A stretch of 64,000 nucleotides of DNA from Dehalococcoidia bacterium (lineage in GTDB: Bacteria; Chloroflexota; Dehalococcoidia; Plut-88900), in assembly GCA_965197585.1 (NCBI GenBank), contig OZ240215.1, forward strand, positions 2,656,001-2,720,000, in the 5' to 3' direction. Below the pieces are notes generated by a model, which was given only the letters and a program-made list of their open reading frames with translations, did no database searches and had not been told where the DNA came from. This document shows positions 1 to 64,000 of the stretch, piece by piece. A program made the position numbers and the translations under genes. The number at the start of each line of letters is the position of its first letter. The first letter of the stretch is position 1.

Positions 1-886
1 TCCCGACCACCTGCTGCCCGCCCTGCTGAGGCCCGCCGAGAAGCGCGCCCTCGACCTGCTCTCCGACTGGCCCTGGCTCAGCATGGGAGACCTGGCCGGG
101 CTGCTGGGGGTCTCCCGCCCGCGGGCCTCCCAGGTCAGCGCCGCCCTGGAGGGGTTCGGGCTTCTCATCCGCACTCCCGCCTCGGGCCGCCGTCTCGCAC
201 TCACCGATACGGGACTGGCTATGCTGGCCCGCAGGGACCGCGCCGCTGTCGGCGGGGCCAGGAAGCGGTGGAGCGCCGCTCCGCAGGACGCCGGAGACTG
301 GCGCAAAGTCTCCGGCAGGCACAGCCGCCAGCTCCTGCGCAATATGGAACACACGGCGGCAGTCCACGCCTTCATGGCGGCACTGGCCCGCCAGTCCCGT
401 GACCTCGGTTGGCAGATCGCCCAGCTCGACCCGCCCCGCAGGGCCTCCCGCTACTTCCGGCACCTCGGCGGCATGCGCTCGATACACCCGGACGCCTTCG
501 GTCTCCTGCGGCGGAGCGATGCGGCCTGGACCTTCTTCCTGGAGTGGGAGCGCCGGGCCGTACGGCCCGTCACCATGGCGGCACGCCTTGCCCCATACCT
601 GCGCTACTACTCAACACACCGGCCCACCGACGACCACGGTGCAAGGCCCGCCGTCCTCGTGGTCTTCCACGAGGAGCTGGCGGCCACCCACTTCCTGCGC
701 GTTGCGCTCGAGGAGATGGTCAGGACGAAGACCGTCCTTCCCCTCCTGGTCTCCCACCGGGGACTCCTGGAGCGGGAGGGCCCGCTGGGACGAGCATGGC
801 TCGCCCCGGGCGGCGGCTGGGGGCCGGAATTCCCGATGCCGCAGCCCGCCGCAATCCAGTCCGGGACGGGAGACCGCAAGTCGTGA
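1..886 (+). CDS. Replication-relaxation (Replic_Relax-like) protein, probably 5'-truncated by the window edge
   Basis: wHTH-like N-part, HTAAVH, PDAFG...FFLEWER (PD-(D/E)xK-like) and LAPYLRYY motifs; frame is open back to the window start. Confidence 0.6.
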   Translation, partial: PDHLLPALLRPAEKRALDLLSDWPWLSMGDLAGLLGVSRPRASQVSAALEGFGLLIRTPASGRRLALTDTGLAMLARRDRAAVGGARKRWSAAPQDAGDWRKVSGRHSRQLLRNMEHTAAVHAFMAALARQSRDLGWQIAQLDPPRRASRYFRHLGGMRSIHPDAFGLLRRSDAAWTFFLEWERRAVRPVTMAARLAPYLRYYSTHRPTDDHGARPAVLVVFHEELAATHFLRVALEEMVRTKTVLPLLVSHRGLLEREGPLGRAWLAPGGGWGPEFPMPQPAAIQSGTGDRKS

Positions 887-1641
887 GGCTCTACTACATA
901 GCAGAGTCCGAGGGCCCTCGCTGTTACGTCCGAACCGCCCTGGGCGTGGACGCCGATCGCTGGAACGACCTCCAACGCCGCGTATACGAATGGCGGTTAG
1001 AACTGCATTACAGCTATGCATTCCCCATTGACGGGGAGCTTCGCACCTGCGACCTTCTGGGCGGTCGAGGCCAGCAGGCCCGCATCGGCGACGCCGACCG
1101 CAGGCTCGGACCTAGGCCGATGTCTGAAATCTTCACCGGCGGGCTGCGTGTCATCGAGGACGCCGCCCGCACCATAGGCGGCGTCGAAGTCATCAACGTC
1201 TGCCTCCGTAAGCCCGACGTGAAGGGCTACGAGCGGGTCAGTCTCGACCGGCTCTTCAACCGCATCAACACTTCGGTCGCATCGGCGGCCTGCCACGCCT
1301 TCCTCATCTTCGACGAAGGCCGGGAGGAGATGATAACCTGCCTCTACCGCAGGCTCAGGAGCCGCAACGCCGTACCCAGCAGGTACGAGGCGTGGGAGGA
1401 CGGCGAGCGTACGAAGGACATACCCATAGAGAGAGTCATCGGAGACCCCGCCTTCCGAAGCTCCCACTCAGACTATTTGCTCCAGATTGCCGAACTCATT
1501 GCCCACGCCCTCCTCATGCAGGAGGATGGGTCTTCGCCCAGGGTGGAGTGCCTGGGCATCGACCAGGCATTGGGAATCCTCGACCGCGCCCTCAATCGGC
1601 GGGCGTCGCGGCCAGACCCTCAGGGTGTCGTAAGGAGATGA
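883..1641 (+). CDS. DUF3800-like protein with degenerate acidic motifs
   Basis: GTG start overlaps the upstream TGA (GTGA); motifs LYYIAES, LIFDEG, LLQIAELIAH resemble DUF3800 YxDES/DE/QxAD. Confidence 0.6.
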   Translation: MRLYYIAESEGPRCYVRTALGVDADRWNDLQRRVYEWRLELHYSYAFPIDGELRTCDLLGGRGQQARIGDADRRLGPRPMSEIFTGGLRVIEDAARTIGGVEVINVCLRKPDVKGYERVSLDRLFNRINTSVASAACHAFLIFDEGREEMITCLYRRLRSRNAVPSRYEAWEDGERTKDIPIERVIGDPAFRSSHSDYLLQIAELIAHALLMQEDGSSPRVECLGIDQALGILDRALNRRASRPDPQGVVRR

Positions 1642-1703
1642 AAGAGGGGGAGGGCACTTACCTATACAGTAACTACTATTAGTAGACTGCCAAAAGAGTT
1701 GCC

Positions 1704-1728
1704 CAGTATATACCCTGCGTATATACTG
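1704..1728. promoter_or_regulatory. Perfect palindromic operator-like site CAGTATATAC-N5-GTATATACTG
   Basis: 10-bp inverted repeat 43 bp upstream of the zinc-ribbon gene; extra GTATAC at 1749. Confidence 0.5.
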
Positions 1729-1770
1729 AAAGGTAAGCTTAGCAGGTGGTATACGTTGGAAGATACAATC

Positions 1771-1938
1771 ATGGAAAAACCTGGCGTGTTCCAGATCACG
1801 GCGTACCGGTGCCGCTGCGGGCACGAATGGGTTCCCAAGGCCCTCCGGCAAGTCGAGCGGCCCAGAGTATGCCCAAAATGCAAGAGCGCAAACTGGGATA
1901 AGCCGTACCAGTTTCGTAGGGCGAACCGACGGGAATAA
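1771..1938 (+). CDS. Small zinc-ribbon protein, putative DNA-binding regulator
   Basis: CRCGHEW...CPKCKS..W pattern in a 55-aa basic protein. Confidence 0.7.
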   Translation: MEKPGVFQITAYRCRCGHEWVPKALRQVERPRVCPKCKSANWDKPYQFRRANRRE

Positions 1939-2119
1939 CCTTTATCTCTCAAGGAAAACTCCAGTGCGTCATCACGGGCAGATTTCGCAACGATACACCT
2001 GAGGAAAATGTCCGAACCCATCTTGAGAGACCCCGGACACACGGGATGGTACAACTGCAGCTTCTGACGGCCGGAACTACACACAGCTGAGGGGAATAAC
2101 CCCAAGGAACTTTTCACCG

Positions 2120-3385
2120 ATGGCAGTTTCTCCAGAAACGGCATCCATCTCAAAATTCCCGGAAGGGTTCGACTACCACTCCGACCTGCGACAAGCCGCA
2201 ACAGCCCAAGACCTAAGAAAAGCTCCCCGGCACCGATGGTTTTACTTCCCCCACAGCTACTCTCCCCTACTGGTCTATAAAATACTGGAACAATGGGAAT
2301 TATCGGAGAACGCAACTCTTGCCGACAACTTTGTGGGGTCCGGAACAACCCTGGTGGTAGCTCGCGAAAGGGGCTTAAAGGCTATGGGTTACGATCTATC
2401 TCCCCTAGCAGTGATGGCAACCAATGCCAAAATAGCATCCTACAAACCAACACAACTGAAGTCCACACTGACCGAAATTCTGAAGGCTAAGGATTCCGAT
2501 GCAAATTTCGCAGATATCCCCAAAAGGCTCACGAGAGCATTCACTAAGATGGAACTGAATGAGATCTGCCAGATCGCCAACCGCATCAACCTGCTTTCCG
2601 GAAACCAGCACAATTTCTTTCTGACCTCATTGCTGTCCACAGCACGGCAATTCAGCCGTGCTGTACCGGATGGAGGATGGTTCAGATGGAAGGATTGGCC
2701 TGACCAAAGCAAAGAAATAAGATCAAACTTTCAATTAATTACCGCGGGGATGATAGATGACGTATCAGAAACAAGTTCAGGGACAAAATACAGATATCGA
2801 AAAGCTCGATTGGCAGACGCACGCAAATTACCGCTGAGCGGACAATCCATCGACGGGTTGATAACATCACCTCCATACGCGAATCGACACGACTACTCCC
2901 GGGTCTTTCACATCGAACTGCTCCTAATGGGATCGACGGAACCCGAAATCACGAGTCTCAGGCATAGCTCCCTCAGGTCTCACGTCGAGGCCAGACGCCA
3001 AGAGAGCTATACAAACCGTCTACGAAGATACAGCAAACCTCAGATACTCGACAATATCCTGACCTCACTTCCGGATGATTCAGATAAGAGAATCAGGCCG
3101 ATGCTGGAAGGTTACTTCGAGGACATATTTCTCTCACTTCAGGAAGTACACCGAGTTCTCAGAAACGGAGGGCGGGCTGCGTACATCGTAGGGAATGTGC
3201 GCCACTCGGGCATCATGGTTCCAGTCGACGAAATCATAGGGCAGATTGCCACCCAGACCGGGCTTACACTACAAGCCGCGTGGGTCATGCGACTCAGGGG
3301 GAACAGCGCCCAGCAGATGAGAGAGTTCGGACGTGAACCATCCCGAGAATCAATCCTGTTCTTGTCGAAGATATCCGATGCCTGA
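2120..3385 (+). CDS. Site-specific DNA methyltransferase (N4-C/N6-A; SPPY suggests m4C)
   Basis: Motif I DNFVGSGTT, motif IV ITSPPY, LQEVHRVLRNGG. Confidence 0.9.
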   Translation: MAVSPETASISKFPEGFDYHSDLRQAATAQDLRKAPRHRWFYFPHSYSPLLVYKILEQWELSENATLADNFVGSGTTLVVARERGLKAMGYDLSPLAVMATNAKIASYKPTQLKSTLTEILKAKDSDANFADIPKRLTRAFTKMELNEICQIANRINLLSGNQHNFFLTSLLSTARQFSRAVPDGGWFRWKDWPDQSKEIRSNFQLITAGMIDDVSETSSGTKYRYRKARLADARKLPLSGQSIDGLITSPPYANRHDYSRVFHIELLLMGSTEPEITSLRHSSLRSHVEARRQESYTNRLRRYSKPQILDNILTSLPDDSDKRIRPMLEGYFEDIFLSLQEVHRVLRNGGRAAYIVGNVRHSGIMVPVDEIIGQIATQTGLTLQAAWVMRLRGNSAQQMREFGREPSRESILFLSKISDA

Positions 3386-4385
3386 ATACTGGATGCGCTC
3401 GATTGACTTCGCAAAAGCAGCCAATCTATTAAGGCTGATCATAAACTCACCGGATAAATGGTCAGCGAGCGAACTCAACCGCGCTGGCATCGACTCAGGC
3501 ATATTCAAAACATCGGAAGGTAAACCATTCGGTCCAACAAGTTGCTACCGGTATCGCAGAATCCTCGAAAAACTAGATTTGGTAAAAAAAAGGAACCGGA
3601 GGTTTATAGCGAATCTGAATCCCGCCGAATGCGAGCAGATGCTTACACCCAACGACAGAGAGAACCTGAGTGAAGAGCAGAGAGTCGTACTCGGAAACCG
3701 GGTAGTCTGTAACCCGGATTGTTACCAAACGTTCTGGAGAGCGTTCATGCCGTCGAAGAAACCAAACTCACTCAACGAGTTTATCGACGACAGTAATCCA
3801 ATCACCATGAGTCCGATGATTGGACCCAAGAAAGCACGAAAACGCAGCTATGTTACTATCAAGCGTTGGGCCCATGCGGACATTCCCATGGAGCATAGAG
3901 GGTACAATGCAATCCAGGCAATCCACTTCGGCATGCGAAACTGGGGGGTTAACCAGTTAGGATTCCTAGACGAATTCTATCAAGTTGGACAGGGGTATCA
4001 CATAATTCCAGTCCGACCAAATCAACACGAAAACACAGAAACTATCGAGAGAGCGATAATTGAATCTCTCGAATTCCGCGATAATTGGGCTATGTCCAGC
4101 ATAAGTGAGCTCTTACTAAGAGTCTGTGCGAAACTGAAAATTCCAACAGTGGCAGTCCGTTCCGTTTTACGAAACTGGATAGGGACTTATCCCAACTTCG
4201 TAGCTCCAGTAACGGTGAGCAACCGGATGATTCTCTCTGCTCAACCGGAAAAAGTGATCCATCCGATCCTCAAAGGATTCCTAAGACTAAGCACGGGTGA
4301 ACACGTATCACATTTACAAATACACAACAATTTGAAAAGTAGACTCATCCCAACATTCCAAAAGGAGGCATCCATTGGATCCTAA
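3378..4385 (+). CDS. Hypothetical protein with probable N-terminal winged-helix domain
   Basis: ATG overlaps MTase stop; N-terminal helix-helix-LEKLDLV-beta wing pattern; no family recognised. Confidence 0.7.
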   Translation: MPEYWMRSIDFAKAANLLRLIINSPDKWSASELNRAGIDSGIFKTSEGKPFGPTSCYRYRRILEKLDLVKKRNRRFIANLNPAECEQMLTPNDRENLSEEQRVVLGNRVVCNPDCYQTFWRAFMPSKKPNSLNEFIDDSNPITMSPMIGPKKARKRSYVTIKRWAHADIPMEHRGYNAIQAIHFGMRNWGVNQLGFLDEFYQVGQGYHIIPVRPNQHENTETIERAIIESLEFRDNWAMSSISELLLRVCAKLKIPTVAVRSVLRNWIGTYPNFVAPVTVSNRMILSAQPEKVIHPILKGFLRLSTGEHVSHLQIHNNLKSRLIPTFQKEASIGS

Positions 4386-5547
4386 ACCAGGAATGGAAAA
4401 GTTTGGGCTGAAGTTCAATCCTTTCCCGCCAGCAGCAGCAGGGGTCGCATTTGGGGAAGCGAATTGGATTCCCGATTCATGGGCAGACGAAATCACCGGG
4501 AAGATCGAACAACTCTCATATACAGAGGGATATAAAGCAATAGCAATAGTCGGAGCTTACGGTGCCGGCAAGACATTTCTGCTCCAGTGGATTATGGAAA
4601 ACCAATATCCTGCAAAACGGATTAAAGCATACTTCATAGGCAATCCCGGAGTAACCTTCTACAATCTAGCAGATCAACTCTTCCGACAGGTCGGCAGGTA
4701 TGAGTTATCGAAAGGAATATGGGAATTGCTCAATAGAGACATTCCCGACCACGCGTTGCAGGCAGAATTCTTCAAACGTGATTTTTCGGTATGGCTTAAT
4801 CGACTCAGAGATCGCGACAGACGGGATGAAGGCATAAGGGACATCCAGCAAGCAATCAACAAACAGGGAATAACGGAAGACGAAGAAATAGCATTCCGCT
4901 TCGGACAGATGATAGTAGATACCAAGGATCGTCCCTATTACCGATTCCAAGACTTCGTACCCCGTTCTCGCAGCACAGTGGTAGCCGAAAACCGAGAAGG
5001 AGAGTACTTCAACACGATCATTCGCTTCCTACAACAGATATACGGCGCAGCAGGGATAGCCTTTATGATCGATGAATTCGAGGATGCGGCTCTTGGAAAA
5101 AGACTATCCAGGAGACAGAGCGCAGAATACCATGCAACACTCAGAAATCTATTGGACACAGCCCGTGACGAAGACTTTTGGTTGACACTATCAAGCACTC
5201 CACTTGGGTTCGAACAGACTAGGAACCTAGAACCTGCCTTGATGCAGAGGTTCGGATCTGAATTTCACATTCCACGCCTGACGGACCAAGACGCGTATGA
5301 ACTGGCTTACCACCGATTGAAAAACGCAAGATTTGAGGACACCCCCGGTGGCCTATGGCCATTTGCCGAAAACGTCGTTTTACATATCACGGAAGCCAAC
5401 CGTTCCTGGCCTCGGGGAGTGGTAAAGATTCTTTCTCAATCGCTGACGTTAGCAATTCGAGAAGGGATAGGTCCACCCATCCCTAACGCACTGGTCCAAA
5501 AAGTTGAGCTAGGCCTCCAGACCTATCGGGTAACACAAGATGAATGA
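4375..5547 (+). CDS. P-loop/AAA+ ATPase
   Basis: N-terminal FNPFP, Walker A GAYGAGKT, Walker B MIDEFE, ALMQRF arginine-finger-like motif. Confidence 0.85.
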   Translation: MDPKPGMEKFGLKFNPFPPAAAGVAFGEANWIPDSWADEITGKIEQLSYTEGYKAIAIVGAYGAGKTFLLQWIMENQYPAKRIKAYFIGNPGVTFYNLADQLFRQVGRYELSKGIWELLNRDIPDHALQAEFFKRDFSVWLNRLRDRDRRDEGIRDIQQAINKQGITEDEEIAFRFGQMIVDTKDRPYYRFQDFVPRSRSTVVAENREGEYFNTIIRFLQQIYGAAGIAFMIDEFEDAALGKRLSRRQSAEYHATLRNLLDTARDEDFWLTLSSTPLGFEQTRNLEPALMQRFGSEFHIPRLTDQDAYELAYHRLKNARFEDTPGGLWPFAENVVLHITEANRSWPRGVVKILSQSLTLAIREGIGPPIPNALVQKVELGLQTYRVTQDE

Positions 5548-6310
5548 AAACCCGAAGAAAATAGCCTTCATGGATACCAATGCGCTCCTGCGAATGTTCA
5601 TATTCTGGGAAGCCTGCGAATTGGCCGACACCGCCATGGTGGACGTCAAGGACTGGAAAGAACTAAGAGCGTCTCTAACAAAACAAAACATACCTATCTT
5701 GGATCAATTCAATGAAAGTGAATTTAGATACATTCAAAACGGTCTAAAATGCTTCGAGGCACTCCATAAGGCCAATCTGGATTACGATTTCTTCTCTTGC
5801 CAAGTATGCCGCGCCGAGATGCACCGGGTCATCTTGTCCTCTCATGCGCACGAACGGTTACATCGGCATAGAGTTCCTTTGTCACTTCAGCAAATCCGGC
5901 CATTGATCCTGCATCGCAGAGTCTTGTATGACTCGGACTACCAACGAATCGACCAGCAAATCGACCGATTCTTCTGCACGCTCCGATTCACATATAACAT
6001 CGACATCAAAAACGTTGAGGATGAAGCTCACGGAGACGACACAAGCGTAGAAGAGATTTTTTCGATCGCTCGAGCCGTATGGTCTCGTATATTAACCGGG
6101 ACCATGGATGCCTACATCTACGCAGCTGCGGTAGCCTGCCAAGCCGATTGTTTCCTAACTTCGGATGATGCACTTAGGGAAACCGCAAATAAATTCAGTA
6201 ATCCAGATAACGAGTGGAAAGAAGTTGCAGAGGCACTCCGCCAAAAGCTCGGGCGCCCAGAAACCTCAAAGTTCCCGGCGGGATGTCACCTCAACATCAC
6301 GTTACCCTAG
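5540..6310 (+). CDS. PIN-domain nuclease
   Basis: FMDTNALL, central E, DAYIYAAA and FLTSD catalytic pattern. Confidence 0.8.
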   Translation: MNENPKKIAFMDTNALLRMFIFWEACELADTAMVDVKDWKELRASLTKQNIPILDQFNESEFRYIQNGLKCFEALHKANLDYDFFSCQVCRAEMHRVILSSHAHERLHRHRVPLSLQQIRPLILHRRVLYDSDYQRIDQQIDRFFCTLRFTYNIDIKNVEDEAHGDDTSVEEIFSIARAVWSRILTGTMDAYIYAAAVACQADCFLTSDDALRETANKFSNPDNEWKEVAEALRQKLGRPETSKFPAGCHLNITLP

Positions 6311-6819
6311 AAAACAATTAGGACATCCTTGCAAGCTTACGGTGTTTGAAAAAATGTCCAAGAACAACAGCAAAGCCGCTGCGACATACACTCCTGACCA
6401 CAGGAGTGTGGTCGGCAGAGTCGTACAGGGTGCCGCCATCGGGATTTTCACCCTTACTATGCCCTACTCGATAACCTTGTTCAGAGTATCCATAACGACT
6501 CTTGGAATAGAACGCTGATTCTTTGGTGCAAAGCTCCCCCTTCAGGTACACGGGGATGTCCACGAAGCTCCGAGCCCCTGATTGGTTGGTGAGGCCCCTT
6601 ACATCCTCTTGCGGGTTGCACTCGTTGTCCTAGACATACAGGGGAAAGTGTATCTGGCCTCCGACCCTTCCATGCGCTCGTAGCTGCTGGGCGGCTCCCA
6701 GTGGGAGTCGGCGGAGACAGCGCATTCGGGGATGAGGTCAAAGGTCCCTTGGCTGGTCATGAGCGCCATGGCTGAGGACTGGACGCCCCACCAAGGCTGA
6801 TGACGGTCAGGGCTTTTCA

Positions 6820-7113
6820 TCACCGCAGGGCCTCGATGTCCAAGCCTTCGGGCATGTCCTGGTCGGGGCACATCAGGATCCCGTCCCGCAGTCCAATCCC
6901 CTCGGCCAGTGTCAGCAGCAGGAAGAGATGGGCGGGGCTGGGGGCAACGCCCCTCTCTCGCCACTTCCAGAGCCGGTAGGGCCTGACGCCGAGAAGGCGT
7001 GCCAACCCCTTCCAGCTCAGCCCGCTCGCCTCCTTGAACAAAGCAAGCCGCTCGGGGAAGTCTGTGGGGAAGTCGAACTGGACGGGCCGGTGTACCTGCC
7101 GCTGGATTCCCAT
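6820..7113 (-). CDS. XRE-like HTH protein
   Basis: FKEASGLSWKGLARLLGV..LWKWR HTH; paralog of 7118-7450. Confidence 0.75.
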   Translation of the reverse strand: MGIQRQVHRPVQFDFPTDFPERLALFKEASGLSWKGLARLLGVRPYRLWKWRERGVAPSPAHLFLLLTLAEGIGLRDGILMCPDQDMPEGLDIEALR

Positions 7114-7117
7114 TGCT

Positions 7118-7450
7118 CTAGCCCTCCCCGTTATCCCCGGACAGTCCGAAACCTACGTCCAGGGGAGCCTGATAGGTCCCGGTGGGCGGGATGACGTCGA
7201 CCCCCATGAGTGTGTGAACACCGCCGGGTATGCGGGCGGCGAGCAGGATGAGGGCGCACAGCCCGTCCCCGCTGGGCCTGGTGCCCTTGCGCCACCTCTG
7301 GAGCTGGCGGGGATCCACGCCCAGGCATGCGGCCAGGACGTCCCAGGAGAGGCCGGTGGCCTTCTTGAATACGTCGATGCGCCCGGCGAAGTCCTGCGGT
7401 ATGAGGCCGTCGTCGACGATCAGGTGGGGCGGAATGAGGCCGCCTCTCAC
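7118..7450 (-). CDS. XRE-like HTH protein
   Basis: GTG start coupled to upstream stop with GGAGG RBS; FKKATGLSWDVLAACLGV..LQRWR. Confidence 0.7.
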   Translation of the reverse strand: MRGGLIPPHLIVDDGLIPQDFAGRIDVFKKATGLSWDVLAACLGVDPRQLQRWRKGTRPSGDGLCALILLAARIPGGVHTLMGVDVIPPTGTYQAPLDVGFGLSGDNGEG

Positions 7451-7686
7451 GAGACCACCTCCAGGATGAACAGGTCCTCGAAGCGGGTGATGCCCAGGGC
7501 CTCCATGAGCCGCTTGCGAAGCGCCGCCGAGGGGCGGCGCGTGCCGGACATGAGCTGAGAGAGGTAGCCCGACGAGGTGCCGGCCCTGGTGGCCAGATCG
7601 TTCTGGCTCATGTTGAGCCGGTTGAGCAGCTCCCATGCTCTGCGGGTATTGAGCCTGACCCGAGATGAGGGTTGCCTGCGCTTCAT
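7447..7686 (-). CDS. Cro/XRE-family HTH regulator
   Basis: MSQNDLATRAGTSSGYLSQLMSG. Confidence 0.85.
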   Translation of the reverse strand: MKRRQPSSRVRLNTRRAWELLNRLNMSQNDLATRAGTSSGYLSQLMSGTRRPSAALRKRLMEALGITRFEDLFILEVVS

Positions 7687-7856
7687 GCCCCGCCCTCCTT
7701 TAGTGCCTTCCCGGACTCGTCCCCTGCCGCCCCCTCACCGTACAGGTGGGGATTGGCGAGGTAGTGGCGTGCGATGATGCGGGCCAGTATCCGCAGGCCC
7801 TCTTGGCGCTGCCGCTCCTGCTCATTCGTCAGCTTTCGCTTTCCCCTGCCGTTCAT
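7683..7856 (-). CDS. Small hypothetical protein (GLRILARIIAR)
   Basis: 57-aa ORF whose stop overlaps the next ATG and whose 3' end carries that gene's RBS. Confidence 0.6.
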   Translation of the reverse strand: MNGRGKRKLTNEQERQRQEGLRILARIIARHYLANPHLYGEGAAGDESGKALKEGGA

Positions 7857-7899
7857 GCGGTCCGTCTCTCTCTTGGAGTCTGGGCGCAATGAAGGGCTG

Positions 7900-8144
7900 G
7901 CCCTGGTGCGCTCCGGTGTCGTATACTGTGTCAAGTGATAGAACAAATAGGCTATGTGCGCAAGTGTAACAATAATAAATGATGAGATGCAATGGTTGAA
8001 AGGCGGTTTTGGCACCGTTGGCCGGGGTTTGTTGACAATTGCTTGCTCCTGAGTGACAATTATCTGGCTATAAGTTAGCAGATATATAGCTGGCAAGAAG
8101 TGCGCACAAGTGTACGCTATCAGGACTGCGAAGGGAGATCCACC
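7900..8144. promoter_or_regulatory. Divergent promoter/operator region of the element's genetic switch
   Basis: AT-rich spacer between divergent HTH genes with repeated CAAGTGT and TGACAATT motifs. Confidence 0.5.
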
Positions 8145-8576
8145 ATGGGCGAGCCTGGCGACAACCGGGACGTTGAGCCACGGCAGGAAATCGAGGGCAA
8201 CGAGGAGGTCGGTCCGCTCCTGCGGCGGCTGCGCGGAGACCTGAGCCTGCGGGACGTGACCCGGCGCACGGGCATCTCCGCCTCCTACCTCTCCCAGATC
8301 GAGCGGGGCGACCGAAGGCCCGGCGCCAACATGATTGGCAAGTTGGCCGCCGTCTACAACGTGGACCCCAGAGAGCTGATGAAGCGGGCCGGTCGAGCGG
8401 GCAGGCCCAACCCCTACAGCGATGAGGCCCTGGAGGTGGAGAGGGCCTATCGGTACGTGCTGGACGACCCTGCCTTCCGCGTGGGCACCAGGCCCGACGG
8501 GCCCCTCTCCGTCAGCGCAAAACGGTTCATAGTCGAGATGTACGAACGATTCACCAACAAGAGGCTGCTGGAATGA
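8145..8576 (+). CDS. XRE-family repressor (ImmR-like)
   Basis: LSLRDVTRRTGISASYLSQIERG; coupled to ImmA-like gene. Confidence 0.85.
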   Translation: MGEPGDNRDVEPRQEIEGNEEVGPLLRRLRGDLSLRDVTRRTGISASYLSQIERGDRRPGANMIGKLAAVYNVDPRELMKRAGRAGRPNPYSDEALEVERAYRYVLDDPAFRVGTRPDGPLSVSAKRFIVEMYERFTNKRLLE

Positions 8577-9490
8577 ACAGGACGAGAGAGGACTTCTGTC
8601 GAGACTTGCTGGACGGCGATTCCGTCCTTCACGAGCCCCTGGACCCGGAACGCCTTGCCGCCCGCTTCGTGCGCTTCTTCAGGCTCTCCGGCCGCCCTGA
8701 TTTGGGCGAGCTGAAGGTCATGCTGAGAGAGACCGGGTTCGGAGAGGTGCGGCAGTGGGAGATGAACGGACTGAAGGGCGCCCACATTGGCCGGCCCAGG
8801 GGCCACTACGACATCTATTACCGCCAGGGCCTGTGGGATGGGAGCAGCACCTACACGGTGCTCCACGAGACTTGTGAGATCATCCACGAGACCCTGTGCG
8901 ACATGCAATCGGACTCCCCGCCGGAGCGGAAGGTGTGCAGGGAGGCCGACCGGTTCGCCGCCGCGGTCCTGATGCAACCAGGGGCCTTCGGGCCCATGGC
9001 CAGGAGGTCCGGGCTGGACGTGCTGGTCCTGCAACAGGCGTTCCACTGTTCCTACGCCGCCGTGACCCTCCGGCTGGCCGAGGTTGTGCGAGATCTACCC
9101 CTCATGTCGGTCCTGTACGAACGGGAGGAGAGGGGCGACCCTGCGCTCTGGACCGCACCACCCTCACTCCGGGCGACGGTGGTGCGGCGCACGGGAGGTT
9201 TTGGGACGCAGGAGTCCTTCCCCATCAGTGGTGAGCATAGCGGGTTGCCCCGGAGGGGCATGACGCCCGCACCCCGCTCCATGGCGGACCGGGCCATCCG
9301 GTACGGCAAGTCGCAATACTCCATTGAAGACGGGGTGGCGGTCATAGCCCGGCCTCTCCATTGGAAAGGGAGACTGGCCAAGGTGGTAGTCGTGGCCGTG
9401 CACAGCCGGGACTTTGCCGTCCTCGGGCCTCAGTTGCTGGCCTCCGATGCTGGTTGCCGCAGGCGGGCCTTGGCAGCGGTTCCCTGGTAG
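8573..9490 (+). CDS. ImmA/IrrE-family metallopeptidase-like protein
   Basis: TVLHETCEIIHE and EADRFAAAVLM, then HTH (FHCSYAAVTLRL) and GAF-like tail. Confidence 0.75.
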   Translation: MNRTREDFCRDLLDGDSVLHEPLDPERLAARFVRFFRLSGRPDLGELKVMLRETGFGEVRQWEMNGLKGAHIGRPRGHYDIYYRQGLWDGSSTYTVLHETCEIIHETLCDMQSDSPPERKVCREADRFAAAVLMQPGAFGPMARRSGLDVLVLQQAFHCSYAAVTLRLAEVVRDLPLMSVLYEREERGDPALWTAPPSLRATVVRRTGGFGTQESFPISGEHSGLPRRGMTPAPRSMADRAIRYGKSQYSIEDGVAVIARPLHWKGRLAKVVVVAVHSRDFAVLGPQLLASDAGCRRRALAAVPW

Positions 9491-9558
9491 TTGGAGGCCG
9501 GTAGTCCGTTGATGTATAGTAAGACAGGCTAATACTGCATGAGGCAAAAAGAGAGACG

Positions 9559-9789
9559 ATGCCAACCACACCGAGGAACACCAGGACCATAACCTTCTCC
9601 CTGCCCCCGGAGATGGCGGAGGAGGTGCTGCAGGTGATGCGGGAGGAGGGGCGCACCATGAGCGAGCTTATCCGTGAGTCCCTCCGAAACTACATGGAGG
9701 AGCGGGGGTGGATCAGGGCCATGCGATACGAGAGGGTGAAGGCAAGGGAGAAATCGAAGGATGAGATGGAAAGAGGAATAAAGCCGTGA
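9559..9789 (+). CDS. Ribbon-helix-helix (CopG-like) protein
   Basis: TITFSLPPEM...RTMSELIRESLRNY. Confidence 0.8.
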   Translation: MPTTPRNTRTITFSLPPEMAEEVLQVMREEGRTMSELIRESLRNYMEERGWIRAMRYERVKAREKSKDEMERGIKP

Positions 9790-11594
9790 AGAAGTACGAT
9801 AAACTGATACCGGCGGCCCTGTATGCCAGGGTATCCAGCGAACGGCAGGACGTGGACCTGTCAGTGTCCGCGCAGTTGAGGGCCCTCCGGGACTACGCCG
9901 AGAAGAACGGCTACATAGTGGCAAGGGAGTACATCGACGAGGCGGAGAGCGGACGCATCGCCGATAGGCCCGAGTTCCAGAAGATGCTGAACGAGGCCAG
10001 CAGGCCCGAGGCTCCCTTCCAGGAGATCCTCGTATGGAAATTCTCCCGGTTCACCCGTAAGCGGGAGCACGCCGTCGCCTTCAAGTCCATGCTTAGGCGG
10101 CGCGGTGTCAGGGTCGTCTCCATCACTGAGAAGGCCGACGACACTCCTACGGGCAAGCTACTTGAGGCCATCATCGAGAGCGTGGACGAGTTTTACAGCG
10201 AGAATCTGGCCCAGGAGGTCACGAGGGGCATGCGCGAGTCGGCTTCCAGAGGGTTCTGGATGACGACCAACGCCCCCTACGGCTACAAGAGGGTCTATGT
10301 CCAGGACGGGGCGAAGAAGCGCCCGAAGCTGGAACTGAACCCGCCGGCGGACGCCGTGGTCCGCCGCATCTTTGACATGGTCCTCCAGGGTAAGAGCATT
10401 CTCGACGTGACCAAGACACTCAACGCCGAGGGCATCCCCACCACCAACGGCAAGAAATGGCTCAAGACCACCATCCACACCATGCTCGACAACGAAGCTT
10501 ACACGGGGACTTTGGTCTGGGGAACCAATGCCAAGGACGGCGCTCCCCCGGTCAGGGTGGAGGAAGCCTTCCCCGCCATCGTTAGCAAGCAGGAGTTCCG
10601 AAGGGCCAAGAAGCTGCTGGGGTCCCGCGCACCCGAGAGGGTCCACCCCAGGCGGGCATCCAGCCCCTACCTGCTCAGCGGCCTTCTCAGGTGCGAGGTC
10701 TGCGGGAAGTGCCTCACGGCAGCCGAGGCCAAGAGCGGCAAGTACACATACTATGTATGCCAGTCCATGCTCAAGAGGGGCCCGGGGGCCTGCAGTGCGC
10801 CGAGGCTCAACGCCAGGACCTTCGAGAAGCTCATCGTCGATCAGATCAGAGAGAACGTTCTCACTGAGTCCAACATCCGCGACCTGGTGAGGCTGCTCGA
10901 CGAGGAGATGGACGGGGTGGCAGGGGAGCAGCGGGAGCGGCTGGCGACCATCGAGGGGGAGCTTGAGGACGTGAAGCGCAGGCTAGGCCGCATCTGGCAG
11001 GCCATCGAGACCACCGACATAGAAATGTCTGACGCCTCCGAGCGCATCAAGGAGCACCGGGAGCGCAAGGAGAGGCTGGAGATTGCCGCCGAGGAGGCGC
11101 GGGAGCTGCTCTCAGAACGGCGGCATTTCCTGGACAGCGCCGACACCATCGCCGCCTTCGCGGAGGACATGAGTGAGTTCCTGAAGACCAGTGAACTGAC
11201 CGAGACCAAGGCCTTCGTTCGGTCCTTCGTCAAGGAAATCGCCATCGGCAGCGGCAGGGCCGTCATTCTCTACTCACTGCCCACGCCGGAGGACAGCCCC
11301 ATAGGGAGCGTGGACAACGCCGAGGTCGCCCTGGACGGGCGAGTTATGAGTACAGTACGTTGTGGTACCCCCAACGGGATTCGAACCCGTGATCTCCGCC
11401 TTGAAAGGGCGGTGTCCTTGGCCGCTAGACGATGGGGGCGCGCGAAAACCGGTCGGCTGAAAATCGCCCGCCGTATGAAAACACACGCAAGGTCCAGTTG
11501 CAACCGGGGAGTGGGGCGCTGTCCTTGTGAATCAAGCGGGCATAGCCTATCATCACAAGATGCGCGGGCACGAGTTCCTGGAACGTGTGCGTAG
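9786..11594 (+). CDS. Large serine recombinase (integrase); C-terminus reads through the att/tRNA
   Basis: YARVSS catalytic Ser, FSRFTR, recombinase domain, Zn ribbon CEVCG...YYVC, coiled coil; recognisable protein ends near 11360. Confidence 0.92.
   Translation: MKKYDKLIPAALYARVSSERQDVDLSVSAQLRALRDYAEKNGYIVAREYIDEAESGRIADRPEFQKMLNEASRPEAPFQEILVWKFSRFTRKREHAVAFKSMLRRRGVRVVSITEKADDTPTGKLLEAIIESVDEFYSENLAQEVTRGMRESASRGFWMTTNAPYGYKRVYVQDGAKKRPKLELNPPADAVVRRIFDMVLQGKSILDVTKTLNAEGIPTTNGKKWLKTTIHTMLDNEAYTGTLVWGTNAKDGAPPVRVEEAFPAIVSKQEFRRAKKLLGSRAPERVHPRRASSPYLLSGLLRCEVCGKCLTAAEAKSGKYTYYVCQSMLKRGPGACSAPRLNARTFEKLIVDQIRENVLTESNIRDLVRLLDEEMDGVAGEQRERLATIEGELEDVKRRLGRIWQAIETTDIEMSDASERIKEHRERKERLEIAAEEARELLSERRHFLDSADTIAAFAEDMSEFLKTSELTETKAFVRSFVKEIAIGSGRAVILYSLPTPEDSPIGSVDNAEVALDGRVMSTVRCGTPNGIRTRDLRLERAVSLAARRWGRAKTGRLKIARRMKTHARSSCNRGVGRCPCESSGHSLSSQDARARVPGTCA
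11363..11439 (-). tRNA. tRNA-Glu(TTC)
   Basis: GCCCCCA/TGGGGGT acceptor stem, anticodon arm CCGCC-CTTTCAA-GGCGG, GGTTCGAATCC T-arm, encoded CCA. Confidence 0.97.
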
Positions 11595-11775
11595 GATCGG
11601 CAAGAAGCGACGCATTACTGTCCGCATTGACGTAAAAAGGGGCAAAGGCAGTCACGCTATACTCTACTTCGCTGGACGTAAGGCTACCTTAAAGGATCCT
11701 AGGAAAGAGATATCCCCTAACCTATTATCAGACATGCTGCGACAGCTTGGCTTGACTCGCCGGGACTTGTTCTAA
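11560..11775 (+). CDS. hicA: HicA-family toxin
   Basis: RGKGSH motif, small basic protein upstream of HicB. Confidence 0.85.
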   Translation: MRGHEFLERVRRIGKKRRITVRIDVKRGKGSHAILYFAGRKATLKDPRKEISPNLLSDMLRQLGLTRRDLF

Positions 11776-11793
11776 AGCGTTAGGAAGGCGCAT

Positions 11794-12231
11794 ATGCGAT
11801 TCGTATATCCTGCACGACTACGTCGTGCCTCAGCCGATGAGATTGTCGTTTCTTTCCGAGACCTCCCCGAGTGCCTGACCTCCGGCAGGGACGAAGCTGA
11901 AGCCCTGTTCGAGGCACAGGACGCCCTCGAAGAAGCTATCGCAGGCCGCATTGACGATGCCGAGTGTATACCTATACCGAGCCCCAGGAAGAACGGAGAG
12001 TGGCTGGTAGCCGTACCCACCGCTACTGCCGCCAAGGCCGCTCTTGCCCTAGCGCTACGGGACAGCGGTCTCTCCCACGCCGAGTTCGCCAAACTTTTCC
12101 GCACCGACGAAGAGTCCGTTCGGCGCATGCTCGACCCGCGGCACCGTACATCATCCGACCGAATTGGGAAAGCGCTCCATGCCCTGGGCCGGCAAATCGC
12201 CGTAGAGCTTCGGGAACTGACTCCCGCCTAG
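11794..12231 (+). CDS. hicB: HicB-family antitoxin with C-terminal HTH
   Basis: YPA...VSFRDLPECLTSG..EAL..A.DAL...IPIPS. Confidence 0.88.
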   Translation: MRFVYPARLRRASADEIVVSFRDLPECLTSGRDEAEALFEAQDALEEAIAGRIDDAECIPIPSPRKNGEWLVAVPTATAAKAALALALRDSGLSHAEFAKLFRTDEESVRRMLDPRHRTSSDRIGKALHALGRQIAVELRELTPA

Positions 12232-13259
12232 GGGAACAGGGCAAGGGACTCGAGTCCCATCTCCTCGGGATAGCCGGCCATCACGTTCATGTTCTGAATA
12301 GCCTGTCCCGCAGCGCCCTTGACCAAGTTGTCGATGCAGCTGACCACCATCACCCGACCCGTCCGAAGGTCGAGGGTTGGGTATACCAGGCAATAGTTGT
12401 TACCCCATGTCTGCTTGGTCTGGGGTGGCGCATCCACGACCCTGACAAAGGGCTCGCCCGCGTAGAATTCTCGATAAAGGCTTGTTAACTGCTCCCTGCC
12501 CTTCTCATCGACCGAAATGGAGGTGCCCGAAAGGGTGGCGTAGCAGGAACTCAGGATTCCCCGGGTCATGGGTATCAGGTGGGGTAGGAAGGTGATCTGA
12601 GCGTCGAGACTGGAGTCCAGCAGCGACACCTCCTGCACTATTTCCGGCAAGTGCCTGTGCCCGTCTATCCCGTAGGCTTTGACGTTCTCGTTCACTTCGG
12701 AGAAGTGGGTGTTCAGGCTGAGACCCCTCCCCGCCCCCGAGACCCCGGACTTGCTGTCTATGATTATGACCGGCTGGACAAGCTTCTCCTTTATCAGCGG
12801 GGCAAGGCCGAGAATCGCCGAGGTCGGGAAGCAGCCGGGGTTGGCAACCAACCGGGCTGACTCAATCTCCGATCGATAGAGCTCGGTGAGACCGTAGACC
12901 GCCTCCTCCTGAAGCGCAGCGCTTGCATGAGGAGTTTTGTACCAGTCTTCGTACTCGGCAGGAGAGCGTAGACGGAAGTCGGCGCTCAGGTCCACGACCC
13001 GTGAGCGGTCCTCCACTAAGGGCACGACCCTTTCGCCACTGGACTTGTGGGGTAGAGCAGAGAAGACCATCTCTTCCCCATTTGGCTCGGCTTCGATAAC
13101 CAAGTCGATATCGGAGAGGTGGGGGAACACTTCTCCCAGCTTTTGTCCCTGGGCGCTGCGGCCCGTGATCGAGGTAAGCTCTATTTCGGGGTGGTTGTGA
13201 AGCAGCCGGGCCAGCTCGGCCCCCGCGTAGCCGGTTACGTTAAGAATTGCAGTCTTCAA
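12228..13259 (-). CDS. argC: N-acetyl-gamma-glutamyl-phosphate reductase
   Basis: TGYAGAEL, DLSADFR, ANPGCF, SGVSGAG, DNLVKGAAGQA. Confidence 0.97.
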   Translation of the reverse strand: MKTAILNVTGYAGAELARLLHNHPEIELTSITGRSAQGQKLGEVFPHLSDIDLVIEAEPNGEEMVFSALPHKSSGERVVPLVEDRSRVVDLSADFRLRSPAEYEDWYKTPHASAALQEEAVYGLTELYRSEIESARLVANPGCFPTSAILGLAPLIKEKLVQPVIIIDSKSGVSGAGRGLSLNTHFSEVNENVKAYGIDGHRHLPEIVQEVSLLDSSLDAQITFLPHLIPMTRGILSSCYATLSGTSISVDEKGREQLTSLYREFYAGEPFVRVVDAPPQTKQTWGNNYCLVYPTLDLRTGRVMVVSCIDNLVKGAAGQAIQNMNVMAGYPEEMGLESLALFP

Positions 13260-13398
13260 CTCAGCATCTCCATAGGCTAAGGAAAGAGGCTACAGTCTGA
13301 CAATATCCGGTGGGGAAATCAAGGCTAAGTAATGTTTCCGTCCCATTGCTGGTCATCAAAAACAAGCGTCTTTAGAGATAATTCTTCTGAATATCCAG

Positions 13399-15153
13399 TT
13401 ACACAGCATTGACCACCTTCGCAATACGGTCCCGGAGTTTCTGCCGTCGAATTTCATAGTAACCGGCGAAGTCCTTGATCTCTCTTGGAACATCGCCTAG
13501 CAAGTGACGGTCACAGTAATTCTGGCGGGTCAATTCATCAGGACAGTGGACATCCAACCAGTCCGCGGGTAAGGAGGCGCGCTTCTCGTTGTTGACCGAG
13601 CGTTCCAGCAGCTGGAGATTCGCAAGGCGATCACAGCGGTCCCGAAATGTTTCAATCTGATCGCGTGCAACACCAGTGCCGTCCAGTAGATTAGATGTAA
13701 AACGGCTCTTTGGGAACACGTGGTCGATGTCAGATCCATCGTGGGACTCTAAATGAGGGAATAGTATAGTCAATAATGGGAAAATACGCCGGTCCGCCAA
13801 CCTCATGTCCGCTAAGTCTTCTATTTCCTCCTCCACAAAGTCCAGCATCTTCCCCCTTACTGCCATAACCACCCGAAGTTCTGCGGCAGGGAATTCGGAG
13901 CCAGATGAACTGCGGATCACCTCTCGCAGCCACGTTAGCAAGGTATCCAGACCACTGCCCCAAATCCCTGATTCTTTCAGAATAGACCTGGTCAACCAAC
14001 CTCGAATGATTTTGCGGTCATTAACGTAGTGATCGCTAGCCTCAAAGTTCCGAGGTGCCCCTTTCTTGTAAAGGTAATAGGCGATCGGGAGCAGTGAATT
14101 GGTGGCACGGATAGTTCTGCTATCGAATCCGAAACTGTCCACTAACTCTACCGTTTCCAGCAAAGCCTGCCGGATATTCGACCAATTGTCCTCCAAGACA
14201 GCCATGTTCTCATGAGTGAAGTTCTCGACCCGGAAGCCGACGCTGGCTATGTCGGTCAGCATGAGTCCTGCTTTCAGGACAAAGTCAGCGTTAAACAAAA
14301 GGCCGGGCCTAATCCTGTTCATTTCATCGACTAGTGCGTGGATTTCCTTTCTAGCGTCAAGTTTGTCCCACTGCGACACGGCAATGCTCAAGAGAAGATT
14401 GGCGTAGGAAAGGGGGGTGCCGCCGCTGTTGCACCGGATGAAGATGCTCAGGACTCGCTCGATGTCTTGACTCTTTTCCTCGTAATAGGCGATGACTTGC
14501 TCGACACAGATAGCTTGGTGGAGTCGGTTTAGTGTACGAAAGGCCAAGCGCTGTTGCTCAGTATCGAGGCCTTGGTCAGTTATCCAATCAAGCATGTCTG
14601 GGGCAGGGTTCTCCGTAGAGAAGCTCATAATGTCTGACACCCGGAACCACAAGCGAGAGTCTTCCAACCCAATGCGGTCCTCATTGACGAAAGCAAAAGT
14701 GTAGCGGCTGCCTTCTTCATCAGGGTCCGGGGGTGCCAACAAATCAAGTGCCAGTGCTTTATTGGGAAAGGCGTCTGAGCTATTCCACCACTTGTACGGC
14801 AATTTAACAGCCATAGAGCCGCGGAGACCTATATTGAATGCAGTCAACCGTTGTTGTCCATCAAGCACGGCGGTTAGTGGTTTGTCGTGAATAGGCCCAA
14901 GTTCCGGGCAGTGTGGGTCGTCACGCTGATGGTATCTCCGAACGAAGTCGTACCAACGGTATTGACCGGAACTCTCGGCCTCAACCCTCCAGAACATGAA
15001 CTCGCCAAACGGATAGCCTTGCATCACGCTGTCAAATAGATTGCATACTTGTTCCGGGCGCCATACGAACTCCCTTTGTATCGCAGGCAAAACATATTCA
15101 TGCAATGCGACGCTATCTAATGCCTCTTTAATGGTACCGCCTTGTTGGTGCAT
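13399..15153 (-). CDS. DUF262 + DUF1524/HNH protein (GmrSD-like type IV restriction)
   Basis: LPAIQREFVW, LDGQQRLT, FIRCNSGG; C-terminal DHVFP...ANLQLL...N. Confidence 0.85.
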   Translation of the reverse strand: MHQQGGTIKEALDSVALHEYVLPAIQREFVWRPEQVCNLFDSVMQGYPFGEFMFWRVEAESSGQYRWYDFVRRYHQRDDPHCPELGPIHDKPLTAVLDGQQRLTAFNIGLRGSMAVKLPYKWWNSSDAFPNKALALDLLAPPDPDEEGSRYTFAFVNEDRIGLEDSRLWFRVSDIMSFSTENPAPDMLDWITDQGLDTEQQRLAFRTLNRLHQAICVEQVIAYYEEKSQDIERVLSIFIRCNSGGTPLSYANLLLSIAVSQWDKLDARKEIHALVDEMNRIRPGLLFNADFVLKAGLMLTDIASVGFRVENFTHENMAVLEDNWSNIRQALLETVELVDSFGFDSRTIRATNSLLPIAYYLYKKGAPRNFEASDHYVNDRKIIRGWLTRSILKESGIWGSGLDTLLTWLREVIRSSSGSEFPAAELRVVMAVRGKMLDFVEEEIEDLADMRLADRRIFPLLTILFPHLESHDGSDIDHVFPKSRFTSNLLDGTGVARDQIETFRDRCDRLANLQLLERSVNNEKRASLPADWLDVHCPDELTRQNYCDRHLLGDVPREIKDFAGYYEIRRQKLRDRIAKVVNAV

Positions 15154-15298
15154 TTATTTTTCTCCACTTGAGTGCAATGGGCAACACATAGGCAGGGTAC
15201 AATCGTGTCGCCTCATCTACTAAATCCACTAGACCCTACAGTCCCCAATAATCCCTGCGTGATCGTGCTCTATAGTAAAGACTATGAGCGTAACCCCC

Positions 15299-16039
15299 TC
15301 ACTTACCCCTGGTTTTGCGTCGCAGCTCGCTCGCCGGGCACTGGTCCTCCAGCACGCACATATCACAAAGGGGCCTCTGCGCCTTACATACCTGCCTGCC
15401 GTGAGCGATGATGTAGATGTGCGCCCCGAGAACGTCATCGGGCGGGACCTTGGCTTCTAGAATGTCATGGGCGTCGTCCGCCGACACCTTGGCCCCGATC
15501 AGATTGAGCCGTTTCGCCACCCTGTGAACGTGGGTGTCGACGATCATCGCAGGCATGCCGAGGGAGAAGAGCAGTACACACCCCACGGTCTTGGGCCCGA
15601 CCCCCGGCAGTTCCAGCAGCCACTTCTTCGCCTCTGCCAGTGGCATTTCGGCCAGGAAGGAGAGGTCCCAGGAGCCGTTTCGCTCAAGCACAGCAGAAAG
15701 AATTTCCTGGAGTCTCGGGGCCTTGACCTTGGCCAGCCCTCCTATCTTTATCGAGTCGGCCAGGGCCTCAACCTCGGCACTCAGCACATCCTCCCAGCTC
15801 GGGAAGGTCTGCTTCAGTCTGGCAAAGGCGCGGTAGGAGTTGACGTCCGAGGTGTGCTGGGACAATACCGTGAAAATGAGCTCCGACAGCGGGTCGTAAG
15901 GGCGGGGAGCGGTAGGCGGGCCATAAACGGGACCCAGCCTCGCCATCAGTTCTGCAATTGGGATGTGCTTTATGGTGCGGCCCCTCAATGGGGATGGTCT
16001 GCGGCGTCGGGCCGGGGGCTTGGTCTTTGGTGTAGGCAT
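15299..16039 (-). CDS. nth: Endonuclease III (HhH-GPD glycosylase)
   Basis: VLSQHTSD, LPGVGPKT, VDTHVHR, C-x6-C-x2-C-x5-C. Confidence 0.9.
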   Translation of the reverse strand: MPTPKTKPPARRRRPSPLRGRTIKHIPIAELMARLGPVYGPPTAPRPYDPLSELIFTVLSQHTSDVNSYRAFARLKQTFPSWEDVLSAEVEALADSIKIGGLAKVKAPRLQEILSAVLERNGSWDLSFLAEMPLAEAKKWLLELPGVGPKTVGCVLLFSLGMPAMIVDTHVHRVAKRLNLIGAKVSADDAHDILEAKVPPDDVLGAHIYIIAHGRQVCKAQRPLCDMCVLEDQCPASELRRKTRGK

Positions 16040-16224
16040 ATGTCAACAAACCTAGGCTATAGTTCACTCTATTCTACCGCTTGAGCGTTGGACTATCGAA
16101 GCATGGCAAAAGGGTTGGCAGTCGCGCTGCAGGTCGTCAAAGCTACTGGAACCAAGCCCTCCCCCAATGGTTCAAATTTATCGCAAACTTTGCTACGTTC
16201 GCCTGCCACCTTCCCCCACCCCAC

Positions 16225-16312
16225 CGTCATTCCCGACCCCGATCGGGAATCCAGGGTCGTGAGTCCGCCTATGTTGTCGAAGATGGAACATCCGCCCGTG
16301 GAGGATCCGCCT
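16225..16312. repeat. REP-like cluster (GTCATTCCCG..CGGGAATCC plus ATCCGCC repeat)
   Basis: Related copies in reverse orientation at ~59897-59926 and 59001-59036. Confidence 0.7.
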
Positions 16313-16636
16313 ATGTCCGGAGTCTGCCAAAGTACGAGCGGATAATGGGCCTATTGTGACATGGGCCTATTGCCTCGACCCCACACCACCACCCTATAAT
16401 GGTCTATGCCCACCCTCGTCCCAATCACTGTACCCTCCACCCAAGGGGGCGGCTGAAAATTTTCTCTCATATCAATCAAGCAGGCACGGTTTTTTGATTG
16501 AGACAATCAAAAGCCCTATTTATGACAAGCAGATGTTCCCGTTCATCGAACGATTATATCCTCTGGTCTAGAAACCCCAGACCCTGTTAAACTGCCTTTC
16601 CTGTCATTTGAAGTTCGACCCCCTGGAGGGAGCCCC

Positions 16637-18004
16637 ATGCCCGACCTGCGTGACCAGATATCCGAAGCCCTGAAGGGTCACGGCGCCGACTACGTGGAGG
16701 TCCGTATAGAGGAAGGGGAGTCGACGCGGCTGCTGTACAGGGGCAGAGAGCTGGAAGACGTGGGCATGACCACCAGCCTTGGAGGAAACGTCCGGGCACT
16801 GGTGAACGGAGGATGGGGGTTCGTCAGCTTCAACAATGTCGAAGGTCTGAAAGATCGGGTGGAGAACGCGGTGCGGCAGGCAAGGCTGGTGGGGCACGAG
16901 AAGAGCGAACTGGCAGGCATCGACCCCATCGTTGACATCGTTGGACCACAATTGGATAAAGACCCTCGCTCCCTGACACTGGCTCAGAAGAAAGACCTGA
17001 TGGACCAGTACAACGGCGTCATGTGGGAGGTTGAGGGCATACAGACAACGCTGATAGGGTACGGGGACGGCCACAAGCGGGTAGTCTTCGCCAGTTCAGA
17101 AGGCAGTTACATAGAGCAGCAGAGAGTCGACGTGAGCCTGCGATTGTCGGCTACGGCACGGGACGGGGCGGAAGTGCAGCAGGCCGGCGTCAGCCTGGGC
17201 AGCAACGGTAACTTCTCCGTGGTGGAAGGACTTCATCAGCAGTCCCGTGACATAGCAGAGAAGGCAGTGAGCCTGCTCTCGGCGCCCAAGGTCAGAGGAG
17301 GCGAATACACCGTAATCCTCGACCCCGTACTGGCAGGGGTTTTCACCCACGAGGCCTTCGGCCACCTCTCCGAGTCTGACCACGTCTACGAGAACGACCG
17401 GCTCAAAGAGGTAATGGTTCTCGGGCGGCAGTTCGGGGGCGAACACCTGAACATAGTGGATGGGGCTGTCGTCCCGGGCCTGAGGGGTAGCTATAAGTAC
17501 GATGACGAGGGCGTCCCTGCGACTCGGTCGTACCTGATCAAGGAAGGGGAACTGGTGGGTCGGCTCCATTCCCGGGAGACGGCGGGCAAGATGGGCGAGC
17601 CGCTCTCCGGCAACGCCCGTGCCATCGACTTCAGATTCGAACCCATAGTCCGCATGACAAACACCTTCATCGAGCCCGGTTCCACAACGTTCGAAGAGAT
17701 GATTTCCGACGTGAAGGAGGGCGTGTACGCCTGCGACTGGTATGGCGGCATGACCAGCATGGAGATGTTCACCTTCTCAGCGCGGGAGGCGTATATGATC
17801 CGGGACGGGAAAGTCGCGGAGCTTCTGCGCCCCGTGACCCTTTCCGGCAACGTCTTCGAGACCCTTAAGAACCTGGACGCTGTAGGCAACGACCTGGACA
17901 TGAACCAGGGCGGCGGCTGTGGAAAGGGCGGGCAATCGCCGTTGCCGGTGTCCAACGGCAGCCCTCATATACGAATAGCAAAATGCCTTGTTGGAGGCGC
18001 GTAG
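16637..18004 (+). CDS. tldD: TldD-family metalloprotease
   Basis: HEAFGH.SESD, YDDEG, RMTNT, GCGKGGQ. Confidence 0.93.
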   Translation: MPDLRDQISEALKGHGADYVEVRIEEGESTRLLYRGRELEDVGMTTSLGGNVRALVNGGWGFVSFNNVEGLKDRVENAVRQARLVGHEKSELAGIDPIVDIVGPQLDKDPRSLTLAQKKDLMDQYNGVMWEVEGIQTTLIGYGDGHKRVVFASSEGSYIEQQRVDVSLRLSATARDGAEVQQAGVSLGSNGNFSVVEGLHQQSRDIAEKAVSLLSAPKVRGGEYTVILDPVLAGVFTHEAFGHLSESDHVYENDRLKEVMVLGRQFGGEHLNIVDGAVVPGLRGSYKYDDEGVPATRSYLIKEGELVGRLHSRETAGKMGEPLSGNARAIDFRFEPIVRMTNTFIEPGSTTFEEMISDVKEGVYACDWYGGMTSMEMFTFSAREAYMIRDGKVAELLRPVTLSGNVFETLKNLDAVGNDLDMNQGGGCGKGGQSPLPVSNGSPHIRIAKCLVGGA

Positions 18005-19312
18005 TTGGAAGAGATTTTAAAGGCGGCACTTAAGGTCGCAGACGCCGCGGACCTGTTCTGGGTCGAGAGCCGGTCAACCCCCGTAGCCTTCGAATCGAAC
18101 CGTCTGAAACATCTCCAGACCAAAGAATCCCGGGGAGTGGGGCTGAGGATCATAAAGGACGGGCGTATCGGCTTCTCCGCCACCAACCGTATGGAGGACG
18201 TCGACGGCATAGTCAGCAGGGCCCTTGAGGTCTCTCCCTACGGCGCCAAGGCTGAATTCAGCCTGCCATCCTCCGCAGAACACCCCGAGGTCCCGACCTA
18301 CGACCCCGAAGTTCCGCAGGTATCCATCGAGAAGATGGTCGAACTGTCTCAGGCCATGGTGGACGGTGTCCTTGCCGACCATCCGGACGTGCTGTGTGAT
18401 GCGGGCGTCTCGCAGTCCGTGGTCAAAGTAAGGATACTGAACAGCGAGGGTCTGGACGCCTCATACGAGAAGACGGTCTTCGCCATGGGGTTGGGAGGCA
18501 CACTGGTACGGGGCACGGACATGCTCTTCGTCGGGGATGGAGAGAGCTCCTGCAGGCCCATAACTGACGCCTCCGAGATTGTGGCCCGGGTCACGGGCCA
18601 GTTGGACCAGGCTCATGATATGGCCGAGGTCACCACGGGCAGATTTCCCGTGGTATTCACCCCCGACGCCGTTGCCGGTCTGCTCCTCTCTCCCCTCCTG
18701 GTAGGCTTCAACGGAAAGACCGTGCTGCAGGGCTCTTCCCCCCTCGTGGGAAGGCTCGGCGAAAAGATTATCGATGAGCGTTTCTCCCTATATGACGACG
18801 GCACTATCGCCTACCGCCCCGGGAGCCGACCCTGGGACGATGAAGGGATACCCACCAGGATAACGCCCCTAATCGAGAATGGTGTAGCCCGAAACTTCAT
18901 CTACGACCTGAAGACAGCGGCCCAGGCCGGAGCGGAGTCCACGGGCAACGCTTCCCGCGGCGCGGGGTCCCTTCCTTCCCCTTCTACATGCGTTATTTCC
19001 ATCGCCGAGGGCGACATGTCCTTCGAAGACATGATCGCAGACATGAAAGAAGGTCTGGTTGTTGAGCGTTTCCTGGGCGCTGGGCAGACCAACATTCTGG
19101 CCGGCGACTTCAGTGGTAACGTCCTGCTGGGGTATAAGGTTGAAAACGGGCGCATGGTGGGCCGGGTGAAGAACAGTATGCTCTCCGGCAACGTATACGA
19201 AACGCTCAACAACCTCATAGCTATTGGCAGTAAGGCGAGGTGGCGGGGTGGTTCACTACGGACACCGCACCTCTATTGCTGTAACGTATCAGTGGCCAAG
19301 ACGGAGGGGTAG
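18005..19312 (+). CDS. pmbA: PmbA/TldE-family protein
   Basis: GVGLRII.DGRIGFS, DDEG, STGNA; lacks HExxH; adjacent to tldD. Confidence 0.9.
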   Translation: MEEILKAALKVADAADLFWVESRSTPVAFESNRLKHLQTKESRGVGLRIIKDGRIGFSATNRMEDVDGIVSRALEVSPYGAKAEFSLPSSAEHPEVPTYDPEVPQVSIEKMVELSQAMVDGVLADHPDVLCDAGVSQSVVKVRILNSEGLDASYEKTVFAMGLGGTLVRGTDMLFVGDGESSCRPITDASEIVARVTGQLDQAHDMAEVTTGRFPVVFTPDAVAGLLLSPLLVGFNGKTVLQGSSPLVGRLGEKIIDERFSLYDDGTIAYRPGSRPWDDEGIPTRITPLIENGVARNFIYDLKTAAQAGAESTGNASRGAGSLPSPSTCVISIAEGDMSFEDMIADMKEGLVVERFLGAGQTNILAGDFSGNVLLGYKVENGRMVGRVKNSMLSGNVYETLNNLIAIGSKARWRGGSLRTPHLYCCNVSVAKTEG

Positions 19313-19409
19313 ACGCTAGAAACGAATCAATACAGTCCTGGAAGTAATTGACCGCAATATACGGCGTACCTAAAATCGAGCTAGGAGTAGATTTACGAGC
19401 AACGAATCC

Positions 19410-19835
19410 ATGAAGATCGCCTATCCGGTTTCCGCCGGGGGGGTCGTCTATCGGCAGAACGGGGATGGGGTACAGATCGCACTATGCGGGCATGTCTGCC
19501 CTACCAGTTGGCGCTTGCCCAAAGGCACACCGGACCCGGGTGAGAGCCGGGAAGAGACAGCCCTGAGAGAGACGCGGGAAGAGACCGGCCTTGAGGTTGC
19601 AATTGAAGAACAGCTGGGGAGTGTGACCTACTGGTTCGTGGCCTCCGGCGTTCGAAATCACAAGACCGTCCATTTCTATCTGATGCGGGCTACCGGAGGG
19701 TCGACGGACCTGCACGATCCCGAGTTCGATGTCGTAAGGTGGTTCGACGCAGATGAAGCGCAGAAGGCGTTGACTTACAAGAACGAAGAGAAAGTAGTGG
19801 CCGAGGCGCTCGGTAGGATCAGGGACCGGCAGTGA
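19410..19835 (+). CDS. NUDIX hydrolase
   Basis: LPKG..DPGE..EETALRETREETG. Confidence 0.93.
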   Translation: MKIAYPVSAGGVVYRQNGDGVQIALCGHVCPTSWRLPKGTPDPGESREETALRETREETGLEVAIEEQLGSVTYWFVASGVRNHKTVHFYLMRATGGSTDLHDPEFDVVRWFDADEAQKALTYKNEEKVVAEALGRIRDRQ

Positions 19836-20413
19836 TACTACGCGGCGACAAGGTGGTGCTTAGGGAGAAGAGGCTGGAAGACGCCTACCAGGACTACCTC
19901 TGGCGCACCGACGATGAACTGGCCCGCCTGGACGCCACGCTGCCTTTACAGACTCGTTTCTCCAGCTACAGGGCTTTCTACACCGACGAGTTGCAGTTCC
20001 CGCAACCCTTCAAGTACAAGTTCGCAATCGACAGCCTGAAGGGCAGACATATAGGCAACTGCATGTACTATGACCTTGATCCTGACAGGGCCCAGGCCGA
20101 GGTGGGCATCATGATCGGGGACAAGGAGTACTGGGGGCAGGGGTACGGCGCCGATGCCGTGCGAGTTTTGACCCGGTATCTGTTCAACGTGGAGGGACTG
20201 AGGACCGTATATCTACACACGCTGGAATGGAACCTGAGAGCCCAGCGCTCCTTCGAAAAGTGCGGGTTCATGGCCCGAGACAAGGTCAGAAGGGACGGCA
20301 AGACCTTCATCTTCATGGAGCTGTCCAGGGCCCGGTGGGAAAGGTTGCCTATTTCTGTTAACGGGGAGGCCGAGGCTGAGCCCTATTCCATGGTCCGGGA
20401 ACCTCATTCCTGA
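19832..20413 (+). CDS. GNAT acetyltransferase (RimJ/RimL-like)
   Basis: IGDKEYWGQGYG, NLRAQRSFEKCGF. Confidence 0.9.
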   Translation: MILRGDKVVLREKRLEDAYQDYLWRTDDELARLDATLPLQTRFSSYRAFYTDELQFPQPFKYKFAIDSLKGRHIGNCMYYDLDPDRAQAEVGIMIGDKEYWGQGYGADAVRVLTRYLFNVEGLRTVYLHTLEWNLRAQRSFEKCGFMARDKVRRDGKTFIFMELSRARWERLPISVNGEAEAEPYSMVREPHS

Positions 20414-20432
20414 TTTAGCCCAAAAACAGGTT

Positions 20433-20480
20433 AAAAAACGAGGGGCCGCCGGTTATCTAACCGGCGGCCCCTTAGTTTTC
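20433..20480. terminator. Bidirectional intrinsic terminator
   Basis: AGGGGCCGCCGGTTA-TC-TAACCGGCGGCCCCT hairpin flanked by A- and T-runs between convergent genes. Confidence 0.8.
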
Positions 20481-20505
20481 ATTCGGGGCTTTATGGATAC
20501 GAAGC

Positions 20506-21429
20506 CTACTTCCTGGGAGGCTGGGGTGGGCCGGGGTTAACCAGGTCCTCACCGATGGCTACCGGGAACTCACGAGCGATCTCGTCGAAAGTCCATCGGC
20601 CTGACTGCTTGTACAGGTCTTTCACCTCGTCGGGGTGGCTCATCAGGCCAACGAATCCACCGGCGACATGGAGTATCTCTCCGTTAAAGTTCTGGGCCTC
20701 ATCTGTGCAGAGGAAAGCGACCGCGGGTGCGACGCCTTCGGGCGGGTCCAACCTCTCTTCTTCGGCGGCTGCCTGACCGGCCGCAGCGCGGATCTCTCGG
20801 GCCCTCCTGACTTCCTCGGTCAGGGTCATGCGGGTGGCAGCGGAAGGGGAAATTCCGTTGCAGGTGACGCCGTACTTGCCCAGGTCCTGGGATACGCAGC
20901 GCACTATACCGGCTATTCCGTCCTTGGCCGCGCCGTAGTTAGCCTGCCCGGAGTTACCGAACAGCCCCGACGTGGAACTAAAGCAGACGATGCGTCCACC
21001 TCTCTGCTGTCTCATCAGAATGGATGCGTGCTTTATGCACGTAAAGGTCCCTTTCAGGTGGACGGCTATAACATCGTCCCATTCCTGCTCGGTCATGTTG
21101 AAGACCATCCGGTCCCTGAGGATTCCAGCTACGCAGACCAAGATGTCGACCTTGCCGAAGTTGTCGACACAGGTCTGGATGATGCTCTCGCCGCCTTCCA
21201 TGGTGGCGACGGAATCGTAGCAGGCTACGGCCTCGCCACCGTTCTTCTTAATCTCAGCGACGACCTCGTCTGCGGGGCTCTGGGAGGCCCCAGACCCGTC
21301 AACCTCGCCGCCAAGGTCATTCACTACTACCTTGGCTCCTTCTGCGGCCAGAAGCAGCGCAATGCCACGGCCAATACCGCGGCCCGAGCCGGTTACGACG
21401 GCCGCTTTCCCTTTAAGTGTGTCTGTCAT
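20506..21429 (-). CDS. SDR oxidoreductase (hydroxyacyl-CoA dehydrogenase-like)
   Basis: TGSGRGIG, VVNDLG, AGILRD, NYGAAK. Confidence 0.92.
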   Translation of the reverse strand: MTDTLKGKAAVVTGSGRGIGRGIALLLAAEGAKVVVNDLGGEVDGSGASQSPADEVVAEIKKNGGEAVACYDSVATMEGGESIIQTCVDNFGKVDILVCVAGILRDRMVFNMTEQEWDDVIAVHLKGTFTCIKHASILMRQQRGGRIVCFSSTSGLFGNSGQANYGAAKDGIAGIVRCVSQDLGKYGVTCNGISPSAATRMTLTEEVRRAREIRAAAGQAAAEEERLDPPEGVAPAVAFLCTDEAQNFNGEILHVAGGFVGLMSHPDEVKDLYKQSGRWTFDEIAREFPVAIGEDLVNPGPPQPPRK

Positions 21430-21466
21430 TCCGTTCTCCCTGATGTTCTAGAATTTAGCGTCCGTC

Positions 21467-22381
21467 CTACGAGGCTTTCCCTACGTACTGGTTCTTCACC
21501 TTCTTACCGAAGGAATTGGGGATAGCCTCCAGAAGCTCGTCGACGCTCCAGAGTCCATCCTTGGAAATTGCTCCGATGATTCTCGGCTGGGATACCAGGG
21601 AGATCAGCCTGCCCCTGACGGAGAAGGTCTGACCGTTGACGTTGGCCGCCTTGTCGCTGGCGAGGTAGCAGAGGAAGGGAGCTATGTCCTCGGGATCCTG
21701 GGGCTCGTCGGAGAACTCCTCGGGGAGGCCTGCGGCCTGGCGGATTTCCCGGGCTTTACGCACTTCTTCGGTCAGGGTCATTCGGGTGTCGGCGGATGGG
21801 AGGATGGAGTTAGCAGTCACGCCGTACTTGCCCAAGTCCCGGGCCACGACCTTGGTCAGACCGGCGATGCCGGATTTGGCCGCACCGTAGTTGGTCTGGC
21901 CGGTAGTGCCCATAACACCACTGCTGGAGGAGAAGGTTATTATCCTTCCACCCCTCTGCTGTCGCATCAGAATCGATGCGTGCTTCACGCACGTGAAGGT
22001 CCCCTTCAGGTGGACGGCAATCACATCGTCCCATTCCTGTTCGGTCATGTTGAAGACCATGCGGTCTCTAAGGATTCCGGCGACGGTAACCAGAATGTCG
22101 ATCTTTCCGAAGTTGTCGACGCAACTCTGGATGATGTGCTCGCCGCCTTCCATCGTGGCAACGGTGTCGTAGCAAGCGATGGCGTTGCCGCCCGCTGCCT
22201 TTATCTCATTTACGACTTCATCGGCAGGGCCTTGGTCTCCGCCGGAGCCGTCAAGGGCTGCGCCGAGGTCCGCGACCACTACGCTAGCGCCGTGGGCTGC
22301 CAACGCTTTGGCTACACCGCGGCCGATACCCCTTCCACCACCGGTCACCACCGCTGCTTTTCCTTCTAAAGGTTGGGCCAT
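21467..22381 (-). CDS. SDR oxidoreductase, tandem paralog of 20506-21429
   Basis: TGGGRGIG, AGILRD, NYGAAK; near-identical central block. Confidence 0.92.
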   Translation of the reverse strand: MAQPLEGKAAVVTGGGRGIGRGVAKALAAHGASVVVADLGAALDGSGGDQGPADEVVNEIKAAGGNAIACYDTVATMEGGEHIIQSCVDNFGKIDILVTVAGILRDRMVFNMTEQEWDDVIAVHLKGTFTCVKHASILMRQQRGGRIITFSSSSGVMGTTGQTNYGAAKSGIAGLTKVVARDLGKYGVTANSILPSADTRMTLTEEVRKAREIRQAAGLPEEFSDEPQDPEDIAPFLCYLASDKAANVNGQTFSVRGRLISLVSQPRIIGAISKDGLWSVDELLEAIPNSFGKKVKNQYVGKAS

Positions 22382-22489
22382 ATTTTCCTCCTGCTCCCCA
22401 TTCAGGGGCGGCCTGACGGCCGGTTTGGATCTATCTCTACTTATTTAATACGATTCATGATTCTGGGTCGGGTATAAACCCGGTGCACT

Positions 22490-22918
22490 CTAGCCTTTGG
22501 AAGGGAGAGCTACGGTGGCCTTGCCGGGGGTGGTGGCTTTGCCTTCGTTGTTCTCACCCCAGATCTCGCACTCTACAAGATTCTCGCCGCCTTCGACTGA
22601 CTTACCGACGACCTTCCCCTTGATGTACATGGGTACGCCGGGCACATCCATGCCGCGGTACTGGCAACTGAGCTTCTTGAGCACGCCTTCATCGCCGATC
22701 CAGTCGGTTACGACCTGTCCCAGCCAGGCGTTCTTAAGCGCTCCGTGGATGATGGGACCAGGTAGCTCGTTGCCTATGGCATAGTCCTTGTCGTAGTGGA
22801 TCTCGTAGAAGTCGCCCGAGGCGCCGGCATACTGGACCAGCTGCCGGGGGGTGGGGTTCTTCTCAAGGGTGGGGATTTCCATACCCTCGGTCACATCTTC
22901 AAAATAAACCTGTCCCAT
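22490..22918 (-). CDS. MaoC-family dehydratase (HadB-like)
   Basis: YAGASGDFYEIHYD...IIHG hydratase motif. Confidence 0.9.
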   Translation of the reverse strand: MGQVYFEDVTEGMEIPTLEKNPTPRQLVQYAGASGDFYEIHYDKDYAIGNELPGPIIHGALKNAWLGQVVTDWIGDEGVLKKLSCQYRGMDVPGVPMYIKGKVVGKSVEGGENLVECEIWGENNEGKATTPGKATVALPSKG

Positions 22919-22967
22919 GCTCTTTCCTCCTGGTGTTCAGCCTTGTCCTAGATAGGTCTTCGATATT

Positions 22968-23384
22968 CTAGTAGTAGATGCCCGTGTCACGGCGGGTAGC
23001 GACCATCTCCCCATCTTGGTTGGTGAAGGATATTTCCTTGACCTGGAAGGTCATGGTGCCCAAGCGGCCCTCTTTTTTGAATACATTTGCAATCTTCGAA
23101 ACTACGGTGATCTGGTCGCCGGGCTTGATAGCCTTGAAGTATTCGTACTCACTGCCACCGTCGAGCACCCGCTCATCGGGGTTACGGGGCTGGCTCTCGT
23201 CCTCATCACTGGGAATGAAGGCCCGGTTGAATGTAGGGGGGACGGAGACGCCCTGCCAGAGGTGGTTATCGTCACCAATAGCCTCGGCAAACCGTTTAAT
23301 GTGACCCTTCTCGACGTCGTAGGTAACTGGGGAAGTCGCCTTGCCCAAATCCTTGATCATACGCTCGTAAATGGCATCGCTCAT
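22968..23384 (-). CDS. MaoC-like dehydratase partner subunit (HadA-like)
   Basis: IKRFAEAIGD.N, PPTF, LDGGSEYEY..I.PGD, NQDGE. Confidence 0.85.
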   Translation of the reverse strand: MSDAIYERMIKDLGKATSPVTYDVEKGHIKRFAEAIGDDNHLWQGVSVPPTFNRAFIPSDEDESQPRNPDERVLDGGSEYEYFKAIKPGDQITVVSKIANVFKKEGRLGTMTFQVKEISFTNQDGEMVATRRDTGIYY

Positions 23385-23406
23385 TTTGGCAACCTCTCGA
23401 AAATGG

Positions 23407-23829
23407 CTAGTAACTAATGTTTACGGTCTTCTCGGTAGCGACCAGCTCACCGCGCTGGTTGACGAAGGAATTCTGCCGAGTCTCTATTAGCATGGCCCCC
23501 AGCCTGCCATGCTTCTCGCTAAAATCGATAATCTGCTGGGTGACGGTGATGGTATCTCCGGGGCGGACAGGGACGGAATATTCCCACTCGCTGCCACCGT
23601 CCAAGCCTCGGGAGAAGGGCATTTCGAGCTCTTCCAGCTCGTTGGGGATGCACATACGGAGGAAGGTGGGTGGGGTCACCATATCCTGGCCGATCCATCG
23701 GGGGTTTGAGTCCCCAATGGCCTCCACGAACCGTTTCAAGTGCCCCTTCTCCACGTCATAGTGGGCAGGGGCGGAAGAGACGCCTACGGCGTTCTTCATT
23801 GCCTCAGAGATCAAGGGTTTATCTGTCAC
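23407..23829 (-). CDS. MaoC-like dehydratase partner subunit (HadA/C-like)
   Basis: LKRFVEAIGD.NP, PPTF, LDGGSEWEY..V.PGD, NQRGE; start uncertain (23829 or 23841). Confidence 0.82.
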   Translation of the reverse strand: MTDKPLISEAMKNAVGVSSAPAHYDVEKGHLKRFVEAIGDSNPRWIGQDMVTPPTFLRMCIPNELEELEMPFSRGLDGGSEWEYSVPVRPGDTITVTQQIIDFSEKHGRLGAMLIETRQNSFVNQRGELVATEKTVNISY

Positions 23830-24024
23830 GCACTCCCCCAAGTGGGCCGAGAGTCTTATACACTCAAGGCCGCCGGCGCACCCCTCCGTTGCTTAGAATC
23901 CTCCAACGGTACATCATAGGGCGCAAACCGGCGCGAAGTGTACATTACCGGTATTTTAGTGTCAAGATTTGGGGTAGTGGGCGGGTGGGGACACCGCCCC
24001 AGATTCCTCGCAGGGCATCGGAAT

Positions 24025-25080
24025 TGTGGATGTCAGGTAATTCGTTGACAGAATTAGGTGGATTTAAGGGTCTCCAAAGGGGTCTTTCCATCCATTGCCT
24101 GGTGGGGTCTCTGAGTATTGTAGTAGATCAGGTATTGCTGAAGCTCGTCCTTCAGTTCCGAGACCGATTCGAAGGTTGTCCCCTCCAGCAGGTCCTCGTT
24201 CAAGGTTCTCCAGAACCGCTCTATCTTCCCGTTGGTCTGGGGCCTATAAGGGCGGGTGTAGCGGTGCTTTATGCCCAGCTCATTGAGCATCCGTTCCATG
24301 GGGTGGCCCTCGGTGTTCCTTGGGGAGGCCATCTCGGGGCCGTTGTCGGTGAGGATGGCCTCGAATTGGATGCCGTACTCCACGTTAAGGAAATTGATGG
24401 ACTTCAGAGTAGCAAACATAACGGAGAGACTCTTGATGTCTCCGACCACTTCGGCCCAGGCCAGACGGGTGTAGGCGTCGATGAGGCCCACCAGGTAGTA
24501 GCGGTGCTTGGTGCCCACGATGGTATCCCGGCTGAGGTAGTGGCTGTCCAGGTGGCCCAGCTCTCCTGCCCGGGTCTTGATGATCTTGCGCTTCGACTGC
24601 TGCATCGGCTTTGTGAGCCTATTGAAACCGTGGCGTCTGGTGATGGCGTAGATGGTGGAGGGCTTAGGGGTGTTGTGTTTAAGGATGGGTTTGAGTATGG
24701 CATAGATCTCGTAACGGTTGGTACCGTTAAGGCGCTCGTTGATGACCTTCTGCTCAATGTAGGGCAGGGTGCGGCGGGACTTCCACCCGGGACCCCGCTT
24801 ACGGGGGAGGAAGGCGTTGTCGGAGGGGGAGAGGAGGAACCGGTTGTAGTACTTGGCGAAGGTCTGACGGCTAGTGCCGTGGAAGGAGTAGAAGTCCTGG
24901 GCGAAGCGGAAACGGGGATGCTTCCCTGCCTTGACCAGTTGATACTCATGGATGAGGAACCGCCACTTCTGAATGTAGTTCCGCTCAAGGGTGAGGTCCT
25001 TGCTATTGTCTCGCATTCTCGCCTCCAGATTGGTGTTGGCCTCTTATACCAATCTGTCAACGAATTACCTAACACTTACA
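24025..25080 (-). mobile_element. IS481-family insertion sequence (1056 bp)
   Basis: TGT...ACA ends, ~28-bp imperfect IRs sharing AGGTAATTCGTTGACAGA, 5-bp direct repeat GGAAT at 24020-24024 and 25081-25085. Confidence 0.92.
24054..25016 (-). CDS. IS481-family DDE transposase
   Basis: GELGHLD, ILTDNG.E, PYRPQTNGKIERF, YN..RPH. Confidence 0.93.
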   Translation of the reverse strand: MRDNSKDLTLERNYIQKWRFLIHEYQLVKAGKHPRFRFAQDFYSFHGTSRQTFAKYYNRFLLSPSDNAFLPRKRGPGWKSRRTLPYIEQKVINERLNGTNRYEIYAILKPILKHNTPKPSTIYAITRRHGFNRLTKPMQQSKRKIIKTRAGELGHLDSHYLSRDTIVGTKHRYYLVGLIDAYTRLAWAEVVGDIKSLSVMFATLKSINFLNVEYGIQFEAILTDNGPEMASPRNTEGHPMERMLNELGIKHRYTRPYRPQTNGKIERFWRTLNEDLLEGTTFESVSELKDELQQYLIYYNTQRPHQAMDGKTPLETLKST

Positions 25081-25104
25081 GGAATGACAGGGGGAGGGGG
25101 TAGG

Positions 25105-25812
25105 TTATTCAGTTGTGTGGTTTCGGGTTCCGTTCTATTTGTTGGGGTGGTTGGCGATGGAAGACGCCTGCTGGACGATGCCCCCGTTCATGTGCCTCGG
25201 GTGCTCCGACGCCCTGGGGCAAGGGCGTCCGGCCCGCTTTTGCCGCTGCTGCGGCCTGTGGCCCTGTATACGCCGGACATGGGCAGGGACCTTCAGGGCC
25301 AGCAGGTCCGAGTCCGACTCCGGGGGGGTTGGCTGCACCGCATAAGGGCGGCTAGGAGGCCCGTCCAGCGTCCGATGCCGGGCCTCTTGCAGGCGTAATG
25401 TGTCCAAGTTTGCCGGTGCGACCCGGAGTGCAGGGACCACCGGCTCCCGGCTTTATTGAGCGGTCGGTGTACCGAGAGGGTCTCGGCGCCGGGTCTATCC
25501 GACCGCTATTCCGCTTGAAGGAGCGGCATCTCCGTTAGGAGCCTCACATGGAACGATAGCGAACCAGGGCGTCTTTCCATCGCCTGGGGGACAGGGAGAA
25601 GGGGCACGGGACCCGATGGGATGAGGAGATGGCGTCGTTTGCTTGAGCCGCAGGCCGCGGGAGGGCCATTGGGATGGGCTTGGACGTTGAGTCCTCGGAT
25701 GGGTCGGGTGGGCTTCCCTAGTTTTTGGTTCCTCCTTGAGATAGTTAGGTTGGTGTTCGAACGGTGAGGAGATTAGCACGGATGTTCAGGTGGGTCAAGG
25801 GGTTGATGTCAC
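25105..25812 (-). ncRNA. Copy A of a dispersed structured non-coding element (candidate large ncRNA plus promoter)
   Basis: Homology to 47123-47850 and 59037-59695; TTGACC-N17-TAATCT; long-range helix 25153-25170/25565-25584; no credible ORF. Confidence 0.6.
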
Positions 25813-25874
25813 AATTTAGGGGAGGGGTGGGTGAAAGAGCGGATGCGACGGATTGGCAAACGCGGGCCACCCCC

Positions 25875-26017
25875 CCCCGCTCGACCCTTCGACTTGGCTC
25901 AGGATGAGCGGCCCCGCACCGGGGATGGATTCCCGTGTCGGGGCACGAGAATGACGAGAGAGGTAAGGGTTGATTTAGGGAGAGACGCTTCAGATCCCTC
26001 GCGGGGCATCGGGATGG
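25875..26017. repeat. Cluster of REP-like palindromes (CCCTTCGAC..GCTCAGGATGAGCGG; GGATTCCCG..GAATGAC; AGATCCCTCGCGGGGC.TCGGGATG)
   Basis: Near-identical copies at ~54853-54895, ~47888-47915, ~54745-54772. Confidence 0.75.
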
Positions 26018-26090
26018 GAGGGGAGGTGGGGTGGTGAGTTAGAATTTACTTCGACATTACACCAGCTAAAGGTTCGACCGAGGAGACGAG

Positions 26091-26762
26091 TTGCAGGAAA
26101 AATTCAGTGATCACTTGCGAGCCCTTGGAAATTCGATCTGGGAGGCCCAGCGCAACCATCCATTTGTCACGGGAGTCGGGGACGGGACCCTGGAGATTGA
26201 AAGGCTGAAGTTCTGGGTCCGGCAGGACTACTTGTACCTGATCGACTATGCCAGAGTCTATAACCTGGCCGCGGCCAAGGCCCCGGACCCTGAGCTTTCC
26301 GGCTGGCTCACGTTTCACGCCGATTTCACCCTGAACAAGGAGATGGCCCTGCATCGATCCTACGCCCGGGACTTCGGGATAGGAGAAGATGAGCTAATCG
26401 CCGAACGGAAGTCGCCCACCTGCCAGGCTTACACGGACTTCCTGATGCGGACCGCCGCGGTAGAACCTTTCGAGGCGATCATAGCCGCTCTTCTCCCCTG
26501 CTTCTGGGGATACTACGAGATGGGCAAGTCTTTGGAGGAACGCGGGCTTCCGGAAAACGAGCTGTACGTGAGGTGGATAGAGCAGTACACGGACCCGGGA
26601 TACGGCGAGGAGGTACGGAAGTGTCGGGAGTTGACGGACCGGCTGGGGAGGGATGGGTCTGTGGCGACGAGGGCGCTGATGGAGGAGGCGTTCGTGACCA
26701 GCAGCCGGTACGAGTACCTGTTCTGGGAGATGTGTTACAGCCTGGAAAGATGGCCGGTGTAA
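26091..26762 (+). CDS. tenA: Thiaminase II / aminopyrimidine aminohydrolase
   Basis: HPFV..GDGTL, QDYLYL, LLPCFWGY, YEYLFW. Confidence 0.92.
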   Translation: MQEKFSDHLRALGNSIWEAQRNHPFVTGVGDGTLEIERLKFWVRQDYLYLIDYARVYNLAAAKAPDPELSGWLTFHADFTLNKEMALHRSYARDFGIGEDELIAERKSPTCQAYTDFLMRTAAVEPFEAIIAALLPCFWGYYEMGKSLEERGLPENELYVRWIEQYTDPGYGEEVRKCRELTDRLGRDGSVATRALMEEAFVTSSRYEYLFWEMCYSLERWPV

Positions 26763-26763
26763 G

Positions 26764-28563
26764 TTACGGGCCATCGGGCGCGGGCCGGGATTGGACTATA
26801 GGCGTGTACCAATATGTCTGGCGCATCCGCACCATGTCCTTGACCCTGCCGGCGCTCGTCGGCCTATCGAGGCCGGGGGTCTGGGCAGTGGACAGCGTGA
26901 GTGCCACGACTTCCGGTCGATCTTCGGAGGCTACGACCTCATGGCGAAGGGATCCGTCGCCCTGTTTGTCGAACACACCGCTCCGACCTATGTAATCGCC
27001 TCCGCAACGGTTGGCGAAAGCTACAAAGGCGTTGTTCTCCTCGCTGCGAGAGCGGAGCAGGTGCCAGTGCACGTCGTCGGCTTCCCTGAGGATAGGCTCT
27101 TCGAAGGGAACATCGGTGGGCCCCAGGCTCGCGGCCCGGGGATATTTGAGGGCCGCTGGCACGCATATCAGGTCGGCGCCCTTGACTCCGAAGGCTCTCG
27201 CGGCCTCTGGGAACATGGCGTCGTGCCCTACTAGAAGCCCAACCCGACCTGCAGGGATGTCGAATACGGGGAACCCGCCATCGCCGGGCGAGGCCCATGC
27301 TCGGTCATCCATCGACAGGTGTACCTTGCGGTAGCTTCCAACCAGCCCTTCCGGGCCGACCAGCAAGGCCGTGTTGTACATTCGCCCGGAGTCTTGCTCG
27401 ACGATGCTGGTTACCACAAAGGCGTCGTTGTCTCGGGCCAACGCGGTCAGCAACTTCACCGACTCACTATCACGTAGAACTTCTGGCAGGGTGCGGGCCT
27501 GGGACTCAGTGGTTACGGGGCCGGATAGAGCGAGTTCAGACAACACCAGGACATCGAAGGGCGAGTCCATGCCGTCAATCATTTGCCGGAGGGCTGCGAG
27601 GGTCTCTTTCCGAGTTCCCAGGCTCTCTTTCATCTGGCAGACGGCGATAGTGGACTCCTTCCCTGCCGGGAGTCCATCCTGCCCGTAGAGGCCGAAATAT
27701 TCGTTGGGGTTGAATAGGTAGGTGTTGAGGACCGAGTCGGAGTAGTGAGTCGGGCGCCGTTCGAGCAGCTTGTCTCCGGTCTCGTTGGCAGCGAACTTCT
27801 TGTCCCGGGCCTTGGCAATGTCGATGTATCCGTAGACGATCCCGTTCCCCGTGTCCCGGTAGGACTGTATGGCTCCGTCAGGATCTATGACCGCACTGCC
27901 CCCGGAGAACTCCACCGTGCGTTCGTTGCCCCAGCGGTCGGCGGCCACGAGGTAGACACCGTTTTCGAAGGCGCGGGTTATCCAGGCCGGGGCGGGTGCC
28001 TTTTCGAGCAGCCAGTTGGTTGGGAAGCAGATCACGTCGGCGCCGCGCAGGGCGAGAACGCGCGCCGTTTCCGGGAAGGATGCATCCATGCAGATGAGGC
28101 CGCCCAGGTTTCCGAGCTCCGTTCGAAATACGGGTAAATCCAGGTCGCCGTCCTTGGCCCAGGTGTTTTCGGAGATGAAGGAGTGGGTCTTGCGGTACTT
28201 TCCGACCACACCCTCCGGCCCGACCAGGGCCAGCGAGTTGTAGTAGATGTCCGTCTCGGGGTCCACCTCCGGCATGCCGACTACGATGTAGCAGCCATAC
28301 CGAGCCGCCAGTTCCCCGAACCTCTCAGTGGTGGGGCCGGGGATGGGCTCGACGTAGGGGGCGATCTCCGCACGGTCGAAGAAGCAATATGCGGTAGTCG
28401 CCATTTCGACGAGAACTATGAGCTTGGCGTCGTTCCTTGCTGCCTCTTCCACCATCTCAAGTTGCTCGAGCAGATTTCTCTCTTTTTCGAAGAGGGTGGG
28501 GGCGTACTGGATGGCGGCGGCTTTGTAGACCGGGGTCTGGGGGAGTGAGGCTTGGTCAGGCAT
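26764..28563 (-). CDS. Tandem two-domain carbon-nitrogen hydrolase (nitrilase superfamily)
   Basis: Domain 1 E...YRKTH...ICMD; domain 2 SEL...YRKVH...VGHD. Confidence 0.88.
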   Translation of the reverse strand: MPDQASLPQTPVYKAAAIQYAPTLFEKERNLLEQLEMVEEAARNDAKLIVLVEMATTAYCFFDRAEIAPYVEPIPGPTTERFGELAARYGCYIVVGMPEVDPETDIYYNSLALVGPEGVVGKYRKTHSFISENTWAKDGDLDLPVFRTELGNLGGLICMDASFPETARVLALRGADVICFPTNWLLEKAPAPAWITRAFENGVYLVAADRWGNERTVEFSGGSAVIDPDGAIQSYRDTGNGIVYGYIDIAKARDKKFAANETGDKLLERRPTHYSDSVLNTYLFNPNEYFGLYGQDGLPAGKESTIAVCQMKESLGTRKETLAALRQMIDGMDSPFDVLVLSELALSGPVTTESQARTLPEVLRDSESVKLLTALARDNDAFVVTSIVEQDSGRMYNTALLVGPEGLVGSYRKVHLSMDDRAWASPGDGGFPVFDIPAGRVGLLVGHDAMFPEAARAFGVKGADLICVPAALKYPRAASLGPTDVPFEEPILREADDVHWHLLRSRSEENNAFVAFANRCGGDYIGRSGVFDKQGDGSLRHEVVASEDRPEVVALTLSTAQTPGLDRPTSAGRVKDMVRMRQTYWYTPIVQSRPAPDGP

Positions 28564-28671
28564 GGGGTGCTCCTTCAGATCAGCGCATGGGCGAGACGGC
28601 GATGCCTTGACACTACAATCGACGGGAAAGCCCTGTCAAACGGGTCCGATCGATGAGGCAGAGAAAAGGGC

Positions 28672-29142
28672 ATGGCGATATATACTGTCAGTGGCGTCGG
28701 CCAAATCATTGACCCCGAGGGAAACCGCATGCCTGATCAAAAGGCCCTTCCAGCAAAGGAGCAGTTCCCGAATGTGCTGCAACGGACCCTGGAGCTCACG
28801 GGCGGGAGGGTCTCCAAGGAGAGTGTCGGGAAGCTGTACAAGATTTTCAAGACACTGCGCTGGGATTTCCCGGACTACGAGATGTCGGCGTACACGGTGC
28901 TGGACGCTGAAGGCGCTTTCGGGTATGCAGAGTGGATTGAGGGAGCGCCGGACGCACGGATAACTATGGACGCGGAGCGGCTGCACCAGGTGGTCTATGG
29001 TCGGGGGAACATGGCAAAGATGTTCCTTTCGGGGCAGATCAAGCTGAAGGGTGTCCCGATGTACAAGCTGATGAGGTTCGTTCCCTTGCTGGGGCCCTTT
29101 CTGGACAGCTACCGGGAAGCGTGTGAGGAAGCATCCAACTGA
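28672..29142 (+). CDS. SCP2 sterol/lipid-binding-like protein
   Basis: PDARITMDA...G..NMAKMFLSGQIKLKG C-terminal SCP2 signature. Confidence 0.7.
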   Translation: MAIYTVSGVGQIIDPEGNRMPDQKALPAKEQFPNVLQRTLELTGGRVSKESVGKLYKIFKTLRWDFPDYEMSAYTVLDAEGAFGYAEWIEGAPDARITMDAERLHQVVYGRGNMAKMFLSGQIKLKGVPMYKLMRFVPLLGPFLDSYREACEEASN

Positions 29143-29231
29143 TGCCGATCAAGCCGCACAGTGTGGACAGTCGGCGAGGACAGGCCATATAATGAGCCAT
29201 TCTCATCGGTGACGGCGGTGCCCCAACTACA

Positions 29232-30125
29232 ATGACAGAAGCCTCTACTAAACACGTCTCGACTTCCAGCACCCCTGCCAAAGTATCAGTGGCCGACGAG
29301 CACCATGAGATCCCCCGGCTCACCGTCGGGGAGATGGGCAGCCTGACCCAGACCATCCGCCGCCACATTGTTCGTATGACCGCGGCCGCGGGAAGCGGAC
29401 ACCCCGGCGGCTCTCTATCGTCGGTCGAAATACTGACAAGCCTCTATTTCAAAGTCCTCCGGCACGATCCCCGGGACCCGGACTGGCCGGGACGCGACAG
29501 GTTCATCCTGAGCAAGGGCCACTGCACCCCAGTCCTCTACTCCACGCTGGCAGAAGCGGGATATTTCCCAGTAGAGGAATTGGCGACCTTCCGGCAGGTG
29601 GACAGCCGACTCCACGGCCATTGCCACAACACTACACCGGGCGTCGAGCAGTGCTCGGGGTCCCTGGGGCAGGGGCTGTCAGTAGGGGTGGGGATGGCGT
29701 TGGCGGGGCGGCTGGACAACAGCCCGCACAATGTCTACGTGCTACTGGGGGATGGGGAATGTGACGAGGGGCAGATATGGGAAGCGGCCATGGCAGCCTC
29801 GCACTTCGGGCTGGACAACATTACGGTCATAGTAGACCGGAACGGCATCCAGAACGACCGGTGGACTCACGAGGTCATGAACCTGGAACCCTTGCCCGAT
29901 AAATGGCGGGCATTCGGCTGGGACGTGCACGAAGTCAACGGACACGATCTTGACCAGATGGTGGAGGCCCTAAGCAATGCTTCGCAAAGGGACGGGAAAC
30001 GGCACGCCATCATCGCCGGGACGGTTAAGGGCAAGGGCGTCAGCTTCATGGAGAACAACCCTGACTTCCACGGCAAGGCCCCCAACGCCGACCAGCTTCG
30101 GATCGCCCTAGAAGAGATTGGCTGA
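29232..30125 (+). CDS. Transketolase, N-terminal (TPP-binding) subunit
   Basis: SGHPGGSLS, DRFILSKGH, GSLGQG, GDGE..EG. Confidence 0.95.
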   Translation: MTEASTKHVSTSSTPAKVSVADEHHEIPRLTVGEMGSLTQTIRRHIVRMTAAAGSGHPGGSLSSVEILTSLYFKVLRHDPRDPDWPGRDRFILSKGHCTPVLYSTLAEAGYFPVEELATFRQVDSRLHGHCHNTTPGVEQCSGSLGQGLSVGVGMALAGRLDNSPHNVYVLLGDGECDEGQIWEAAMAASHFGLDNITVIVDRNGIQNDRWTHEVMNLEPLPDKWRAFGWDVHEVNGHDLDQMVEALSNASQRDGKRHAIIAGTVKGKGVSFMENNPDFHGKAPNADQLRIALEEIG

Positions 30126-31071
30126 AGCATTGGTTACGAAAGTCGCGACCCGGCAAGCCTTTGGCGAGACCCTTGTGGAGTTGGGCCGCACCAACCCCGA
30201 CATTGTGGTCATAGGCGGGGACTTGAACAAGTCCACGATGACCACTCTCTTCGCCAAGGAGTTCCCGGACAGGTTCTTCGACTGTGGAGCGGCGGAGCAG
30301 AACATGATGGGGATCGCCTCGGGGTTGGCGGCCTCGGGGAAGATACCATTTGCAAGCACCTTCGCCGTGTTTGGCTCGGGGCGGCCGTTCGATCAGATCA
30401 GGATATCGATAGCCCAGGCGCGGGCCAACGTGAAGATAGTCGTTACTCATGCCGGGATTATCACGGGCCCCGACGGGATGTCGGCGCACGGGATCGAGGA
30501 CTTAGCCCTGATGTGTTCCCTGGTGGGCTTCACGGTGGTCGTGCCCGCAGATGCGGCGGAGACAGTGCAGGCAGTGCGGGCCATGGCCGAGATGGACGGG
30601 CCCTGCTACCTGCGGCTCAGCCGCCCTGCGACGCCCATAGTCTGCCCGGAAGACTACCAGTTCCGGATCGGCAAGGCGACGGAATTCAGGCCGGGGAACG
30701 ACGTCACTATCATGGCCACGGGCATAATGGTGGCAATGGCCCTGGAAGCTGCAGAGAACTTGGCCCGGGAATCGATAGAGGCCCGCGTCGTGAACGTGTC
30801 GACGCTCAAGCCGTTTGATTTGGAGACGGTGGTTAGATGTGCTCGGGAGACGGGGGCGGTTGTGACGGCGGAGGAGCATCTGAAGCACGGGGGTCTGGGA
30901 AGTATTGTGGCCGAGGCGCTGGGGGAGCACTGCCCCGTGCCCATGTCCGTTGTGGCAATCGACGATGTCTACAGTCCTTCCGGAGAAGCAGACGAGCTAT
31001 TGAAAATGCGGGGTCTCACGCCGGAGCGGATAGCGAATGCGGCCAAAAGCGTAATTGAGAGAAGGAAATAG
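30118..31071 (+). CDS. Transketolase, C-terminal subunit
   Basis: AEQNMMG, GPDG.SAH, YLRL.R, EEH..GGLG. Confidence 0.95.
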   Translation: MAEALVTKVATRQAFGETLVELGRTNPDIVVIGGDLNKSTMTTLFAKEFPDRFFDCGAAEQNMMGIASGLAASGKIPFASTFAVFGSGRPFDQIRISIAQARANVKIVVTHAGIITGPDGMSAHGIEDLALMCSLVGFTVVVPADAAETVQAVRAMAEMDGPCYLRLSRPATPIVCPEDYQFRIGKATEFRPGNDVTIMATGIMVAMALEAAENLARESIEARVVNVSTLKPFDLETVVRCARETGAVVTAEEHLKHGGLGSIVAEALGEHCPVPMSVVAIDDVYSPSGEADELLKMRGLTPERIANAAKSVIERRK

Positions 31072-31252
31072 CGCCAGCCAAATAATAGTAATTTGAAAGA
31101 ACAACCCAGGGGACTGCGGGGATGCAGTGTAGGTGAGTGACGCTTCATGTTGGGGAGAGGAGGGCAGTGCATGGAAGTCTATCGACGAGTGGGAGTAAGT
31201 AGGGACCGTAAGTACGGGAGACCGGCTTACGGTCAGATGAGGAGGGAGTCGA

Positions 31253-32596
31253 ATGAGAAATGAAGCAAAGAGAACAGTCCGAAAGGTAAAGGTACGAAGG
31301 ACCGCCCTGGGTTTCCTGACCATCCTATTGGTCATTGTTTTGGCAGTTGCTGGCTGTGGTGAGGCGGCAACTGCTACACCCGAGGCCGCTGAGCCGACGG
31401 CAACGCCCCAACCCACGCCAACAACTCCGCCTTCTGAGCCAGCAACTGCAGAGCCCGACGAGCCGGAGACAACAATTAGACCTTTGTCCGAATGGACGGT
31501 GGAGAACCCCGCCACCCTGGAGGAGATAGAGGCGGAGTTGGAGAAGCATAGGGGTGAGACCCTCTCGTTCATATCCGAAGGCGGTGCATTCCAGGCAGCC
31601 ATAAGACGGGCATGGTTGGACCCTATGCGGGAGAAGTTCGGGCTGGAGATAGTTGAGGAAAGCCCGGGGCCAGGCATAGCCAGAGTTCGAACCCAAGCCG
31701 AAACCGGAAACATTTCGTGGGACATAATAGACTTGGGTACCGACCAAGTAGCTGCCCTGCTAAAAACAGATAGCTTGGGCGAATACGATCCGGCTATCGT
31801 AGACGCCAGGGACCTCCTGGACATTGTTACGGAGCCGGGACCATACATCGCCGGAGGGGGCATCACATGGTCCACTATTCTTGCCTACAACACGGATGTC
31901 TACCCGGGAGATACAGGCCCTAAGAACTGGGCGGACTTCTTCGACCTGGAGAATTTTCCAGGCCGTCGCTCTCTACGGAACGAGGTCTCCTACGGGGGAC
32001 AAATTCAAATCCAGAGATTGGCCCGCAATCCCGAACTACTGAACACTCCGGAAGGAAAGCGTGAAGTAGCCACGCCATCTCGGGAGCAGATGGAAGAAGA
32101 CTTCGCCTGGTTTAAAGAGTGGACCAAAGAAGCAGGCAACGATGTCATATATTGGGACACGGGCTCCCAGTGCCCGGAGTTTCTGATATCAGGTGAAGTC
32201 GACATGTGCACCGCCTGGAACGGCAGGATATTCGATGCCCAACAAACGGGAGCACCTCTAAGGATCTGCTGGGAGTGCGGATTCATGACGGGCACAGGCG
32301 GATGGACTATTGCGAAGGGCCTAAAGGAGCAGGACCCGGTAAGGTACGAATTGGCAAATCTCGTGGTTGCCTGGGCGACCTTTCCGCAGAACAACGTGAG
32401 GATGGCCCAGTTCATCACCTACGGTCCCATTAACAAGAAATCATTCGTCTACATGGATGCTCCGGAGTACGACGCTGTACGGGATGAGCTGCCTACATCG
32501 GGGGCAAACATCCCTTACTCCATTCTGTGGGACGAGATCTGGCTTGGAGAAAACCTAGACTGGGCCAACGAGCAGTACATAACAGCAACCCAGTAA
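31253..32596 (+). CDS. ABC-type extracellular solute-binding lipoprotein (PotD/PotF-like), orphan
   Basis: LAVAGC lipobox, P/T-rich linker, LAYNTD, P.NWADFFD...FPGRR, WNGR. Confidence 0.85.
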   Translation: MRNEAKRTVRKVKVRRTALGFLTILLVIVLAVAGCGEAATATPEAAEPTATPQPTPTTPPSEPATAEPDEPETTIRPLSEWTVENPATLEEIEAELEKHRGETLSFISEGGAFQAAIRRAWLDPMREKFGLEIVEESPGPGIARVRTQAETGNISWDIIDLGTDQVAALLKTDSLGEYDPAIVDARDLLDIVTEPGPYIAGGGITWSTILAYNTDVYPGDTGPKNWADFFDLENFPGRRSLRNEVSYGGQIQIQRLARNPELLNTPEGKREVATPSREQMEEDFAWFKEWTKEAGNDVIYWDTGSQCPEFLISGEVDMCTAWNGRIFDAQQTGAPLRICWECGFMTGTGGWTIAKGLKEQDPVRYELANLVVAWATFPQNNVRMAQFITYGPINKKSFVYMDAPEYDAVRDELPTSGANIPYSILWDEIWLGENLDWANEQYITATQ

Positions 32597-32653
32597 CAGA
32601 TCTTGGGCCGGAGGTTGAGGCCTGCGGCATCTCGTAGCGGCCTACTCTTGATC

Positions 32654-32693
32654 GAGAGGCCCCGGAACTGAATATTCAGTTCCGGGGCCTCTC
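32654..32693 (+). terminator. Perfect 40-bp palindrome downstream of the SBP gene, probable terminator
   Basis: GAGAGGCCCCGGAACTGAAT/ATTCAGTTCCGGGGCCTCTC followed by pyrimidines. Confidence 0.6.
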
Positions 32694-32807
32694 CTTGTCT
32701 TTCAGTCAAAGGGTTGGCCTACTGTGCCGTGACATTGCTATCGTATGACTAATTTGACAAGCCGCGTCTGCGGATAGTAACGTGGCACGCACAAAGAAAT
32801 AGACCAC

Positions 32808-33168
32808 AAAGACAGTGAACGGGAGTAGTAAGCCTCAAGCGGGGGCCAGAGAGTCGGGTTAGGTGTGAGCCGACCCCAGCGCAGAGGTTGAATGGGCCCG
32901 GGAGTCGCCAACCGAAACCTTGGTGTGAACCAGGAAAGTAGGCTTGGCCGGAGAGGGCACCGTTATCAGGGCCCAGGGTATCTCGTCGGGAGGCATCAGC
33001 GCCTTCCGGTGGACGTACCTGGTTGAGATGTAGTCGGCTGACAGCTTCGATCGCCCCCTTCTTCCGGTAGCATACCGGGACGAAGGGTGAATCGAACGGG
33101 TTGGGGCCGATCAAATTAGGGTGGCACCGCGAGAAACCCCCTCGCCCCTAAGGGCGAAGGGGGTTTTT
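32808..33168 (+). promoter_or_regulatory. T-box riboswitch, Trp specifier (UGG)
   Basis: Stem I AGTA/AGAGAG/GGTG.GA motifs, GAA-TGG specifier at 32893-32895, CCGTTA, T-box AGGGTGGCACCGCG 33118-33131, terminator 33134-33168. Confidence 0.93.
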
Positions 33169-33188
33169 ATGTCCGAAAGGAATGTGCC

Positions 33189-34661
33189 ATGACCAGCATA
33201 GCAATTAGCAGATACACGCCGGACCTGGCTACCTTGGAAAAGCTATCCGGCCAAGGAACCCTTGTCCCCGTGTACCGGGAGATAGAGGCCGACCTGGAGA
33301 CTCCGGTCTCCGCCTACCTGAAAGTCGCCAGGGGGGACTATTCATTCCTTCTGGAAAGCGTAGAGGGTGGAGAGAGGCTGGCGCGATACAGCTTCATCGG
33401 GACGGAGCCCTACAAGCGGGTTGTTACCGGGCCGGGCCAGACCGACGGAGACGTGGACCCTTTGACGCTTGTCCAGGAAGAGATCGAGAGATCGTCGGTT
33501 GTAAGCGTACCGGGCCTGCCTCGGTTCCACGGCGGGGCTGTCGGGTACCTGAGCTACGAGGCGATGCATCACTACGAGGATGTACCGTCGCCGGAAGTCG
33601 ACACCCTCGGCCTGCCCGAGGCGCTCTTCATGTTCGCCGACACTCTGCTAGTCTTCGACCATGTAAAGCACAGCATCAAGGTCGTCTCTCACGTCCGGCT
33701 GGACGGTGGGGATATATCGTCTGCCTACCAACAGGCCGTAGACAAAATAGACGAGCTGGTGGAGAGGCTTCGGCAGCCCATAGAGCCAGCCCTGGCCTCT
33801 CTGCGGGGTGGGCCCTCAAGCTCCTACTCTACCGAATCCAACCTGACCCAGGAGCAGCACGAAGCGAATGTAAGCGCCGCCAAGGACTACATCCGGGCCG
33901 GGGACATCATCCAGGCCGTACTGTCGCAGAGGTTCTCCCGAAAGACTGACGTCCACCCTTTCAACATCTACCGAACCTTGAGGACGGTGAACCCGTCTCC
34001 CTACATGTTCTACCTGAACATGGGCAGCTTCCAGCTTGTCGGGGCCTCGCCGGAGGTGCTGGTGAGGGAGGAGGAAGGGCAACTGGACTACCGACCACTA
34101 GCGGGAACCAGGCCCCGAGGAAAGGACGACGAGGAGGACATGGCCCTGGAGCGGGAAATGGCGAACGACGAAAAGGACCGGGCGGAGCACATAATGCTGC
34201 TGGACCTGGGTCGGAACGACATTGGGCGGGTGAGCATACCGGGCACCGTGCAGGTGACCCAGCTCATGGACGTAGAACGATACTCCCACGTCATGCACCT
34301 TGTATCCCACGTCCAGGGACGGCTGAGGCCCGACATATCCCCCTACGATGCTGTCTGGTCATGCTTCCCCGCGGGCACCGTTTCCGGTGCGCCCAAGCTC
34401 CGGGCTATGGAGGTCATCGCCGAGCTGGAACCTGACAAGAGGGGGCCCTATGCCGGGTCTGTCGGGTACTTCAGCTTCTCGGGCAACATGGACACCTGTA
34501 TAACCCTCAGGACGATAGTGTTCAGCAACGGGGTGGCCCACTTCCAGTCCGGGAGCGGCATTGTGGCCGACAGCGTGCCCTATTCGGAGTACATGGAGAC
34601 GGTCCATAAGTCCATGGCCATCAGGAGGGCAATCGATGAGGCGGAGGCCAGGTCGTGGTAG
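33189..34661 (+). CDS. trpE: Anthranilate synthase component I
   Basis: LLESVEGG..ARYS, NPSPY, AEHIML.DLGRND, PAGTVSGAPK. Confidence 0.96.
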   Translation: MTSIAISRYTPDLATLEKLSGQGTLVPVYREIEADLETPVSAYLKVARGDYSFLLESVEGGERLARYSFIGTEPYKRVVTGPGQTDGDVDPLTLVQEEIERSSVVSVPGLPRFHGGAVGYLSYEAMHHYEDVPSPEVDTLGLPEALFMFADTLLVFDHVKHSIKVVSHVRLDGGDISSAYQQAVDKIDELVERLRQPIEPALASLRGGPSSSYSTESNLTQEQHEANVSAAKDYIRAGDIIQAVLSQRFSRKTDVHPFNIYRTLRTVNPSPYMFYLNMGSFQLVGASPEVLVREEEGQLDYRPLAGTRPRGKDDEEDMALEREMANDEKDRAEHIMLLDLGRNDIGRVSIPGTVQVTQLMDVERYSHVMHLVSHVQGRLRPDISPYDAVWSCFPAGTVSGAPKLRAMEVIAELEPDKRGPYAGSVGYFSFSGNMDTCITLRTIVFSNGVAHFQSGSGIVADSVPYSEYMETVHKSMAIRRAIDEAEARSW

Positions 34662-34692
34662 TATTTGACCGGTCATCAGGAGTACGCCGCAT

Positions 34693-35454
34693 ATGAAACT
34701 CGAGGGTAGAGCAGCGATAGTCACCGGGGGCAACCGGGGCATAGGCAGAGCCATTGCACTGGAGTTTGCGCGGCAGGGCGCCGACGTGGCGTTTAACTAC
34801 CGGGGCGATGAGGCATCGGCGAAGGAAACCGCCTCGGAGATAGAGGGCTTGGGACGCAAGAGCTTGGCTCGGCAGACCAACGTCACCGACAACGCTGCCG
34901 TCGAAAGCATGGTGGCAGAGGCCATCGACCTGTTCGGTGCTGTGGACATCCTGGTGTGCAGTGCAGGGGTGGCTTCCAGAGGCAACCACTTAGGAGAGAC
35001 CGAGGCCCGCGAGATGCGTCGGTTGCTGGACGTGCACCTGTTCGGCGCTCTTCACTTCGCAAGGGCTCTACTGCCGTGCATGAGAACACGGGAGCGGAGC
35101 GACGTCCATTTCATCTCGTCCACGTCGCCCTTCAGGAGTGAGGCGGGGCACGGGCCCTACGCCACGGCCAAGGCGTGCGTGGAATCCCTGGCGATGACCA
35201 TGGCTAAGGATGAGCGTCAGCACGGGGTGCGAGTCAACGTGATTGCACCGGGGCTGGTGGAGACGGAGATGGGCAAGCGGCTTGTAAAGGCCACCCAGGG
35301 AGTCGATGACATAAAAGAGATTTACCCGGAATACCCGTTCGGGAGGGTGTGCCAGCCGGAGGACATAGCCAAACTGTCGGCGTTCTTGGCGTCGGAGGAC
35401 GGGGGCTATGTCTCGGGGCACGTGATCCACCTGGACGGGGGAATGTCCCGCTAA
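34693..35454 (+). CDS. SDR oxidoreductase (1 of 5)
   Basis: TGGNRGIG, YATAK. Confidence 0.9.
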   Translation: MKLEGRAAIVTGGNRGIGRAIALEFARQGADVAFNYRGDEASAKETASEIEGLGRKSLARQTNVTDNAAVESMVAEAIDLFGAVDILVCSAGVASRGNHLGETEAREMRRLLDVHLFGALHFARALLPCMRTRERSDVHFISSTSPFRSEAGHGPYATAKACVESLAMTMAKDERQHGVRVNVIAPGLVETEMGKRLVKATQGVDDIKEIYPEYPFGRVCQPEDIAKLSAFLASEDGGYVSGHVIHLDGGMSR

Positions 35455-35478
35455 AAGAAGACTAAGAGGAGACAGACT

Positions 35479-36285
35479 ATGGAACTAGAGGGAAGGGTTG
35501 CGCTGATAACGGGGGCGTCTCGGGGCATAGGGCAGGGGATAGCCAAGTCCATGGCCGAGGCCGGGGCAAACATAGTGGTCAACTACCAGCGAAACAAGGC
35601 GGGAGCGGAGCAGACCGCCAGCGACGTCGAAGCCCTGGGCGCCAAGGCGCTCGTTTACCAGGCCAACGTAAAAAACCTCGATGAGGTGCGGGCGATGGTG
35701 GACAAGGCGGTAGCGACCTTCGGCACGGTGGACATCCTGATCAACAACGCGGGCCAGCACTATTCGAAGTCGGTCATTGCGGATGACGCGTTAGACGTGT
35801 TCCACGACGTAGTCGGGACGCACATTAACGGGTCTTTCTACTGCACCCAGGCTGTGCTTCCCCACATGATGAAAAGGAAAAGGGGAGACATCCACTTCAT
35901 CAGCTCTCTGGCCACCAAGCAGCTGTGGGCGGACGAGTGGGCGTACGCCAGCGTCAAGTCCTGGATGAACACTTTTGTGATGACCACGGCCAAGGAGCTC
36001 AGCTGGCACGGGATCCGGGTCAACGCCATTGCGCCTACCATCGTGGAGTCGGATATGGGTCTGAAACTGGTCATGGACTGGGCAAAGTCGGACGACCCGC
36101 GGAACCTGGACGGGATAGTTCCCTTTGACCGGCTGATCCAGCCCCACGACGTGGGGAACATGTGCACCTGGCTATGCAGCGACAAGGCCAGCCATGTCTC
36201 CGGTCAGGTAATTTATCTCGACTGTGGGATCGGGCCGGCATCGCTCAGGGACTTTGTCACGCCCGAGGCTCGGGCGCAGAGGTAG
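35479..36285 (+). CDS. SDR oxidoreductase (2 of 5)
   Basis: TGASRGIG, NNAG, YASVK. Confidence 0.9.
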   Translation: MELEGRVALITGASRGIGQGIAKSMAEAGANIVVNYQRNKAGAEQTASDVEALGAKALVYQANVKNLDEVRAMVDKAVATFGTVDILINNAGQHYSKSVIADDALDVFHDVVGTHINGSFYCTQAVLPHMMKRKRGDIHFISSLATKQLWADEWAYASVKSWMNTFVMTTAKELSWHGIRVNAIAPTIVESDMGLKLVMDWAKSDDPRNLDGIVPFDRLIQPHDVGNMCTWLCSDKASHVSGQVIYLDCGIGPASLRDFVTPEARAQR

Positions 36286-36330
36286 GAAATGTCAGTAGTA
36301 GAATTGTTGCTCGATCCCGCATCCCCGCTC

Positions 36331-36360
36331 CAGATTCCTCGCGGGGCCTCGGAATGACAG
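36331..36360. repeat. REP-like element CAGATTCCTCGCGGGGCCTCGGAATGACAG
   Basis: Copies at 24000 (IS-split), 25991, 54745, 61986. Confidence 0.8.
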
Positions 36361-37178
36361 TTAATGAAAGCTCGCTGGAGGGCCGGGTCGCCCTTGTCAC
36401 CGGCGGGTCCCGGGGAATCGGCAGGGCCATTTCCCTGGCAATGGCAGAAGCCGGCGCCGATGTCATGGTCAACTATGTCAGCGATGAAGAGTCGGCCGGC
36501 AAAACGGCAGACGAGATAAGAGCGCTGGGCAGAAAGGCCATGATATTCCAGGCCGACGTTGCGGATGCTGATGCCGTGAAGTCGATGGTCGAGGCGGCGG
36601 TGGAGGGGTTGGGTAAGGTGGACATACTGGTATGCAACGCGGGCATCATACGTCGGGATAGCCACGTCTACGAAGCCGACCTTAAGGAGTTCCGAGAGGT
36701 TATAGAAAACCACATTATGGGCGCGTTTAACTGCGTCCAGGCCGTATTGCCGAACATGCGGCAGCAGCCTCGTGGGGACATCCAGCTTATTTCTTCGACA
36801 AACGTGCGGATGCTACCCTTGGGCCTGACCTCTTACAACGTTGCCAAGGCAGGGGTGGAGGTGATGGGACGGGTGCTTTCTAAGGAAGAACGTGATCACG
36901 GGATCAGGGTGAACGTGGTCGGCCCGACAACTACCGAAACGGACATGGCGTCGGGCCTGCTGCAAAGATACGGCTTCTCCAGCTTCAGGGAGGTGGACCC
37001 TTACATGCCCTTCGGGCGGATAGCCCAGCCCAGGGACACGGCTAACTTGTGTGCCTTCCTCGCCTCGGAGGCGGGAGGACACATATCGGGGCAGATAATC
37101 TATGTAGACGCATCGCAGGACAGAAAACCGACGCAGGAGTTCTTCTCGTCGGCGGCGGGACAGAGGAGTGGGATATGA
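36354..37178 (+). CDS. SDR oxidoreductase (3 of 5)
   Basis: TGGSRGIG, CNAG, YNVAK; start uncertain. Confidence 0.88.
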   Translation: MTVNESSLEGRVALVTGGSRGIGRAISLAMAEAGADVMVNYVSDEESAGKTADEIRALGRKAMIFQADVADADAVKSMVEAAVEGLGKVDILVCNAGIIRRDSHVYEADLKEFREVIENHIMGAFNCVQAVLPNMRQQPRGDIQLISSTNVRMLPLGLTSYNVAKAGVEVMGRVLSKEERDHGIRVNVVGPTTTETDMASGLLQRYGFSSFREVDPYMPFGRIAQPRDTANLCAFLASEAGGHISGQIIYVDASQDRKPTQEFFSSAAGQRSGI

Positions 37179-37981
37179 GAGTTGAAGGGCGGGTTGCACT
37201 CATTACAGGAGCATCCCGAGGAATCGGGGCGGGGATAGCGAGGTGCATGGCACAGGAAGGTGCGGCGGTAGTTGTGAACTACGTGCAGTCGGAGGCGCTG
37301 GCTAATGAGGTGGTGAAGGAAATCCGGGGCGGCGGCGGGCGCGCTATCGCTATTCAAGCCGACGTGGGGAACTATGCACAGGTGAAGTCCATGGTGGAGC
37401 GCTCGATTGCCGAGTTCGGCAAGGTGGACATATTGGTCAACAATGCCGGCATAGCGGGGCCGTCGGTTCCGATGGCAGACGTTACTCCTGAGGAATTCGA
37501 AGAGGTGGTGAGGAATCACCTGATCGGCTCCTTCAACTGCACCCAATGCCTGCTGCATCACATGCGGGGCCTTGGGCGTGGAGACGTGATCTTCATCTCA
37601 TCACGGCAGACATCCTTCTATCCGCCAAACTCGTCGCCGTACAATGCGGCAAAGGGTGGAATGGACGGCTTGGCCCAGGGGCTGGCTAAGGAGGAACGCT
37701 ACAACGGGATCCGGGTGAACGTAGTTGCCCCGGGCCTGGTTCCGACGGACATCCTGATGAAAGACTTAATGGAGACCACGGGCAAGGACAGCGTAGAGGA
37801 AGTTGACAAGGTCATGCCCTTCGGGCGGATGCTTCGGCCGGAGGACATTGGTAATTTGTGCACGTTCCTCGCCTCTGAACAGGGGAGCCACATCTCCGGG
37901 GAGGTGATCTACGTGCGAGGGGCGGTCGGGGGAGAGCCACCGTCTTTCTACGTGAACGGGCCGAAGCCTTATTACGCTTGA
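37175..37981 (+). CDS. SDR oxidoreductase (4 of 5)
   Basis: ATGA coupling; TGASRGIG, NNAG, YNAAK. Confidence 0.9.
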   Translation: MRVEGRVALITGASRGIGAGIARCMAQEGAAVVVNYVQSEALANEVVKEIRGGGGRAIAIQADVGNYAQVKSMVERSIAEFGKVDILVNNAGIAGPSVPMADVTPEEFEEVVRNHLIGSFNCTQCLLHHMRGLGRGDVIFISSRQTSFYPPNSSPYNAAKGGMDGLAQGLAKEERYNGIRVNVVAPGLVPTDILMKDLMETTGKDSVEEVDKVMPFGRMLRPEDIGNLCTFLASEQGSHISGEVIYVRGAVGGEPPSFYVNGPKPYYA

Positions 37982-38029
37982 TAGGCCACCCAGGCCTTTA
38001 GGTACACGAGTACAGAATAAAGAGGACAT

Positions 38030-38827
38030 ATGAGACTTGCAGGAAGAGTGGCAATAGTCAGTGGCGGTTCCAGGGGCATTGGGACGGGGATAGCGAAGTG
38101 TATGGCCCGGGAGGGTGCATCGGTAGTGGTGAACTATTTTAAGTCCGAGGGGTCGGCGCACGACGTGGTAAGGGACATTGAGGCGGCTGGCGGGACCGCT
38201 GTGGCCATAAAAGCGGACGTGGGGGACTACAGCGAGGTGGAGGCCATGGTGGAGGAGACAGTCTCGAAGTTTGGGAAACTCGACATCATGGTTGCGAACG
38301 CCGGGACCAAGGGGCACGGGAAGGCGCTCATAGAGCTTACCCACGACGAATTCGCCTACACAATCCGGAACCACCTGATTGGTGCCTTCAACTGCTCCCG
38401 AGCAGCCCTTCCCCACCTTAGGAATGGCGTGAGAGGGGATCTGATACTCATCTCCTCCCGAAGCACGGACATGCTTATGGCCAAGGACTCTGACTACAAC
38501 GCAGCCAAGGCGGCTATCGACGCGCTGGCCAAGGGAGTGGCCAAGGAAGAACGTTATCACGGGGTGCGGGTGAATGCGGTCAACCCTGGGCTCGTGCCTA
38601 CGGACATGGCATGGGGCGGCATCTCCCGGACTACAGGAATGGACACGTTCGAGGAAGTGGACAAGGGGATGCCACTGGGCAGAATGGTCAGGGCGGAGGA
38701 TATCGGGAATCTGTGCGTGTTCCTGGCATCGGAGGAGGGGAGTCACATATCGGGCGAGGTTATATACGTGCGGGCGGCGGTCGGGGCGGAACTTCCGCCC
38801 AACTATCTGCCAAGCTCGGAGGCTTAG
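38030..38827 (+). CDS. SDR oxidoreductase (5 of 5)
   Basis: SGGSRGIG, ANAG, YNAAK. Confidence 0.9.
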   Translation: MRLAGRVAIVSGGSRGIGTGIAKCMAREGASVVVNYFKSEGSAHDVVRDIEAAGGTAVAIKADVGDYSEVEAMVEETVSKFGKLDIMVANAGTKGHGKALIELTHDEFAYTIRNHLIGAFNCSRAALPHLRNGVRGDLILISSRSTDMLMAKDSDYNAAKAAIDALAKGVAKEERYHGVRVNAVNPGLVPTDMAWGGISRTTGMDTFEEVDKGMPLGRMVRAEDIGNLCVFLASEEGSHISGEVIYVRAAVGAELPPNYLPSSEA

Positions 38828-38834
38828 CCAGGCG

Positions 38835-39416
38835 ATGTTAGCCCTGATAGATAACTACGACAGCTTCACCTACAACCTCTACCAATACCTGTGCGAGCTG
38901 GGGCAGGAAGTGGAGGTGGTCCGCAACGACAAGACCACTATCGAGGAAATAACGGGCTGGCAGCCTGAGCGGATCATCGTGTCACCGGGGCCATGCACTC
39001 CCAAAGAGGCTGGTATCTCCGTAGACGTGATCCGGCATTTCGGGCCGCTGCTTCCAGTGCTGGGCGTGTGTCTAGGGCACCAGTGCATCGGGGCGGCGTA
39101 TGGAGGGGTGGTTGGGTATGCGGGGGAGATCATGCACGGCAAGTCGTCGACGATCCATCACGACGGCAAGGGTGTGTACCAGGGACTGCCAAACCCCTTC
39201 GAGGCCATTCGCTACCACTCCCTGGCAATCCAGCAAGAGGATTTCCCCGATTGCCTGGACGTTACCGCTTGGACTGACAATGGGATAATCATGGGGGTGC
39301 GTCACAAGGAATACAGCGTAGAGGGTTTCCAGGCCCACCCGGAGTCGATAATGACGCCCGAGGGCAAGAACCTGCTCAGGAATTTCCTGGGACAGGAAAT
39401 TAAGGTCCCCGCATAA
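38835..39416 (+). CDS. trpG: Anthranilate synthase component II
   Basis: IDNYDSFTYNL, SPGPC, GVCLGHQ, HPES. Confidence 0.95.
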   Translation: MLALIDNYDSFTYNLYQYLCELGQEVEVVRNDKTTIEEITGWQPERIIVSPGPCTPKEAGISVDVIRHFGPLLPVLGVCLGHQCIGAAYGGVVGYAGEIMHGKSSTIHHDGKGVYQGLPNPFEAIRYHSLAIQQEDFPDCLDVTAWTDNGIIMGVRHKEYSVEGFQAHPESIMTPEGKNLLRNFLGQEIKVPA

Positions 39417-39420
39417 GCTG

Positions 39421-40434
39421 ATGATTAGAGAAGCCATCGAGAAGCTAATAAGGGGCGCGGACCTCACTCAGGAAGAGGCTGCCCAGGTCATGGAAGAAAT
39501 CATGACCGGAGAGGCCACCCCGGCCCAGTTCGGGGCCTTTGTTATTGGGCTTAGGCTGAAGGGCGAAACTGTGGACGAGATGACGGGCCTCGCAGCGGTG
39601 ATGCGGGACAAGTCGCTTAAGGTCGACTTCAGCGGTCCGTCCGTCGACACCTGTGGAACGGGCGGCGACGACTTGGGCACGTTCAACATCTCCACGGTGG
39701 CGGCATTTGTGGTCGCCGGGGCGGGGATCGCCGTAGCCAAGCACGGGAACCGGGCCATGACTTCCAAGAGCGGCAGCGCTGACGTGCTTGAGAGGCAGGG
39801 GGTCAAGATAGACTTGGGGCCGGAGGGGGTGAAGCGGTGCATGGAGGAGGTGGGAATCGGTTTCATGTTCGCGCCCCGCTTTCATCCCGCTATGAAGTTC
39901 GCCGTACAGCCGAGGAGGGAGATCGGGGTCAGGACAGTGTTTAACATCCTGGGACCGTTGACCAATCCCGCAGGGGCGCAAGCGCAGGTGCTGGGCGTGC
40001 CCACAGACTCGGTGGGAGAGATGATGGTGCAGGTGCTGCAAAGACTGGGCTCGGAGCGGGCTATTGTGGTGCACGCCGAGGACGGGTTGGACGAGATTTC
40101 CCTGAACAGCAACACGAGCGTTTGGGAACTCAGGGACAGGTCGATTAAACACTACAAGATCGGGCCGGACGACCTGGGCCTTGCGCCAGCGTCGCTTCAG
40201 TCGTTGGCTGGGGGATCGGTAGAGGAGAACGCTGACACGATGATGGAAGTTCTGAAGGGGTCGTCGGGGCCGCGGAGGGATGTGGTAGTTGCAAACGCCG
40301 CCGGGGGAATTGTTGCTGGGGGAAAGGCGGCCGACCTCCGGGAAGGTGTGCAGGCAGCCCAGGAGTCCATCGACAGCGGTCGGGCTCTGGAGAAGTTGGA
40401 ACTGCTCAGGAAAGTGAGCCAAGGGCTGGAGTAA
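39421..40434 (+). CDS. trpD: Anthranilate phosphoribosyltransferase
   Basis: DTCGTGGD, KHGNR, GSAD, FNILGPLTNP. Confidence 0.97.
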   Translation: MIREAIEKLIRGADLTQEEAAQVMEEIMTGEATPAQFGAFVIGLRLKGETVDEMTGLAAVMRDKSLKVDFSGPSVDTCGTGGDDLGTFNISTVAAFVVAGAGIAVAKHGNRAMTSKSGSADVLERQGVKIDLGPEGVKRCMEEVGIGFMFAPRFHPAMKFAVQPRREIGVRTVFNILGPLTNPAGAQAQVLGVPTDSVGEMMVQVLQRLGSERAIVVHAEDGLDEISLNSNTSVWELRDRSIKHYKIGPDDLGLAPASLQSLAGGSVEENADTMMEVLKGSSGPRRDVVVANAAGGIVAGGKAADLREGVQAAQESIDSGRALEKLELLRKVSQGLE

Positions 40435-40462
40435 GCCGAGGCGGAGAGTAGATAGCAGGGTC

Positions 40463-41284
40463 ATGGGCAAGACAGGAACGATACTCGACAAGATAGTGGC
40501 AGTGAAGCGTCTGGACCTGGAACGGGCCAAGGCTGAGACACCGCGCTCGGCCCTCGAAGCCCAAGTCTCGATGCTGCCCTCTCCTCGGTCCCTGATCGGG
40601 GCATTGCAATCGGAGGGAGTTGCCCTGATTGCCGAGGTTAAGAAGGCCTCTCCGTCCCGCGGGCTTTTGGCCCCGGACTTCGACCCGGTGGCCCTCGCCC
40701 GAACCTACGCGGAAAACGGTACTGCCGCCATATCCGTACTGACAGAGACACCCCACTTTCAGGGTCGGTTGGAATTCTTAAGGGAGATACGGGAGAACTT
40801 GGGCAGTGGCTGTCCTCCCCTTCTTCGAAAAGACTTTATCTTCGATAAGTACCAAGTCTGGGAGGCTCGGGCCTGGGGAGCCGACGCCATACTTCTGATA
40901 GCGTCCATATTGAAAGAAGATGAGATGGGAGACCTGTTGGCAGCGGCACAATGCTTGGGCATGGACGCCCTAGTAGAGGCGCACACGGAAGCCGAGGTGA
41001 AGGATGCGCTTTCGGCGGGAGCGTCCCTTATCGGGATCAACAATCGGGACCTGGCCACATTTGAGGTGGACCTGGATACGACCCGCAAGCTCAGGCCCCT
41101 GGTCCCGGCGGAGAAGGTAGTGGTAGCAGAGAGCGGGATCTTCACGCGGGACGACGTGGCAATGGTTGCAGAGTGGGGTGTGGATGCGGTGCTAGTCGGG
41201 GAGGGGTTGGTGAAGTCGGGGGACGTGGGAGCGAAAGTGAGGGAGTTGGCCGCGGCGCACCTGGAGACAATTCCCCGTGACTAA
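40463..41284 (+). CDS. trpC: Indole-3-glycerol-phosphate synthase
   Basis: IAEVKKASPS.G, LRKDF, GINNRDL, AESGI. Confidence 0.97.
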   Translation: MGKTGTILDKIVAVKRLDLERAKAETPRSALEAQVSMLPSPRSLIGALQSEGVALIAEVKKASPSRGLLAPDFDPVALARTYAENGTAAISVLTETPHFQGRLEFLREIRENLGSGCPPLLRKDFIFDKYQVWEARAWGADAILLIASILKEDEMGDLLAAAQCLGMDALVEAHTEAEVKDALSAGASLIGINNRDLATFEVDLDTTRKLRPLVPAEKVVVAESGIFTRDDVAMVAEWGVDAVLVGEGLVKSGDVGAKVRELAAAHLETIPRD

Positions 41285-41978
41285 GTTCAAAGTATGCGGT
41301 CTCAGACGGGGTGAAGACGGACAGACTGCCATCCGCGAGGGGGCAGGCTTTATAGGGCTGATCTTTGCCCCCAGCAAGAGGCAGCTAACAGCGGAGGATG
41401 CTCGGGAGATCTTGGACATGGCTCGATCCGAACAAACCTCAGCAGACCGGCAACCGGAGGCCGTGGGTGTTTTCGTAAATGCCCCAGCGGACGAGGTCAA
41501 CCGGATAGCCGAATACTGCGGTCTGGACAGGTTGCAACTACACGGGGATGAGAGCCTGGATTACTGCTCGCTCATAGAAAAGCCTATATTGAAAGTAGTG
41601 AGGATCGAGGCCGGGGCGAGGGGGGACGACCTTTTGTCGGCATTGGAGCAGGAGCTTGGGGCAATAGTTGCCGCGGGGCACACGCCGATGCTCGATACCG
41701 TATCCAAGGGGCCGTACTACGGCGGCACGGGCCAGCCATTCGACTGGGTTGTCGCTGCTGAGCTGGCGGAGAAGTTCGACTTTGTGCTGTCCGGAGGGCT
41801 GAACCCCGATAACGTGGCCAAGGCTATCGAGCAGGTGCGACCCTGGGCAGTCGATGTGTCGAGCGGCGTGGAGACGGACGGAGTTAAGGACCCGGAGAAG
41901 ATAAGTGCCTTTGCACGGGCCGTCGTCAATGCCGACAAAGCTCTTACCAGAGGTCGGCCAGTCCCGAAACCAGCATGA
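41277..41978 (+). CDS. trpF: Phosphoribosylanthranilate isomerase
   Basis: KVCGL, QLHGDE, GGTG..FDW, DVSSGVE. Confidence 0.96.
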
Positions 41979-43192
41979 CTACTTCCCGCTCCTCTTCAAC
42001 CTACTCCTATCCTGATGAGTCAGGACGCTATGGCGACTTCGGGGGCAAGTTCATCCCCGAGACGCTGATGCCCGCTCTGGATGAGCTGGAAGAAGAGTAC
42101 CGAGCTGCGCGGGCCGACCCCGCCTTCGGGGCCCGGGTAGCCGATCTTTCGGCCAACTACGCGGGCCGCCCGACGGCTCTCTACCTGGCCGAAACCCTCA
42201 CGGAGCGAGCTGGGGGCACGAAGATATACCTGAAGAGGGAAGACCTGGCCCATACCGGCGCGCACAAGATCAACAACGTCCTTGGGCAGGGGCTCCTGGC
42301 ACAGAGGATGGGCAAGCGGCGTATCATCGCAGAGACGGGGGCTGGGCAGCACGGGGTGGCCTCGGCGACCATCTGTGCCATGCTTGGGCTGGAATGTATC
42401 GTTTATATGGGTGAAAAGGACGTGCAACGGCAAGCGCTGAACGTGTTCAGGATGAAGCTGCTGGGAGCGGAGGTGGTGAGCGTCAAGTCGGGGAGCATGA
42501 CGCTGAAGGATGCGATCAACGAGGCGATCCGGGACTGGGTTACCAACGTGCGCACGACCCACTACCTGCTCGGGAGCGTGGTCGGGCCGCACCCGTACCC
42601 GATGATCGTGCGGGACTTCCAGTCGGTGATTGGCAGAGAGGCGCGGCAGCAGATGCTCGACGCCGAGGGTCGGCTGCCGGACTATGCTGTGGCCTGCGTG
42701 GGCGGCGGCAGCAACGCCATGGGGCTGTTCCACCCTTTCATTGGTGATGAGAAAGTACGGTTGGTGGGCGTGGAGGCGGCGGGTGAAGGAATCGAAAGTG
42801 GACATCACGCCTCGTCCCTGGGACATGGGAGACCGGGGGTGCTACACGGGTCGAATTCATACCTGTTGCAGGACGCCCACGGACAGGTGATGGAAGCGCA
42901 CAGCATCTCGGCGGGGCTGGACTATCCGGGGGTCGGGCCTGAGCACAGCCACCTGAAGTCTACGGGCAGGGCAAGCTATGTGTCGGTGACCGACGATCAG
43001 GCCTTGGAGGGATTCCATTTGCTGAGCCGCTCCGAGGGTATAATCCCGGCCTTGGAATCCTCGCACGCGGTGTACCACGCCGTGGAGCTAGCCAAGATGC
43101 TCAGCAAGGACCAAATAGTCCTAGTGAACCTGTCAGGGCGGGGTGACAAGGACATCGATACGGTGGCACAGGCCACGGGGGTGGGGATTTAG
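41975..43192 (+). CDS. trpB: Tryptophan synthase beta chain
   Basis: [33 protein letters not shown]. Confidence 0.98.
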
Positions 43193-43216
43193 GGGGACGG
43201 TTTATTGATCTAACAT

Positions 43217-43555
43217 CTAGAGCCGAGTATTTCGTTCAATCTCGGCCTTGGTTGCCCGGTAGCTTGATTCCAAGTTAAGCTAGACTTGGGCTTTCAATCC
43301 GAGGACATTCTCCAAGGCGAGGGTTGATTCTCGGGTTATGGGCGTCTCGCCCGCGATGATGCCGTCGACAATTTCTGCGGCGCATTCGAGACTTGAAGCT
43401 AATTCCGAGGGGGTCATTCTCCGGGCTTCTAGCTCTTCAGCGAGTAATTCTCCGGGGGAATCGCTATATTGGAGCGCAAGCGCACTTTCTTCTCAGTCGC
43501 CATAGTGTCTTGAAACCTCCACTACCCGGACTTCGTTAACCGCCTCTTTTTCGAC
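43217..43555 (-). pseudogene. higA: Decayed HigA antitoxin with the 3' fragment of a HigB-like toxin
   Basis: ATG 43503: AIP(P)GELLAEELEAR.MT..ELA...PIT...LE..LG....*LNL, with a frameshift in the C-run and an internal TAG; upstream remnant VVEVSRHYGD*. Confidence 0.7.
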
Positions 43556-44070
43556 TATTTGTTGAGCACGTAGACATCGCGGAGGTTGCGGTAAGAGCCG
43601 TTGTAGTCCAGACCACCACCTACGACGAAGACGTTGGGGATTTCATATCCGACATAAGTCGCCCCGACATCATGGGTGCGCTGGGAGGGCTTGTCCAGCA
43701 GGGAGCAAATCTTGACTGATAAGGCACCCAAGTCCATTAGCCTTCGCGAAAACAGTTCACAGGTGGCACCACTATCGAGGATGTCCTCGACGATCAGCAC
43801 GTCACGGCCCTCGATCCGGTCTCGCAGAGGCAAAGAGTCCACGATCAACTGCCCGCCCGTGGTCCCGTAGTAACTGCGTATCCGCGCCGTTGTCACGGTC
43901 ACGGATTGGTCAAATGAGCGCATTAAGTCGGCGAGAATGCTTATTGCGCCATCCATCACACCGACAAGCACGAGGTTGGAAAGATCGTAGTCACGGGTAA
44001 TTTCGGCTGAGAGCCGCGTAATTGCCTCGGCGATTTGGGTTTCGGATATCAGGACTTTCCCTAGCTTCAT
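43555..44070 (-). CDS. hpt: Hypoxanthine phosphoribosyltransferase
   Basis: VLIVEDILDSGAT, LLDKP, FVVG.GLDY...RNL. Confidence 0.9.
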   Translation of the reverse strand: MKLGKVLISETQIAEAITRLSAEITRDYDLSNLVLVGVMDGAISILADLMRSFDQSVTVTTARIRSYYGTTGGQLIVDSLPLRDRIEGRDVLIVEDILDSGATCELFSRRLMDLGALSVKICSLLDKPSQRTHDVGATYVGYEIPNVFVVGGGLDYNGSYRNLRDVYVLNK

Positions 44071-44108
44071 TTCTTGCTCCAGGGGCTGCAATGGTGCGGG
44101 ATTGGGCA

Positions 44109-47006
<2,898 letters not shown>

Positions 47007-47122
47007 GGAATGCAGTCACCTAAACTAAGGGGGTCCGGGAGGCCAACGACAATTTTAGCATCGGGGTGGGGGGAGGGGAAAGGGTGGGGGGGTGCTCGGT
47101 TGACTAGAGGCACGCTGGGGTT

Positions 47123-47850
47123 TTATTCAGTTGTGGGGTTTGGGTTTTTGTTCTGTCTGTGTTGGGGGGCGATGGGAGACGCCTGTTGAGCCTGTCGGCC
47201 TCTACGCTCGTGCGGTGTTCCGGCTGTCGGGGGCCTGGAGGTCCGCCGAGGACGGATTGCAGCCAGCCGCGCCCTAGCGCTCGATGGAGGGCTCCGACTG
47301 CCAGGGCAGACAGTCAGGCCTTGACCCCGCCTCTGAATGCCCGCAGGCATGGTGGGGGCCAGTGATCGGGCTGTAGCCCCCTCAGATATCGTATTTGCGT
47401 GGGCCACCCGAGGGTCCAAGCGGCCCAACAGCCCCTTGCTTGATATGGCGTAAGCTCGCAGGCGGGCCAACTTCCGAGAGGGAGTCTCGGCCGGGGATAG
47501 CCGGTCCGCCACCCCTAGCTCGATAAAGCGTAAGCTCGCTGCTAACCGACCTTCGAGACGGGGTCTCGGCGGGGGATGGCCGGTCCACTATGACGCCGTC
47601 CAGGCATCTTCCATCGCCTGACTACCAGGGAAGGGGGCACGGGACCCGATGGGAAAAGGAGATGGCGCCGGTCACTTGTGCCGCGGGCCTGCGCGAAGGC
47701 CGTTGGGATGGGCTTGGACGTTGAGTCCTCGGGGGGTCGGGTGGGCTTCCCTGGGTTTTTGGTTCCTCCTTTAGGTTTAGGGTGAGTTACTAGCTAGTCG
47801 GGGATGAATATAGTACATATGTACAAGTATGGTCAAGGGGTTCGTGTCAC
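47123..47850 (-). ncRNA. Copy B of the dispersed structured non-coding element
   Basis: TTGACC-N18-TATATT with GTACATATGTAC; helix 47168-47185/47601-47618; conserved core ~47627-47771. Confidence 0.6.
47432..47587. repeat. Imperfect 80-bp tandem duplication inside copy B
   Basis: CCCCTWGCTYGATA..GCGTAAGCTCGC...CGAGA.GG.GTCTCGGC.GGGGAT.GCCGGTCC twice. Confidence 0.85.
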
Positions 47851-48016
47851 TTTTTGGGGGGCACCCCACCCATTCCGTTCTTGAGACCCCCTTCGACTCT
47901 GCTCAGGGCGAACGGAATTCACCACCCGTGGGGAGGGGTCCGGCTCGGTGAGGGTGCGTCTTCAGGAGGGATGGGTTCCTGCCTCCGCAGGAATGACGGT
48001 GGGGAGGGGGGTGGGG

Positions 48017-48415
48017 CTACCCTCCCATCTGGGCAATGCGCCGGGCCATCCAGGTGATGTAGGCGGTGCGGGTCATTTTGCGGCGTCGGGCTTCGCTGTC
48101 GATGAAGGCGGCGACGCCATCGTCAAGAGTGAGATTGGCACGGACTTTCCTCCCGGAGATGCGTATAAGGGGCACAGAAACGAGTTGGCAACCCAAGGGC
48201 ACATCAATGGATTCGAAGGGGCTCGGTGGAGCTACTTCCCTACCTCTTTTCTCCATCTCTTCCACCCAGTCCCGCATTGCATCTTCGGCATTTACAATTG
48301 CATCTTCGACCGTGTAGCCCATGGCTGCGCAACCAGGAAGGTCCGGGAAGGCAACTCCGTAGGCGCCTACTTCCCCGTCCATTAGAGCGGGATATCTTAT
48401 GGGATTGGCTTCCAT
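48017..48415 (-). CDS. hicB: HicB-family antitoxin with C-terminal RHH
   Basis: YGVAFPDLPGC..MG.T...A, RANLTLD. Confidence 0.9.
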   Translation of the reverse strand: MEANPIRYPALMDGEVGAYGVAFPDLPGCAAMGYTVEDAIVNAEDAMRDWVEEMEKRGREVAPPSPFESIDVPLGCQLVSVPLIRISGRKVRANLTLDDGVAAFIDSEARRRKMTRTAYITWMARRIAQMGG

Positions 48416-48429
48416 ATCCAATGTTCCTC

Positions 48430-48618
48430 TCAGTTCCAACCAGCGCTCCTTGCGATAGTACGTGCAACGATTGGCGACACGTTGTTGTGGCGCGGCACCG
48501 AAATCAGGGGCAGATAATCGGGATGCTCATAGATGTCATGATTAGAGCCGTGCCGGACAAAATACCAACCTTCCCGCTGCAGTCTCCGTATAATCCGACG
48601 CCTGTTTAGTTCCATCAA
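48430..48618 (-). CDS. hicA: HicA-family toxin
   Basis: L.REGW...HGSNH..YEHP....SVPRH. Confidence 0.88.
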   Translation of the reverse strand: MMELNRRRIIRRLQREGWYFVRHGSNHDIYEHPDYLPLISVPRHNNVSPIVARTIARSAGWN

Positions 48619-48928
48619 GTGCCAATTTTAGCACTTTTTATAAGTGCGGGAAAAGCGTGGCATTGGTTCTGGACGGTAGGTAAGGTCAACAGCAGAATAA
48701 AGAAGGAGCACGCTTGGGCGTCATTGATTGTTTCTGATTGTATTCGTGCCTGTATGATTGAACTTCGCAAGAATTTTCGTGGGGGGCGGGGTGGGGAGGT
48801 TGAGGAGGAGCGGGAAAAGAGGTGCATGGGAATGGGATATTATAGGTGAGGGGTTCGGGGGTGGGTCAATGGGCCGGTGTCACACAGGACAGGGCGTTGC
48901 AGGTTAGACGAAAGACAAGGGGAGAAGC

Positions 48929-50080
48929 ATGAAAAACGGCGTGAAGGTATTCGATGCGGACATGCACATCATGGAGGACCTGAAATTCGTGGAGTATATG
49001 GACCCGGAGTACCGGGACCGAGGCCCAAAAGCCGCCCCGCCCGACGAGAGCTTCCCGGACTTCAGGGCGTCTATGCTGGATGGGAAACCGTTGTCGGGGC
49101 CAGCGCGCATCTATCCCACGCCCGAGATGAGACCGGGGGCAGCGTTGTCCAGACGCTCCTTTACCGAAGGAATGGCTAAATATGTCGAGGGCCGGGCCGA
49201 CGGGTTCGGGCCAAAGTCCCAGCTCGCGGCACTGGAGACTGAAGGGATAGACGTGGCTGCAATGTACCCATCGTCCACGATCCTCAGTTTCCCCACGCCA
49301 AAGACCGACGGGCTCGATCCCAAGCTGTCGGCGGCGATATGCCGGGGATACAACGACTGGCTGACGGACTTCTGCTCGATAGACAGCTCTCGGATGAAGG
49401 GTGTCGCGGCTACGCCGATTCATGACGTTGAGGAGTCGGTGATCGAGATCACTCGGGCGGTGAAAGAGAACTCGATGATTGCGGCTTACATCCGGCCCAA
49501 CGTAATAAACGGCCGCAACCTACACGACGCTTACTACGATCCTCTCTATTCGACCTTGGAAGAGCTGAACGTTCCTCTAGTGGTACACGAGGGAACGGCG
49601 GGCGGGCCGCCGGGCGCCGACCAGCGGTTCCTGGGCAACTGGGTGATGATGCACATGGCCGCACACCCGTTGGAGCAGATGCTGGGCAGCGAGAGCATCG
49701 TGGTCGGGGGAGTGCTGGAGAGGCACCCGAAGCTGAGGGTGGCGTTCCTGGAGTGCGGCTGCAGCTGGCTCGTCTACTGGCTGTGGCGCCTAGACGAGGA
49801 GCTTGAAGCATGGGGTTGGCACGAGGTGCCGTGGCTGAAGAAGAAGCCGAGCGAGTATTTCATGGAGCAATGCTACGTGTCGATGGAGGGAGATGAGCCG
49901 GGGGCCAAGTACTACGTGGAGATGCACGGTAACGACCGGCTGCTATGGGCATCGGACTACCCGCACCCGGACGCAGGATTCCCGAATGCTACGGAGGAGT
50001 TTCTGGGGCTGGACTCGATATCGGAGGAGACGAAGAGGAAGGTGCTGTGGGACAACCCGATGGAGTTTTATGGGTTTTAG
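48929..50080 (+). CDS. Amidohydrolase_2 family protein
   Basis: DADMH, YNDWL, VHEG, FLECG, ASDYPH. Confidence 0.92.
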   Translation: MKNGVKVFDADMHIMEDLKFVEYMDPEYRDRGPKAAPPDESFPDFRASMLDGKPLSGPARIYPTPEMRPGAALSRRSFTEGMAKYVEGRADGFGPKSQLAALETEGIDVAAMYPSSTILSFPTPKTDGLDPKLSAAICRGYNDWLTDFCSIDSSRMKGVAATPIHDVEESVIEITRAVKENSMIAAYIRPNVINGRNLHDAYYDPLYSTLEELNVPLVVHEGTAGGPPGADQRFLGNWVMMHMAAHPLEQMLGSESIVVGGVLERHPKLRVAFLECGCSWLVYWLWRLDEELEAWGWHEVPWLKKKPSEYFMEQCYVSMEGDEPGAKYYVEMHGNDRLLWASDYPHPDAGFPNATEEFLGLDSISEETKRKVLWDNPMEFYGF

Positions 50081-50109
50081 GGGGGGATCTGCAAAGCAGA
50101 TTGGACAGG

Positions 50110-51750
50110 CTACTCAAACAAGACTTTAACGTCTGACCCGTCCCGGTCCATCGTGAAGAGCTGTCCCAGGTTGCCGAAGTCACCTTCGGCGTAAGGGTGT
50201 TCACCTCTCTCTTCTGCTTCTGTTTCTGTGAGGGAGTGGGGGATGTATAGAGCAATCCTGCTGCCGTCTGGCGACCAGGCGACCTCGCCGCTCATGTTGG
50301 AGAGGCGACTGACCCCGCTGCCATCGGCTTTTGCAACCCACACGCCGTGCGAGCTATAGAGTATGTCGGTGCCGTCGGGAGACCAGGCAAGTTTCTTCGC
50401 GGCGCGGAACGTTACATGGTTCGGTAGCCTTTCAAGTCCCGTGCCATCGAATCTCACAGTGTAAATGCCGGAGCCCCTACCTTCCTTGCCCACAAAGGCA
50501 ATCCGGTTCCCGTCGGGAGACCAAGAAGGAGTGGCAAGCGGGACCCAGTCTTGCACCAATATTTCGCCTAAACGGTCCGACCCCGAAATATGGGTCAAGC
50601 CAGATCCGTCAGCCATAACCGTATATAGGGCTGGCACTCCCACCATGCAATCATTCTCTCCACTATCCTCGTTCACGATGAACGCCAACCGGCGACCGTT
50701 AGGCGACCACTGTGGCGCCGACAGTGCGACATTCATATGGATAGGCGTCAGTAACTGGATGTCCGAGCCGTCGGCATTCATTGCGTAGAGATGTCTATCT
50801 CCGCGACATCCCCCTAACTCCTTCTTTTCAGAGATAAACGCAATGCGAGTTCCATCGGGAGACCACGTGGGGAAGTGATCTATCCATTCGTTGTCGGTTA
50901 GGCGTTGCAGATCGCCGCCATCTATTCGCACAGTCGCAATTTCATAATGAGACTTGCGATCGTCGTAGTAGGGGATTTTGATAAGTTCGAATGAATACAT
51001 GGAAAAAGAACGGCGCTCAGCGGCAAACTGGCACGTCGAATATACAATTCGACAACCCTTTGAGGATACATCCCCATGCAGGCCGAAGGGCAGTGCAGGG
51101 TAGCCATATGGCCTATATCCGGGATTGGCATCAGCCACTATTTGCGGTTCGGAGCCTGTGCTGTCCACAGACCAAACAGCTCCGTCATAGCCGAATACAA
51201 TCCTGGAGCCGTCATCGGTCCACTCTACGAAATCCTTTGAGAAACTGGTCAAGTAATGGGTACCATGAGGTATGTCCCCTGCATAGCCTGTATATCCATC
51301 TGGATTAGGCCTGCATGAAGAAAAAGGTGGATTGCCACTAGCGCCCCTGTTTCGTCGCAATGGAGACGGAGTGGGAATTTCAATCACGGTAGAGGATATC
51401 GTCGTGTTGGCCGCAATTGGGGTTGGCAATTGATCCGGATCCACAGTCAATTCGCATGGAGTAGGAGTCATGGGCTCAACTGGAACAGCCGTCGGACTAA
51501 ACGGGGTGGGAGTAGAGACAACAACCGGGGATACTGATGCGGGGGGAGATGAGGCAAGTGCGGGTATGGTTGGGGTTGAAGTCGCCACTATGGCTGATGC
51601 AGAAACGCTTGGAATAGGAGATTCAGACACCGAAGGGGTCGTCGATGCCGCATCCGTACAGGCGATAAGCATTGCGATCATCAACACCGAAAGCAACGAT
51701 AAAGAGCCCTTCCGAATTAAGCGCATATGTTTACTGCTGACTCGAATCAA
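50110..51750 (-). CDS. Lipoprotein with TolB-like/PD40 beta-propeller repeats
   Basis: MLIAC lipobox, S/P/T-rich linker, repeated WSPDG.RIAF. Confidence 0.85.
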   Translation of the reverse strand: MIRVSSKHMRLIRKGSLSLLSVLMIAMLIACTDAASTTPSVSESPIPSVSASAIVATSTPTIPALASSPPASVSPVVVSTPTPFSPTAVPVEPMTPTPCELTVDPDQLPTPIAANTTISSTVIEIPTPSPLRRNRGASGNPPFSSCRPNPDGYTGYAGDIPHGTHYLTSFSKDFVEWTDDGSRIVFGYDGAVWSVDSTGSEPQIVADANPGYRPYGYPALPFGLHGDVSSKGCRIVYSTCQFAAERRSFSMYSFELIKIPYYDDRKSHYEIATVRIDGGDLQRLTDNEWIDHFPTWSPDGTRIAFISEKKELGGCRGDRHLYAMNADGSDIQLLTPIHMNVALSAPQWSPNGRRLAFIVNEDSGENDCMVGVPALYTVMADGSGLTHISGSDRLGEILVQDWVPLATPSWSPDGNRIAFVGKEGRGSGIYTVRFDGTGLERLPNHVTFRAAKKLAWSPDGTDILYSSHGVWVAKADGSGVSRLSNMSGEVAWSPDGSRIALYIPHSLTETEAEERGEHPYAEGDFGNLGQLFTMDRDGSDVKVLFE

Positions 51751-52004
51751 ATTTGGGAGTCGGTTTGAGGGACGATTTCGACGCCGGGGTTGTCTTCCAG
51801 GGCCTGCACCATCTGTGCGGCGAATAGCCTACGGAACTCTCCCATGCTTGCCATAGCGTCAAGGGCCTCGGTTAGCACCATTTGAGTTGTCACTACGTCA
51901 GATGCGCCCCGGGAATCGGCAATCGATAGAGCCTGTTTGTGTAATGAATCCCAGGGATTCGACAATGCGATCCAATAACCCGAATCAGCAAAAGAGATGG
52001 CTAT
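51747..52004 (-). pseudogene. vapC: Truncated VapC/PIN toxin
   Basis: FADSGYWIAL...H..A...VLTE but ends after ~85 aa, lacking the C-terminal acidic motifs. Confidence 0.65.
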
Positions 52005-52255
52005 CAGTCGTCTTCCTTCGGATGGCCGTAGAGATAGTGTCTCTTGTTCTTTGCCAAGTCGGTGGGAAGGTCGTCCCATGCCTCAGATGGAATGTCTTTC
52101 TGGAGGTCTTTGACTCTTTCGACGATGGCAGTCAAGCCTCTGGCGGGCGGCAGGTCCTCTATTGAGACTACGACCTCCTTGCCCTCCTCCAAGTCGAGCG
52201 GCTCCAATGGCGTGAGGACCCCTTTGGAATACCTGGCCTTCACATTCGCAATCAT
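52004..52255 (-). CDS. DUF104/AF2212-like antitoxin
   Basis: VKARY.KGVL.PLEPLDLEEG.EV.V; C-terminal HYLYG.PK. Confidence 0.8.
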   Translation of the reverse strand: MIANVKARYSKGVLTPLEPLDLEEGKEVVVSIEDLPPARGLTAIVERVKDLQKDIPSEAWDDLPTDLAKNKRHYLYGHPKEDD

Positions 52256-52573
52256 GGCCGCACCTTTCCAGCTATAGCGCACATTGTTTTGCGCTTCCGC
52301 AATGATAACCCGAATATAACATCAAACTGCACTGAAGATAGCCCGCGCTGCATCTATAGCAGGGTACAGAAAAACGCTTTTTGAGTTTTCCCGCAGCCTC
52401 TCCCTGGCCAGGAAGGGGGGAGAAAGTTATATCTGAGGGACACCCTCAGACTCCCGTCGAGGGGCTCTGCCTATCTGCACACCCCATATTTCAGCAGCCT
52501 GCTAGTTTCGTCGGGAGCAATTGCCATGCTTCAATGGCCTGAGATAACAGACCAGGCATGAAGGGCATATGGG

Positions 52574-53881
52574 TCAAGACTGGATTTTAAGAAGGGCCTC
52601 CAGCCGTTTTCGGGCGCGGGTGGGGCCTACTACGGTTAGGCTGAGCTTTTCGGTGCGGAGGAGGGTATCAGTGACGCGTCGGACGTCTTCGATGGTGACG
52701 GCGTCGACGCGGCGGACTACTTCGTCGATCATGAGGACCTGGCCGGTGACCATCTCCTGGGCGCCAAACCAGCCTGCCACGCTGCGGGTGTCCTCGGTGC
52801 GGAGGAGCAGGCGGCCTTTGACCAGCTCTTTGGACTTTTCGAGCTCAGACTCGGTGATGCCCTCTTTGAGCTTCTGAAGCTCGTTCATTATGCCTGCGAG
52901 AGTCTCGTTGGTGCGGGAAGGGTCGACGCCCGCGGCCACGCAGAGGGTGCCGCAGTCCAAGTAGTGGTTGTTGTAGCTGTAGACGTTGTAGGCCAACCCC
53001 CGGTTCTCCCTTAACTCCACGAAGAGCCGGCTGCTCATGCCATCTCCGAGGACGACGTTCAGAAGGTCGAGCGCGTAGCGGTCCGGGTGGTTTACGGCCA
53101 GGCCCCTGACGGCGAGGTTAAGGTGGACCTGCTCTATCTTCCGGTACTCGACGTGCATTCTCGGGGAGTCTTGATCGTCGGGGGCGGGGGTGAAGGTGCG
53201 GGGCTCGGAGGGCTGCCAGCCGTTCAGGCGTGAGGCAAGGGCCTCGACGACCTCGTCATGGTCCACGGCCCCTGCGACGGAGACCACAGTGTTGTTCGGC
53301 GAGTAGTGGGCGTTGAAATAGTCCAGGAGCTGTTCACGGGTGATGGAGTTAATCGAGTCTCGGGTGCCGCCGATGTCTCTTCCCAAGGGGTGATCAGGCC
53401 AGACAATCTGGTCGAGCAGGACTTCTCCCCACTGGTTGGGAGCGTCCTTGACCATGTTCAGCTCTTCGAGGATGACGCGCCGTTCTTTCTCGATGTCTTC
53501 GGAGTCGAAGCGGGAGTTGCGGAGCATGTCGACGAGGAGGTCGAGGGCCTCGGGAAAGTGGGGAAGGGCAACCTTGGCCCAGTAGGTGGTTACCTCCTGG
53601 TCGGTGCTGCCGTTGAGAGAGCCGCCTACACCCTCGACGGGCTCGGATATCTGCTGAGGGAGGCGCCGCTTCTCGGTCCCCTTAAAGCAAAGGTGTTCGA
53701 TGAAGTGGGAGATGCCAGCTTCGTTGTCGGCTTCGTATCGGGACCCGGTGCCCACGAGGATGATCATGCTCGCCGAGCGGGTGTGGGGCATGTTGCAGGT
53801 TATGACCCTCAGACCCGAGTCCAGGGTGGTCTTTTGGTAGGTCTGGTCGGCGACGGAGGTCGCGTCAGACGGCACGGCCAC
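52574..53881 (-). CDS. M16 family zinc peptidase
   Basis: HFIEH inverted zinc motif, LGDGMSSRLF.ELRE.RGLAY. Confidence 0.93.
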   Translation of the reverse strand: MAVPSDATSVADQTYQKTTLDSGLRVITCNMPHTRSASMIILVGTGSRYEADNEAGISHFIEHLCFKGTEKRRLPQQISEPVEGVGGSLNGSTDQEVTTYWAKVALPHFPEALDLLVDMLRNSRFDSEDIEKERRVILEELNMVKDAPNQWGEVLLDQIVWPDHPLGRDIGGTRDSINSITREQLLDYFNAHYSPNNTVVSVAGAVDHDEVVEALASRLNGWQPSEPRTFTPAPDDQDSPRMHVEYRKIEQVHLNLAVRGLAVNHPDRYALDLLNVVLGDGMSSRLFVELRENRGLAYNVYSYNNHYLDCGTLCVAAGVDPSRTNETLAGIMNELQKLKEGITESELEKSKELVKGRLLLRTEDTRSVAGWFGAQEMVTGQVLMIDEVVRRVDAVTIEDVRRVTDTLLRTEKLSLTVVGPTRARKRLEALLKIQS

Positions 53882-53919
53882 AGACCTGCGATGGGGGGTG
53901 GTGCGGGGTGAGTTCAGGG

Positions 53920-54558
53920 TTAAGAATCCCAGGAGACGTGGCCGTGGATGTCGTCGGGGTGGGAGCGTGACTTAAAGCCGGCGTGGAGACGCTTGGTCTC
54001 GCCGAGGACGCCTTCGTCGCCGTGGCCCGGGTAGATGTTGATGTCGTCGTCCAGGACAATGAGCTTGGTGTCGACGTTGTGGAGGAGTTGCTGAAAGTTC
54101 TCGGGGGTGGTGGTGTAGCCGGGGCCGCCGGGGAAGAGGGTGTCGCCGCTGAAGAGGTGCTTGCCCCAGAGGAGGGAGGTGGCGCCGGGGGTGTGACCGG
54201 GATTGTGGATGGTCCTGAGGGTGATGTTGCCGAAGGAGAAGCTGCCGCCGTCTTCGAAGTGCTGGTCAGCCTTGATGGGAAGCTCGCTTTCGTCGTCGGG
54301 GTGGACGACGAGGGGGATGCCGAGGGCGTCTTTGAGAGCTTTTGTGCCGTCGATATGGTCGAAGTGGGTGTGGGTGAAAAGGACGGCCTGGACATTGGTG
54401 TCCTTGGCCTGATCCAGGACACGCTCGGGCTGAGCGGGGGCGTCGATGATTACGCTCTCGTTGGTCTTGGGGCAGACGACTAGGTAGGCGTTGTTTTCGA
54501 AGTCGCCGGTGACTATCTTCCTGATCTCAATATTTTCGTCTTTGTGCAGTACGGCCAT
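53920..54558 (-). CDS. MBL-fold metallo-hydrolase (glyoxalase II-like)
   Basis: THTHFDHI, PGHTPG, GDTLF, PGHG. Confidence 0.92.
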   Translation of the reverse strand: MAVLHKDENIEIRKIVTGDFENNAYLVVCPKTNESVIIDAPAQPERVLDQAKDTNVQAVLFTHTHFDHIDGTKALKDALGIPLVVHPDDESELPIKADQHFEDGGSFSFGNITLRTIHNPGHTPGATSLLWGKHLFSGDTLFPGGPGYTTTPENFQQLLHNVDTKLIVLDDDINIYPGHGDEGVLGETKRLHAGFKSRSHPDDIHGHVSWDS

Positions 54559-54744
54559 GATGTCCTCCAGAGACTGTGTGGGCGGTGGTCAAGGGGTGGT
54601 GTTTGTGGGAGAAAGCTTAGCAAATGGGGGGTGGGGTTGCAATGAGGTGGAGGGGGCGGGCGGCCCCTATTGGGACGGTGATAGGGGATCCAAGAGAAGA
54701 CTAGGGCTACTCGATGAGAAAAGAGGACTTGGGGGCAGACGCCT

Positions 54745-54900
54745 TAGATCCCTCGCGGGGCCTCGGGATGACACAGAACAAGGCGCAAGAAAGGTCAGGA
54801 ACGACGGAGAGGTGGCGTTAAGCGAACTTGACGTATTGGCAGTGCGTGGTCGCCCCCCGCTCGATCCTTCGAGTGCCTCAGGATGAGCGGCCCCTCACCG
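54745..54900. repeat. REP-like cluster
   Basis: Same two palindrome families as at 25875-26017. Confidence 0.75.
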
Positions 54901-54960
54901 GGGAGGGCGGCCACGAGAGCCGCCCATACGGAAGGGAAGGTCGGGAAGGACGGATGAGTA

Positions 54961-55929
54961 CTAGAGAAGGGGGGCGACTTTGTTGGCCATGAGACCCATC
55001 TGGCGCATGAGGGTGTCGTGGGGTTCCACGCCGTGGCGGACGAAGTCGAATACGAAGTGGTCGAGGCCCGCATCCAGGTAGTTGGATATGCGCTCGGCGC
55101 TCTGTTCCGGGGAGCCAGCGACGGTTACGGCCCCAATGTCTACGGCGTATTCCAGGTCCATCAGGCCGGAGAAATAGTCCTCAATTTCGGCGGTGGACAT
55201 TTCCCTGCCCTCGGTGACTGTGGAGTAAATCCACGCGCTGACCTTGGCCTTCTCTCCCCACTTGCCCGGCGGGGCGTTGTTGAGGCCGGGGAGATACACA
55301 TCGTTAAGCTCGTCGAAGGTGGGCCAGGGGGGATTGATGTACTCGCAGTAGCGTGCGGCGCGTGGAATAGACACGGAGCGGCCACCCCACCAGATGGGTG
55401 GATAGGGCTTCTGGACGGGTTTCGGCTCCATGGAAACGCCGTTCAGCTTGTAGAACTGGCCATCGTAGGTGACTTCGTCCTCGGTCCAGAGGCGGGTAAT
55501 AATTTCAAGCTGCTCGTCGGCGATGGCGCCACGTTTCCGCCGGTCGGCGCCCACGGCGTGGAAGGCTTCATCAACCATGCCAAGGCACATCCCGACTATG
55601 ACCCTGCCATTGGATATGACGTCCAGACTGGCGAAATACTTGGCCCAGTCGAAGGGAGGGAGATAGGGGAGGGGAATGGAGTCGACGGCAATCCGGATTT
55701 TGGATGTGGCGGCGATGATGGCAGGAAGGAGGACACGGGCGTCGAGGATGCTCTTGTTGCCGAAGCGGCCGAAGGGGCCGGCGTCGGGGATGGCGTTCAT
55801 CAGTGGAACGTTGACGGAGTAGAAGCCGAGCTTTTCGGCGTACTGGGCGGCCTCCACAACCTCGGTCATGGTCGGGGGTTTGCGGCCCCACGGGAAGACC
55901 GCGACGCTGAAGTGGTCCATGATGGGCAT
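54961..55929 (-). CDS. LLM-class flavin/F420-dependent oxidoreductase
   Basis: AEKLGF, SLDVISNGR, PKPVQKP.PPIW.GG, AGSPE. Confidence 0.9.
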   Translation of the reverse strand: MPIMDHFSVAVFPWGRKPPTMTEVVEAAQYAEKLGFYSVNVPLMNAIPDAGPFGRFGNKSILDARVLLPAIIAATSKIRIAVDSIPLPYLPPFDWAKYFASLDVISNGRVIVGMCLGMVDEAFHAVGADRRKRGAIADEQLEIITRLWTEDEVTYDGQFYKLNGVSMEPKPVQKPYPPIWWGGRSVSIPRAARYCEYINPPWPTFDELNDVYLPGLNNAPPGKWGEKAKVSAWIYSTVTEGREMSTAEIEDYFSGLMDLEYAVDIGAVTVAGSPEQSAERISNYLDAGLDHFVFDFVRHGVEPHDTLMRQMGLMANKVAPLL

Positions 55930-56089
55930 GTGGTCTGGCCTCCAAGCTTGTTTGTTTGGGTGAGTATATCAGGGGGAGGATGAAGTGGGACGCGTGGGTG
56001 GCATGAAGAAGTTCAGGGATGCTGTGATATTAAGTGTTATGATCTGGCGACCGAATTTTGGATCATTCATGTATTTCGAAAGGTGAAAA

Positions 56090-56428
56090 ATGGGAAAATA
56101 CGTAGCGCTCTATTACTCATCGCCTGAGGTTATGGAGTCGATGAAGAATGCTGCACCGGAGGATATGCAAGAAGGCATTAAGTCCTGGATGGCCTGGGGT
56201 CAAAAGTGCGGGGACGGCATCGTGGACTTCGGGGCGCCTCTCGGGGGCGGGATGAAAGTTGGGAAGTCGGGAAGCTCTCCGAGCGGCAGCGATGTGATGA
56301 TGTACTCGATTTTGCAGGCGGAGAGTATGGAAGGGGCGCTGGCCCTGATGCAGGACCATCCGCACTTGAGTTGGCCGGGCGACGGCGAGATCGAAGTTTA
56401 CGAGTGCATGAATCTCCCGCCGATGTAA
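56090..56428 (+). CDS. YciI-like protein
   Basis: W.AW....G..IVD.G.PL, YSILQAES...A....DHPH. Confidence 0.7.
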   Translation: MGKYVALYYSSPEVMESMKNAAPEDMQEGIKSWMAWGQKCGDGIVDFGAPLGGGMKVGKSGSSPSGSDVMMYSILQAESMEGALALMQDHPHLSWPGDGEIEVYECMNLPPM

Positions 56429-56433
56429 GCACC

Positions 56434-58869
56434 CTAAGCGACTATATTCACCAGCCGACCCGGTACGTAGACGACTTTCCGAGGCCCGTTCTTCATGAAG
56501 GCCCTTATCCGGTCGCTGGATAGGGCTACTTCCTTCGCCTCTTCCTCGGTGATGCCCGCCGAGACTGTTACCCGGTCTCTGACCTTGCCGTTGACCTGCA
56601 CAACGAGGGTGACTTCTTCCTCTGCGGCGAGGGCATCGTCCCATTGGGGGAAGGGTTGATTGTGAATGCTGTATTCGTAGCCTTTAGCGGCCCACAACTC
56701 CTCGGCGAGGTGGGGGGCGGTTGGGGCGAGCATTAGCAGCAACGCCCTTATCGACTCTCTCCAAGTCTCCGCGTCCACCGACCCTTCATCCAGGGCTCGG
56801 GCGAGGTGGTTGGTGAACTCCATCAGCGAAGCTAACGCAGTATTGAAATGGAACCGGTCCAGGTCCTGGTGCACCTTCTTGATGGTCTTGTGCAGCATGT
56901 GAATCGTCTGTTTAGACGACTTGCCGGGCCCCAATTCGGGGTCGTCCCGCTCCGTCAGGTCCCAGACCCGGTTGTACCAGCGCACTATCCCGTTTATCCC
57001 CTGGTCGACCCACTCTCCACCCTGGTCCCACGGCCCGATGAACATCAGGTATCCGCGAACGACGTCGGCGCCTACGGTGTCGACGTACTCGTCGGGGGTG
57101 ATGACGTTGCCACGGGACTTGCTCATCTTCTGCCTGTCGCTGATGATGATGCCCTGGTTGTAGAGCCTGACGAAGGGCTCGTCGAAGTCGAGCAGGCCGA
57201 TGTCTCGCAGGGCTTTGACGAAGAAGCGGGCGTAGAGCAGGTGCATCACCGCGTGCTCGGCGCCGCCGGTGTACTGGTCGACGGGCAGCCAGTGCTTGAT
57301 CTCCTCCGGTTTGAAAGCCGAGTCCCCGGAGTTGGGGGAAGCGTACTTTAAGAAGTACCAGGAGGAGCACATGAAGGTGTCCATGGTGTCGGTCTCCCGG
57401 CGAGCCGGGCCCCCACACTCGGGGCAGGTAGTATTCACAAACTCTTTGTGGAACGTGAGGGGTGATTCGCCGGTGGGTCTGAACTCGGCGTCTTCCGGTA
57501 GCAGCACCGGAAGTTGGTCCTCGGGGATGGGGACTATGCCGCAGGCGTTGCAATAGACCATAGGTATCGGGGCTCCCCAATACCGTTGGCGGGATATGAG
57601 CCAATCACGGATACGGTAAGAGACTGTGCCGCCACCGATGCCCTGCTCCTCCAAGGCTCGTGTAACAGCCTGCTTCCCATCTTCATTCCCAAGGCCCACG
57701 AACTGTCCTGAGTTGACCATCTCCCCGGGCCCCGTGTAAGCCTCCACAAAGTCCTCGCCGCCCCATCCAGGCGGAGCGATTACCGTCCTGATGGGAAGGT
57801 CATATTTCTTGGCGTATGCAAAGTCCCGGGTGTCGTGGGCGGGGACGCCCATGACGGCACCGGTGCCGTAGGTGAGAAGTGCGTAGTCGGCGATGAAGAT
57901 GGGGACCTTCTCGCCGTTCAGGCGGTTGGTGCAGTAGGCACCGATGAATACTCCCGTCTTCTCCTTGTCCGTAGCAAGCCGCTCTATCTCGGAGCGCCGC
58001 CTCGTCTCCTCGACGTAGGCTTGTACCTCTTCCTTCTTGTCAGGAGTAGTGAGCTGGGAAACCAGCGGATGCTCTGGGGCGAGAACCATGAAGGTCACGC
58101 CGAACACGGTGTCGGGACGGGTGGTGAAGACTCTTATCTCGGTTTGCTCAAGGCCGTACTCCTCGATGCTGAATGCAATCTCAGCTCCCTGGCTCTTGCC
58201 GATCCAGTTGGACTGCATCGTGTTTATGCGGTCGGGCCACTGGATGCTGCTGAAGTCGAGGAGTTCATCGGCGTACCTGGTGATCCTGAAGAACCACTGC
58301 TCCAAGTCTCTCCTGGTCACCGAGGAGGTACAACGTTCGCACGTACCGTCGGGGAGGACTTGCTCGTTGGCAAGGGTAGTCTGGCAGGTCGGGCACCAGT
58401 TGGCGGGGGCCTTGTTTCGGTACGCGAGCCCTGCATGGAACAGCTTGAGGAAAAGCCACTGAGTCCATTTATAGTAATCGGGCAGGGAGGTCACGACCTC
58501 ACGGTCCCAGTCGTACACAGCGCCAATGCGCTTGAGCTGCCGGCGCATGTTCTCGACGTTGCGCATGGTCCACAAGTGGGGATGGATGCCGTTCTTGATG
58601 GCGGCGTTCTCGGCGGGGAGTCCGAACGCGTCGAAACCCATGGGGTGGAGGACGTTGTAGCCCTGCATGCGCTTGAAACGGGCGTGGACGTCCGCGGGGG
58701 CCATAGCGTACCAGTGGCCGATGTGCAGGTTCCCGGAGGTGTACGGGAACATGGTGAGCTCATACCACTTGGGCTTGCCGGGGTCTTGATCCACGCGGTA
58801 CAGCCGGTCCTTGTTCCACCTTTGCTGCCACTTGGTCTCTATTGCTGACGGGTCGTATCTCAGGGGCAT
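56434..58869 (-). CDS. leuS: Leucine--tRNA ligase
   Basis: MFPY.SG.LHIGH, FTTRPDT, KMSKS. Confidence 0.98.
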   Translation of the reverse strand: MPLRYDPSAIETKWQQRWNKDRLYRVDQDPGKPKWYELTMFPYTSGNLHIGHWYAMAPADVHARFKRMQGYNVLHPMGFDAFGLPAENAAIKNGIHPHLWTMRNVENMRRQLKRIGAVYDWDREVVTSLPDYYKWTQWLFLKLFHAGLAYRNKAPANWCPTCQTTLANEQVLPDGTCERCTSSVTRRDLEQWFFRITRYADELLDFSSIQWPDRINTMQSNWIGKSQGAEIAFSIEEYGLEQTEIRVFTTRPDTVFGVTFMVLAPEHPLVSQLTTPDKKEEVQAYVEETRRRSEIERLATDKEKTGVFIGAYCTNRLNGEKVPIFIADYALLTYGTGAVMGVPAHDTRDFAYAKKYDLPIRTVIAPPGWGGEDFVEAYTGPGEMVNSGQFVGLGNEDGKQAVTRALEEQGIGGGTVSYRIRDWLISRQRYWGAPIPMVYCNACGIVPIPEDQLPVLLPEDAEFRPTGESPLTFHKEFVNTTCPECGGPARRETDTMDTFMCSSWYFLKYASPNSGDSAFKPEEIKHWLPVDQYTGGAEHAVMHLLYARFFVKALRDIGLLDFDEPFVRLYNQGIIISDRQKMSKSRGNVITPDEYVDTVGADVVRGYLMFIGPWDQGGEWVDQGINGIVRWYNRVWDLTERDDPELGPGKSSKQTIHMLHKTIKKVHQDLDRFHFNTALASLMEFTNHLARALDEGSVDAETWRESIRALLLMLAPTAPHLAEELWAAKGYEYSIHNQPFPQWDDALAAEEEVTLVVQVNGKVRDRVTVSAGITEEEAKEVALSSDRIRAFMKNGPRKVVYVPGRLVNIVA

Positions 58870-59036
58870 TTAACTGTCCGTTCTCCTAAGTCCTAACTCT
58901 CCCGACAATCGCAAAAGCTACCACGGGGTGGGTGGGTGTGCAAGGATGGGCACTCGTTCGGGCGGGTTGGTGATGCGCCGGGTTTTCTTCAGTCCTCCTG
59001 AGGCGGATCCTTCAGAGGCGGATGTTCCATCTTCGA

Positions 59037-59695
59037 TTGTGGGGTTTCGGTTTGGTTTGTTTGGGAGGGGGCAGGCGATGGAAGGTCCGGGACTAGAAAC
59101 CAGGCCGGAGGTTGTTGCCGAGCCGTCGGCGCCGGGCTGGATTATCCCCACATGTTGTCGGCTGTGGTCAGGGTTGTGTGGGGCCGATCCCACCGGCAGC
59201 GGCACTTGACCGGACCGCTGACGGGGAAGATGCCGCCTGAGGCGGTCTTTCAGAACCGGCGTCCCGGTGCATCCGCCGGGTAGACGGATGGCAGGGACGG
59301 CGGGACAAACAAGGACACGAGGGCCTTGCTAAACCGGGGGTCGGTTGACTTACCCGGGAAACCGGCACGCAATGGGCCGGGGTAAACGCACCCGGTAATG
59401 GGGGCGTTGAATCGGCAGGGGCCCTGGACGGGGCCTGCCGCGTATAGTCTGTGGACATTCCATCGCCTGGAAATTGGGGGAAGGGGCACGGGACCCGGGG
59501 GAAGAGGAGATGGCGACTTTTGCTTGAGCCGCGGGTCCTTGGTAGGGCCGTTGGGATGGGCTGAGGCGTTGAGTCCTCGGGTGGGTCTAGTGGGCTTCCC
59601 TGGGTTGTGGTTCCTCCTTGAGATAGTTGGATTGGTGTTCGAACGGTGGGGAGCATAGCACAAGTGTTCAGGTAGGGTCAAGGGGTTCGTGTCAC
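59037..59695 (-). ncRNA. Copy C of the dispersed structured non-coding element
   Basis: TTGACC-N18-TATGCT with GAACACTTGTGC; helix 59072-59095/59445-59469; conserved core ~59477-59619. Confidence 0.6.
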
Positions 59696-59729
59696 TTTTG
59701 GGGGGACACCGCCCCAGCCCCACAGGGGA

Positions 59730-59930
59730 ACCCTCACCCCCTTGATCCCCCTCTCACGCCACGGGCGCACGCCCAGGCGCATCTACGACATCTTCGACCC
59801 TTAGGGCGGTCAAGGGAGAGGGGGAAATAAGAATAGAGGTCCACGTGCGTGCCCTGCACGCACGTGGACCTCTAATTCAGTACTTGGGGAGGGGGATGGA
59901 TTCCCGATCAGGGTGGGGAATGACGGGGGG
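59730..59930. repeat. Cluster of REP-like palindromes including a 19-bp perfect inverted repeat (59834-59874)
   Basis: CCCTCACCCC..CCCCCTCTC...GGGAGAGGGG; TAGAGGTCCACGTGCGTGC-CCT-GCACGCACGTGGACCTCTA; GGATTCCCGATC..GGAATGAC. Confidence 0.7.
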
Positions 59931-59976
59931 TGGGGGAAGGTTGACCGGTGTCGGGGGTGGGGATAGGGTGGGGGGG

Positions 59977-61527
59977 ATGAAGATTGTGAGTGCGGCGGCG
60001 ATAGCCCTGATTGTTGCGCTGGTCGGTTGCTCCGGCACTGAGGAAGTACCATCCCCTACCCCCGACGTGGGCAGAGCCGTGGAGACGGCGGTGGTGGAAG
60101 CACTACCAACCGCCACGCCTACCGCACCGCCTGATGTCAACGCTACGATAGAGGCAGGTATGGCGGCGACGATGGCGTCAATTCCACCCACAACTATCCC
60201 CGCGCCCTCACCTGTTCTTCCGCCCACACCAGTGCCAACGCCCACTCCTGTACCTACTCCAACCCCAATTCCTACGGCAACCCCTACGCCCGTGCCCACC
60301 CCTGCACCTGTGCCCACACCTGTCCCAATCGCCACCCCGACCCCTGCCCCTACTCCAACGCCAACCCCGACCCCGACCCCCACACCCAGCCCGACACCTC
60401 AGCCCTTGGCCACCACGCCACCGCCAGAGTGGGTCTTCACGTCCAAGGTATCTGAGGCCGACAAGGACCGCTTACAGCAGACTATGGAGGACGTGCGGGC
60501 CTTCTTCTCCCATCGGTACGGGGTGGAGGCCTCCGACTTCATCGTCGTTGCCGGCCACTACGATGGAATCGACGCTCACAGCCGGAGGCTGACGGGTCAG
60601 CCCGCCCCTAAAGAGCCTGGAGGGTGGGTGAGCAAAACGTTGGACGATAGTGCATTCATGGGCGTGATCCACATGGAGGACGCCGGAAGGTTCACCTACG
60701 GATGGCAAGTCATAGCCCACGAGTACTTCCACGTCCTGCAGGGCATGCTCAACGGGGGATCGAGCTACATATCTCCCGGTGAACGGGCTCCCACGTGGCT
60801 TGTGGAGGGACACGCTGTCTATGCCAACCACCTATACTCACAGGAGGAAGGAGCGGCAGAAACACGACTCCTGGCTGTCTCCGACTTCAAGAGAGAAAAC
60901 CCTGAAGCCAAACTGGGTGACCTGCGCCAGGTCGATGTGCACTGGAATAACGACAGAAGTTATGTCTACGGCGTAGGGCTAGCCGCCGCACAATACCTGG
61001 GAGACCCCGCATACCTGGAGTTCTGGAAGGCGATGGGGCAGGGAATGGGATGGAGGGATGCTTTGGGCCAAGTGTCCGATGTCGACTTCGATGAGTTCAA
61101 CCGCAGCTTCATGGAATGGTTGCCATCCCACATCCCCCAACCAATGTTGGTGTCTGTGGATGTAGCCTGGCCGGGGTTGGGGTCTCCGGCGCTTACACGG
61201 GAGGAATATCTCACCTTCGGCATCGAGTGGGTGCCAAACTGGCCGTTTCCCACCTCGCGCTCAAGCTGGTCAGGTGATGCCAGGCTAACCCGTACCTTCC
61301 TCGGCAACACTGCAGGCGTAGGGTACGTGTGCCTTAAGTGGGACGGCACAGGACGGGATTTCAGCTATGCACCCGAGGTACTTGGCTGGTATTCGGACGG
61401 GAGGCTGGTCTCACGCGAGGACGCCGAGCTAATCGAGTTCACGGGCGAGGATCTCACCCTGAAAGACTGGAGTCTGCCTAGGCACCCGGATACACTACAG
61501 GCCGTGCCTGGCATACATTGCAACTAA
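59977..61527 (+). CDS. Lipoprotein with PT-repeat stalk and HExxH (gluzincin-like) domain
   Basis: LVGC lipobox, (PT)n, AHEYFH...WLVEGHA.Y. Confidence 0.8.
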   Translation: MKIVSAAAIALIVALVGCSGTEEVPSPTPDVGRAVETAVVEALPTATPTAPPDVNATIEAGMAATMASIPPTTIPAPSPVLPPTPVPTPTPVPTPTPIPTATPTPVPTPAPVPTPVPIATPTPAPTPTPTPTPTPTPSPTPQPLATTPPPEWVFTSKVSEADKDRLQQTMEDVRAFFSHRYGVEASDFIVVAGHYDGIDAHSRRLTGQPAPKEPGGWVSKTLDDSAFMGVIHMEDAGRFTYGWQVIAHEYFHVLQGMLNGGSSYISPGERAPTWLVEGHAVYANHLYSQEEGAAETRLLAVSDFKRENPEAKLGDLRQVDVHWNNDRSYVYGVGLAAAQYLGDPAYLEFWKAMGQGMGWRDALGQVSDVDFDEFNRSFMEWLPSHIPQPMLVSVDVAWPGLGSPALTREEYLTFGIEWVPNWPFPTSRSSWSGDARLTRTFLGNTAGVGYVCLKWDGTGRDFSYAPEVLGWYSDGRLVSREDAELIEFTGEDLTLKDWSLPRHPDTLQAVPGIHCN

Positions 61528-61593
61528 GACAAGCAAAGCCCCCGGCTCGGAGGACTACCAATCAAACGAGCTGTGGGCTGAAAGGAGAGGCTA

Positions 61594-61872
61594 ATGGATG
61601 AGAAATTGCCGTCAATCCCTGGATATGTTGCAGGGATATTCTTTAACGCTGTGGCAGCGGCGGTTGTTGAACTGGATCATCTTCCACGTAGCAAGAGAAC
61701 CAGTGCCCAGTTTCAGAAAGTCATCCACGACTGGGTTGGCATTTTGACTGGGCCGAACCGGCCCTTCGAAGCTCTTGCAACACCCGTTCAAGAGTTACAG
61801 GAAACGCTTGATATAGGGATAGACGAAGCTCGCAAGCTTCGTCCTCGCAACAAACCATCTGCTCACCTGTGA
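61594..61872 (+). CDS. Hypothetical protein
   Basis: AGGAGAGG RBS before ATG; 92-aa ORF of lower GC. Confidence 0.5.
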
Positions 61873-62108
61873 CCGAGATCATGCCACCAAGTCCTGATAC
61901 CTCAGCCGCTTGTCCTCCAACCCATGACCAGGAGACCCATGCGGTCCAAGGTGTCCCCCGAGCGGCTGTTAGGTCTGTCCCATCCCAGATTCCTCGCGGG
62001 CCTCGGGATGACGATTGTGCAAGGGTCGCTGAAGGGGTTACCGATGCTTGCTCTGCTATAATCAGCGCAGCGGCCATCGTGGCTAAATTCCATTGCGAGG
62101 TCCCTGAA

Positions 62109-63512
62109 ATGTCCCCTAAAACGATGTTCGAGAAGATTTGGGATGCACATGTTGTGCACCAGGACCCGGGGCAGGACGCGATTCTGTACGTGGACCTTCA
62201 CCTGGTACACGAAGTTACGTCTCCGCAGGCTTTTGAAGGGCTGCGGTTGTCGGGGAGACCGGTGCGTCGGCCTGAGTTGACCGTTGCGACTGTCGACCAC
62301 TCCATTCCTACCTGGGAGCGTACGCGTCCTACGGAGGACCCTATCGCCGCGCAGCAGATCGCCACTATGCAGCAGAACGCGAAAGACAACCGTCTGCCGT
62401 TCTACGACATTCACAGCGACGGGCAGGGCATCGTCCACGTGATCGGGCCTCAGTTGGGATACACGAGGCCGGGAATGCTCATAGTATGCGGGGACAGTCA
62501 CACGTCAACACACGGGGCATTTGGGTCGATGGGCATGGCAATCGGGACTACGCAGGCCGAGCACGTTCTCGCCACGCAGTGCGTCCAGCAGGCCAACCTG
62601 AAGACGATGGAGGTGCGCCTGACGGGCAGCCTGCCCCCGGGGGTCGCCGCCAAGGACATCATCCTGGGCATCATCGGAGAGATAGGCATAGATGGGGCGA
62701 GTGGCTATGCAGTCGAGTACACGGGTGAGGCCATCCGGGGACTGTCGATGGAAGGTCGGATGACCGTGTGCAACATGTCAATTGAGGCGGGGGCTCGGAT
62801 CGGGATGGTTGCCCCGGACGAGACCACCTTCAACTATGTCAAAGGCCGACGGTTTGCACCCAAGGGCGACGCATGGGATGAGGCGGTCGAAAACTGGAAG
62901 AAGCTCCCGACCGACGCAGGTGCTGAGTACGACAGAGTTCTCGAAATCGACGCCTCTGCGATGGAGCCCTACGTGACCTGGGGTACGAACCCTGGAATGG
63001 TGGCTCGGGTGACGGGCAACGTACCGGACCCGGCATCAATGGACTCGCCTGTAGAAAAGGAAGCTACAGAACGGGCCCTGCACTACATGGGCCTGGAGCC
63101 CGGCGAGGCAATCGAAGAGATCAAGATAGACCGAGCCTTCATCGGCTCATGCACAAACTCCCGGATTGAGGACCTGCGCATTGCCGCCGAGGTTGCCAAG
63201 GGGCGCACAGTCGACCCAAAGGTGTACGCCATGGTGGTGCCGGGGTCGTGGGCGGTTAAGCGTCAGGCCGAAGAGGAAGGGCTCGACAGGATATTCAAGG
63301 ACGCGGGTTTCGACTGGCGGGAGGCGGGGTGCTCCATGTGCCTGGGCATGAACCCCGACATTCTGCAGCCCGGCGAACGCTGTGCCTCGACATCCAATCG
63401 CAACTTCGAAGGTCGGCAGGGCAAGGGGGGCAGGACTCATCTCGTTAGCCCCGCTATGGCTGCGGCTGCGGCGATTACCGGGCACTTCGTCGATATTCGG
63501 GAGTGGAAGTAG
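62109..63512 (+). CDS. leuC: 3-isopropylmalate dehydratase large subunit
   Basis: [41 protein letters not shown]. Confidence 0.97.
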
Positions 63513-63523
63513 GTGGACCCGAA

Positions 63524-63727
63524 ATGAAGGTCACGGTCGTCTTGGAACCCAGTGAGGAGGGTGGATACACCGTTTTCGTTCCAAACCTTCCGGGATGCAT
63601 CAGCCAAGGCGACACTCGTGAGGAGGCGTTGGGGAATATAAGGGAGGCCATTGAGTTGTACTTGGAGCTTACCGAACACGACTACACGATCGAGAAGAAC
63701 TCGGAAATAGTAGAACTGGCACTCTAA
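63524..63727 (+). CDS. hicB: Orphan HicB-like antitoxin
   Basis: EEGGYTV.VP.LPGCISQGDT.EEAL.NIREAIELYL. Confidence 0.85.
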   Translation: MKVTVVLEPSEEGGYTVFVPNLPGCISQGDTREEALGNIREAIELYLELTEHDYTIEKNSEIVELAL

Positions 63728-63782
63728 AGCGTACTTTAGTCAAGAATTGTGAAAGTATTTAGCCCCGAGGTCATTTGCAACC

Positions 63783-64000
63783 ATGCAACCATTCACCACG
63801 CATACCGCCAACGTAGCCGTCCTTGATCGCACGAACGTAGATACGGACCAGGTTATTCCGAAGCAGTTTCTGAAGCGCATTGAGCGCACGGGATATGGAG
63901 AGTTTCTATTCTTCGATTGGGGCCGTCTTGAAGACGGGAGCCCGAACCCCGACTTCGAGCTCAACGCGCCTCAATACCAAAATGCGGGCATCCTTGTTAC
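63783..64000 (+). CDS. leuD: 3-isopropylmalate dehydratase small subunit (partial)
   Basis: MQPF....[24 protein letters not shown]. Confidence 0.95.

Follow-up and report, generated by a model that had tools for sequence, protein, structure and literature searches.

A large promoter-bearing MITE-like element with a predicted structured RNA in one genus of Dehalococcoidia

Three intergenic regions of a Dehalococcoidia genome, here called copies A, B and C, lie within 64,000 nucleotides of contig OZ240215.1 (positions 2,656,001 to 2,720,000; this whole stretch is the window, to which coordinates refer unless given in kb), and raise the question of what kind of unit has been repeated. Aligned on the minus strand, they share one architecture, and all the motifs listed in an earlier sequence-only reading are found. 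A promoter beginning GTGACA-N8-TTGAC(C) (25794–25812, 47832–47850 and 59677–59695) is followed by an AAGGAGG box, a conserved core of ~125 nt (~170 nt from the box to the closing helix), a variable cassette, the TYCCATCGCC motif and an A/C-rich tail with terminus CACAA. The motifs (CA)GGCGATGGAA and TYCCATCGCC are reverse complements, making the outer part of a 15–20 bp helix that encloses the cassette. The short palindrome described near +1 is present, but varies by leader subtype (TTCGAA, CTAGCTAG, GTCTAGAC or TGGCCA). The parts of the three copies, and of an IS next to copy A, are:

24025–25080, minus strand: 1056-bp IS encoding a 320-aa rve/rve_3 transposase (24054–25016)
25770–25812, minus strand: copy A promoter; GTGACA 25807–25812, -35 TTGACC 25793–25798, operator-like box GAAC-ATCC-GTGC 25776–25787, -10 TAATCT 25770–25775
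25593–25737, minus strand: copy A SD-like AAGGAGG (25731–25737) and 5′ core domain; P1 25713–25719 with 25593–25601, P2 25701–25710 with 25605–25614, P3 GAGGA within 25685–25696 with UCCUC within 25623–25631; conserved unpaired stretches ACUCAACG and AGCCCAUCCCAA (25669–25680)
25153–25584, minus strand: copy A closing helix (5′ arm 25564–25584, 3′ arm 25153–25174) and A-type cassette (25175–25563)
25105–25152, minus strand: copy A A/C-rich tail, terminus CACAACTGAATAA
47807–47850, minus strand: copy B promoter; GTGACA 47845–47850, -35 TTGACC 47831–47836, palindromic box GTAC-ATAT-GTAC 47813–47824, -10 TATATT 47807–47812
47627–47771, minus strand: copy B SD-like AAGGAGG (47765–47771) and core domain; P1 47746–47752 with 47627–47633, P2 47734–47743 with 47638–47647, P3 within 47719–47730 with 47656–47664
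47168–47618, minus strand: copy B closing helix (5′ arm 47601–47618, 3′ arm 47168–47185) and B-type cassette
47092–47167, minus strand: copy B A/C-rich tail (to ~47123) and right-end remnant
59652–59695, minus strand: copy C promoter; GTGACA 59690–59695, -35 TTGACC 59676–59681, box GAAC-ACTT-GTGC 59658–59669, -10 TATGCT 59652–59657
59477–59619, minus strand: copy C SD-like AAGGAGG (59613–59619) and core domain; P1 59595–59601 with 59477–59483, P2 59583–59592 with 59487–59496, P3 within 59567–59578 with 59504–59512
59074–59467, minus strand: copy C closing helix (5′ arm 59453–59467, 3′ arm 59074–59088) and C-type cassette
58949–59073, minus strand: copy C 3′ region, with A/C-rich tail to CACAA at ~59037

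Copy A is without both ends: a type-1 left end is absent upstream of its promoter and no right end is recognisable beyond its tail, next to which lies a REP-like GTCATTCC repeat split by the IS. In copy B the closing helix contains one A.C mismatch, a ~75-nt hairpin unit is duplicated within the cassette, and the right end survives as a degenerate remnant (47092–47124; orthologue L018 is among the evidence). REP-like repeats adjoin the copy C promoter directly upstream, the interval 58988–59036 is an insertion of two small GGAACATCCGCC/TCCGCCTCAGGAGGA hairpin modules, and a right-end remnant (...CCCGAACGAGTGCC) occupies 58949–58986. The left ends of B and C are unrecognisable and none of the three window copies has a target duplication; all are old and immobile.

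The resemblance of A, B and C is far beyond chance. In the 3.43-Mb source genome (G000; a single contig) nhmmer identifies 58 full 5′ modules along with 50 tails, and a covariance model also gives 58 matches there. With the same model the element is found in 9/9 genomes of one genus (23–68 matches per genome), bearing out the expectation of many more copies, and in 0/3 sister genera and 0/145 other genomes of the class; the viral contigs searched gave no matches. No Rfam family matches at gathering score, and the sole models to appear up to E 10, U6atac and two for eukaryotic lncRNAs, are not relevant.

Complete copies, at 0.74–0.87 kb (1.0–1.2 kb with nested inserts), extend ~21 bp further on the left and 40–110 bp further on the right than the regions first flagged. 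They start with TGATCCCGTTCACATAGAGGGG+GTGACA and end ...TCACTAATCTACCGAACGAGTACA, giving imperfect TG...CA inverted ends (left end against reverse-complemented right end: score 6; shuffles -6.2 ± 3.1, reached by 1/2000). The repeated unit originally outlined is therefore real but longer, with C continuing to 58949 and B to ~47092, and the statement that terminal inverted repeats are lacking is overturned; it arose because the flagged coordinates stop short of the ends and the window copies have lost or degraded theirs. Flanking 5-bp duplications are perfect (5/5) in 11 of 22 distinct left-end/right-end pairs and match at 4/5 positions in five more, against ~0.02 perfect repeats expected by chance. 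Nine different words are duplicated, at an offset from GTGACA fixed at -26 in 10 copies. Across the 58 copies of the source genome only 26 keep a recognisable right end and only nine keep both ends. At 3361.7–3362.4 kb of G000 the junctions read ...GCGGT GAGGC|TGATCCCG...GAGTACA|GAGGC TTTAAC..., while the relative G002 carries the exact empty site (...GCGGTGAGGCTTTAAC...), and this insertion is absent from 8/8 relatives. At 2399 kb, 3/9 genomes have a copy and 6/9 do not, G003 showing an exact junction. Inverted ends, duplications and exact empty sites confirm the mobility that had been suggested. The best joint explanation, which we consider probable, is a non-autonomous DNA transposon of the cut-and-paste type, restricted to this genus, of which the source genome has 58 copies, A, B and C among them.

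A host promoter of the form TTGAC(-35)-N16–18-TAnnnT is found 5 bp downstream of the right end. T, T and G are found at +6, +7 and +8 in 50, 47 and 48 of 56 distinct right-end flanks, and TTGAC (≤1 mismatch) starts at +6 in 34/56, with any other offset seen in at most one flank. TAnnnT follows at a 16–18 nt spacer in 29 of these 34, compared with 1.7% of random genome positions. With its right end just upstream of a host promoter, the element points toward the host gene, and a same-strand gene lies downstream of 45/58 copies on a crude gene map spanning 59% of the genome, in which copy C, at least, is mis-assigned. Copy B adjoins uvrA (44109–47006) upstream, with a promoter-like TTTCCC-N18-TAAAAT in between, and copy C stands before leuS (56434–58869), with CATCC+TTGCAC following the right-end remnant.

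The 1056-bp IS, present in 21 copies in the source genome (one inside the window), is a candidate source of the transposase. Its ORF matches rve_3 (6.8e-23) and rve (7.3e-10), and it has TGT... inverted ends and its own 5-bp duplication (ATTCC); G002 is without it at the same site. Its size, its TGT ends and the presence of a single rve ORF, rather than a database assignment, lead us to place it in the IS481 family. The IS left end is similar to the element right end (score 10; shuffles -4.0 ± 2.7, reached by 0/2000), while the element left end shows no significant similarity to the IS end (score attained by 307/2000 shuffles). Insertion of the IS is into a REP-like GTCATTCC|GATGC site rather than beside -35 boxes, and a transposase closely related to that of the IS (≥84% identity) is found in only 5/9 carrier genomes. 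IS and element are both confined to the same genus among the genomes searched. An IS481-like transposase, or a relative, may move the element in trans.

No open frame is kept in the element: the three frames contain 255, 227 and 248 stops over 58 copies, in agreement with the earlier view that no ORF is shared. Cassettes at orthologous sites are either 0.86–1.00 or ~0.45 identical within flanks of 82–99% identity, so the payload is exchangeable, as proposed. Cores and cassettes have been swapped between same-site copies in different species, presumably by recombination between the conserved segments.

A conserved folded scaffold was also correctly recognised. With a structure derived from the same sequences, 90.2% of 1382 cells are paired, versus 39–55% with partners slid; changes on both sides occur in 28 cells, versus 15.5 ± 3.1 in shuffles (reached by 0/500). 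Core covariation is modest, 89.1% of cells being paired in shuffles. Cognate strands outpair cross-subfamily partners in 117/133 copies for the core and in 125/133 for the inner closing helix. Orthologue substitutions keep the fold better than random ones of the same type in 15/18 pairs (Stouffer z -4.7). Structure-preserving changes could alternatively stem from gene conversion by intact paralogues.

A conserved -35/-10 promoter is directed into the element in all copies. The source genome has 78 promoters of this GTGACA-N8-TTGAC...CTATATT type, preceding the present element (family 1), a sister family (family 2), protein genes and tandem arrays. A box agreeing with GAAC-N4-GTTC at 6–7/8 positions is found in 71/78, compared with 5.5% of random 27-mers, counts that are non-independent since copies share ancestry. 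None of the 78 boxes matches the LexA consensus at 8/8 positions; lexA has GAACGCCCGTTC upstream of the gene itself. From the promoter consensus, which predicts its start, strand and 3′ end, a sigma70-type promoter just inside the left end, with a palindromic operator-like box, would drive a 0.6–0.75-kb non-coding RNA. In the predicted order, an AAGGAGG leader and a three-helix core precede the 15–20-bp closing helix, which encloses a hairpin-rich cassette; an unstructured A/C-rich tail comes last. Such a transcript would head toward the host promoter, so that the element may provide an additional promoter further upstream, under its own regulation, together with a long structured leader. Rho, for which the genome has a gene, could limit read-through by loading at the C-rich, G-poor tail, a candidate entry site.

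The RNA might instead belong to a resident or domesticated host ncRNA gene family that does a cellular job, with mobility reflecting ancient spread only; a stress-controlled regulator, a protein sponge and a leader tuning ~60 housekeeping promoters are candidate roles. This is unlikely, although it has an appreciable chance. Many copies are indeed old, at orthologous sites across species (40/83 copies sampled from relatives map to G000 copy sites by one or both flanks), and unswapped cassettes average ~95% identity, compared with ~94% in mostly coding flanks. The fold kept by orthologue substitutions, the promoter box and its counterpart upstream of lexA, and the position of copy B in front of uvrA also fit a cellular role. 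However, the source genome has at least one insertion of its own, which shares 96% identity with a paralogue, so that spread has been recent and not only ancient, and loss of ends and nested inserts are the behaviour of a decaying transposon. Conservation and fold-preserving changes can result from gene conversion between copies, and the box counts are weakened by shared ancestry and by the lack of any full LexA match. Structure acting at the DNA level (single-stranded hairpins or cruciforms needed for transposition, replication or recombination) or in an antisense RNA, the sense RNA being incidental, is kept as a reading since the strand tests are weak, and is improbable. The helices are strand-symmetric and the element is a DNA transposon. 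The orthologue test does equally well on the antisense strand (15/18 pairs, Stouffer z -6.2), and by raw duplex energy the G-rich antisense comes out ahead, with the sense strand more stable in only 48/133 copies for the closing helix and in 0/133 for the core. Against this, the promoter points inward in all copies, sense folding z-scores (-1.9 to -5.4) are below those of the antisense in 7/7 copies, and closing-helix departures, counted by eye, are mostly sense-strand G.U (~28 copies versus ~7 for A.C; distinct changes ~4 versus ~3). DDE/rve transposases, moreover, act on double-stranded ends and are not known to need an internal 400-bp hairpin forest.

Decay from a protein-coding element resembling family 2, which would make the fold a leftover, is very improbable, despite the same promoter, tail and closing helix in family 2 and one G000 copy that is a hybrid of the two families. 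Family 2 starts with SD+ATG (MSRTSL...), keeps one frame open for 220–455 codons in 13/14 copies (other frames carry 1–17 stops) and is matched by 477 database proteins with in-frame insertions/deletions. Family 1, however, has ~4 stops in each frame of each copy, shows 1-nt indels within its core and lacks a start codon downstream of AAGGAGG, yet its helices are kept with compensatory changes. The family 2 protein is itself doubtful as a selected product, since differences show no codon-position bias (0.192, 0.202 and 0.185 at positions 1, 2 and 3) and Pfam gives no match. An RNA-mediated or RNA-guided element (a retroelement, a retron or group II intron relative, or an IS200/IS605-type omega-RNA/HEARO-like system) would account for a multi-copy, ORF-less, structured RNA with a variable part, and its probability is close to nil. 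It is largely refuted by the inverted ends, the 5-bp duplications and the missing RT and TnpB, neither RVT_1 nor a TnpB-type domain being matched in the single-contig genome; a co-occurring protein such as an RT had been proposed as something to look for. The promoter, which is not transcribed, belongs to the repeat and moves within the unit, contrary to RNA templating, and the Rfam and viral-contig searches point the same way. To our knowledge, IS200/IS605 elements are without inverted ends and 5-bp duplications, both present here. Of the sequence-only interpretation, the multi-copy, non-coding, folded and mobile family with exchangeable cassettes stands, while RNA templating and the absence of terminal inverted repeats do not.

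The non-autonomous transposon favoured here shares TG(T)...CA termini and a 5-bp duplication with IS481-family and IS3-like IS (rve DDE transposases), and its right end is significantly similar to the ends of the 1056-bp IS. It differs in having no transposase gene, a left end unlike the IS end and a target adjoining the -35 box instead of a REP-like site. HEARO/IscB and TnpB omega-RNAs, OLE, GOLLD, ROOL and raiA are likewise large, structured, sometimes multi-copy and sometimes borne on mobile elements. They are set apart by the absence of an Rfam match for the element (OLE, GOLLD, ROOL, raiA and HEARO presumably being in Rfam 15) and of a TnpB domain in the genome and, for HEARO/IscB and TnpB omega-RNAs, by a transposition chemistry that here involves TIRs and TSDs.

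The element is a large promoter-bearing MITE-like element. Promoter-bearing, RNA-producing prokaryotic MITEs include, in the review PMC10969869, Correia/NEMIS (Neisseria; Correia, 204 bp), QMITE1 (Coxiella), for which RNA from the element is reported, and the 611-bp E622 (Pseudomonas syringae). As described there, such MITEs are non-autonomous, with inverted ends, target duplications and dozens of copies, lie in intergenic positions immediately 5′ of genes, carry a sigma70-like promoter and are proposed to be mobilised in trans by a related IS, all as here. The present element differs from these MITEs in being larger than typical (0.74–0.87 kb versus 204 bp for Correia), in an inward promoter predicted to drive a cargo of ~0.6 kb whose multi-helix core is conserved, in a cassette swapped between copies, in a target fixed 5 bp from the -35 hexamer, and in the resemblance of only one end to the candidate parent IS. 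‘Mobile promoters’, or promoter reuse in prokaryotes (PMC3575422), similarly place one promoter module before unrelated downstream sequences; in the present case a TIR transposon with duplications can be named as the vehicle, and what the promoter is predicted to drive is the element's own RNA rather than the host gene directly.

Full-length alignment of the three minus-strand copies in the window (A, B and C) recovered every motif of the shared architecture described in the sequence-only reading, while alignment of the flanks of all copies showed that the repeated unit extends beyond the intervals delimited there. A sharp left boundary, TGATCCCGTTCACATAGAGGGG, directly precedes GTGACA in ~16 copies and, past the CACAA tail, many copies run via CTGAA(T/G)AAAA into ...GGTGTGTCACTAATCTACCGAACGAGTACA, followed by unique sequence; the termini of the element are TG...CA. 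The left and right ends are imperfect inverted repeats (left end vs reverse-complemented right end, score 6; shuffles -6.2 ± 3.1, with 1/2000 reaching 6). Among 22 distinct left-end/right-end pairs, drawn from this genome (G000) and from fetched loci, 11 show perfect 5-bp direct repeats on either side, comprising nine different words, and five more a 4/5 repeat. A copy at 3361.7-3362.4 kb of G000 (...GCGGT-GAGGC-[TGATCCCG...746 bp...GAGTACA]-GAGGC-TTTAAC...), with a nearest paralogue 96% identical, is found in 0/8 relatives, and the corresponding empty site in G002, a member of the same genus, reads ...GCGGTGAGGCTTTAAC.... Three genomes, G000, G002 and another congener, G005, share the copy at 2399 kb and six lack it; the empty site in one of these six, G003, is an exact single-copy GCATT junction.

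The element is a DNA transposon, with the defining features of the non-autonomous terminal inverted repeat (TIR) type: inverted ends, duplications, empty sites, many copies and no transposase gene. None of the 58 G000 copies carries a long protein-coding insert, as an autonomous copy would. Promoter-to-tail lengths in G000 are 624-821 nt; end to end, copies measure 739-872 bp, and those that contain nested inserts 1029-1199 bp. MITEs are usually well under ~600 bp, and as the element, at 739-872 bp, is too large to be called miniature, we refer to it as MITE-like rather than as a typical MITE.

The earlier statement that terminal inverted repeats are lacking does not hold for the family, as its intervals stopped short of the ends and the window copies are decayed, none of the three having an intact terminal inverted pair. 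Copy A keeps neither end; in B and C the degraded right ends reach about 47092 and 58949, respectively, and the expected left-end position is occupied by REP-like repeats. No target duplications were found for left ends of the B and C type, where these repeats are nested, but one such copy, at 937 kb, has its true left end 220 bp farther out, past the nested repeats, with matching TACCC duplications. Short metagenome contigs contain mosaic joins between copies and also two joins that bypass B together with its upstream repeats (47088 to 48021) and the greater part of C (59033 to 59893); they hint at relatives lacking the elements, although both hold 20-24 other letters in between and are too noisy to count. 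REP-like palindromic repeat families (e.g. GTCATTCC...GGAATC; CCCTCTCCCTTAATGGCCCTAAGGGAGAGGG; ...CCCTGAGC..GTCGAAGGG...) cluster just upstream of elements and are also nested in their left ends.

Further features of the window.
11366-11439, minus strand: tRNA gene
24025-25080, minus strand: insertion sequence (IS) of 1056 bp encoding a 320-aa rve/rve_3 transposase
~25830-25960, ~47880-48010 and ~59720-59840, minus strand, plus many other sites: REP-like repeats
32806-33152, plus strand: T-box leader (99.4 bits, above gathering score), upstream of the ORF at 33189-34661
58988-59036: GGAACATCCGCC hairpin modules of the copy C tail

Insertion sites are strongly constrained. In 56 distinct right-end flanks, T, T and G occupy +6, +7 and +8 in 50, 47 and 48, respectively. 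TTGAC (≤1 mismatch) begins at +6 in 34/56, compared with at most one flank for any other offset, and in 29 of these 34 it is followed at 16-18 nt spacing by TAnnnT (vs 1.7% of random genome positions). Promoter-like target sequence was already present at both empty sites before insertion. Insertion thus places the element 5 bp in front of a -35 box, so that its right end adjoins a host promoter, and its own promoter faces the same way. The fixed spacing to the -35 box argues for the enzyme, rather than selection, as the probable source of this precision. The downstream gene is on the same strand in 45/58 copies, according to a crude gene map that covers 59% of the genome and assigns at least copy C wrongly. 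In the window, the downstream genes are uvrA for B and leuS for C, while A is followed by the IS, which arrived later than the element.

RNA-based mobility had been proposed from the sequence, together with a search for a linked reverse transcriptase or nuclease, and finds no support here. A retroelement (retron, group II intron or SINE-like) would call for a reverse transcriptase, but the G000 genome has no RVT_1 match, and the promoter and left end are found in every complete copy, placing the promoter within the moving unit. An omega-RNA element of IS200/IS605 or HEARO type would be expected to have a linked TnpB/IscB nuclease and an Rfam match, and neither TIR nor target duplications, but a search of G000 for the TnpB-type domain PF07282 gave no match, no Rfam family was matched, and TIR and target duplications are present. 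Given the ends, duplications and empty sites, and the lack of RVT_1 and TnpB, both the RNA-templated reading and the omega-RNA analogy are unsupported.

A candidate source of transposase for this DNA transposon is the IS next to copy A, which is present in 21 copies in G000 (89-100% identity), has TGT... inverted ends and a 5-bp duplication (ATTCC), the same duplication length as the element, and is missing at the same site in G002. Its left end resembles the reverse-complemented right end of the element (score reached by 0/2000 shuffles) and its right end resembles the element right end (5/2000), while the match of the element left end to the IS ends is not significant (307/2000). The IS targets a REP-like GTCATTCC|GATGC site, not a position beside -35 boxes. 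The transposase is found at ≥84% identity in 5/9 carrier genomes, in one of them with two in-frame TAG codons, and no such close relative was found in three sister genera. Mobilisation in trans by an IS481-like enzyme or a lost relative is likely but unproven; 'IS481-like' is our reading of the IS architecture and not a database assignment. Other rve ISs in G000 (groups of 1262, about 1315 and 950 bp) have ends without obvious likeness to those of the element, as judged by eye. The 1056-bp IS has been recently active, and at least 9/21 copies have an RNA element no more than about 2 kb away.

The expectation of many more copies genome-wide was borne out. In G000, a single contig of 3.43 Mb (59% G+C), nhmmer identified 50 tails and 58 full 5′ modules, together with 18 incomplete modules, most of which consist of just the promoter. 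A core covariance model (R1; built from 50 sequences, 28 pairs) gave 58 matches in G000 and 23-68 in each of eight other genomes of the genus, with zero in three other genera of the order and in 145 further genomes of the class (109 other genera); the distribution obtained with BLAST agrees. The matches listed from a pattern scan of public genomes were all titled 'MAG: Dehalococcoidia bacterium', and a search of viral contigs gave no matches. The element accounts for about 1.2% of these genomes, left blank by annotation, and the family comprises ~420 related copies, with two core subfamilies and several cassette types.

Downstream of the promoter, an AAGGAGG box without a start codon is followed by the core, with helices P1 (GGGAAG/CUUCCC), P2 (CAC-CC-GACCC/GGGUC-CC-GUG) and P3 (GAGGA/UCCUC), two small hairpins and unpaired stretches ACUCAACG and AGCCCAUCCCAA. 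About 1/4 of copies belong to a second core subfamily with the same architecture (GGGGGAA/UUCCCCC and AGCC-CC-GGCC/GGCC-CC-GGCU), and in some copies the CC/CC internal loop is closed by Watson-Crick pairs (CGAGACCC/GGGUCUCG). The segments CAGGCGATGGAA and TYCCATCGCC, which bracket the variable cassette, are reverse complements and form the outer part of a 15-20-bp closing helix in 138/138 distinct copies (duplex energies ~ -27 to -39 kcal/mol). A hairpin module of ~20-25 nt (GGAACATCCGCC..GGCGG/GGAGGA) occurs as an insert in the tail, with 0-3 units separating CACAA from CTGAA, and likewise in some cores, within the Hb loop, and in the leaders of a sister family (family 2). The absence of a shared ORF and of a match to known RNA families, both claimed from the sequence, stands: the three frames contain 255, 227 and 248 stops in 58 copies (~4 per frame per copy), so no ORF is shared, the core carries 1-nt indels between copies, and an Rfam search of A and B yielded nothing that passed the gathering score, nor any relevant family when matches with E values up to 10 were considered.

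Paired cells make up 90.2% of the core in the 50 sequences, from which the structure itself was derived, compared with 39-55% for slid partners, although shuffles already reach 89.1%; cells changed on both sides number 28 vs 15.5 ± 3.1 in shuffles of these same sequences (0/500 reach 28). In an alignment-free test, cognate core strands outperform cross-subfamily partners in 117/133 copies, as do the inner 16 nt of the closing helix in 125/133. Sense folds of the whole element are more stable than dinucleotide shuffles (z -1.9 to -5.4), with sense z below antisense z in 7/7 copies. Substitutions between orthologous copies keep the fold in 15/18 pairs on either strand (combined Stouffer z: sense -4.7, antisense -6.2), and a strand test on raw energies was discarded as uninformative, since base composition alone tips it towards the G-rich antisense strand. 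We infer from its sequence that the element is transcribed from its own promoter. The A/C-rich tail stays unpaired in MFE folds, and G000 has a rho gene (593 bits); we infer only that the tail is a candidate Rho entry site. A role as a CsrA sponge was rejected, as no CsrA gene was found in G000.

The C-rich strand of the elements tends to match the locally C-rich strand in G000. This genome has a very strong GC skew of irregular course, with values of -0.11 to -0.18 across most of the 1.2-2.6 Mb interval and a cumulative minimum at 2.64 Mb and maximum at 1.04 Mb; dnaA lies at 3.03 Mb and the single 16S gene at 0.68 Mb, and no coherent two-replichore map emerges from GC skew, dnaA, 16S and 49 tRNA genes (mixed orientations).

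Forty copies sampled from relatives sit at the site of a G000 copy, with flanks 82-99% identical. The core at these sites is 0.64-0.99 identical, often more diverged than the flanks, and cassettes are either 0.86-1.00 identical (22 pairs) or unrelated (about 0.45; 18 pairs). Locus B is an example: in G005 and G002 its flanks are 94-98% identical and its core 0.77-0.80, and the cassette is unrelated. Since some orthologous pairs share the same target duplication (e.g. CCCTA at 1917 kb), the simplest account is that cassettes have been replaced by recombination between paralogues, rather than by re-insertion. This supports the proposed exchangeable payload, but as a by-product of homology between conserved segments.

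In family 2 (14 G000 copies), the same promoter is followed by a Shine-Dalgarno sequence and ATG that open a frame (MSRTSL...). Two examples lie at G000 loci outside the window:
L032:386-1243
L033:311-1381
The frame remains open for 220-455 codons in 13/14 copies, compared with 1-17 stops in the other two frames, and passes through a homologous closing helix and cassette; the tail is also as in family 1. Differences at codon positions 1, 2 and 3 (0.192, 0.202, 0.185) show no bias, and a Pfam search of the ORF gave no match. Family-2 sequences match 477 predicted proteins in public assemblies, with in-frame module insertions among them; REP-like and 54-codon repeats are included in these insertions. 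Gene callers turn the open frame into hundreds of 'hypothetical proteins'. Comparison with family 2 shows that the lack of such a frame in family 1 is a real difference; family 1 may nevertheless descend from a translated ancestor.

The promoter is highly conserved, with a box, [GA][AT]AC-N4-GT[ATG]C, between -35 and -10 (commonest words AAAC/GTAC, GAAC/GTGC and GTAC/GTAC). Compared with the Gram-positive-type LexA box GAAC-N4-GTTC, 0 of 78 promoters match at 8/8 positions, 26 at 7/8 and 45 at 6/8, i.e. 71/78 at 6-7 positions vs 5.5% of random 27-mers at 6/8 or more. lexA itself (G000:C1:1609876) has a perfect GAACGCCCGTTC box upstream of the gene, after its -10. As the copies share ancestry, these counts make LexA-type (SOS) control of the element promoter a lead, not a finding. 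The region upstream of recA (~3159300) has only GAACACATATCC. A solitary left end with GTGACA-N8-TTG precedes the CIRCE operator (TTAGCACTC-N9-GAGTGCTAA) and groES-groEL (G000:C1:~3404961, plus strand), and looks like a deletion derivative leaving a hybrid promoter. The same promoter module drives two non-coding tandem arrays, one with a 60-nt unit (GCGGATGCC.GCGGCAAT...; G000:C1:~1341693, minus strand) and one of ~11-12-nt TTCAATC-type repeats (G000:C1:~2522236, plus strand).

A bolder alternative, which we regard as improbable, is that this is a domesticated promoter-seeking transposon whose RNA acts as a genome-wide, possibly DNA-damage-responsive, regulator or leader. In this scheme -35 hexamers, or RNA polymerase bound at promoters, would guide the transposase complex, a self-promoted, operator-controlled structured RNA of ~0.6 kb would be parked 5 bp in front of about 60 host promoters (uvrA and leuS among them), and the constant core with recombining cassettes would serve as regulator or leader. 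If true, this would be a bacterial counterpart of eukaryotic elements that target Pol III promoters, turned into a regulatory network. If the reading as a MITE-like transposon holds, the element is large and elaborate to an unusual degree for a non-autonomous transposon of bacteria; in place of a gene it carries a folded RNA of several domains, driven by a promoter and built from interchangeable modules, and it has an insertion site fixed within 1-2 bases of host -35 boxes, a possible mechanism of promoter-directed integration in bacteria. Some 60 genes per genome would have gained a long structured leader and, upstream, an additional promoter under separate regulation, and the ~420 related RNAs would be suited to structure determination.

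The element is undescribed in the literature searched on Chloroflexi/Dehalococcoidia non-coding RNA, MITEs, mobile promoters and IS481. The closest known systems are 'mobile promoters' (PMC3575422) and MITEs that bear promoters, for instance Correia and QMITE1 (PMC10969869), where cited examples reach at least 611 bp. The defining features of a non-autonomous TIR transposon are shared with promoter-bearing MITEs, from which the element differs in its larger size, inward promoter with a multi-domain RNA cargo of ~0.6 kb, module swapping and fixed position relative to the -35 box.

What the first reader, a model, noticed from the sequence alone, without database searches (positions are those of the whole stretch)
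59072..59469. A long-range helix with copy-specific compensatory sequence encloses a different hairpin-rich cassette in each copy
Seen: A GGCGATGGAAGACGCCTG (25153-25170) pairs with CAGGGCGTCTTTCCATCGCC (25565-25584). B 47168-47185 pairs with 47601-47618. In C the inner half changes on both arms and still pairs (CAGGCGATGGAAGGTCCGGGACTA with TAGTCTGTGGACATTCCATCGCCTG). The enclosed 394, 415 and 349 nt are largely unalignable yet full of stems, e.g. AGCGGTCGG/CCGACCGCT in A, and CCGCC-TGA-GGCGG, CATCCG/CGGATG and CGGCAGG/CCTGCCG in C. Inference: structure rather than sequence is under selection. This resembles the a1/a2-closed architecture of retron ncRNAs or a scaffold-plus-guide RNA. Helices show both G-U and A-C positions, so the folding strand (transcript versus complement/cDNA) is unresolved.
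Basis: partly seen in the sequence, partly recalled or inferred. Interest (0 to 1): 0.75.

Follow-up and report, generated by a model that had tools for sequence, protein, structure and literature searches.

The report
Mobile element carrying swappable folded RNA
This stretch is the stem-closed middle part of one copy of a small jumping DNA element, present about fifty times in the genome, that carries its own promoter and a large folded non-coding RNA whose middle comes in at least fourteen exchangeable versions of unknown function.

Summary
The arms pair at the stated coordinates, copy C changes both arms in step, and the enclosed stretch folds better than shuffles on both strands (z -5.8 minus, -4.3 plus). 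But A, B and C are 3 of at least 51 copies in this 3.43-Mb genome, and the family occurs in 8 of 8 congeners searched. The scan met this family before, in this genome and in others. The "cassettes" are not unique to a copy: 100 copies fall into 14 classes, shared between species.

Each copy has a sigma-70 promoter on the window's minus strand, an SD-like 5' motif and no ORF. One subtype shows TG..CA tips and a 5-bp target duplication. Its right end resembles a resident 20-copy IS with an rve transposase. It usually sits exactly 5 bp upstream of a host -35 box.

In orthologous copies the cassette is 96% identical, against 85% at third codon positions. In 6 of 17 orthologous pairs the cassette failed the same-class criterion. 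No reverse transcriptase or TnpB gene is in the genome, so the retron and guide-RNA readings are not supported. Wobble counts do not settle the folding strand; the promoter points to minus. The RNA's function is unknown.

The parts
58949..59702 (-). Whole element, copy C (class-4 cassette). The 5' edge is approximate, within about 3 nt.
   Evidence: Repeat coverage profile. The 3' edge is fixed by two filled-versus-empty site comparisons.
59652..59681 (-). Element promoter of copy C: TTGACC, 18-nt spacer, TG-TATGCT.
   Evidence: Promoter scan. An equivalent promoter is present in 50 of 51 copies in this genome.
59470..59619 (-). Conserved C-rich 5' domain. It begins with the SD-like AAGGAGG (59613-59619), which is not followed by a start codon.
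   Evidence: Composition is C 44%, G 22%. Folding alone gives z -1.89.
59445..59469 (-). Arm 1, the 5' arm of the long-range helix in RNA sense.
59096..59444 (-). Cassette interior, class 4. About ten hairpins sit round a multiloop.
   Evidence: It is non-coding by its indel pattern.
59072..59095 (-). Arm 2, the 3' arm of the long-range helix.
58949..59071 (-). 3' tail: a CA-rich, G-poor tract, two copies of a roughly 21-nt module, and a degenerate right terminal repeat ending ..CGAACGAGTGCC.
58944..58948 (.). The 5 bp CATCC next to the element's right end. This is the target-site copy; the same 5 bp abuts the -35 box in the empty site of congener G001.
58915..58943 (-). The host leuS promoter (TTGCAC, 17-nt spacer, TAGCTT). 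The leuS ORF is 58869..56434.
   Evidence: Sequence read; ORF; LeuRS domains in the G005 orthologue.
25081..25820 (-). Element copy A (class-6 cassette). Arms are 25565-25584 and 25153-25170, the cassette is 25171-25564, and the promoter is TTGACC-17-TAATCT at 25770-25798. The 3' tail is cut by or abuts an IS. The 5' edge is approximate.
   Evidence: The promoter was read by eye and fell below the threshold of the scan tool.
47095..47857 (-). Element copy B (class-5 cassette). Arms are 47601-47618 and 47168-47185, the cassette is 47186-47600, and the promoter is at 47807-47836. It lies upstream of uvrA. Both edges are approximate.
24025..25080 (-). Resident IS of about 1.06 kb with about 20 copies. 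It has TG..CA tips and a 320-aa rve/rve_3 transposase (24054..25016). It is the candidate mobiliser acting in trans.
59834..59874 (-). Terminator-like hairpin (19 pairs followed by a T-run) in a repeated module upstream of copy C. It is not part of the element.

Best explanation
59072-59469 is the closing stem plus exchangeable middle domain of one copy of a non-autonomous transposable element with no protein gene. It is a MITE or mobile insertion cassette of IS481/IS3-like type. The family is known only from one genus of Dehalococcoidia and has about 50 or more copies per genome.

Shown:
- Each copy carries a sigma-70 promoter on the window's minus strand and a strong SD-like motif without a start codon.
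- Next comes a C-rich 5' domain of about 150 nt, then a 16-25-bp long-range helix enclosing a 300-550-nt hairpin-rich domain, then a CA-rich tail.
- The enclosed domain falls into 14 or more classes.
- One subtype has TG..CA tips, imperfect terminal inverted repeats and a 5-bp target duplication.
- The right end usually lies exactly 5 bp upstream of a host -35 hexamer and points toward the host gene.
- Helix and cassette evolve more slowly than synonymous sites.
- The cassette differs between orthologous loci of sister species.

Inferred:
- A resident IS with an rve transposase moves the element in trans.
- The minus strand is transcribed, and bound 30S subunits protect the 5' end from RNase J.
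- The long-range helix makes the cassette an independently folding RNA domain. It is most likely an RNase III-type processing stem, as in rRNA precursors and Correia elements. That would release the cassette RNA and uncouple it from the downstream mRNA.
- Homologous recombination through the conserved frame swaps cassettes.

What the cassette RNA does is not known.
For: Copy number and anatomy:
- 66 right-block and 58 left-block places in the genome give 51 paired copies.
- A promoter is present in 50 of 51 copies; 49 have a -35 beginning TTGAC, with spacers of 17-18 nt. The scan tool finds it in copies C and B.
- The scan tool predicts no minus-strand terminator at the element's 3' end.

Helix:
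- It pairs in 100 of 100 copies.
- There are two arm types plus variants, and one full compensatory change in the otherwise invariant outer helix, in G001.

Structure:
- z is -5.77 on the minus strand and -4.26 on the plus strand.
- Each class has 0-13 pairs that change on both sides and 0.5-6% non-canonical cells.
- 33 of 43 double changes in stems restore Watson-Crick pairing. By my arithmetic, 3 of the 9 possible double changes would do so.

Non-coding: 194 of 221 alignment gaps are not multiples of 3.

Selection:
- In 11 same-class orthologous pairs the cassette is 0.962 identical and the arms 0.989 and 0.985.
- The 5' domain is 0.899 and the third-codon proxy 0.854. The cassette exceeds the proxy in 11 of 11 pairs.

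Swapping:
- 6 of 17 orthologous pairs fail the same-class criterion. Five are clearly different and one is partly alike.
- At leuS, G000 has class 4 and G005 has class 9.
- Leader types are shuffled against cassette classes.

Mobility:
- My count by eye gives flanking 5-mers identical in 8 of 17 copies and at least 4 of 5 in 13 of 17.
- Two sites are filled in one species and empty in another.
- The right terminal repeat matches the left end of the IS at 18 of 28 positions; 0 of 2000 shuffles do as well. The IS has an rve transposase, TG..CA tips and a 5-bp duplication.

Target and orientation:
- TTG follows the 5 bp in 13 of 21 real right ends in this genome and in 8 of 10 in other genomes. 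The genome-wide TTG frequency is 1.3%.
- The first downstream ORF is co-oriented in 42 of 51 copies. All 14 such ORFs tested have Pfam domains.

Expression: contigs from four RNA libraries in two studies, 90-97% identical, cover the cassette and the 5' domain. They are contigs only, so they give no strand, and carried-over DNA is not excluded.

Host enzymes: genes for RNase III, Rho and RNase J are present.
Against: - The folding strand is not proven. Arm duplexes are slightly better in the plus sense (mean -36.8 against -35.8; plus better in 62, minus in 33, equal in 5 of 100).
- Outer-helix wobbles are 18 for minus and 12 for plus.
- Across all stems, single changes give 54 wobbles that fit minus and 36 that fit plus (p = 0.07). 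In copy C's own class the count leans the other way, 6 against 13.
- Helix and stems would therefore also suit a DNA-level or plus-strand role.
- The left terminal repeat does not resemble the IS ends (7 and 6 of 28). The two leader subtypes L1 and L3 lack the clean left end.
- Most copies are syntenic between species, so movement is old or rare.
- High orthologue identity could in part reflect gene conversion among same-class copies.
- 9 of 51 copies face a convergent gene.
- No RNA ends, processing sites or expression levels were measured. RNase III cleavage, ribosome protection and Rho action are inferences from sequence features alone.
Confidence: 0.7

Rival explanations
1. The arms and the internal palindromes act in DNA, not RNA. 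They could be recombination or transposase-binding inverted repeats, or single-strand DNA hairpins formed during transposition or replication. Any transcript would then be incidental.
For: - Wobble pairs in the arms show no strand asymmetry.
- Both arms of the outer 10 bp are conserved in sequence in nearly all of the 100 copies.
- The stems are mostly Watson-Crick, so they form equally on either strand.
Against: - Cassette orientation relative to the frame is fixed in 100 of 100 copies: 1593 same-strand hits against 2 palindromic ones. This argues against inversion.
- A strong promoter is conserved in 50 of 51 copies and points into the cassette.
- The minus strand has the stronger z-score.
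- Pooled stem wobbles lean toward minus, 54 to 36.
- No recombinase gene is linked to the copies. IS110 genes adjoin only 2 of them.
Confidence: 0.14
2. The element is a cis-acting leader, of riboswitch, attenuator or insulator type. It would gate read-through from its own promoter into the downstream host gene, with each cassette class sensing a different signal.
For: - The first downstream ORF is co-oriented in 42 of 51 copies and starts about 70-180 nt after the element in most of them.
- The scan tool predicts no intrinsic terminator at the element's end.
- The C-rich, G-poor 5' domain and tail resemble Rho loading sites, and rho is present.
Against: - Cassette class is not tied to the gene. 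6 of 17 orthologous loci carry a cassette that fails the same-class criterion in a sister species.
- Downstream genes have no common theme: amidohydrolases, tRNA synthetases, monooxygenases, a transporter and an aminotransferase.
- Host genes keep their own promoter between the element and the start codon.
- 9 of 51 copies face a convergent gene.
- No Rfam family matches.
Confidence: 0.1
3. The cassettes are junk. They would be the decaying interior of a non-autonomous transposon that looks structured only because it accumulated palindromic repeats.
For: - The genome is rich in REP-like hairpins, and one cassette class contains such a hairpin.
- No function has been shown.
Against: - The cassette is more conserved than third codon positions in 11 of 11 orthologous pairs, and more than the element's own 5' domain.
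- 33 of 43 double changes are compensatory.
- Cassette sequences occur nowhere else in the genome apart from members of their own class. Coverage is 5-10 over cassettes A, B and C.
Confidence: 0.04
4. It is a retron-like msr/msd RNA, or the scaffold of an RNA-guided nuclease or recombinase (omega-RNA or bridge RNA).
For: - Inverted repeats close a structured non-coding RNA, as retron a1/a2 repeats do.
- The transcript would run out of the element's end into flanking DNA, as omega-RNAs do.
Against: - No PF00078 reverse transcriptase is in the genome. No PF07282 TnpB domain is found.
- The 9 IS110 genes adjoin only 2 of 51 copies.
- No hypervariable guide-like segment is seen in the two class alignments looked at.
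- HEARO, retron and related models gave no Rfam hit.
Confidence: 0.02

Closest known systems
Correia elements (Neisseria MITEs), as described in the review PMC10969869 (passages read)
   Same: They are multi-copy, transposase-less elements with inverted repeats that sit just upstream of genes. They carry sigma-70 promoters that can drive the neighbouring gene. When transcribed, their inverted repeats form stems cut by RNase III.
   Different: - Size: Correia elements are about 0.1-0.15 kb (recalled). This element is 0.75-1.1 kb.
- Helix: the long-range helix here is internal and distinct from the terminal repeats.
- Cargo: it encloses a 300-550-nt structured cargo in 14 or more classes that is under purifying selection.
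- Insertion: the duplication is 5 bp, and insertion is 5 bp from a -35 box.
Mobile insertion cassettes (IS-end-flanked, transposase-less cargo carriers moved in trans; the concept is recalled, and the term occurs in listings)
   Same: It has terminal repeats related to a resident IS, no transposase and a passenger segment. Mobilisation in trans is presumed.
   Different: Known passengers are protein genes. Here the passenger is a promoter plus a large non-coding RNA domain.
IS481/IS3-type insertion sequences (rve DDE transposases)
   Same: It has TG..CA tips and a short target duplication. The right end is 18 of 28 identical to the left end of the resident 20-copy IS, which has an rve/rve_3 transposase.
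   Different: It has no transposase gene, and its left end has diverged. Its target is the edge of -35 boxes, whereas the resident IS targets a REP-like hairpin.
Retron msr/msd non-coding RNA
   Same: Flanking inverted repeats close a structured RNA.
   Different: No reverse transcriptase is in the genome. There are about 50 copies per genome, the enclosed part is several times longer, and the element is transposon-borne.
Large ornate bacterial ncRNAs (GOLLD, ROOL, OLE, raiA; recalled)
   Same: They are ORF-free, several hundred nt long, intricately folded and of unknown function.
   Different: No Rfam match was found. This RNA is multi-copy and mobile, has an exchangeable middle domain, and is known only from one genus.
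RNase III processing stems that flank 16S and 23S rRNA in precursors (textbook knowledge)
   Same: A long-range duplex of about 20 bp brackets a large structured RNA made from a strong promoter.
   Different: This is a functional analogy only. No cleavage has been shown here.

Membership tests
Non-autonomous IS-derived element (MITE / mobile insertion cassette) | Terminal inverted repeats | tested here: met
   The left end against the reverse complement of the right end scores 16.5; 1 of 2000 shuffles does as well. This holds only for the L2 leader subtype and a few long forms.
Non-autonomous IS-derived element (MITE / mobile insertion cassette) | Target-site duplication | tested here: met
   The duplication is 5 bp. 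The flanking 5-mers are identical in 8 of 17 copies and match at 4 or more of 5 positions in 13 of 17.
Non-autonomous IS-derived element (MITE / mobile insertion cassette) | No transposase gene inside | tested here: met
   The indel pattern is non-coding. The only ORF-bearing 'long' copy is an IS inserted into the element.
Non-autonomous IS-derived element (MITE / mobile insertion cassette) | Filled and empty sites in related genomes | tested here: met
   The leuS site is empty in G001 and filled in G000, G002, G005 and G007. A second site is filled in G005 and empty in G000.
Non-autonomous IS-derived element (MITE / mobile insertion cassette) | An autonomous partner with matching ends | tested here: inconclusive
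   The right end matches the 20-copy rve IS at 18 of 28 positions, but the left end does not (7 of 28).
Retron | Reverse transcriptase gene next to the non-coding RNA | tested here: not met
   PF00078 has 0 matches in the whole genome, which is 92% complete; the control genomes did give matches.
Retron | Production of msDNA | not testable with these tools
   This needs a bench assay.
OMEGA guide RNAs (TnpB / IscB omega-RNA) | Associated RNA-guided nuclease gene | tested here: not met
   PF07282 has 0 matches. IscB was not searched separately. No HEARO hit was found in Rfam.
IS110 bridge / seek RNA | Encoded within an IS110-family element, next to its recombinase | tested here: not met
   There are 9 IS110 genes. 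Only 2 adjoin a copy, and they lie upstream of it as separate insertions.
Invertible DNA segment (inverton) | The same segment found in both orientations between its inverted repeats | tested here: not met
   No cassette among the 100 copies is inverted: 1593 same-strand hits against 2 palindromic ones.
Any described RNA family (Rfam 15) | A covariance-model match at the gathering score | tested here: not met
   The window gave none at the element. Copy C at E up to 10 gave only chance-level hits. Representatives of 13 classes gave 0 hits.
Promoter-bearing MITE of the Correia kind | RNase III cleavage of the transcribed inverted-repeat stem | not testable with these tools
   The only support is that an rnc gene is present and the duplex is about 16-25 bp long.

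The most novel reading that the evidence does not exclude
This would be a new kind of mobile RNA gene. A transposon shell homes to the upstream edge of sigma-70 -35 boxes. Its cargo is a selection-maintained large non-coding RNA with a plug-in middle domain, in 14 or more interchangeable versions. That domain would be released by cleavage in the long-range helix and act in trans, for the host or for the element. On this reading the element family is a library of functional RNAs spread and reshuffled by transposition and recombination, not decaying transposon debris.
Probability: 0.3. Interest if true: 0.8.

Novelty: new variant of a known kind. Interest (0 to 1): 0.6.

Why it matters
Bacterial MITEs are usually short and are treated as junk or as accidental promoters. 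Here a transposase-less element carries a 0.4-kb folded RNA domain that evolves more slowly than synonymous sites. The domain exists in many exchangeable versions and is replaced at orthologous loci between sister species.

The element's right end sits to the nucleotide 5 bp from host -35 boxes. That is either an unreported target preference of an rve transposase or very strong selection on position.

If the RNA is functional, this is a tractable case of a mobile large non-coding RNA gene in an uncultured symbiont lineage. If it is not, it still shows how transposons rewire promoter regions.

Tried and rejected
- Retron: no reverse transcriptase gene.
- TnpB guide RNA: no such domain.
- IS110 bridge RNA: there are 9 genes but only 2 adjoin copies, and they look like separate insertions upstream.
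- Inverton: no inverted cassette was found.
- Small protein genes in the cassette: gaps are mostly not multiples of 3, and open stretches are inconsistent within classes.
- Known RNA families: none.
- Antisense pairing of the element RNA with the resident IS: only chance-level short matches.
- A guide-like hypervariable segment: variation is spread evenly in classes 3 and 4.
- A 13-codon ORF in the 3' tail modules: it has no SD and is absent from many copies (read).
- A plus-strand terminator-like hairpin in copy B: it is absent in copy C.
- RNA-library contigs: no contig covered 59597-59710 or 58913-58969, and several contigs end at the arms. Contigs break at repeat borders, so this says nothing about transcript ends.
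- An 'autonomous' 2.1-kb copy at C1:659305: it is another rve IS inserted into the element's left repeat.
It was replaced by BLAST.
- Literature searches found no description of this family. None of the 12 papers listed contains the word Dehalococcoidia. No supplements were consulted.
Full report
**What was checked first.** The arms are at 25153-25170 with 25565-25584, 47168-47185 with 47601-47618, and 59072-59095 with 59445-59469. They enclose 394, 415 and 349 nt, and the quoted small stems are present. The stretch 59072-59469 folds at -183.6 kcal/mol on the minus strand (z -5.77) and -204.5 on the plus strand (z -4.26). None of 100 dinucleotide shuffles does as well on either strand.

**The three copies are a sample of a large family.**
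- BLAST of the flanking conserved blocks against the window's genome finds 66 right-block and 58 left-block places. The genome is one contig of 3,429,519 bp with 59% G+C. I paired 51 full copies.
- A 201-nt query from the 5' domain finds the family in 8 of 8 other species of the same genus. The first look gave 49-80 candidate places per genome.
- The same query finds it in 0 of 3 genomes of other genera of the family and in 0 of 49 genomes from the rest of the class.
All listed rows are in the same eight assemblies, titled only 'MAG: Dehalococcoidia bacterium'.
- Earlier notes of this scan describe the same family in this genome and in other genomes. I reached my reading from my own calls, and it agrees with theirs.

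**Anatomy, in the sense of the window's minus strand.** The parts follow in this order:
- A sigma-70 promoter, found in 50 of 51 copies. The -35 box is TTGACC, TTGACT or TTGACA in 48. The -10 box is TATATT or TATTAT in 42. Spacers are 17-18 nt. The scan tool calls it in C and B but not in A, whose -10 box is weaker.
- A short leader in three versions.
- AAGGAGG with no start codon after it.
- A C-rich 5' domain with a median length of 154 nt (C 44%, G 22%). It is not significantly folded on its own (z -1.89).
- Arm 1, a cassette of about 300-530 nt between the arm cores, and arm 2.
- A tail that is 40% A, 38% C and 12% G, with 0-3 copies of a roughly 21-nt module.
- In many copies, a right terminal repeat.

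The scan tool finds no terminator on this strand at the element's end. Alignment gaps inside cassettes are mostly not multiples of three (194 against 27), so the cassettes are non-coding. No Rfam family matches the window, copy C at loose thresholds, or representatives of 13 classes.

**The helix.**
- In 100 copies (51 from this genome, 49 fetched from the eight congeners) the 34-nt arms always pair, at -30 to -46 kcal/mol.
- The outer 10-11 bp are nearly invariant in sequence. The inner part comes in two main types, GACGCC:GGCGTC and GGTCC:GGACC followed by GACTA:TAGTC or GACTC:GAGTC, plus variants.
- Inner arms fit their own partner (-16.8 kcal/mol) better than arms of other classes (-12.7).
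- One G001 copy has a full compensatory change inside the otherwise invariant outer helix, and intermediates of both kinds exist.

**The folding strand is not resolved by these data.**
- The arms pair slightly better in the plus sense (mean -36.8 against -35.8; plus better in 62, minus in 33, equal in 5 of 100).
- In the outer 11 bp there are 976 Watson-Crick cells, 18 wobbles that fit the minus-sense RNA, 12 that fit the plus sense, and 94 transversion mismatches.

**The cassettes.**
- They are not unique to a copy. The 51 copies in this genome fall into six main classes (11, 9, 9, 8, 6 and 5 copies) and three singletons.
- The 100 copies fall into 14 classes, many shared between species. A, B and C are classes 6, 5 and 4.
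- Leader type and tail variant are shuffled against cassette class.
- Cassette orientation relative to the frame never changes: 1593 same-strand hits against 2 palindromic ones.
- Class alignments fold to -60 to -185 kcal/mol on either strand, with 0-13 pairs changed on both sides and 0.5-6% non-canonical cells.
- I then restricted the count to pairs predicted on both strands. There, 33 double changes restore a Watson-Crick pair, 1 gives G-U and 9 break the pair. Single changes give 54 wobbles that fit the minus strand, 36 that fit the plus strand (p = 0.07) and 42 mismatches on both. In copy C's own class the lean is reversed, 6 against 13.

**Selection and exchange.**
- I fetched 20 further loci from two congeners and added the two leuS loci. 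For 17 of the 22, the downstream 1.5 kb maps next to a parsed element in this genome, in the same orientation. Four of the other five also have an element in this genome that my parser had missed, and one is an empty site.
- In the 11 pairs of the same class, the cassette interior is 0.962 identical and the arms 0.989 and 0.985. The tail is 0.913 and the 5' domain 0.899.
- The least conserved codon phase of the neighbouring gene, a proxy for third positions, is 0.854. The cassette beats it in 11 of 11 pairs and the 5' domain in 8 of 11.
- In 6 of 17 pairs the cassette fails the same-class criterion. Five are clearly different and one is partly alike. At leuS, G000 and G002 carry class 4 and G005 carries class 9 in the same frame. 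The first 1400 nt of leuS are 95% identical between G000 and G005.
- Within a class, then, the cassette is under purifying selection. It is also replaced as a unit, presumably by recombination through the conserved frame.
- Gene conversion among copies could inflate the identities. I did not model it.

**Mobility.**
- Copies with the L2 leader begin TGATCCCGTTCAC.. and end ..GAACGAGTACA, so the tips are TG..CA.
- Counting by eye on the flanks printed, the 5 bp before the left tip and the 5 bp after the right tip are identical in 8 of 17 copies. They match at 4 or more of 5 positions in 13 of 17.
- The leuS site is empty in G001 and filled in G000, G002, G005 and G007. A second site is filled in G005 and empty in this genome, with homology resuming at the 5 bp.
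- A resident IS of about 1.06 kb, next to copy A and present about 20 times, encodes a 320-aa rve/rve_3 transposase. It has TG..CA tips and makes a 5-bp duplication in a REP-like hairpin.
- The element's right end matches the left end of that IS at 18 of 28 positions (0 of 2000 shuffles do as well) and its right end at 16 of 28. The element's left end does not match (7 and 6 of 28).
- Mobilisation in trans by this IS is therefore plausible but not shown.

**Where it lands.**
- Of 23 pattern hits for the right end in this genome, 2 are spurious. Of the 21 real ends, the hexamer that follows the 5 bp begins TTG in 13, TTT in 4, TAG in 2, TGG in 1 and ATG in 1. In loci of other genomes it begins TTG in 8 of 10. 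TTG has a genome-wide frequency of 1.3%.
- A -10-like hexamer follows about 17 nt later in most of them (read).
- The empty leuS site shows that this promoter belongs to the host.
- The first plausible downstream ORF is co-oriented in 42 of 51 copies (ORFs filtered by codon-position G+C). All 14 such ORFs tested in congeners have Pfam domains of unrelated functions.
- I cannot tell whether this precision is a target preference of the transposase or the result of selection.

**Expression.**
- Four RNA libraries from two studies hold contigs 90-97% identical to the class-4 cassette and the 5' domain, between 59078 and 59573. Two of the libraries are labelled sponge metagenome.
- These are contigs. 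They show neither strand nor ends, and DNA carried over into the libraries is not excluded.

**How I think it works, and what is inference.** The following are shown:
- the promoter motif and the ORF-free structured interior;
- the conserved, covarying closing helix;
- purifying selection on the cassette and cassette replacement at orthologous loci;
- the tips, the 5-bp duplication and the empty sites;
- the position of the right end next to host -35 boxes.

The following are inferred:
- The element is moved by the resident rve transposase.
- The minus strand is transcribed.
- The strong SD-like motif holds a 30S subunit and shields the 5' end from RNase J.
- The long-range helix makes the cassette an independent domain and is a substrate of RNase III. 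That would release the cassette RNA and separate it from the downstream message, as in rRNA precursors and in Correia elements. For Correia I read passages of the review PMC10969869.
- The C-rich, G-poor frame may load Rho.

Genes for RNase III, Rho and RNase J exist in the genome, which only makes these steps possible. The function of the cassette RNA is unknown. Because its class is not tied to the neighbouring gene, I favour a role in trans or for the element itself over a gene-specific leader.

**Comparison with known things.**
- It is not a retron: no reverse transcriptase is present.
- It is not a TnpB guide RNA, an IS110 bridge RNA or an inverton.
- It is not a member of any Rfam family.
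- It meets the defining features of a non-autonomous IS-derived element. It works most like a promoter-bearing MITE such as Correia, scaled up and carrying an RNA cargo.
- Four full-text searches found no description of it.

I rate it a new variant of a known kind.

Noticed in passing
window 24025-25080; 15 copies shown: An IS of about 1.06 kb with an rve/rve_3 transposase is present about 20 times at roughly 89-100% identity. In the 15 copies shown it sits inside a REP-like hairpin (GTCATTCC..GGAATC) with a 5-bp duplication, ATTCC.
   Followed up: partly
L002 1463-1500 (G000:C1:3404962 onward): A solo 34-nt copy of the element's left terminal repeat lies directly against the -35 box of the groES-groEL promoter, which also has a CIRCE-like inverted repeat. 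It may be a remnant left after the element body was deleted.
   Followed up: partly
G000:C1:1396256-1396699 and 3412979-3413422: The genome has nine IS110-family transposase genes. Two lie directly upstream of element copies in the same orientation and share the same junction sequence. This suggests that this IS targets a repeat next to the element.
   Followed up: no
window 59705-59940 and 25830-26040: Other short repeats precede the elements at 10-60 copies per genome. They include REP-like hairpins, a 19-bp-stem terminator module and G-rich blocks. The intergenic DNA of this genome is a mosaic of repeat modules.
   Followed up: no
L001 562-1833 (G000:C1:659361-660632) and the 5' flank of L061 (G005): A second IS, with a 423-aa rve transposase, is inserted into the left terminal repeat of an element copy. 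The same junction is seen at another locus in congener G005.
   Followed up: partly
window 58990-59040 and equivalent tails: The 3' tail holds 0-3 tandem copies of a roughly 21-nt module containing TCCGCCTCWGGAGGA, a small hairpin that buries an SD-like GGAGGA. The copy number varies between copies of the element.
   Followed up: no
window 32806-33152 (+) and 11363-11439 (-): A T-box leader (99.4 bits) and a tRNA-Glu gene. Both are ordinary and unrelated to the finding.
   Followed up: no
C1:1531385 onward: One element copy sits 5 bp upstream of the promoter of a tRNA gene. Targets therefore include RNA genes as well as protein genes.
   Followed up: no
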